Shown piece after piece: positions 1-29,681 of a stretch of 29,681 bases of DNA. Position numbers and translations under genes: made by a program. Position 1 is the first letter of the stretch, and each line of letters starts with the position of its first letter. This stretch comes from Chiloscyllium plagiosum (taxonomy: Eukaryota), in assembly GCF_004010195.1 (NCBI RefSeq), contig NC_057719.1, positions 7,721,028 to 7,750,708 on the forward strand. Direction: 5' to 3'. The notes under the pieces are model-generated. The model saw only the letters and a list, made by a program, of their open reading frames with translations. It was not told the DNA's origin and searched no databases.

Positions 1-359
1 AGGGAGGGACCTGATTGAGGTTTACAAAATCATGAAAGGTATAGACACGGTGAAGGATTCACTAATGAGAGGTCACGCTTTCAAGGTGAGAGGTGGAAAG
101 TTTAAGGGGGATACACGCGGTAAGTACTTCACACAGAGGGTGGTGGGCATTTGGAACGTGTTACCAGCAGAGGTGGTAGAAGCAAGCACGGTAGATTCAT
201 TTAAGATGCGTCTGGACAGATGCATGAGTAGGTGGGGAGCAGAGGGATGCAAATGCTTAGGAATTGACCGACAGGTTTAGACAGTACATTTGGATCAGGT
301 CAGGCTTGGAGGGCAGAAGGGCTTGTTCCTGGGCTGTAAATTTTCTTTGTTCTTTGTTC
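1..359 (+). mobile_element. CR1 LINE 3' end (in TSHR intron 2)
   Basis: ORF2 C-terminus RDLIEVYKIMKG...FTQRVVGIWNVLPAEVVEA, followed by a 3' UTR and a (TTCTTTG)n-like tail. Confidence 0.9.
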
Positions 360-404
360 ACCTCCGCATTATTTTCATCCCCACCTTTGTTTGGGGAGAG
401 ATTT

Positions 405-615
405 GAGGAAGAACAAGTTCAGCGTCCTGGCCCGAGGCTAATCCTCAGCCAGCATTACTAAAGCAGATAAACTGACTGTGTGTCTTATGTCTGTCTGTAG
501 GAATTTCTTGTATTAACACTGCTTGCTAACTTTCCATCCATTACAACAGTGAATGACAACACTGTTGGCCATTAATTGTGGGATGTGAAAAATGTGAAAG
601 GCACCACAGAAATTC
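405..615 (+). mobile_element. Degenerate Deu-domain SINE (SacSINE1/AmnSINE1-like) fragment
   Basis: gtcctggccc...cctcagccagcattactaaagcagat...cattacaacagtga...gtgaaaggcac resembles the recalled Deu domain and 3' tail, and resembles the copies at 19.3-20.6 kb. Confidence 0.6.
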
Positions 616-750
616 CTGAGCACTTTAGGAGATAACAGAAAATGGGAGGGTGAATTGTTGGCTTAGAGATCAGCAAATATATGTTTGCTCAGGTGTGGTC
701 TAGGGTAAAGGGAGTGATCAAAAGCCTAATAGTGTGTCACAAATACTTAC

Positions 751-822
751 ATCCTCGAAATGTTTGGGAGGTTTGTAAAAGCTTCAGCAGGAATGGTCTT
801 GAGTTGAGTCTCCATGAATCGG
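751..822 (-). CDS. TSHR: Thyrotropin receptor, exon 2 (leucine-rich repeat)
   Basis: 72-nt phase-2/phase-2 exon with acceptor atctttcttttcaacAG and donor GTAAGT. It encodes (I)RFMETQLKTIPAEAFTNLPNISR(I/M), close to mammalian TSHR [24 protein letters not shown] including the NIS sequon, and unlike FSHR or LHCGR exon 2. It is not in the ORF track. Confidence 0.95.
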
Positions 823-1144
823 CTGTTGAAAAGAAAGATTTTTTTTAATAATGAAGTTTTGCTGACAACGATGATAACACTGAGAAAACCATTGAAAACC
901 AACATTTCGCTCACAGAGACATGCTGGAGAAACTCAGCAGGTTTGGCAGAGAGAGAAACAGAGTTTGCTGCCCATTCTGCTCATTGTATTTTCTCCCTTC
1001 ATGAACTTGATCAGTGCTTGACATTGTCTGTTGGGAAACTGTTTGGGATTGAGGCATCTCTCTGGGTCCATCACAACCACCTTCATCATCCACAGATCAG
1101 CGGGGCCCCCTGGTGGTCTCCTGGGATGTTCTACACTGTGCTAA

Positions 1145-1815
1145 ACCAACAATAACAATCCGCATTCATGGAGCCTCTTTCATGCCTCTTAGAACATAGA
1201 ACAATACAGCACAGAACAGGCCCTTCGGCCCACGATGTTGTGCCGAACTTCTAACCTAGATTAAGTACCCATCCATGTACCTATCCAAATGCCGCTTAAA
1301 GGTCGCCAATGATTCCGACTCTACCACTCCCATGGGCAGCGCATTAGAACTCTTAACCTATCCTCGTACGACTTCCTCTCCATTCCAGGCAACATCCTGG
1401 TAAATCTTCTCTGCACCCTCTCCAAAGCTTCCACATCTTTCCTAAAGTGAGGCGACCAGAACTGCACACAGTACTCCAACTGTGGCCTAACCAAGGTCCT
1501 GTACAGCTGCAACATCACTTCATGACTCTTGAATTCAATCCCTCTGCTAATGAACGATAATACTCCATAGGCCTTCTTACAAACTCTATCCACCTGAGTG
1601 GCAACCTTCAAAGATCTATGTACATAGACCCCAAGATCCCTCTGTTCCTCCACTTCTTGCAGTGTGACATTCCAAGGTGCTTCACAGGAATGTAATCCAA
1701 AGTATTGTGCATAAAGAAATATTAGGACAGATGACCAAAACCTCAGTGCAGGAGGTAGGTTACATCTGCAAGAGGCAAAAGTGGTTTAGGGATGGAATTC
1801 CAACTTTCATGACAT
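1145..1815 (-). mobile_element. L2-like LINE 3' end, split by a CR1 insertion
   Basis: Segments 1145-1188 and 1655-1815 resemble the reverse complement of the L2-type 3' end at 1987-2395. Confidence 0.55.
1191..1653 (-). mobile_element. CR1 LINE 3' fragment with internal deletion
   Basis: EEQRDLGVYVHRSLKVATQV...LVRPQLEYCVQFWSP...VQRRFTRMLPG jumps directly to NALP.GVVESES near 1345. The tail is TGTTCTATGTTCT. Confidence 0.92.
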
Positions 1816-1986
1816 AGAGACTTGTGCTTCAGGGTGGTGTAGGTTGGGGACATCACTGTTAGCCCAGTCACCAGTTGCCCAAACCATATTTCTGACATTA
1901 CGTTGACACTTGGTCACCATGACATGGAAGATATCATTGTAAATGTTTGAGTAGCACCAATACAGCTTTAAAGAGTAATCCTAAAC

Positions 1987-2395
1987 CTCCATTTAAAATT
2001 TCAAATCCTTAGTTTCAAATCTCTCTATGTCCTTGCTTCTCCCTAACCTCCTCCAGCCCTACAACCCTGTGTCTTCAACCTTCAATTCTGGCCTCTTGCA
2101 CATCCCTGACAGACCTCAATCCACCATTGGTTTCCATGCCTTCAGTATCTAGGTTCTCTGCTCTGGAACTCCCTTCTTAAACCTCTCCATCATTCTCTTT
2201 CTTTTTAAAACCTGCCTCAGTTGTCGAACTTGAAATTTATTTTTCCCTCTTTATCCAAAATTTATCTCCTTGCCCAGACCGTTGATCACATCTCCTTATG
2301 TGGCTCAGTGTCAGATTTTGTTTGACCATATCACAACAAAGTGCCTCGGATATTTTACCACATCAATGGTGCTACATAAATACAAGCTATTGTTT
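1987..2395 (+). mobile_element. L2-like LINE 3' end
   Basis: Frameshifted remnants of FK.L..VFKSL..LA.P, AFS and WNSL motifs, then an L2-type 3' UTR ending gctacataaatacaagctattgtt. Confidence 0.65.
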
Positions 2396-2469
2396 TTAAA
2401 GAGGATGATTAGAAGCTTAGATTTCAAAGTAAAGAATGAAATGCTTAAAGAGGAGAGTTCGGTGGATTA

Positions 2470-2632
2470 TATAGAACATAAAACAGTGCAGCGCAATACA
2501 GGCCCTTCGGCCCTCGATGTTGTGCCGACCCATGAAACCAATCTAAAGCCCATCTATCCTACACTACTCCGTTCTCATCCATATGTTTATCCAATGACCA
2601 TTTAAATGTCCTTAATGTTTTAGTCCACTACT
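2470..2632 (-). mobile_element. CR1 LINE 3' tail
   Basis: agaacata...caggcccttcggccc.cgatgttgtgccga, the same tail type as 1191-1250. Confidence 0.8.
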
Positions 2633-3427
2633 AAAATATAGAGTTAACTCGTCATTCTTTACGTAGAGAATGTGATCCCTCTGATCACCCCAAGCACTGA
2701 CTGACCATATCCATGCCTCAGGCTGGTATCAGTGGCTGACCTTTACTGACTATGCCAGGGCCCTCTGACTGAGGGTTATCTCGATTGACTTGACTGAGGC
2801 CTGTTGACCATCATGCTGACCACCACTGCATTTTCTGAGGTTGAGTGAGTCGCTATGTAGATGCAAGTTCAAACCATACATTATTGTTTATAGTCGCACA
2901 CATGCCTTTCTGTTCTGTACAAATCCATGTTGAAGGAAATAGTTGGTGTTAGAACTCAGGGCTGGATGTTGTAGGCAGAGGTAGCTACTTGAAAAGGGTT
3001 GTGTATATATAGCATCTTAAACCGAAGTCATGCAGCAATGATCTCTGAGAATCTCTTTCACCAACTCCACCTTGCCTGGTGTCAGTAGAGAATAAGTGCT
3101 TGCCTGAATTTTCAAATTGTGCAAAAGAGCCTTTGACTAATAATTTATGGAACAGCGCTGCTCTGTTACAACTGAGTGCTGCATGTTGACAATAGTTTCC
3201 TTGTGCAAAGCACTGGCACTCTGTCCTTCCCCCTCTCCACACCCATCCATTTCCATGAAGACCTTCTGTCTTCAGATGTCTTTTAGCCTGAGGAAAGTAC
3301 AGCCTTCCCTCAGAGCAAAGACACCGAATGTTAACAGTGAACTCTTTGTCTCAACCTTGCAACTGCAGTCATTTACAATCTCTGAGATAGGTGAACTTGT
3401 TGTGGACAGGCTTCAATGTGTTATTTC

Positions 3428-5000
3428 AGAACATAAGAACCATGGGGTGGCATGGTGGATCAGTGGTTAGCACTGCTGCCTCACAGCGCCAAGTACCCAG
3501 ATTTGATTCCAGCCTCGGGCGACTGTCTGTGTGGAGTTTGCAGATTCTCCCCATGTCTGTGTGGGTTTCCTCTGGGTCCTCTGATTTCCTACCACAGCCC
3601 AAAGATGTGCAGGTCAGGTGAATTAGCCATCCTAAATTGCCCATAGCGTTAGGTGCATTAGTCAGAAGGAAATGGGTCCAGGTGGGTTACTCTTCAGAGG
3701 GTCGGTGTGGACTTGTTGGGCTGAAGGGCCTGTTTCCACACTGTTAGGAATCTAATCAAAACCAGGAGCAGGAGTAGGTTAATGGTGCCTCACGCCTGTT
3801 CTGCCACGAAATACAATCATGGCTGATCTCATCTCAGCCTTAACTCCACTTTCCTGCCTGTTCCCCATAATCCTTCAACTCATTAAAAACCTGACTTTCT
3901 CCTTAAATTTCCTCAATGTCCCGGAATCTACCACACTCTGGGACAGTGAATTGCACAGATTCATGACGACTTGAGAGAAGTAATTCCTCCTCATCCCTGT
4001 TTTAAATCTGCTAGTCCTTATCCTAAATCTATGACCCTGTCTTCTAGATTGCCACACAAGGAGAAACATCCTCTCTACTTTGTGAATCCCCTTTAGCATC
4101 TTATATACCTCAATTAAATCTTCTCAATTAGATCTCCTTCCCATTCTAATGAGTCCAGCTTTGAACTGCTCAATCTCTTCTCATAAGACAAACATTTTGT
4201 CTCTGGAACCTTCTCTAACTGCTTCCAATGAAGTTGCATCCTTTCTCAAGTAAAGGGACCAAAACTGCATGCAGTACCCGAGGTATGGTCTCGCCAATGC
4301 CTTGCTTCAACAACACTTCCCTACTTTTATACTCTATTCCTTTAGCAATAAATGCAAATGTTCTATTTGCTTTCCTTATTACGTGTTGTACCTGCAGACT
4401 CACTTTCTCCAATTCCTGCCCTAGTTTACCCAGATCCCTCTGCACTAATGTTTTGCTCCATCTTGATAATACACTGCTTTTTATTCTTCCTATCAAAATG
4501 GTTAATCTCAAACTTATCCATGTTCAAGTCCATCTGTCAAATTTTGTTCATTCACCTAAATTTCCTTATCCATTTGTAATTCTTTTATTGCTTCATTGTG
4601 GCTTACTTTTCCACCATTTTAGTGTCACTGGCTATAATACTTTCTATTCCCAAATCCAAGTCTCAACATCGGTTATAAATAGTCGGGGCCAGAGGATTCA
4701 ACCCTGTGTCACCCCACTCTGTTTTCTGTTGGTTAGCCAATCCTCTATCCAAGTTAATAAATCACCCCAACTCCATATGATCTTGTCTTATATATTACCT
4801 TTTTGTGGGGCACCTTGTTAAATGCCTTCTGCAAGTCCAGATATTCTACATTTACAGGACCCTCTTGAACCATTTTGAATACTAAATCTTCAAAGAACTC
4901 GGGCAAATTAGTCAAACCCAAATGATTTACCCTTCATTAAACCATGCTGACTCTGATGTTTGATAATGGACACCAACAATTTCCCAATGACAGTGTTGAC
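3428..5000 (-). mobile_element. Degenerate CR1 LINE (RT to 3' end), tail interrupted by a HE1 SINE
   Basis: QHGF near 4945, QRDLG, FAFIAKGIEYKSREVLL, RRNYFSQ..MNLCNSL. The tail agaacataagaacca...ggagcaggagtagg is split by the SINE. Confidence 0.85.
3444..3757 (+). mobile_element. HE1 (V-SINE) tRNA-derived SINE
   Basis: tRNA-like head with A/B boxes, V-domain ggagtttgca...ctccccatgtctg.gtgggtttcctc, and a CR1-shared 3' tail. AACCA flanks both sides (candidate TSD). Confidence 0.92.
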
Positions 5001-6234
5001 TCGAAGGGCCGAATGGCCTGCTTTCACACTGTAGGGTTTTCATGAAACTGTCAATGGGCTCCCCTTTATCCACAACACACATTACTTCTTCAAAGAACTT
5101 GGATACATTGGCTTAACATGATGTCTTTAACCATGCTGACGTTTCCCAATGACCTTGAATATTTCTAAGAGCCCAGCAAAAGCTGTTTAATGATTGATTC
5201 TAAAATCTTCTCAGTCACAAACGTAAAGCGAACTGGCCTATAGTTTTGGTTTTCCGTCCCACTTCCCCTGCCTTCCCTTCATGAATACAAAGGTTACATT
5301 TGTTACTTCCCAGTCTGATAGAACTTTTCCTGATTCACCAGCAATTTGGAAAATTAATACCAACGCACCTAACGTCACACTACCTTTCATGACGCTAGGA
5401 TGAAGGCCATTTGCCAACCTGCAGCTCCATCAATTTGTGCAGTATCACTTCCATGGTGATTGTAAGTCCACCACATCCCTCTCTCTCTTTCACCTCTTGA
5501 TTTACAGCTATTCCTGGAATGATTTTTGCATCCTCCATAGTGAAGACAGAAGCAAATATTTGTTCATTACATCTGCCATTTCTTCTTTATTACTTTTAAC
5601 TCCCCATCCTCACTCTTCAAAGGACAACACTAAGTTACTTCCTCTTCTCTTTCCTAAATATGTGCAGAAACACTTGCTTTCTGTTACATTTCTAGCTTGC
5701 TTCCTCTCATTACCAGATTTCTTCCTCCAGATTAACCTGTTAGTCATTCTCTGCCATTCTTTGTATTCTGGCCTGAACCTCATCTTTGTGTATTTATATG
5801 TTTTTTCTGCCATAAGTTTAATGCTTTCCCCAACTTCTTTGTTATCTCTGGTTGGTAGGTCCTCCCTTCAGAATTTATTTCCTTAGTGGGAATATACATA
5901 CACTGAATATTTAGAAATATTCTTAAATTTTTATCTGCTCTCATGTCTCTGTTGATCCGCCTCCAAGCCTAGTATCCCAGATACTTCAGCTAGCTTAAAT
6001 TTCATGTCCCCATAATTACACTTATTTATGATTAAAATATGAGCCTTAGTCATAATCTTCTCACTTTCAAACTGAATACAAAACTCAATCATATTGTGGT
6101 TGACATCTGGGGCTGCCTTTACTCTAAGGTAATTAACTCATCCTGTCACATGAAACAATACCAAGTCTAATGTAACTTGGTTTCTGTTTTGTTCCAAATA
6201 TGCTGCTCAAAGGAATTTTATGGAATACTAAACC

Positions 6235-7413
6235 CACTTCACATTCAACAACAGAGCCTACAAACAAGTCAACAGAACACCTATGGGATCACCAATATCA
6301 GAGCTCATTGGGGAAGCAGTAATGCAGAGACTTGAACAAGCTGCCCTCCCATCTATCCGACCCAAACTTTGGGTCCGCTACGTGGATGACAGCTTTGTTA
6401 TCACAAAACAGAATAAATTAGATGAAAAACACAACACCATCAATAATATCCTGGCAGGCATCAAATTCACAAAAGAGAAGGCGAACGACAACAGACTCTC
6501 ATTCCTAGACGTGACAGTTGAATGTACAGTTAATGGAGAGCCTCAAACTAGCGTCTACAGAAAAGCAACAAACACAGACCAAATGCTTAACTTCAGAAGC
6601 AATCATCCCAACACCCCCAAACGGAGCTGAAACAAGACATTATTTCAATGAGCTACATCACACTGCAGCACCCAAGAACGACAAAAAGCAAAAGAAAAAT
6701 ATCTATACAACGTTTTCAAGGAAAACGGGTACCCAATAAACACAATCCGCCAATTCCTCAGAAACAAACCCAAACAAGCAGACACAGCACAACCAAAAAC
6801 TATAGCCATATTACCGTACATCAGACATATCAGAAATGACTTCCAGACTACTCAGACCCCTTGGCATCATGGTAGCCCACAAACCTACCAACACACTTAA
6901 ACAACGAGTAATGAACCTAAAGGATCCATTAGATACTACCAGCAAATCTAACGTCATTTACAAGATACCATGCAAGAAATGTAAAAAACATTACATCAGA
7001 CAAACTAGCAGGAAACTTGCCACCAGGATGTACAAACACTAGCTAGCCACCATGAGACATGAACCTCTCTCACTAGTTTCTATACATACAGATAAAGAAG
7101 GACAACTCACACATCCTAGGACAGACAAAACAGAGACATGCACGAGAATTCTTAGAGGCACGGCATTCTAACCAGAACTCCATCAATAAACACCGATTTA
7201 GATCCTATCTACCTTCCCTTGGAAAAAAAGAACTGTAAATGACATCACCCACCTGAAGAAAGCAAGACCTATAAATAGAGAGGCAGGACATACCATCAGC
7301 GCTTCACTGGAGACTCTCACTGATGATGTTACCTAGTATGGTGACGAAGCGTCTGAAAACAAGCCTTCCAGCTTATCATCAATCTGAGCTACAAATCTTC
7401 TCAAAAATCGCTA
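6235..7413 (+). mobile_element. 5'-truncated Penelope-like element (RT + GIY-YIG endonuclease + terminal repeat), disrupted
   Basis: PMGSPIS, WVRYVDD, SFLDV, YRKAT, S.HP, NGYP, LPY and NVIYKIPC..C..HYI.QTSR.L..R motifs, with stops and a frameshift. An 8-bp direct repeat ACTAAACC flanks it at 6227-6234 and 7414-7421. Confidence 0.93.
7317..7356 (+). ncRNA. Minimal type I hammerhead ribozyme motif (core mutated) in the Penelope terminal repeat
   Basis: TCA-CTGATGA-T-GTTACC(tagtat)GGTGAC-GAAg-C-GTC-TGA. GAAA is changed to GAAG. Confidence 0.75.
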
Positions 7414-7520
7414 ACTAAACCAAACTACTATTACCCAGTCCGACATTTCCAGTTTTATGTGTAGATTAAAGTCACCAATGACTTCTGCTGCCCTTTTATC
7501 ACAGACACCCAATAATTTAC

Positions 7521-7850
7521 GGCTTGAGGCACTTTCTCCCATCTCCTTACCCCAACCCCCACACACCAGGCCTTGTTATCACATAGTCTGCTATTACACA
7601 CAATCCATTGTTAGCCACTAATTGTCTACATTAGTAGCTATTCATTCCCCAAGCTGATCAGTAACCACTCCTTTGTCTGTCCAACTTCAAAATCAACTAT
7701 TTCCTAGCTACCATCAGTCCTGAGGAAGGTCACTTGACCCGAAACATTAACTCTGATTTCCCTCCACAGATACTGCCAGACCTGGTGAACTTTTCTAGCA
7801 ATTTCTGTTTTTGTTTCTGATTTCCAACATCTGCAGTTCTTTCGGATTTA
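7521..7850 (+). mobile_element. Penelope-type terminal-repeat fragment carrying a hammerhead motif (7716-7752)
   Basis: agtc-CTGAGGA-AGGTC(actt)GACCC-GAAA-caTT-AACT followed by the family tail cagat.ctgccagacctg.tga.cttttc.agca...catctgcag. Confidence 0.7.
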
Positions 7851-8246
7851 TTTACACAATATTTCATCTTGTATATTTTGTCCCATGTTGTGATTACTGT
7901 TAGCGGTCCTGTATATCACTGTCACTAATGACTTCTTTCTCCTGCTGTCTCTCATCTCCACCTAAACTGATTCCACATTCTAATCTCCTGAACCAAACTC
8001 ATCTCTAACTATTGTAAAATAGTGCTACCGTTATAAACAGTGCTAGCCCCTCCACATTTACCTGTTCTTCTTGAATGTAATATATTCCTCAATATTCAGG
8101 ACCTAAACCTTGTCACCCTGCAGCCATATCTCTGTAATAGCTATCAGATCATATTTATTTACCTAAATGTGCCCTATCAATTCATTCACTTTATTATGAA
8201 TGTTATGCGTATTCAGAGTGAGACTACTTTTGCCTTTCTGTTATAG

Positions 8247-8566
8247 TTTTTTTTTAGATTACATAAAGTGTGGAAACAGCCCCTTCAGCCCAACAAGTCC
8301 ACACCGACCCGTCAAAGCGCAACCCACCCAAACCCATTCCCCTACATTTACCCCTTCAACTCACACTACGGGCAATTTCCCATGGCCGATTTACCTAACC
8401 TGCACATTTTTGGACTGTGGGAGGAAACTAGAGCACCTGGAGGAAACACATGCAGACACAGGGCGAATGTGCAAACTCCACACAGTCAGTCGCCTGAGGC
8501 AGGAATTGAACCCAGGTCTCTGGTGCTGTGAGGCAGCAGTGCTAACCACTGTGCCACCGTGTTGCC
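8247..8566 (-). mobile_element. HE1 (V-SINE), full length
   Basis: Reverse complement of the copy at 15347-15659, with head, V-domain and tail all present. Confidence 0.93.
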
Positions 8567-8879
8567 ATTACCTTGTCTAGATTTTTGGTGAATGCTTAGG
8601 TTTTCTTTTCTCTATCCACTACTACTTTCTCTTAACCCTCATTCCTAACATTACGATTTTCCTCTTCTGTTGCCTCTAGTCTGACGTGCCATCTATTTGA
8701 CACAGTGTCCACACTTCATGACTATAAATTGCAAAGTCCTTTATAACAGCAAGTTATCCACTGTTTACTGTTTTTGCTCTCTTACCTGGTCTTAAAATGT
8801 TAAATTGCAAAGCAAGATACACAAACTGAGCTTATATAAAGAGGACGGATTTCATGGGAAGTTCTAGAGAGTACTGGAA

Positions 8880-10125
8880 AAGTATTTTGCCTTTATCAGT
8901 CAAGGCACACATTATAAGAGCAGGGAGATTATGTTGGAGCTGTTCAGAACTTAGGTTAGGTCACGGCTGGAGAATGGTGTGCAGTTCTGGTCCCTGCACT
9001 GTAGGAAGGATGTGATCGCACTGTAGGGGGTGCAGAGGAAATTCACCAGGATGCTGCCTGACTTGGAGCATTTCAGTGATGAAGAAAGGCTGTTTTCTTT
9101 AGAATAGGTTGAGGGTGGAATCTGTTACAGGTGTATAAGAAATGAGGTGCATGGACAGAGTGACTAAAAAGCAACTGTTCCCCTTCGTCAATAACAAGGT
9201 GGCATAATTTTAAGATGAAAGGCAGGAAGTTTAGAGGGGCTTTGAGGAAAGATTCTTCACCCAGTGGATATTGGAATCTGGAATGCACTGCCTGGGAGGG
9301 TAGTTGAGGCTGAATCCTCACAATCTGTAAAAAGTACTTGGATGAGTACTTGAAGTGTCATAACATTCAAGGCTACCAGCTGCCTGCAGGAAACTGGGAC
9401 TAATGTAGCTGTCATGTCGCTTTAGTGGTACAGATGTTTTACTTTTTCTTAATGTTTCCATTTATTATCTGATCTTTTTTAACTTCAGGCCAGATGGCCT
9501 GCTCCTGTTCCTATTTCTAATGTTCTTTGATGGAAGGTGTCTTCTCCCGGACTGGGCCCAGCGAAGAGGAGGCTTCCAGCTTGGTGTGGTGGTCTCGGCC
9601 TTGCTTGGTGGTCTCGGTCTAGCGTGGTGGTCTCGGTCTGGCGATCTCCAGTTGTGATGACCTCAAACTGGAGGGACGGTCTCTGCCTGGAGGGCCGATC
9701 TCCACCTGGTTTGGTGATCTTGGCCTGGCTCAGTGGTCTCAGCCTGGCTCAGTGGCCTTGGTCTGGCGGTCTCCTGTTGGCCTCATCTCGGAGGGGCAGT
9801 CTCTGCCTGGCGTGGTGGTCTTCCAATTTGGCAGCCTTGTCCTGGCGTGAAGGTCTCATCGATATGGATCATTCAGGAGCAGCATCTGGGTATTCCAGCA
9901 TTTGTTGTCTTTATCGACTTTCCCCGAACTAAGATGAACCCTATTCTACATTTTTACTCTTTTCTTGTTATATATAACATCTGTCATTAATACAGGTATG
10001 GTAACTTTAAAAGCTTTTCACTGTATTTTGTTTGTGAAGTACATGTGACAATAAATCGCTATTCTATTTTATTCAGACTTGACGGGCTGAATGGCCTTTT
10101 CTATCATGTATGATTCTACTTTCTA
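8880..10125 (+). mobile_element. CR1 3' fragment whose 3' UTR is split by an insertion at about 9435-10073
   Basis: FAFISQG..YKSREIMLEL, VQFWS and VQRKFTRMLP motifs. The UTR breaks at ggtacaga (9434) and resumes at caga-cttgacgggctgaatggcc (10074). Confidence 0.75.
9580..9857. repeat. Degenerate ~19-bp GC-rich minisatellite (TGGTGGTCTCGGCCTGGCG-like)
   Basis: Three adjacent near-exact units at 9586-9642 and roughly ten more diverged units. Confidence 0.75.
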
Positions 10126-10241
10126 TTTCCAGGCAAAAAGGAATCTGCAGTTCAGGTCAAGGGAGAATTTTCCATGTGTTTTCAAATTTGTTTTCTCTTC
10201 CAGTTGTTGTCATCTGAAAATGATAGGATGTTATGCACCGA

Positions 10242-10488
10242 CCTCAGGTGACTGACTGTGTGTAGTTTGCACGTTCTCCCCGTGTCTGCGTGGGTTTCCT
10301 CCTGGTGCTCCGGTTTCCTCCCACAGTCCAAAGATGTGCAGGTCAGGTGAATTGGCCATGCTAAATTGCCCGTAGTATTAGGTAAGGGGTAAATGTAGGG
10401 GTATGGGTGGGTTTCGCTTTGGCGGGTCGGTGTGGACTTGTTGGGCCGAAGGGCCTGTTTCCACGCTGTAATGTAATGTAATCTAATC
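10242..10488 (+). mobile_element. HE1 (V-SINE), 5'-truncated
   Basis: V-domain and tail taatgtaatgtaatctaatct present, tRNA head missing. Confidence 0.92.
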
Positions 10489-10729
10489 TCAGACCTAGTC
10501 TTCTCCAGTTATTGCACTGTGCTCCCCCTCCTGGACATTTTTCCCATTAGGTGATACTTTATAAAACAGTGCAATATTATCGCTTTTGATGAGCAACAAT
10601 TTTCACGCGCATTCTCCTTGAACAGAGTGATCCTGCTTGATTTTTATTTCACATTGTGTCAGTTTCCCCTCAAATGATGCCTAAAGATCCACTTGCCTCA
10701 TGGTTTGTACTGCTTTTTCAAATGTGTCA

Positions 10730-11260
10730 CCTTGGTCTCCCTCCTGTCGGAAAGATGTTGTGAAACTTGAAAGAGTTAGGAAAGATTTACAAGGATGTTG
10801 CCAGGGTTGCAGGATTTGAGCTACAGGGAGAGGTGAACAGACGGGGGCTGTTTTCCCTGGAATATCGAAGGCTGAGGGGTGACCTTATAGAGGTTTATAA
10901 AATCATTAGGGGCATGGATAAGGTAAAAAGACAAGGTCTTTTCCCTGAGGTCGAGAAGCCCAGAACTAGAGGGCATAGGATTAAGATGAGAGGGGAAAGA
11001 TATAAAAGGGACCTATGGGGCAGCTTCTTCACACAGAGGGTGGCGTGTATATGGAATGAGCTGCCAGAGGAAGTGGTGGAGGCTGGTACAAATACAACAT
11101 TTAAAAGACATATGGATGGATATATGAATAGGAAGGGTTTAGATGGGTATGGGCTAAGTGCTGGCAAATGGGACTAGATTAGTTAAGGACATTTGGTTGG
11201 CGTGTTTGAGTTGGACTGAAGGACCTGTTTCTGTGCTGTATGTCTCTATAATTCCATGAC
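10730..11260 (+). mobile_element. CR1 (HER1-like) LINE 3' fragment
   Basis: GLFSLEYRRLRGDLIEVYKIIRGMDKV...FFTQRVACIWNELPEEVVEAGT. Confidence 0.92.
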
Positions 11261-11423
11261 TTTCTCTGTCTTGTGCAAGGACTGACAAAACCATGAATTG
11301 ATCCATGAACCAAATCTGCCTTCATCTCTTCACAGGTGCAATTCTTTGTCAGCCTATAAGGGTCATTTATGAACAAATGCATGCTTTCCCAGGCTTCACC
11401 TATTCAAACAATTTCATTTTGAC

Positions 11424-11815
11424 TATAAGACATAGGAACAGAAATAGGCCATTCAGCCCATTGAGGAGGAGAAAGTGAGGACTGCAGATGCTGGAGATCA
11501 GAGCTTAAAAATGTGTTGCTGGAAAAGTGCAGCAGGTCAGGCAGCATCAAAGGAGAAGGAGAATCGACGTTTCGGGCATAAGCCTTCTTCAGGAATGATC
11601 GGCCTCCGGAAGCGCTCGGGCACCATTAACCACGCGGCCGCTGCGCTTTTCCAGCAACACATTTTAAGCATTCAGCCCATCGAGTCTGCTCTGCCATTCC
11701 AGAAGATCATGGCTGATCTGATAATCGTCAACTCCTCAAAATCCCCATAACCCTTGATTCCCTTCCTGACTAAAACTCTGTTTGTCTCAGCCTTGAGTAC
11801 AATTAATGACTTAAT
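11424..11815 (-). mobile_element. CR1 3' tail, split by a fold-back insertion
   Basis: ataagacataggaacagaaataggccattcagccc...atcatggctgatct, the same tail type as 3760-3900. Confidence 0.75.
11466..11668 (-). mobile_element. Short fold-back Penelope-type element with hammerhead motif (11562-11596) and 16-bp TSD
   Basis: TSD CATTCAGCCCAT(T/C)GAG at 11450-11465 and 11669-11684. Inverted arms at 11503-11533 and 11640-11669. Minus strand reads attc-CTGAAGA-A-GGC(ttat)GCCC-GAAA-C-GTC-gatt. Confidence 0.8.
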
Positions 11816-11901
11816 GAGAGGCTGTGACTTTAATTTCCTGACCTCTGCTCATTTCACATTTGGCTTTTCTCTGGAAGCTAGGGATCACCTCAACTTTTTT
11901 T

Positions 11902-12185
11902 GAACATAGAACAGGACAGCACAGGAACAGACCCTTCAGCCCATCATGTCTGTGCCAACCATAATGCTATTCTAATTTCCCATCTGCCTGCACATGGTCC
12001 ATATCCCTCTATTCTCCAAACGTTCATGTGTCTGTCTAAATAATTCTTCAGCTTTGCTTTCATATCTGCCTCTACCACCTCACCTGGCAGCATATTCCAG
12101 GCACCTACCACCCTCTGTGTAAAAGCATTTCTTGCACATCTCCTTTAAACTTCCCCTTTCTCTCTTTAAAACTTATGCCCCATAG
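11902..12185 (-). mobile_element. CR1 LINE 3' end
   Basis: gaacatagaaca tail. The minus strand encodes FKGDVQE..FTQRVVGAWNMLPGEVVEA. Confidence 0.85.
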
Positions 12186-13154
12186 TATTTGAATTGAGTG
12201 GCGCACTGGGCTATTTCAAAGGGCATTTGCGAGTCAGATACATTGCCTATCAGCTTCACACTTCCTGCAATCTGAAGTATGCAGAAATGATGCTGGAACC
12301 AGGTGTTAAAAAAGTCAATGCATCCTCGGGTAACTTTGATGAGAATTTCTTGAAAGAGTATCTTTGGGCTACAGAGCTGAGGTCCATAACTTGACAATGG
12401 AGCTTTATCAGTTTGAAAAAAGGTAGCGCTGATCATTCTTCTCAGGATCACGCATTGGAAATGATGGTTCAAATGTTGAATTCGGGTGAAGTGGTTCAAG
12501 GGTAGACGTCAACTGGATCAGGATGAGCTGATATAACTTCAAATACACAAGCTCAGTCATAGAATCATACTGCTCAGAAAGTGGCCATTCAGTTCCTCAG
12601 GCCTGGGCGACTCTTTGTAAGAGTTATCCAATTACTTTTGGCAATTAGTTCCAATGATTTATTTCCTCTTCAAGTATTTATCCAGAAAGTTATTACTGAA
12701 TCTGATTACATTTGAAGTCAATGGTACTACTATGCAGAGCACCTAACATATACGTGCAAAATCAGAATATATATTGAGCAAAACAGTTCATAATCTGGAG
12801 CTCACAATTCAACAGCTAGCTGTAATCACTATAACTACAAATGAAAACAACTTCATCCTGAAGTCAAGGCAGGACTTTACTCCAGATTACTGTGATAATT
12901 TACCTTAAATGACCTACGAGAACAATTCAAGTTCTTTACGTTGTGAGACAAGGAACAAAACCTCACAAACACTCTCCATGAAAAGTGTAGCAACACAAAA
13001 AGGAACTGCTTTGGAATGTGAGACCTGATTTACTGAGAAGCTGTCATTTTTCCAGAGTACGGGAGCAGGAAAAGGGATGGGGAGACATAGGAAGTACAGG
13101 TGACATTTATGGATCAAACATGGTTAACAGAGACACACAGATTGTGCGGCATCA

Positions 13155-13250
13155 AAAATTCTGAAGGAGGGTCACTCGACCCGTTTCCTGATTTGTCTCC
13201 ACAGGTGTTGCCAGACCTGCTGAGCTTTTCCAGCAAATTCTGTTTTGGTT
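13155..13250 (+). mobile_element. Degenerate fragment of the hammerhead-bearing repeat family
   Basis: ctgaaggaGGGTCactcGACCCg (GAAA lost) followed by gccagacctgctgagcttttccagca. Confidence 0.65.
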
Positions 13251-13984
13251 GTACAAGCTCTCTGGGGATCAATAGGGTATCTTCGGCTCACTGCACAAAT
13301 ACTAATGTATGCATTACAAAAGTCATGTGAGCAGGCACAGGAAGCTGCACATGTACAGATGGTCAAGTTATACACCATGAATGACAGCTCATGTTGGCAA
13401 CAGACAATCTGATTGAATCTTTTTTAATTTTTGAAAAGTGCATTTCCTATCACAACAACTCACTGTATAAAAATGTTTTCTCCTGTGGACCATGTTTCTC
13501 CTACCGTATAGATATTTGTGGTAATTTGAAATTTTCCAAAAGAGTAAAAGAGTTAAAGAGTAAAAGAATATTAATATAAATAATATCCTGATCATCAGCA
13601 GAAAGTTTTGCCATTGAAGTAACAGCATTATTTGAATATTTTGGCAGTCACTTCGCAAGCAAACTTCATTTACACGCGTGCCAAAATAAATAACACATGT
13701 TTCCATTTTTTCGGAAAGCAGCAGAATTTTTGAGCCACTGCCTACAGGTTATGTGAGTAATTTCCAGTGTACAATATCATACTAGCTCCAGGCTTTGGGC
13801 CATTATTAACCACATTGGCAATCCTTGCACGAGTATCAAGACAAAAGCAAAATGCTGCAGATTCTGGCAATCTGAAATGAAAATAGAAAATACAGGTCAG
13901 GCAGCAGCTGAGAAGAGAAAGAGTTAGTATTTCAAGTTGCTGACCTCTCTGAAGGTGAGCAATGTTGACTTCAAACCCAAAACC

Positions 13985-15215
13985 AGAAGAAATAGGAATA
14001 CAAATAGTCTGCTCCTCTCCTTTCCCCATAACCTTTGATTCCCTTGGTGAGCATGAATCTACCTATCTCAACCTTAAATTTGCAGAAGGATTCTGCCCCC
14101 ACAGCTCTCTGTAGGCAAGCAGGAGGTTGGAAGAACACAGCAAGCCAGGCAGCATCTGGAGGTGGAGAAGTGAACATTTCGGGTGTAACCCTTCTTCAGG
14201 ACTGGTCCTGACACGGGGACTTCTCCGCCTCCTGGTGCTGCCTGGCTTGATGTGTTCTTCCAGCCTCGTGCTTGTCTACCTTGGATTCCAACATTTGCAG
14301 TTTTTTTGTCTCTAACCACAGCTATCTGTGGCAAGGAGTTCCAAAAATTCACACTTTCTGAGAGAAGAAATTCCTCCTCCTCTCAGTCTTAAATTGGCAC
14401 CCCTTCATTCTGAGACAATGCACTCTGGCGCTAGGCTCTCCCATGAGGGGAACATCCTCTCAGCATCTACCCTGGCAAACCCCTTAAAAATCTAATATTT
14501 TTCACCGGCATCGCCTCCCACTCTTCTGAACACCAATGAGTAGAGCTCCAACCTCTATCATCTTTTCTCATTGGATAAACTTTCCGCATCCTAGTGAGAT
14601 CATCCTAGTGAAGCTTAATTGAACCGCCACCAATGAATCAATAAGGGGATCAAAACTGCTCGCAGTACACTAGATATGGTCTCAGCTGCACCTTGCACAG
14701 TTGCAGCAAGATGGCCCTACTCTTATACTCCATGTCCACTTGAAATAAGGGCCAGCATTCCACTCTCCTTCCTGATTACCTGCTGCACCTGAGCTAGCTT
14801 TCTGTGTTTCTTGCACAAGTACCCCTAAATCCATTTGTGTTGTAGCTTTCTGCAGTTTTTCGCTGTTTGAGTAATTTTTTTTTTCTGCCTTCCAAAATGA
14901 ACAACTTCACATTTCACATTTTCTCACATTGTACTCCATTTGCTGAATTTTGTCCCATTCATTTAACCTATCAATGTCTGTCTGCATCCCTCTTAACACC
15001 TGCCTTACCACCTATTTTTGTGTCATTTCCAAAATGTGGCTACAATACATTGACTTCCTTCACATTAATATATACTGTAAACAGTTGTCGTTCCAGCACT
15101 GATCCCCGTGGATCCCCACTGGTCACAGGTTGCCAGCCTGAAAAAGAACGCCTTCTCCCCACTCACTGTTTCCTGCCCGTTAGCCAATTCGCTATCCATG
15201 CCAAAGTACTACTTC
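13985..15215 (-). mobile_element. Degenerate CR1 LINE (RT to 3' end)
   Basis: WIANWLTGRKQ, PRGSVL and FKVEIGRF motifs. It is interrupted at 14113-14315. Confidence 0.85.
14113..14315. mobile_element. Short fold-back Penelope-type element with hammerhead motif (14169-14203, minus) and 14-bp TSD
   Basis: TSD CCACAGCT(C/A)TCTGT at 14099-14112 and 14316-14329. The 61-bp inverted arms at 14111-14171 and 14219-14279 match at 54/61 by hand. Minus strand reads agtc-CTGAAGA-A-GGGT(tac)ACCC-GAAA-tGTT-cact. Confidence 0.8.
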
Positions 15216-15346
15216 CAACGACAAGATGGCGATTAACACATCTGCAAGTCCACTCAAGCTGAATTATCAGATGCACCAAAGAGGGCTGTTTTAAAAGCAA
15301 AACCCTACAGATGCCGCAAGTCTGAAATAAATACAGAAAATTCTGT

Positions 15347-15659
15347 GGGCGGCACGGTGGCCCAGTGGTTAGCACTGCTGCCTCACAGCGCCAGAGACTG
15401 GGGTTCAATTCCTGTCTCGGGCGACTGACTGTGTGGAGTTTGCACGTTCTCCCCATGTCTGCGTGGGTTTCCTCCGGGTGCTCCGGTTTCCTCCCACAGT
15501 CCAAAGATGTGCAGGTTAGGTGAATTGGCCATACTAAATTGCCCGTAGTGTTAGGTTAGGGGTATGGGTGGGTTGCGCTTCGGCGGGTCGGTGTGGACTT
15601 GTTGGGCCGAAGGGCCTGTTTGCACACTGTAATGTAAACTAAAATCTAAAATCTAATCT
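15347..15659 (+). mobile_element. HE1 (V-SINE), full length and little diverged
   Basis: A box TGGCCCAGTGG, B box GGTTCAATTCC, V-domain and tail, with many CpGs retained. Candidate TSD AAAAT(T/G)CTG at 15337-15345 and 15660-15668. Confidence 0.95.
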
Positions 15660-15759
15660 AAAATGCTGGGAATCTTTATCGGGTTCGCAACATCACTTGA
15701 GAGAGAAACAAACTGAATGTTTTGAGTAAATATAACTGTTCTTCAGATCTCACAGCACA

Positions 15760-17825
15760 TTCCCTACGCAACTACTACTATCAAGCCAGGGATCAGCTCT
15801 GATTCAATGGAGCGCTTGTCAGGAAGAGCACCAGTGTATACCCAAACACAAAGTGGTGTCAACCTGGTGAAGTGACCAAACAGGACTACTTCCATGCCAA
15901 ACAGCATAAGCAGCAAGTGATAGACAGAGCTAAGTGATCCCACAACCAACAGATCACTCTAAGCTGTGCAATCCTTCCACATCTAGTTGTGAATAGCAAT
16001 GGAATTAAGTAACTCACCAGAAAAGAAGGCTCCACAAATATCCCCATTGTCAATGATGGAAGAGCCCAGCATGTCAGTGCAAAAGATAAGGCTGATGCAT
16101 TTGCAACAATCTTCAACAAGAAGTACCGAGTGGATGATCCATCTCAGCCTCCTCCAGTTGTCCCCAGCATCACAGATACTAGCCTTCCACCAATTTGAGT
16201 CAGTCCACACGATATCAAATATATGGCTGGAGCCAATGGACAATCTAAAGGCTATGGGTCCTGACAACATTCTGGCAATAGCTTTCCAGTGCACTTACAA
16301 CACTGGCATCTACCCAACAATGTGGAAAATTGCCCAGATATGTCCAAATACAAAAAATAGGACGAATACAAACTGGCCAATTACCAGTAAAGTGATAGAA
16401 GGGGTCATCAACAATCCTATCAAGCATCACCTGCTCAGCAATAACCTGCTCGGTGATGCCAAGTCTGGGTTCCGTCAGAGCCACTCAGCTCCTGACCGCA
16501 CTACAGCCTCAGTTCAAACATGGATTAAAGCATTGAGTTTCAGAGGTGAGGTGAGAGACATCAAGGCCACATTCGACCAAGTGTGGCATCAAGGAGTCTG
16601 AGGAAAACTGGAAGCAATGGGTATCGGGGGCATACTCTCCAGTGGTTGGAGTCATACCTGGCACATAGAAAGATGGTTGTGGTTGCTTGTAGTCAGTCAT
16701 TTCAGCTCCAGGACATCTCAACAGCAGTTCCTCAGGGTAGTGTCCTAGGCCCAATCATCTTCAGCTGTTTCATCAATGACCCCCCCCCCCCCATCATAAA
16801 GTCTGATTGTTGCTGATTATTGCACAATGTTCAGCAGCATTTGCAATTCCTGAGATACTGAAGCAGTCAATCTTCAAATACAGCAAGACCTGGAGAATAT
16901 CTAGGTATGGATTGAGAAGTGATAAGTGGCATTCACGTCATACAAGCGCAAGGCAACAACCATCTCCAACAAGAGAGAATCTAACTATTATGCTTTGTCA
17001 TTGATAGCATTATCATCGCTGACTCCCCCACTATCAACATCCTGGAGCTGACCATTGATTAGGAACTGAATTGGACTAGCCATACAAAAATAGTGGCTCC
17101 AAAGCAGATTGGAGGCTAGGAATCCTGCAGCGAGTAACTCACCTCCTGGCTCCCCAAAGTCTGTCCACAATCTTCAAGGCACAAGTCAGGAGTGTGATGG
17201 AATACTCTCCACTGTTCTGGGTGGGGGCATCTCCAACAAATCTCAAGAAGCTTGACACCATCCAGGACAAAGCAGCCCGCTTGATTGGCACCGCATCCAC
17301 AAACATCCACCCCCTCCACCAGGACGCAGCAGCAGTGTGTACAAGATGCACTTTAAAGGAAGATTTTGAGGAAGGGTCATTCGACCGGAAACATTAACTC
17401 TGATTTCTCTCCATAGATGCTACCAGACCTGCTGAGCTTTTCCAGAAATTTCTTTTTTTTGTTTCTGATTTACAGCATCCACAATTCTTAGGTTTATATT
17501 TACACTTCAGAAATCCACCAAAGATCCTCAGACAACACCTTCCAAACCCACATACATTACCATCTAGAAGGAAAGGGCAGCAGATACATGGAAACACCAC
17601 CACCTGCAAGTTCCCTCCAAGCCACTCACGACTTTGACTTGGAAATATATCGCCATTCCTCCAGTGTAGCAGAACCTAATTCCTGGAATTCCCTCCCTAA
17701 TAGCATTGTGGCTCTACCTATAGCACATGGACTGCAGTGGTTCAAGAAGGCAGCTCACCACCACCTTCTCAAGGGCAAATGGAGATGGATAGTACATACT
17801 GGCCGAGTCAGAGAAACCCACATGG
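15760..17825 (+). mobile_element. Degenerate non-LTR retrotransposon (CR1/L2 group, family distinct from the HER1-like CR1s)
   Basis: KAMGPDNI, GIYPTMWKIAQ, GFRQSHS, DIKATFDQVWH, VPQGSVLGPIIFSCFIND, MEYSPL.W and SWNSLP motifs, with many frameshifts. Confidence 0.88.
17362..17500 (+). mobile_element. Hammerhead-bearing repeat fragment nested in the LINE
   Basis: tTGAGGA-A-GGGTC(attc)GACCg-GAAA-caTT-AACT plus the family tail, the same family as 7716-7850. Confidence 0.7.
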
Positions 17826-18897
17826 AAGACTGGTTAGCAAGGTTAGATCCCATGGAATACAGGGAGAATGAGCTGTTTAGATACAGAACTGGCTCAAAGG
17901 TGATGGTGGAGGGTTGTTTTTCAGATCGGAGGCCTGCGACCAGTGGAGGGCCACAAGGATTGCCACAAGGATGTGAGCATAAGAGATAGTTAGTAAGTTT
18001 GCAGATGACACTAAAATTGGAGGTATAGTGGACAGTGAAGAAGGTTACCTCAGATTATAACAGGATCTTGATCAGATGAGCCCAATGGGCTGAGCAGTGG
18101 CAGATGGAGTTTAATTTAGATAAATGGGAGGTGCTGCATTTTGGGAAAGCAAATCTTAGCCGGACTGATACACTTAATTTACAAGGTCCTAGGGAGTGTT
18201 GCTGAACAAATAGATCTTAGAGTGCAGGTTCATAGCTCTTTGAAAGTGGAGTCGCAGGTAGATAGGATAGTGAAGAAGGCGTTTGGTATTCTTTCCGTTA
18301 TTGGTCAGAGTATTAAGTACAGGAGTTGGGAGGTCATGTTGCGACTGTACAGGTCATTAGTTAGGCCACTTTTGGAATATTGCATACAATTCTGGTCTCC
18401 TTCCTATCAGAAGGATGTTGTGAAACTTGAAAGGGTTCAGAAAATATTTACAAGGATGTTGCCAGAGTGGAGGATTTGAGCTATAGGGAGAGGCTGAACA
18501 GGCTGGGGCTGTTTTCCCTGGAACATCGGAGGCTGAGGTTTACAAAATTATGAGGGGCATGGATAGGGTAAATAGACAAAGTCTTTTCCTTGGGGTCGGG
18601 GAGTCCAGAACTAGAGGGTATAGGTTTAGGGTGAGAGGGGAAAGATATAAAAGAGACCTAAGGGGCAACTTTTTCATGCACAGGGTGGTGCGTCTATGGA
18701 ATGGGCTGCCAGAGGAAGTGGTGGAGGCTGGTACAATTGCAACATTTAAAAGGCATTTGGATGGGTATATCAATAGGATGGGTTTGGAGGGATATGGGCC
18801 GGGTGCTGGTAGGTGGGACTAGATTGGGTTGGGATATCTGGTCGGCATGGATGGTCTGTTTCTGTGCTGTATAGCTCTAATGACTCTATGACTCTGT
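17826..18897 (+). mobile_element. CR1 (HER1-like) LINE, RT to 3' end
   Basis: SKFADDTKIGG, LVRPLLEYCIQFWSP and WNGLPEEVVEAGT motifs, with tail tgactctatgactct. Confidence 0.92.
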
Positions 18898-19279
18898 GAT
18901 TGAGCAAATTAAATATTGCATTTTAAAGTAAGAATGGTATATTATTTATAGTATTAATATAATTTTAATACAATTTTACACTTCTTTTACCATTTCATTC
19001 AACACTTCTGTTATCTGCTGAATTTGTATGTTTTTTTTATTTATGATAGTTATATGTTTTCCATGTGATTACTTACACTGTACATACATTTTCCTATGTT
19101 AATCACAATGCAATTTAGTCTTAGGCTGTAGATTTGTTTCCTGAATAAAATACCTTTGTTATTATTTTTATAAATATCATTGTCTACTCTCTGCAAACAT
19201 TATGAGTTTAAAGATCACTTTGGGGGACCCATAGTCTCAAGTGACACAGAGCTTTTTGCAGAAATCAAGGTTCTCTTCC

Positions 19280-19505
19280 GAAGGAAATTAAAAAATCCTC
19301 TGATGCTATTCTGAAAGAGAACTGGGAAAGTGCCCCATGTCCAGGTCAATATTTATTCCTCAATCAATGTCACTGAAGAAGCTTATCTGGCCATTGGTTA
19401 TTGTAAGTTGTTGACTAGTGATTATAAATTGTCTGTTACATTTCCTACAGCCCAATACAGTAATGAGTACATTGCAAAAGTCCTTCAGTGGCTGTAAAAT
19501 GCTTT
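19280..19505 (+). mobile_element. Deu-domain SINE fragment
   Basis: tgtccaggtcaatatttattcctcaatcaatgtcactgaa...ttatctggccatt...tttcctaca...caaaagtccttcagtggctgtaaaatgcttt. Confidence 0.65.
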
Positions 19506-19654
19506 TTTTTACAGAATTGATTTAAAATGCTTTTCCCATTTTGGCATATATTTCAAATGTTGATTTACTGACGTGGTGCAATATCTAAGTTGAGTGAACT
19601 GAATGCATTGGTTTTAGATTCCGTCTTTGGGGTATAAACATCAAAGTAACTAGC

Positions 19655-19790
19655 TATTGATCTGTTAATTGTGAAACATGCTGATCGAAATTTGACTGTC
19701 CTGTTTGTCTACATTACAGCTGTGAGTACACTTTGAAATTAATCCAGTGGACTGCAAAGTGCTTCGGGATGTTAACAATCATTGCTAAGT
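19655..19790 (+). mobile_element. Deu-domain SINE 3' fragment, highly diverged
   Basis: ctacattacagctgtgagtacactttgaaa...cagtggactgcaaagtgcttcgggatgt parallels 19440-19505 and 530-600. Confidence 0.5.
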
Positions 19791-19999
19791 TCAAATGTTC
19801 ACTTTAGATAAGAATCATGAGCACTCCCCAGTGATCTGTAGTTATAGAGACATCTTTAGTAGTGGCATGCTCTAAGGCAGCACGGGTATGGGTAAACAGA
19901 GCAAAGAATACAAATGTACTTAACAGCTCAGCTTCCCATCAGTGATGTCTTAGAGGCTGACTTGAGGTTTTAGTGTGGATCAGGTGGCTGTAGATTCTT

Positions 20000-20650
20000 A
20001 ATCTCTTTCCAAAGGTTGAAGGACATATTCCCAGCTGACACTTGACTGCAGAACTGAGGGAGTCCTTCTTTGTTGGTTATTTGTAAGAAATGATGTAAGA
20101 GTGAGTCCCCACTTGCCCGTTCAGGTGGGCATAAAACCCCACAAAGAACCCCTACAGTGTGGAAACAAGCCATTTGGTCCACACTGACCCTCTGAAGAGC
20201 ATCTCACCCAGATCCATCCCCCCTAACCTACTTTTCCCATGGCTAACCCACCTAGCCTGCACACCATGGGCAATTTAGCACAGCCAATCCACCTAAGCTG
20301 TGCATTTTTGGACTTTGGAAGGAACCCCTCACAGACACAGGAAGAATGTGCAAACTCCACACAGTTGACTGAGAGTGGAATCGAACCCAGGTCTCTGGCA
20401 CTGTGAGGCAGCAGTCCTAACTACTGAGCGACCATGCTACATAACCACAATGAAGGAAAGCAGGGTAGCTTGCCCTCAGTGTTGGCTCTAATTTATCTCT
20501 CAACCAATAAAATGGCAATATACCACAAATGCTGGAAATCTAAAAGAAGCACTGATACTAATACAAGTGATCTGGTCATTTCACTTTGCTGCTTGTGGGA
20601 TCTTGCCATGCACAGATTGATACTCTTGCTTCCTACGTTACAGCAGCACG
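20000..20650 (+). mobile_element. Deu-domain SINE split by a HE1 SINE
   Basis: The 5' part (gctgacact...tgcagaactgagggagt...tcaggtgggcataaaa) resumes after the HE1 copy as atttatctctcaaccaa...atctggtcatttcactttgctgcttgtgggatcttgc. Confidence 0.65.
20143..20438 (-). mobile_element. HE1 (V-SINE), diverged
   Basis: Reverse-complement head, V-domain and tail. Confidence 0.88.
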
Positions 20651-21075
20651 ACATGAAGTTAAATGTAGGATCCTGAAAATGATTGCTACCAATGTGGTAC
20701 ACCAACAGTGAGAAACAGGAAGATAGGGCAGATCAATGATTGCCTTGAGACTTCGTGCAGAAGAGAAGGCTTCAGCTTCTCAGGGCACTGGGACTGATAA
20801 GAGTCATCTATTCAGGAGAGGTGGGTTAATCCTCAAAGGGACCTGAACCAATATCCTTGCACGGGGGTTCACATGTGTGATTGAGGTCCTGTAGAATAAA
20901 TAGGCAGGCCAATGGGCACCAGCTTACAGTAATAGAAAAGACAAACAAATGTATAGAGTGAGAGTATAAGTTTGTACTTGAAAATGAATATTAGATTAGA
21001 AGAGACTGAGAATGACTATGAGAAATGCAAACTCATAAATACAAATCATTGGTCAGACCACATTTGAGTACTGTG

Positions 21076-21484
21076 GATGTAGGTTTGCTCACTGAGCTGG
21101 GAGGTTCATTTCAGACATTTCGTCACTCTACTAGGTAACATCTTTAGTTGTCCTCTGGGCGAAGCACTGTTGATGATTCCTGCTTTCTATTTATATGTTT
21201 GGGTTTCTTTGGGATGGGGATGACTTTTCCTGTGGTGATGTCATTTCCTGTTCTTTTTCTCAGGGGTTGGTAGATGGGATCAACAAACACGTCGAGTTAG
21301 ACCCCATCTACCACCCCCTGGGAAAAGGACATCACCACAAGAAATCATCAACGGTGCTTCACCCGGAGACCCACTGAAGATGTTACCTAGTAGGGTGACA
21401 AAACGTCTGGAAATGAACCTTCCAGCACAGCGAGCAAACCTACATCCAGAACCTCAACCTGAGCTACAAATCTTCTCAAAATTA
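21076..21484. mobile_element. Fold-back element made of two inverted Penelope 3' ends, with two hammerhead motifs and a 10-bp TSD
   Basis: TSD GAGTACTGTG at 21066-21075 and 21485-21494. Both arms resemble 7180-7410. Hammerhead motifs lie at 21111-21150 (minus) and 21371-21410 (plus). Confidence 0.85.
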
Positions 21485-21751
21485 GAGTACTGTGTCCAGT
21501 TCTGGGCACCTTATTTAAGGAAGGATGTTAAAACCCTATGAGAGTGTGTAAAGGAGATTTACTGGAATGACACCAGAAATGAGGGATTTATTTCCCAAGA
21601 GGAGGTTGAGTTTTGCCCCTTCTCTGATAGGGCCATCAACATAATGATTGAGAAAGTTTTCTTGAAAACACTTTTCAAGCCCTTTACAGTATGGCAGTTC
21701 CAGTCTACATTTGCAAAGCTAAAATCCCCTGCTATTACAACCCTATTTTTC

Positions 21752-22095
21752 TTAAGGGGCATAGGTAAGGTAGATAGTCAAAGTCTTTTCCCATTTGAAA
21801 GGGAGTCCAAAACTAGAAGACATAGGTATAAGTTGCGAGGAGAAAGATTTAAAAGGCACCACAGGGGCAACTTTTTCACATAGAGGGTGGTGCATGTATG
21901 GAATGAGCTGCCAGAGGAAGTGGTATAATGGGTACAATTACGACATCTAAAAGACATTTGGACAGGTACATGCATAGGTAAGGTTTAGAGGGATATGGGC
22001 CGAGTGCAGGCAAATGGGACTAGTTCAGTTTAGGAAACTTGGTCAGCATGGATGAGTTGGGCCAAAGGGTCAGTTTCTGTGCTGAATGACTATGT
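21752..22095 (+). mobile_element. CR1 (HER1-like) 3' end preceded by an inverted APE fragment (21600-21750)
   Basis: Plus strand LRGIGKVDSQSLFP...RGNFFT. The adjacent minus-strand piece reads RVVIAGDFSFANVDWN. Confidence 0.8.
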
Positions 22096-22718
22096 GACAC
22101 AAAATTGGGGGTACCTTTCTTGGAGCAGGGCAGATTAAGACGTGACCATATTGAGAACAGAACTAAGGAGAATATTCGATTTCCACTAGTTGGTATGTTA
22201 GTAAGGCGTGGCCATAATTTCAAGATTGTCAGTAAGAGAGTGAGGAGAAACTTCTTCACTCAGAGAATTGTTCGGGTTTGGAATGCGCTGCCTGGAAGGT
22301 GGATTCCATAGGAGGTTTGAAACGGGAGCTTTATATATATTTGACAGTGATGAATTTAGAGAGCTACGAAGGTAGGTCGGGAGAACGGAATTAGTTAGGT
22401 AATTCTTTTGGGAGCTGGTACATTCATGATGGGTTGAATGTCCTCTTTCTGCACTATTCTATGATTCTATGGCAGCTCTAGGCTCTGAAATGCACAAAGT
22501 GTAGTGGGAAAGGTTAGTGAGTTGCAAACAAAGGTAGCTCTCTGTGAATATGGTGTAGCAACAACACCAGGCACTTGGCTTAAAATGAATGAGTACAGTA
22601 CTGGGTATTCACATTCAATGGTATAATGTGTTCATGAAATACAGTAAGGAGGAAAAAGAGTGTAGCTACAATCCTGATTAGCACTGGAACGTGAGGATGT
22701 CCTTTAAGGGGCAAGGAC

Positions 22719-22908
22719 AGGAAGTGGTGGAGGCTGGTACAATTGCAATATTTAAAAGGCATCTGGATGGGTATATAAATAGGAAGGGTTCAGAGGGATA
22801 TGGGCCAAGTGCTGGCAAATGGGACTAGATTAGTTTAGGATATCTAGTCAGCATGAACGAGTTGGACCGAAGGGGTTGTTTCTGTGCTGTACATCTCCTA
22901 TGACTCAA
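22719..22908 (+). mobile_element. CR1 (HER1-like) 3' tail
   Basis: Closely similar to 18713-18890 (EVVEAGTIA.FKRHLDGY). Confidence 0.88.
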
Positions 22909-23824
22909 TGGCAGAATCCATTTAGTTAGGTTTGAAAAGTCAAAATGGAATGATCACATTCCTGGGGGCATTCTATAGACCTCCAAATAGCAAGAGAGAT
23001 ACAAGAGCAAGTCTTCAGGCATGTCAGAGGGACGGGCAAGAGCAATAGAGTGATGTTACTGGGGGATTTTAATTCTCATTGAATTCGAGAACCAGGTCAA
23101 ATGTCAAAAGTTGAGAGGAAAATGTGATTTGAAAAGAGAGATTGTGAGAACAGAATGACATGGAACAGAATGGTTAACATAAAACATAATCTCCAAATGG
23201 TGCAAACCCATCCAAATAACAAGAGGTGGGAGGGGTCCTATTTGGATTAAGGAGAGTGATAGAAACTTAGGGGCACAGGGAAAGGCTAGGATAGTTAATA
23301 AGTAGCTTTACAAAGGAAGAGAATGCTGACAAAATATTTGTAAAAGGGGCATAAGTAATGAACATAGACGGAATACTAGAAAGACGAGCTAAGTTCAGAG
23401 TCTGGATGGCTTGCATCCAAGGCTGCTGAAAGAAATGAGATGGAAATAGTAAAAGGGTTTGTAATAATCTCCCAATCTTCCCCAGTACAGGGATGGAGAG
23501 AATTGTAACCTGGCAAACAAGTCACCCATGATCTAGAAATAAACTACTACCCTGAAACATTCCCTCCACGCTATGCGGCTGCTGGAAAGTTCAACACACA
23601 TTGTTTGGCCTATCGATGATGGCTTCCAGAAACTGCCGCTGTGCAAGGACCTCCAATGGAAGGGAACATTGCAGCCCAGTCAATTTAAGCATAGGTTGTG
23701 GGTTAAAGTTTGAGAAATACTAATCGAGGTTAAAGGCATCAACAGTTAATCAGAGAGGTTTGAGTTCATCAAGGTAGGCCAGAACAGATTTGAGAAAGGC
23801 AGATCGTGGTTGACTAAAATTAAA

Positions 23825-24010
23825 CAAAGCATTGCGAATGCTGAAGAGCTTAACAAAAACAGAAATTGCTGGAGAAACTCAGCAGGTCTGACAGCATCTG
23901 TGGAAAGAAAGCATTTAATGTTTCAAGTCCAGTGATGTTAACTCCGCTTTCTCTCCACAGATGCTGCCAGACCTGCTGAGTTTCGCCAGCTATTCCTGTT
24001 TTTATTTTGT
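23825..24010. mobile_element. Fold-back copy of the hammerhead-associated repeat tail
   Basis: 58-bp inverted arms at 23855-23912 and 23946-24003 (53/58 by hand) with a 33-nt spacer. Confidence 0.8.
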
Positions 24011-24014
24011 GTTT

Positions 24015-24745
24015 GACTTGGGTAGTGATGTAGAACAGAGAGGCCTAGGAGTTCAGGCACATAATTCATTTACGTTTGTGTCACATGTAGAGAGGGTGGT
24101 TAAGAAGACATTTAGCATACTTACCTTTATTGCTCAGACCTTTTGACTACAGGAATTGGGGTGTCATGTGAAGGTTGGACAGGACATTGGTGAAGCCACT
24201 TCTTGAGAACTGTGTGCAGTTCTAGTCACCCTGTTATTGGAAGGATATCATTAAACTAGAGAGGGCCCAGAAAATATTTACCAGATGTTGCCGGGTATGG
24301 AGTGTGAGAGTTTTAAAAATAAGTTGGATAGGTTGGGACTTTTTTCACTACAGCTTAGGAAGTTGAGTGGTGATCTTATAGAGATTTATAAAATCATGAG
24401 GGACATAGATAAGGTGAATAGCAAAGGTCTTTTCCCTAAGGTGGGGGAACTCAAAACGAGAGGGCATATTTTTAAGAGGAGAGGAGAAAGATTCGTAAAG
24501 GACATGAGGGGCAACATTTTTTTTACACAGAGAGTGATTCGTGTCTGGAATGAATTGCCAGAAGAAGTGGTGGATGCAGGTACAGGTACAATGATAAAGG
24601 ACATTTGAATAAGTTATTGTATAGGAAAGATTTGGATGGATATGAGCCAAGCACAAGCAGGTGGGACTAGTTTGCTTTGGGAACATGGTCGGCGTGGACA
24701 AGTTGGACTGAGGGGTCTGTTTCTATGCTGTATGACTCTATGACT
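24015..24745 (+). mobile_element. CR1 LINE 3' fragment
   Basis: EQRGLGVQAH, MLPGME, GDLIEIYKIMRDIDKV and WNELPEEVVDAGT motifs, with tail tatgactctatgact. Confidence 0.92.
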
Positions 24746-25289
24746 AATCTAATTGAATTTTTTGCTGAAGGGAATGCCATGAACATTATCTCAGATGGAT
24801 ATCAAGGAAGTGCATTGTGGATTATGCTGATTTTTCAAACTGAAGCATGGTAAGTCGTGGTGTTCCTCAAGGGACAGTGTAGGAGCACTGATTATTGAGA
24901 TGTAAAAATGATTTCGATACTGAGTACAAAGTAATATTTCAAAATTATCTGATAATATTAAACTTGGAAGAATGGTAAACTAGAACAAGACCAATTAATT
25001 GCAACAAGACGCAAATTGACTGGCAGTCAAGTGCAGATGGAATTTAATACAAAGAAGAGAAGGGTGGGAATATTTTGATTTAATGGCATGGTCCTAAATA
25101 GGATACAAGTACAGGGGGATCTGGGAGACAATAATAGCAAAGCACTGGAATCTTGTACCTAGCAAATGGAGAAGCCAGTACAAAAACAGAGATGTTGTGC
25201 TGAACCTGTATTAAGTTTTGGTTAGACCGCAACTAGAGTATTGTGTCCAATTCTAGTTCAGGAAGGACGTTGAGGTTCCTTACAAGATA

Positions 25290-25520
25290 CTTGGGAAAAC
25301 TATCACCTGCAAGTTCCTTCCAAGCCACTCGCCATCCTGACGTGAAAATATATTGCCATTCCTTCACTGTCGCTGGGTTTCCTGGAATTCCCTCCCTCAG
25401 GACATTGCAGGGTCAATCTATAGCGTATGGACTGCGCTGGTTGAAGAAAGCACCTTCTCCAGGAGGAATAGGCAATTAATGCAGGCCCAGACAGTGACAT
25501 CCACATCCTCCAATTAATTT
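25290..25520 (+). mobile_element. 3' end of the same LINE family as 15760-17825
   Basis: cacctgcaagttcc.tc.aagccactc...atattgccattccttcactgt matches 17600-17760. Confidence 0.8.
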
Positions 25521-25734
25521 TGACAAAAATATATCCAAGCCTTCTGCCTAGAAAACTGCAGGTGCTGGAATCCAAAGTAGACAAGCTTGTCTGCTTTGGT
25601 ACATGCCTGGCTGCTATCTTATTCGGAATCCTGAGAGAAAGCTGTTGTTGAAGGAGGAACTTCTTTACCCAAAGAATTGTGAAATTCCGTGCCCAGTGAA
25701 GCAGTTGAGGCTACCTCATTGGATTTTATTTTTA

Positions 25735-26023
25735 TTAGATTCCCTACAGTGTGGAAACAGGCCCTTCTGCCCAACAAGTCCACACTGACCCTCCGAAGAG
25801 TAACCCACCACCCTCTGACTAACACACCTAACCTATGGGCAATTTAGCAAGGCCAATTCACCTGACCTGCATATCTTTGGACTGTGGACTGTGGGAGGAA
25901 ACCCACACAGACACGGGGAGAATGTGCAAACTCCACACAGACAGTTGCCTGAGGGCAGAATTGAACCTGGGACCTTGGTGCTGTGAAGCAGCAGTGCTAA
26001 CCACTGAGCCACCATGCCACCCC
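25735..26023 (-). mobile_element. HE1 (V-SINE)
   Basis: Reverse-complement head, V-domain (with a small deletion) and tail. Confidence 0.9.
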
Positions 26024-26259
26024 ACAGTTGAGCATTTTTCAGGGAAGGATAGTAAAGGAATTAAGGGTAATGGTGAGAAGGTGGGTAAGTGGAGCTTGGT
26101 CCAAGAAAAGATCAGCCGTGATCTTATTGAATGGCAGAGCAGACTTCATGGGTCAAATGGCTCATAGTTCTTCCGTTCTCAACAGGCAGCCTGCGCTCCA
26201 ACTCTCAGTCAATGCAATGCTGAAGGTTTTGAGAACATGGTTGAGAAAGTTAAAATTAG

Positions 26260-26540
26260 AAAATAAACAGAGGATGCTGGAAAACAGAAAAAAAACCCTC
26301 CGAAATTGCAGGAGAAACTCAACTCTGAAGAACTGAATAAGTGTGACTGGACCCGAAGGGTTAACTCTGCTTTCTGTCCACAGATGCTGCCAGACCAGCT
26401 GAGTTTCTCCAGCAATTTCTGAGTTTGTTTCTGTTGAAATTATATTTTAAAAACCGAAAGAACTGCCAGAAATCAGAAACAAAAACAGAAATCGCTGGAA
26501 AAGGCCCAGCAGCATCTGTGGAGAGGAAATGGTTAATGCA
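26260..26540. mobile_element. Cluster of three alternating-orientation fragments of the hammerhead-associated repeat
   Basis: Minus 26260-26335, plus 26335-26435 (decayed core ggacccgaagggttaact) and minus 26455-26540. Confidence 0.65.
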
Positions 26541-26797
26541 AGGAATCCCTGAGCTCACCGGTGTGCGAACACCTTACCCCAACCCCCGCAGCTACACAGA
26601 GTGGTTTGAAGACAAAGTTTACAAAGTGCTCCTGTGTTCCAATGGATGCTTCAATATCCATCCTCTCAGACTGCCTCTCCCCTTGTGCATCCAAACCAGG
26701 CGCCACTCCAGTGCAGAAACAGTGTGGGGCAGGCGGTTAGTGCAGAAATGGGGTTAATGGGCAATCCAGCCGTTTTACCGACAATGCATCCATCAAA

Positions 26798-26829
<32 letters not shown>
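26798..26829. repeat. Compound microsatellite (CT)7(CA)9
   Basis: Read directly from the sequence, about 145 nt into TSHR intron 1. Confidence 0.95.
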
Positions 26830-26972
26830 TTGTTCCTGTCCAGTCAATTCCCAAGCTGCAGGTAAACTCTGGGGAGGGGTGGAGGGGAACAGACTGGGGA
26901 AAGGTCGGTCACATTAACTCTCTGCGGATCAAAAAAAAAGGTTGTTTCAAAAAGGGACAGCAAGGTACTCAC

Positions 26973-27139
26973 ATCTTCTCGGTGTTCAGGGGAAAGGACG
27001 GGATGTGATCGATGAATTTGCAGGTTATCTGGAAAATATTCCACCCTGAGCATTCGCACACACTGGGGCAGCGATCGGCGGCGCTCAGTCGCAGGGAGAC
27101 AGTTGTAATCACCAACACTGGCAGATCCTGCACTTTCAT
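26973..27139 (-). CDS. TSHR: Thyrotropin receptor, coding exon 1 (signal peptide + N-terminal cysteine cap)
   Basis: ATG at 27139 has A at -3 and follows an in-frame TAA (27166-27164). It encodes MKVQDLPVLVITTVSLRLSAA-DRCPSVCECSGWNIFQITCKFIDHIPSFPLNTEK, matching the TSHR pattern C..CEC....F..TCK.I..IPS.P..T. The exon ends GAG AAG AT|GTGAGT (phase-2 donor) after 167 coding nt and splices in frame to exon 2. Confidence 0.93.
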
Positions 27140-27580
27140 CCTCCTGATCAATGCCACTCGATTTTAGTTTTGGTTTGTGCACGGCTGTGGCTTCCTTTCT
27201 CTTTCCGCACTCTCTCGCTTTAAAGTTTCCCCTCTTCAAACTGAATAGCTGCGAATCCCCAATTGCCCCCAGAGGTGGTTTTCTCTGCCTCTCAGCGCCA
27301 GGAGCTTTTACACGGGGCAGACTCTCTCAGTTTCACGCAGCAAGGCGAGCACTGAGAGAGTGTGTTCCAGAGCCTGCACACTGACAGACAGGTCATCTCC
27401 CATCGACCATTACAAGAAGAAAGTCAATTTTTTTTTCAAAATAAAAACCCAGTTAAAACTTAAAGAGCACAAGACTGAGTTTATGATAAAGCATGTTTGC
27501 TTTTCATAAGGAAACCAACAGCCTGTTTTCAAATCATAGAAAAGTTACAGCCATCCAACCTCTGAATAAACTGATTCTAA
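27140..27580 (-). promoter_or_regulatory. Probable TSHR 5' UTR and proximal promoter
   Basis: Repeat-free stretch directly upstream of the start codon, with visibly more CpGs than the intron. No minus-strand ATG occurs between 27140 and about 27393. The TSS cannot be placed and there is no clear TATA box. Confidence 0.55.
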
Positions 27581-29098
27581 TCTTATTCATTCACGGAATG
27601 TGGATATTATTGCCCAGGCCAACGTGTATTAGCTATCCCCAACTGCCCAGAGAGCAGTTAAGAGTAAACCAACATTGCTTCAGGTCTCCATTGTTGGCCA
27701 GACTGGGGAAAGGTGGAAGATTTCCTTCCCCAAAGGTCATCAGTGAACCAGATGGGCTTTTACTAACAATTGTCAACAGTCTCATGGTCATCATTAGACT
27801 TTATTTTAAACAAAATTGAATTCAAATTCCACCATCTGCCATCACGGATATTTGAGCCCAGATCCCCAGGACATTACAGTGGATGTGGTGTATATGGACT
27901 TCATCAAGGCATTTGAGAGGGTTCCCCATGGTAGGCAAATTCATAAAGTCAGGAAGTATTGGATACAAGGAAATGTGGCTATCTGGATTCAGAATTGGCT
28001 GGCTGACAGAAGGCAGAGAGTGGTTGTAGATGGAAAGTATTCTGCCTGGAGGTCAGTGTTGAGTGGGGTCCCGCAGGGCTCTGTTCTTGGGCCTCTGCTC
28101 TTTGTAGTTTTTATAAATTACGTGGATGAGGAGGTTGCGGGGTTCCTTAGTAAATTTGCAGATGACACAAAGCTTGGTGGTGTCGTCGATAGTATAGAGG
28201 GCTACTGTAGGCTGCAGCGCGACATAGACAGGATGCAGAGCTCGGCTGAGAAATGGCAGATGGAGTTCAACCTGGATAAATGCAAAGCGATGCAATTTGG
28301 AAGGTCACACTCGAATGCTGAATATAGGATTAAAAACAGGATTCTTGGCAGTGTGGAGGAACAGAGGGATCTGGGTGTGCAAGAACATAGATCCCTCAAA
28401 GTTGCCACCCAAGAAGATAGGGTTGTTAAGAAAGCATGTGGTGTTTTGGCTTTCATTAACAGGGGGATCGAGTTCAAGAGCCGTGAGGTTTTGCTGCAGC
28501 TCTACAAGTCCCTGGTGAGACCACACTTGGAATATTGTGTCCAGTTCTGGTCGCCCTACTATAGGAAAGATACAGAGGCTTTGGAGAGGGTGCGAAGAAG
28601 GTTTAACAGGATGCTGCCTGGACTGGAAGGCTTGCATTATGAAGAAAGGCTGAATAAGCTTGGACTTTTTTCTCTGGAGAGAAGGAGGAAGAGAGGAGAC
28701 CTGATCGAGGTGTACAAAATAATGAGAGGAATAGATAGAGTCAATAGCCAGAGACTTTTCCCCATGGCAGGATTGACTGGTACGAGGGATCATAGTTAGA
28801 AGATATTAGGAGGAAGGTATAAAGGAGACGTCAGAGGTAGGTTCTTTACACAGAGAGTTGTGAATGCATGGAATGCGTTGCCAGTGGTTGTTGTGGAAGC
28901 AGAGTCATTGGGGACATTTAAGCAACTGCTGGACTTGCACATGAATAGCAGTGAGTTGAGGGGTGCGTCGGTTAAGTTACTATGTTTTACATGAGGATTA
29001 AATCTCGGCACAACATCGTGAACCAAAGGGCTTGCTCTATGTTCTATTACCAGGATCACTGGATTAATGGTGTAGTGATAATACCACAAGGCTATTTA
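27580..29098 (-). mobile_element. tRNA-derived SINE (27580-27877 + 29051-29098) split by a CR1 insertion
   Basis: The minus strand has an A-box-like agccttgtggta at ~29090 and a B-box-like ggctcaaatatc at ~27855. Its 3' tail resembles the LINE tail at 25470-25520. Confidence 0.65.
27878..29045 (+). mobile_element. Young 5'-truncated CR1 LINE (RT domain to 3' end)
   Basis: Long open frame VDVVYMDF.KAF, GVPQGSVLGPLLF, KFADDTKLGG, LVRPHLEYCVQFWSP, with one premature TAG at 28797-28799. ATTAC flanks it at 27873-27877 and 29046-29050. Confidence 0.95.
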
Positions 29099-29166
29099 TT
29101 AGCTCCCTTTTCAGCAGCTGGTCTGCAGTCTTGCAGTTTACAGTGCTTCAGGGGTAGATCAGGTTG

Positions 29167-29459
29167 CGTTTAAATGAATTGAAGAAATCACCAAACTGGA
29201 CAAAAAATTCCAGACTAGGAGAAAGTGAGCACTGCAGATGCTGGAGATCAGAGTTGAAGAGCGTGGTGTTGGAAAAAGCACGTCAGGTCAAGCAGCATCT
29301 TCATTCCTTTGAACGTTTAAATGAATTGAAGAAATCACCAAACTGGACAAAAAATTCCAGACTAGGAGAAAGTGAGCACTGCAGATGCTGGAGATCAGAA
29401 TTGAAGAGTGTGGTGTTGGAAAAGCACGTCAGGTCAAGCAGCATCTTCATTCCTTTGAA
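29167..29459. repeat. 147-bp tandem duplication
   Basis: 29167-29313 and 29314-29459 differ by two substitutions and one A-run indel. Confidence 0.95.
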
Positions 29460-29681
29460 GAGCTTATGCTCAAAATGTTGACTGTCCTCTGCTCGGATGC
29501 TGCCTGACCAGCTGTGCTTTCCTAGCATCTCTGGATCAGTGGTGCTGGAAGAGCACAGCATCCGAGGACAGGCAAAATCGACGTTTCGGGCAAAAGCCCT
29601 TCATCAGGAATAAAGGCAGAGAGCCTGAAGCGTGGAGAGATAAGCTAGAGGAGGGTGTGGGTGGGGATAGAGTAGCATAGA
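29218..29681. mobile_element. Rearranged cluster of the Penelope-type repeat family also seen at 11466
   Basis: gagaaagtgag.actgcagatgctggagatcaga ends with fragments in both orientations. It runs off the window end. Confidence 0.75.
29576..29611 (-). ncRNA. Minimal type I hammerhead ribozyme motif with intact catalytic core
   Basis: Minus strand AUUC-CUGAUGA-A-GGGC(UUUU)GCCC-GAAA-C-GUC|GAUU. All core nucleotides, a 4-bp stem II, the palindromic ACGU stem III and a GUC cleavage triplet are present. Stem I is short with one U-U pair. Confidence 0.75.

Follow-up and report, generated by a model that had tools for sequence, protein, structure and literature searches.

Minimal hammerhead ribozymes of Poseidon- and Neptune-type Penelope-like elements in a shark genome, and a probable origin of their short copies from the leader of uncleaved RNA

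Introduction

Massively dispersed minimal hammerhead ribozymes, derived from truncated Penelope-like elements, were described in vertebrates by Cervera and de la Pena in 2014 (PMC4209133); the text passages and two supplements of that study available to us name no shark. The role of the hammerhead in these elements is called unknown in PMC8557442. For PAc, a Penelope-like element of Anolis, the available sections of Frangieh et al. 2024 (PMC11167929) report internal priming at two sites with extension of both strands, and a hammerhead that is dispensable in vitro, unprocessed RNA being the main substrate; these sections contain no account of short leader copies or of a pile-up of 5′ ends. A further group is formed by the non-LTR retrozymes (PMC7229834; bioRxiv 10.64898/2026.07.22.740005), which have been detected in one chondrichthyan and account for 126,247 hammerheads in axolotl.

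Here we analyse a stretch of 29,681 nucleotides of the Chiloscyllium plagiosum genome (the window) together with genome-wide samples. The motifs found in the window are almost certainly minimal hammerheads that belong to Penelope-like retrotransposons of the Poseidon and Neptune types. The arrangement itself has been known since 2014, and the shark families are a further case of the minimal hammerhead (min-HHR) in Penelope terminal repeats (pLTRs). The new measurements concern where the short Neptune copies start, their two tail ends, the cleavage site, which is not enriched for starts, and the spacing of a TATA-like box.

Results

Hammerhead motifs in the window

A first-pass annotation had listed eight sites at which a hammerhead pattern recurs. 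All eight lie where it placed them, and the pattern as written is complete at 29576-29611(-) only, the other seven being damaged; three decayed traces that it reported near 13160, 26345 and 29450 are likewise present. The features of the window are as follows.

6232..7240, + strand: 3′ part of a decayed Poseidon-type Penelope ORF in which the RT core (YVDD) and the thumb precede a GIY-YIG remnant
7270..7277, + strand: TATA-like box of a Poseidon pLTR, about 50 nt 5′ of the core, recognized by sequence
7317..7356, + strand: Poseidon-type minimal hammerhead with lesion A15.1>G (GAAG for GAAA), tail to about 7412
7716..7752, + strand: decayed hammerhead of the old Neptune-type family C, stem II short of one G, ACAT for ACGT
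11562..11596, - strand: Neptune family B1 hammerhead, core intact, stem II short of one G, tail to about 11468
13157..13250, + strand: trace of family C from which the second core half is deleted
13845..13960, - strand: decayed Neptune-type terminus with a decayed relative at about 13908-13960(-), absent from the first-pass annotation
14111..14281, unstranded: family D fold-back pair with hammerhead 14169-14203(-), ATGT lesion and broken stem I
17362..17399, + strand: family C hammerhead with three lesions (C3>T, stem II mismatch, ACAT), tail to about 17500
21090..21430, unstranded: head-to-head Poseidon pair with hammerheads 21111-21150(-) and 21371-21410(+)
23852..24006, unstranded: family C fold-back pair lacking the first half of the core, previously missed
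26333..26534, unstranded: family C trace at 26333-26366(+), faced by a tail
29449..29530, + strand: older B-type copy, GAGC/GCTC stem II, core decayed
29576..29611, - strand: the sole intact hammerhead, Neptune family B2, with core, 4-bp stem II, ACGT, C17 and 2-bp stem I

Three of the copies are Poseidon-type and the others Neptune-type. The core letters are unbroken in four of the eight motifs (7720, 11592, 14199 and 29607), every feature being retained at 29607 alone; lesions in the remaining seven hit core, palindrome or stems, many of them at CpG. In the 7317..7356(+) hammerhead, A9, the extra U and G10.1 spell ATG (7326-7328), a likely start codon, an arrangement like that of PAc in PMC11167929. 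The TATA-like box upstream of it is, as judged by eye, common to most long Poseidon copies among thirty sampled loci (L001-L030). In the head-to-head pair, the 21111-21150(-) hammerhead carries lesions G5>A and ATGT and the 21371-21410(+) hammerhead G12>A, with a frame open from its ATG. As for the Neptune-type copies, the element around 7716..7752(+) covers approximately 7590-7850, with 3′UTR and a decayed TATA region, and the 11562..11596(-) copy begins at the A four bases 5′ of C3. The + arm of the 14111..14281 pair is without a core, and the whole folds into a single long hairpin (-128 kcal/mol). The 3′UTR of the intact 29576..29611(-) copy extends up to the window end, and its subfamily is that of the loci whose motif reads through into an ORF start.

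A relaxed descriptor, which required a 4-bp stem II and tolerated at most two mismatches over the 13 letters of core and palindrome, yielded seven matches in the window versus a mean of 0.23 in 30 dinucleotide shuffles, six of them belonging to the eight listed sites. The seventh, 27743(-), is unrelated to these sites. An Rfam search of the window returned no hammerhead family, even at E≤5; the microRNA models that it matched at E 2.5e-4 to 0.4, with scores well short of the gathering thresholds, fell on fold-back hairpins. A candidate host exon at 13745-14062 was rejected, the region being another decayed terminus.

Assignment to Penelope-like elements

The Penelope identity follows from the ORF remnant at 6232-7240, which lies directly upstream of the 7320 hammerhead. 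It is interrupted by stops and frameshifts, and its RVT_1 match (E 6.7e-5) is under the Pfam cut-off; its relatives carry PF00078 and PF26215. Elsewhere in the genome, loci L071 and L076 contain YIDD and GIY-YIG followed by a B-type motif, L076 also having DKRG and a C-x4-C-x2-C linker, and families C and E are tied to GIY-YIG remnants in L167, L094 and L060. The Pfam GIY-YIG scores of L071 and L022 (E about 0.002) are likewise under the cut-off because the frames are decayed. This is the layout of EN+ Penelope elements, namely RT, then a C-terminal GIY-YIG, with the motif in a repeat 3′ of the ORF. The earlier reading of the motifs as minimal type I hammerheads of Penelope-like termini is thus borne out by RT and GIY-YIG remnants upstream. 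At 264 loci the motif reads on into an ORF start, so that the terminal repeat also stands 5′ of the ORF (pLTR); the three loci fetched contained no intact pLTR-ORF-pLTR copy, only short tandems and one partial copy.

For the Neptune-type families (B-E), the Zn-finger-like CX2-5CxxC linker between RT and EN, as defined in the available part of PMC8557442, is found in L076. Nematis also has a CX2-5CxxC linker. The Poseidon-type family A has no Zn-finger linker, and its ORF begins at stem II. The clade names rest on these motifs and on Neptune and Poseidon being the only clades found in vertebrates in a published survey. In the Neptune families the motif lies entirely inside the leader, about 145 nt 5′ of the likely start codon. 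By eye, the short copies are pLTR pieces with neither a Pol III head nor an A-rich or simple-repeat tail.

Abundance, covariation and decay

The very large genome-wide population anticipated from the window is real: 133,284 exact cores were counted in 3.56 Gb (about 37 per Mb) versus 53 in the reversed control, and traces number approximately 0.5 million. A 1.716 Mb sample contained 69 exact cores, 56 of them with full stems (stem II of at least 4 bp, stem I of at least 2 bp, H17), and 261 motifs once decayed cores were included, versus none in reversed sequence. Family majorities and genome counts alike carry CUGANGA/GAAA, as the first-pass annotation had expected of family consensuses. N17 is C in 29 of 35 cases and T in six; the ACGT palindrome is the majority in most families, ACGT having belonged to the search pattern itself. 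The core count reflects transposon success rather than ribozyme function.

The proposed covariation holds between master lineages, in the stems and the core 3-8 pair. In an alignment of 10 copies, five of nine pairs change on both sides, a score reached by none of 500 shuffles; the copies were hand-picked and represent about five lineages, so that few events are counted, with no phylogenetic correction. A family with U3-A8 gave 1,835 matches versus 157. The reported stem I alternation is confirmed by TCA/TGA in 12 and CCA/TGG in five of 30 Poseidon loci. All of the reported stem II variants exist; GGGUC/GACCC, however, is the family majority rather than the sequence at 7720 and 17366, and GAGC/GCUC belongs to the 29450 copy, whose core has decayed.

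Covariation does not extend to selection in the dispersed copies. Their mismatches at non-CpG sites amount to 31/990 (3.1%) in the core, 20/693 in stem II and 93/2755 (3.4%) in the tail, and to 11-22% at CpG sites; the core decays like its flank, and the dispersed copies show no selection. We read the genomic hammerhead copies as dead insertions in neutral decay.

Ends and arrangement of the short copies

Most short Neptune copies begin approximately 4 nt 5′ of the core, on an A four positions ahead of C3. Among 109 copies at risk, 58 end 5′ at -33..-29 (14%/nt); farther upstream the rate is 0.6-0.8%/nt, and the cut site has 1.1%/nt. Among solo copies alone the figure is 20 of 46. An alignment artefact was rejected, as 3′UTR-like flank was seen in 0/58 of these copies versus 26/26 controls. 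Genome-wide, matches drop from 40,105 to 13,731 on adding seven upstream bases, a drop that also takes in subfamilies with different upstream sequence, and no drop occurs across the cut site (86,718 and 92,137 matches for two patterns that are not nested). Cleavage-site 5′ ends, an excess of which would have been the mark of cleavage in vivo, were rejected as a major class, with 14/195 at -3..+3, not above the neighbouring interval. Another 5′ class ends within the motif (72/181 at -28..-4, 2%/nt). Poseidon 5′ ends were judged by eye at 30 loci. The 3′ ends fall into two clusters in the tail, roughly 60 and 98 nt past the cut site, in keeping with the optional 30-40 nt tail of EN+ Penelope-like elements, and direct repeats of at least 8 nt flank 12 of 42 solo short copies versus 1.4 in shuffled pairs.

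A TATA-like box stands 29-32 nt 5′ of the start A in six long copies of C and E, two of the older families; the B families have TTATCT at this distance and no canonical TATA. Given this spacing, an initiator-like context and the end of stem I at the same place, the A is the presumptive transcription start. In two subfamilies a matching step, with loose ends, is seen at this A in reads and contigs. The RNA data, a weak test from a single usable run (single-cell polyA), contained both strands and no peak of begins or ends, so that the step reflects copy ends in host transcripts.

The suggestion of cleavage as dimers was overstated: among 201 sampled copies (the two arms of a fold-back pair entered separately), five have a same-strand neighbour and 117 are in fold-back (inverted) pairs, inverted truncated copies being a trait of EN+ Penelope-like elements. 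Head-to-tail hammerhead units, which define non-LTR retrozymes, amount to 5 of the 201 copies, with none in the window. A 281-nt tandem of motif and ORF start was present at two fetched loci with shared changes, such arrays being rare.

Discussion

Taken as a whole, Penelope hammerheads, neutral decay and leader run-off of the uncut transcript provide the explanation that we consider likely. Most short Neptune copies would be run-off cDNAs templated by the 5′ leader of RNA that had not been cleaved, a reading that we favour with some reserve, and they are probably neither SINEs nor self-cleavage products. Neptune transcription would start at the A four bases before C3; the element's RT would prime within the 5′ leader, for which the in vitro precedent is the anole Poseidon element and not Neptune, copy 90-130 nt and run off where the RNA ends. 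The fold-back pairs may arise when two of these cDNAs, one at each nicked strand, join head to head. Copies ending within the motif would need end trimming, an added assumption. In active masters the hammerhead would have been under selection; it probably cuts only at a low rate, in dimeric form or helped by protein, and the RNA that it cuts would not be the usual template. The chances seem to us evenly balanced that the Neptune transcript starts at precisely the first stem I base and that several hundred thousand copies are strong-stop-like cDNAs of the uncut leader. A tentative role for the hammerhead is that of an off-switch, removing the cap (Neptune) or cap and start codon (Poseidon).

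The short copies could instead be ordinary 5′-truncated 3′ ends of elements, piled up by microhomology at an ATT nick or by an RT pause, which we regard as unlikely. Strong truncation at the 5′ end is how such copies are usually pictured (PMC8557442), PAc favours ATT (PMC11167929), and the B copies begin at ATT, which some target duplications overlap. Families C and E, however, start at the same place and read AGTT/AGCT there; 23 of 45 C/E copies retain all four bases, about 14 of them, by eye, with unrelated sequence a few bases upstream. The TATA spacing indicates the same base, and an RT that paused at a structure should presumably do so 3′ of it.

Fixed 5′ and 3′ ends, target duplications and the shared changes of the 281-nt tandem at two loci would also suit self-propagating, non-autonomous SINE- or retrozyme-like elements that have an internal promoter, such as that of D. 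virilis Penelope (PMC2377424), and are moved by the Neptune protein. We consider this improbable: subfamily variants are common to short copies and to long ones reaching the ORF end, same-strand tandems are few (5/201), and PAc requires RNA beyond the priming site (PMC11167929, available sections) that the short copies lack.

It is very improbable that the dispersed copies make up a large population of working ribozymes which cut host transcripts as dimers. Both stems are kept in about 80% of exact-core copies (56/69) and the motif occurs in polyA RNA reads, but the core of dispersed copies shows no selection, the motif of the 117/201 copies in fold-back pairs is buried in a long hairpin, no RNA of the single run (a weak test) ends at the cut site, and the published activity is low, dimers included; of nine Xenopus dimers, one cut. 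A splice acceptor at the 5′ edge of the motif, as in D. virilis, is disfavoured, since the pyrimidines and AG seen at the edge in families C, D and E are accompanied by no AG in the B families, short C copies retain the AG, and the TATA-like box leaves an intron no room.

If leader run-off of the uncut transcript is correct, the genome would be a fossil record from which two things could be read: in vivo the template of transposition is not processed by Penelope hammerheads, and fold-back insertions are head-to-head joins of two leader cDNAs. The ends of more than 100,000 young insertions can be read here as a record of the RNA template; their sharp start at the 5′ edge of the motif, with no clear excess at the cut site, offers a testable in vivo counterpart to the in vitro result of PMC11167929. 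For annotation, 90-130 nt and fold-back repeats of this kind belong under Penelope pieces, Rfam having taken such hairpins for weak microRNA matches.

Comparison with known systems

The retrozymes share type I hammerheads, very high numbers and a derivation from or relation to pLTRs (PMC7229834; bioRxiv 10.64898/2026.07.22.740005), and the 133,284 cores found here in 3.56 Gb equal the number in axolotl, whose genome is far larger. On the other hand, retrozymes are head-to-tail tandems, with canonical motifs in axolotl, whereas here tandems make up 5/201 and the motif is minimal. PAc (available sections of PMC11167929) is matched by family A, whose ORF starts where stem II begins, with the cut about 25 nt past the start codon and a tail present, and by the B families in having two tail ends 35-40 nt apart; it differs in that the Neptune motif lies wholly in the leader, whereas the Poseidon ORF begins at stem II. 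A further likeness is to the min-HHR in the pLTRs of metazoan Penelope-like elements (PMC4209133). The vertebrate maxima given there, about 9,000 for X. tropicalis and about 4,000 for coelacanth, compare with 133,284 exact cores here, and stems of the Neptune type are shorter, with 4-5 bp in stem II and 2-4 bp in stem I. Shared with it are the type I core with an extra base after A9 and G10.1-C11.1, the palindromic 15.2-16.2 with no stem III, the U3-A8 variant, opposite-strand pairs, and many families per genome, mostly as single dispersed motifs.

Hammerhead motifs in the window

All eight hammerhead sites claimed by the first-pass annotation were recovered at their places, while its core-and-stem pattern is complete only at 29576-29611 (−), the one site where C17 and the ACGT palindrome accompany a full core and a 4-bp stem II. 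Each of the remaining seven sites carries one to three lesions, several of the CpG type (ACAT, ATGT, G12>A). A relaxed descriptor gave seven matches in the window, six of them at these sites, whereas 30 shuffles averaged 0.23; no Rfam model detected the window hammerheads. The window consists mostly of LINE pieces and SINEs, which we take to be CR1/L2 and HE1, and the nearest named relatives of its retroelement proteins are mostly from carpet sharks and rays, which suggests a shark-type host. Decayed LINE RT frames occur at 27810-28799, 15993-16601 and elsewhere (RVT_1 E 1.8e-18 for 27810-28796), and an array of degenerate 19-nt tandem repeats at 9563-9856.

Abundance, covariation and decay

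In the 3.56-Gb assembly the pattern CTGANGANG-N8-18-CGAAACGT has 133,284 exact matches versus 53 for the reversed control, and a family with U3-A8 in its core has 1,835 versus 157. Sampling at even spacing, in 178 stretches of 10 kb with 1.716 Mb of readable sequence, gave 69 exact cores, of which 56 have both stems. Including decayed copies, the sample held 261 motif-homologous sites (none in reversed sequence), which extrapolates to about 540,000 genome-wide.

In an alignment of 10 hand-picked, related copies from about five lineages, which therefore hold few independent events, both sides have changed in five of nine pairs, among them three of stem I and the 3-8 pair. None of 500 shuffles reached the covariation score, and slid controls gave 0.04-0.14 versus 0.42. 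Among 99 young copies, non-CpG mismatch to the subfamily majority is similar in the core (3.1%), stem II (2.9%) and tail, the sequence 3′ of the motif (3.4%), with 11-22% mismatch at CpG. The ribozyme is kept in the master elements and the dispersed copies drift.

Elements carrying the motif

Elsewhere in the genome, long copies of families B-E join a GIY-YIG end, a pyrimidine-rich 3′UTR, the motif and the tail. At one locus (L076) the endonuclease is accompanied by DKRG and a C-x4-C-x2-C linker; another (L071) has YIDD and the endonuclease, the latter scoring under the cut-off against Pfam GIY-YIG (E 0.0017). GIY-YIG remnants are linked to families C and E at three loci (L167, L094, L060). 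Assigned by motifs, the linker and endonuclease features fit Neptune, the linker also occurring in Nematis, as judged against the definition in the available text of PMC8557442; family D is placed solely by the shared tail. The tail runs on into the ORF start, to which the motif is directly joined at 264 loci, indicating that the motif sequence is the 5′ leader of an ORF-bearing RNA. Immediately after the cut site, and abutting ATGCTG, comes a sequence that strongly resembles a splice acceptor (TTAAC, pyrimidines, CAG; window 7745-7772 and 17392-17418; families C and E genome-wide); any donor within the motif is too near to it for a normal intron.

Family A is of the Poseidon type and is represented in the window, by core position, at:
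7320, motif preceded by a decayed frame (6232-7240; RT core and GIY-YIG remnant directly upstream) and then a TATA-like box
21147, motif
21374, motif with an open frame behind its ATG

The ATG of family A is spelled by A9, the extra base and G10.1. This layout agrees with the Poseidon element of Anolis, whose ORF begins at stem II according to the accessible part of PMC11167929. One tight pattern has 685 exact matches genome-wide, and among 30 loci compared, stem I reads TCA/TGA at 12 and CCA/TGG at 5. A second Poseidon-like family, with some ten copies in the sample (L093, L122, L139 and other loci), pairs GCA/TGC in stem I and carries a mismatch inside stem II.

Ends of the copies

The analysis began from 341 tail anchors, 335 of which could be aligned to one or other of eight long reference copies. 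Requiring 86% identity across 45 nt kept 221, and once 20 were removed (N or locus edge) 201 copies remained: 117 lie in head-to-head pairs, 79 are solo and 5 are tandem. A GATGCTGCCTG stretch in the C-terminal DNA of LINE RT frames mimics the anchor and yields false matches. At 11597-11640 (−) a ~45-nt GC-/CpG-rich spacer, which may derive from a different RNA picked up where the two were joined, separates the 11592 copy from its inverted tail, and a 147-nt direct duplication at 29167-29423 (98% over 110 nt) holds a tail without motif.

With the cut site as 0 and C3 as −28, the 5′ ends per copies at risk amount to 14%/nt at −33 to −29 (58/109), 0.8%/nt at −100 to −37 (15/38), 2%/nt at −28 to −4 (72/181) and 1.1%/nt around the cut site, −3 to +3 (14/195). 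Among solo copies alone, 20 of 46 stop at −33 to −29. A 3′UTR-like flank precedes none of the 58 copies ending there, versus 26 of 26 long controls. Genome-wide, 40,105 matches start at −32, falling to 13,731 if seven further bases are required; patterns at and across the cut site, which are not nested, number 86,718 and 92,137. The step recurs in RNA reads (one run) and in contigs (three other runs), on both strands; in two subfamilies loose ends lie at −32, and there is no begin/end peak.

The 3′ ends cluster at about +56 to +68 and +97 to +101, the two clusters being the optional tail of Penelope-like elements. Of 42 solo short copies, 12 lie between direct repeats of at least 8 nt (1.4 expected), one of the 12 being probably an inversion remnant, and this excess implies that many short copies inserted at their present size.

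A possible origin of the short copies

The base at −32 is an A whose context is initiator-like, and in six long C and E copies a TATA-like box lies 29-32 nt before it. Stem I of the Neptune families has at most four pairs and terminates at this A, which we infer to be the transcription start. The B families keep TTATCT 32 nt before the same A (e.g. window ~29638-29643 (−)), at the position of the TATA-like box of families C and E.

For the anole protein, PMC11167929 describes priming at two positions within the 5′ part of its own RNA, extension of both strands of the target and use of RNA that has not been processed. cDNAs primed inside the leader would be 90-130 nt long and run off the end of the RNA, and joining two such products would yield the fold-back pairs. 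Retention of the whole motif in copies implies uncut templates. Since the motif is buried in long hairpins in fold-back pairs and monomers have no stem III, few dispersed copies could cut. Our best guess is that cleavage in the active element may remove the cap or start codon.

Two unlinked loci (L241:930-1640 and L242:887-1660) share 281-nt tandem units (motif, tail and the first 115 nt of the ORF region) with both motifs kept, and they agree in their diagnostic changes, among which is the A9>G of unit 2; a single master RNA with a short retrozyme-like array at its end is their probable source. Further same-strand pairs occur elsewhere, 253-281 nt apart.

Comparison with known systems

PMC4209133 already describes the minimal class, together with single-motif dispersal, a U3-A8 variant and pairs lying on opposite strands, and counts about 4,000 minimal motifs in coelacanth and about 9,000 in X. 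tropicalis; for axolotl, PMC7229834 gives 126,247 motifs of type I, and a 2026 preprint (bioRxiv 10.64898/2026.07.22.740005) covers tandem forms in one chondrichthyan. The literature searched, mostly as listings of papers, showed no shark count of these motifs and no account of the 5′ pile-up. The initial catch is correct and its kind already known; to it the analysis adds a high count and a single clue to mechanism that can be tested.
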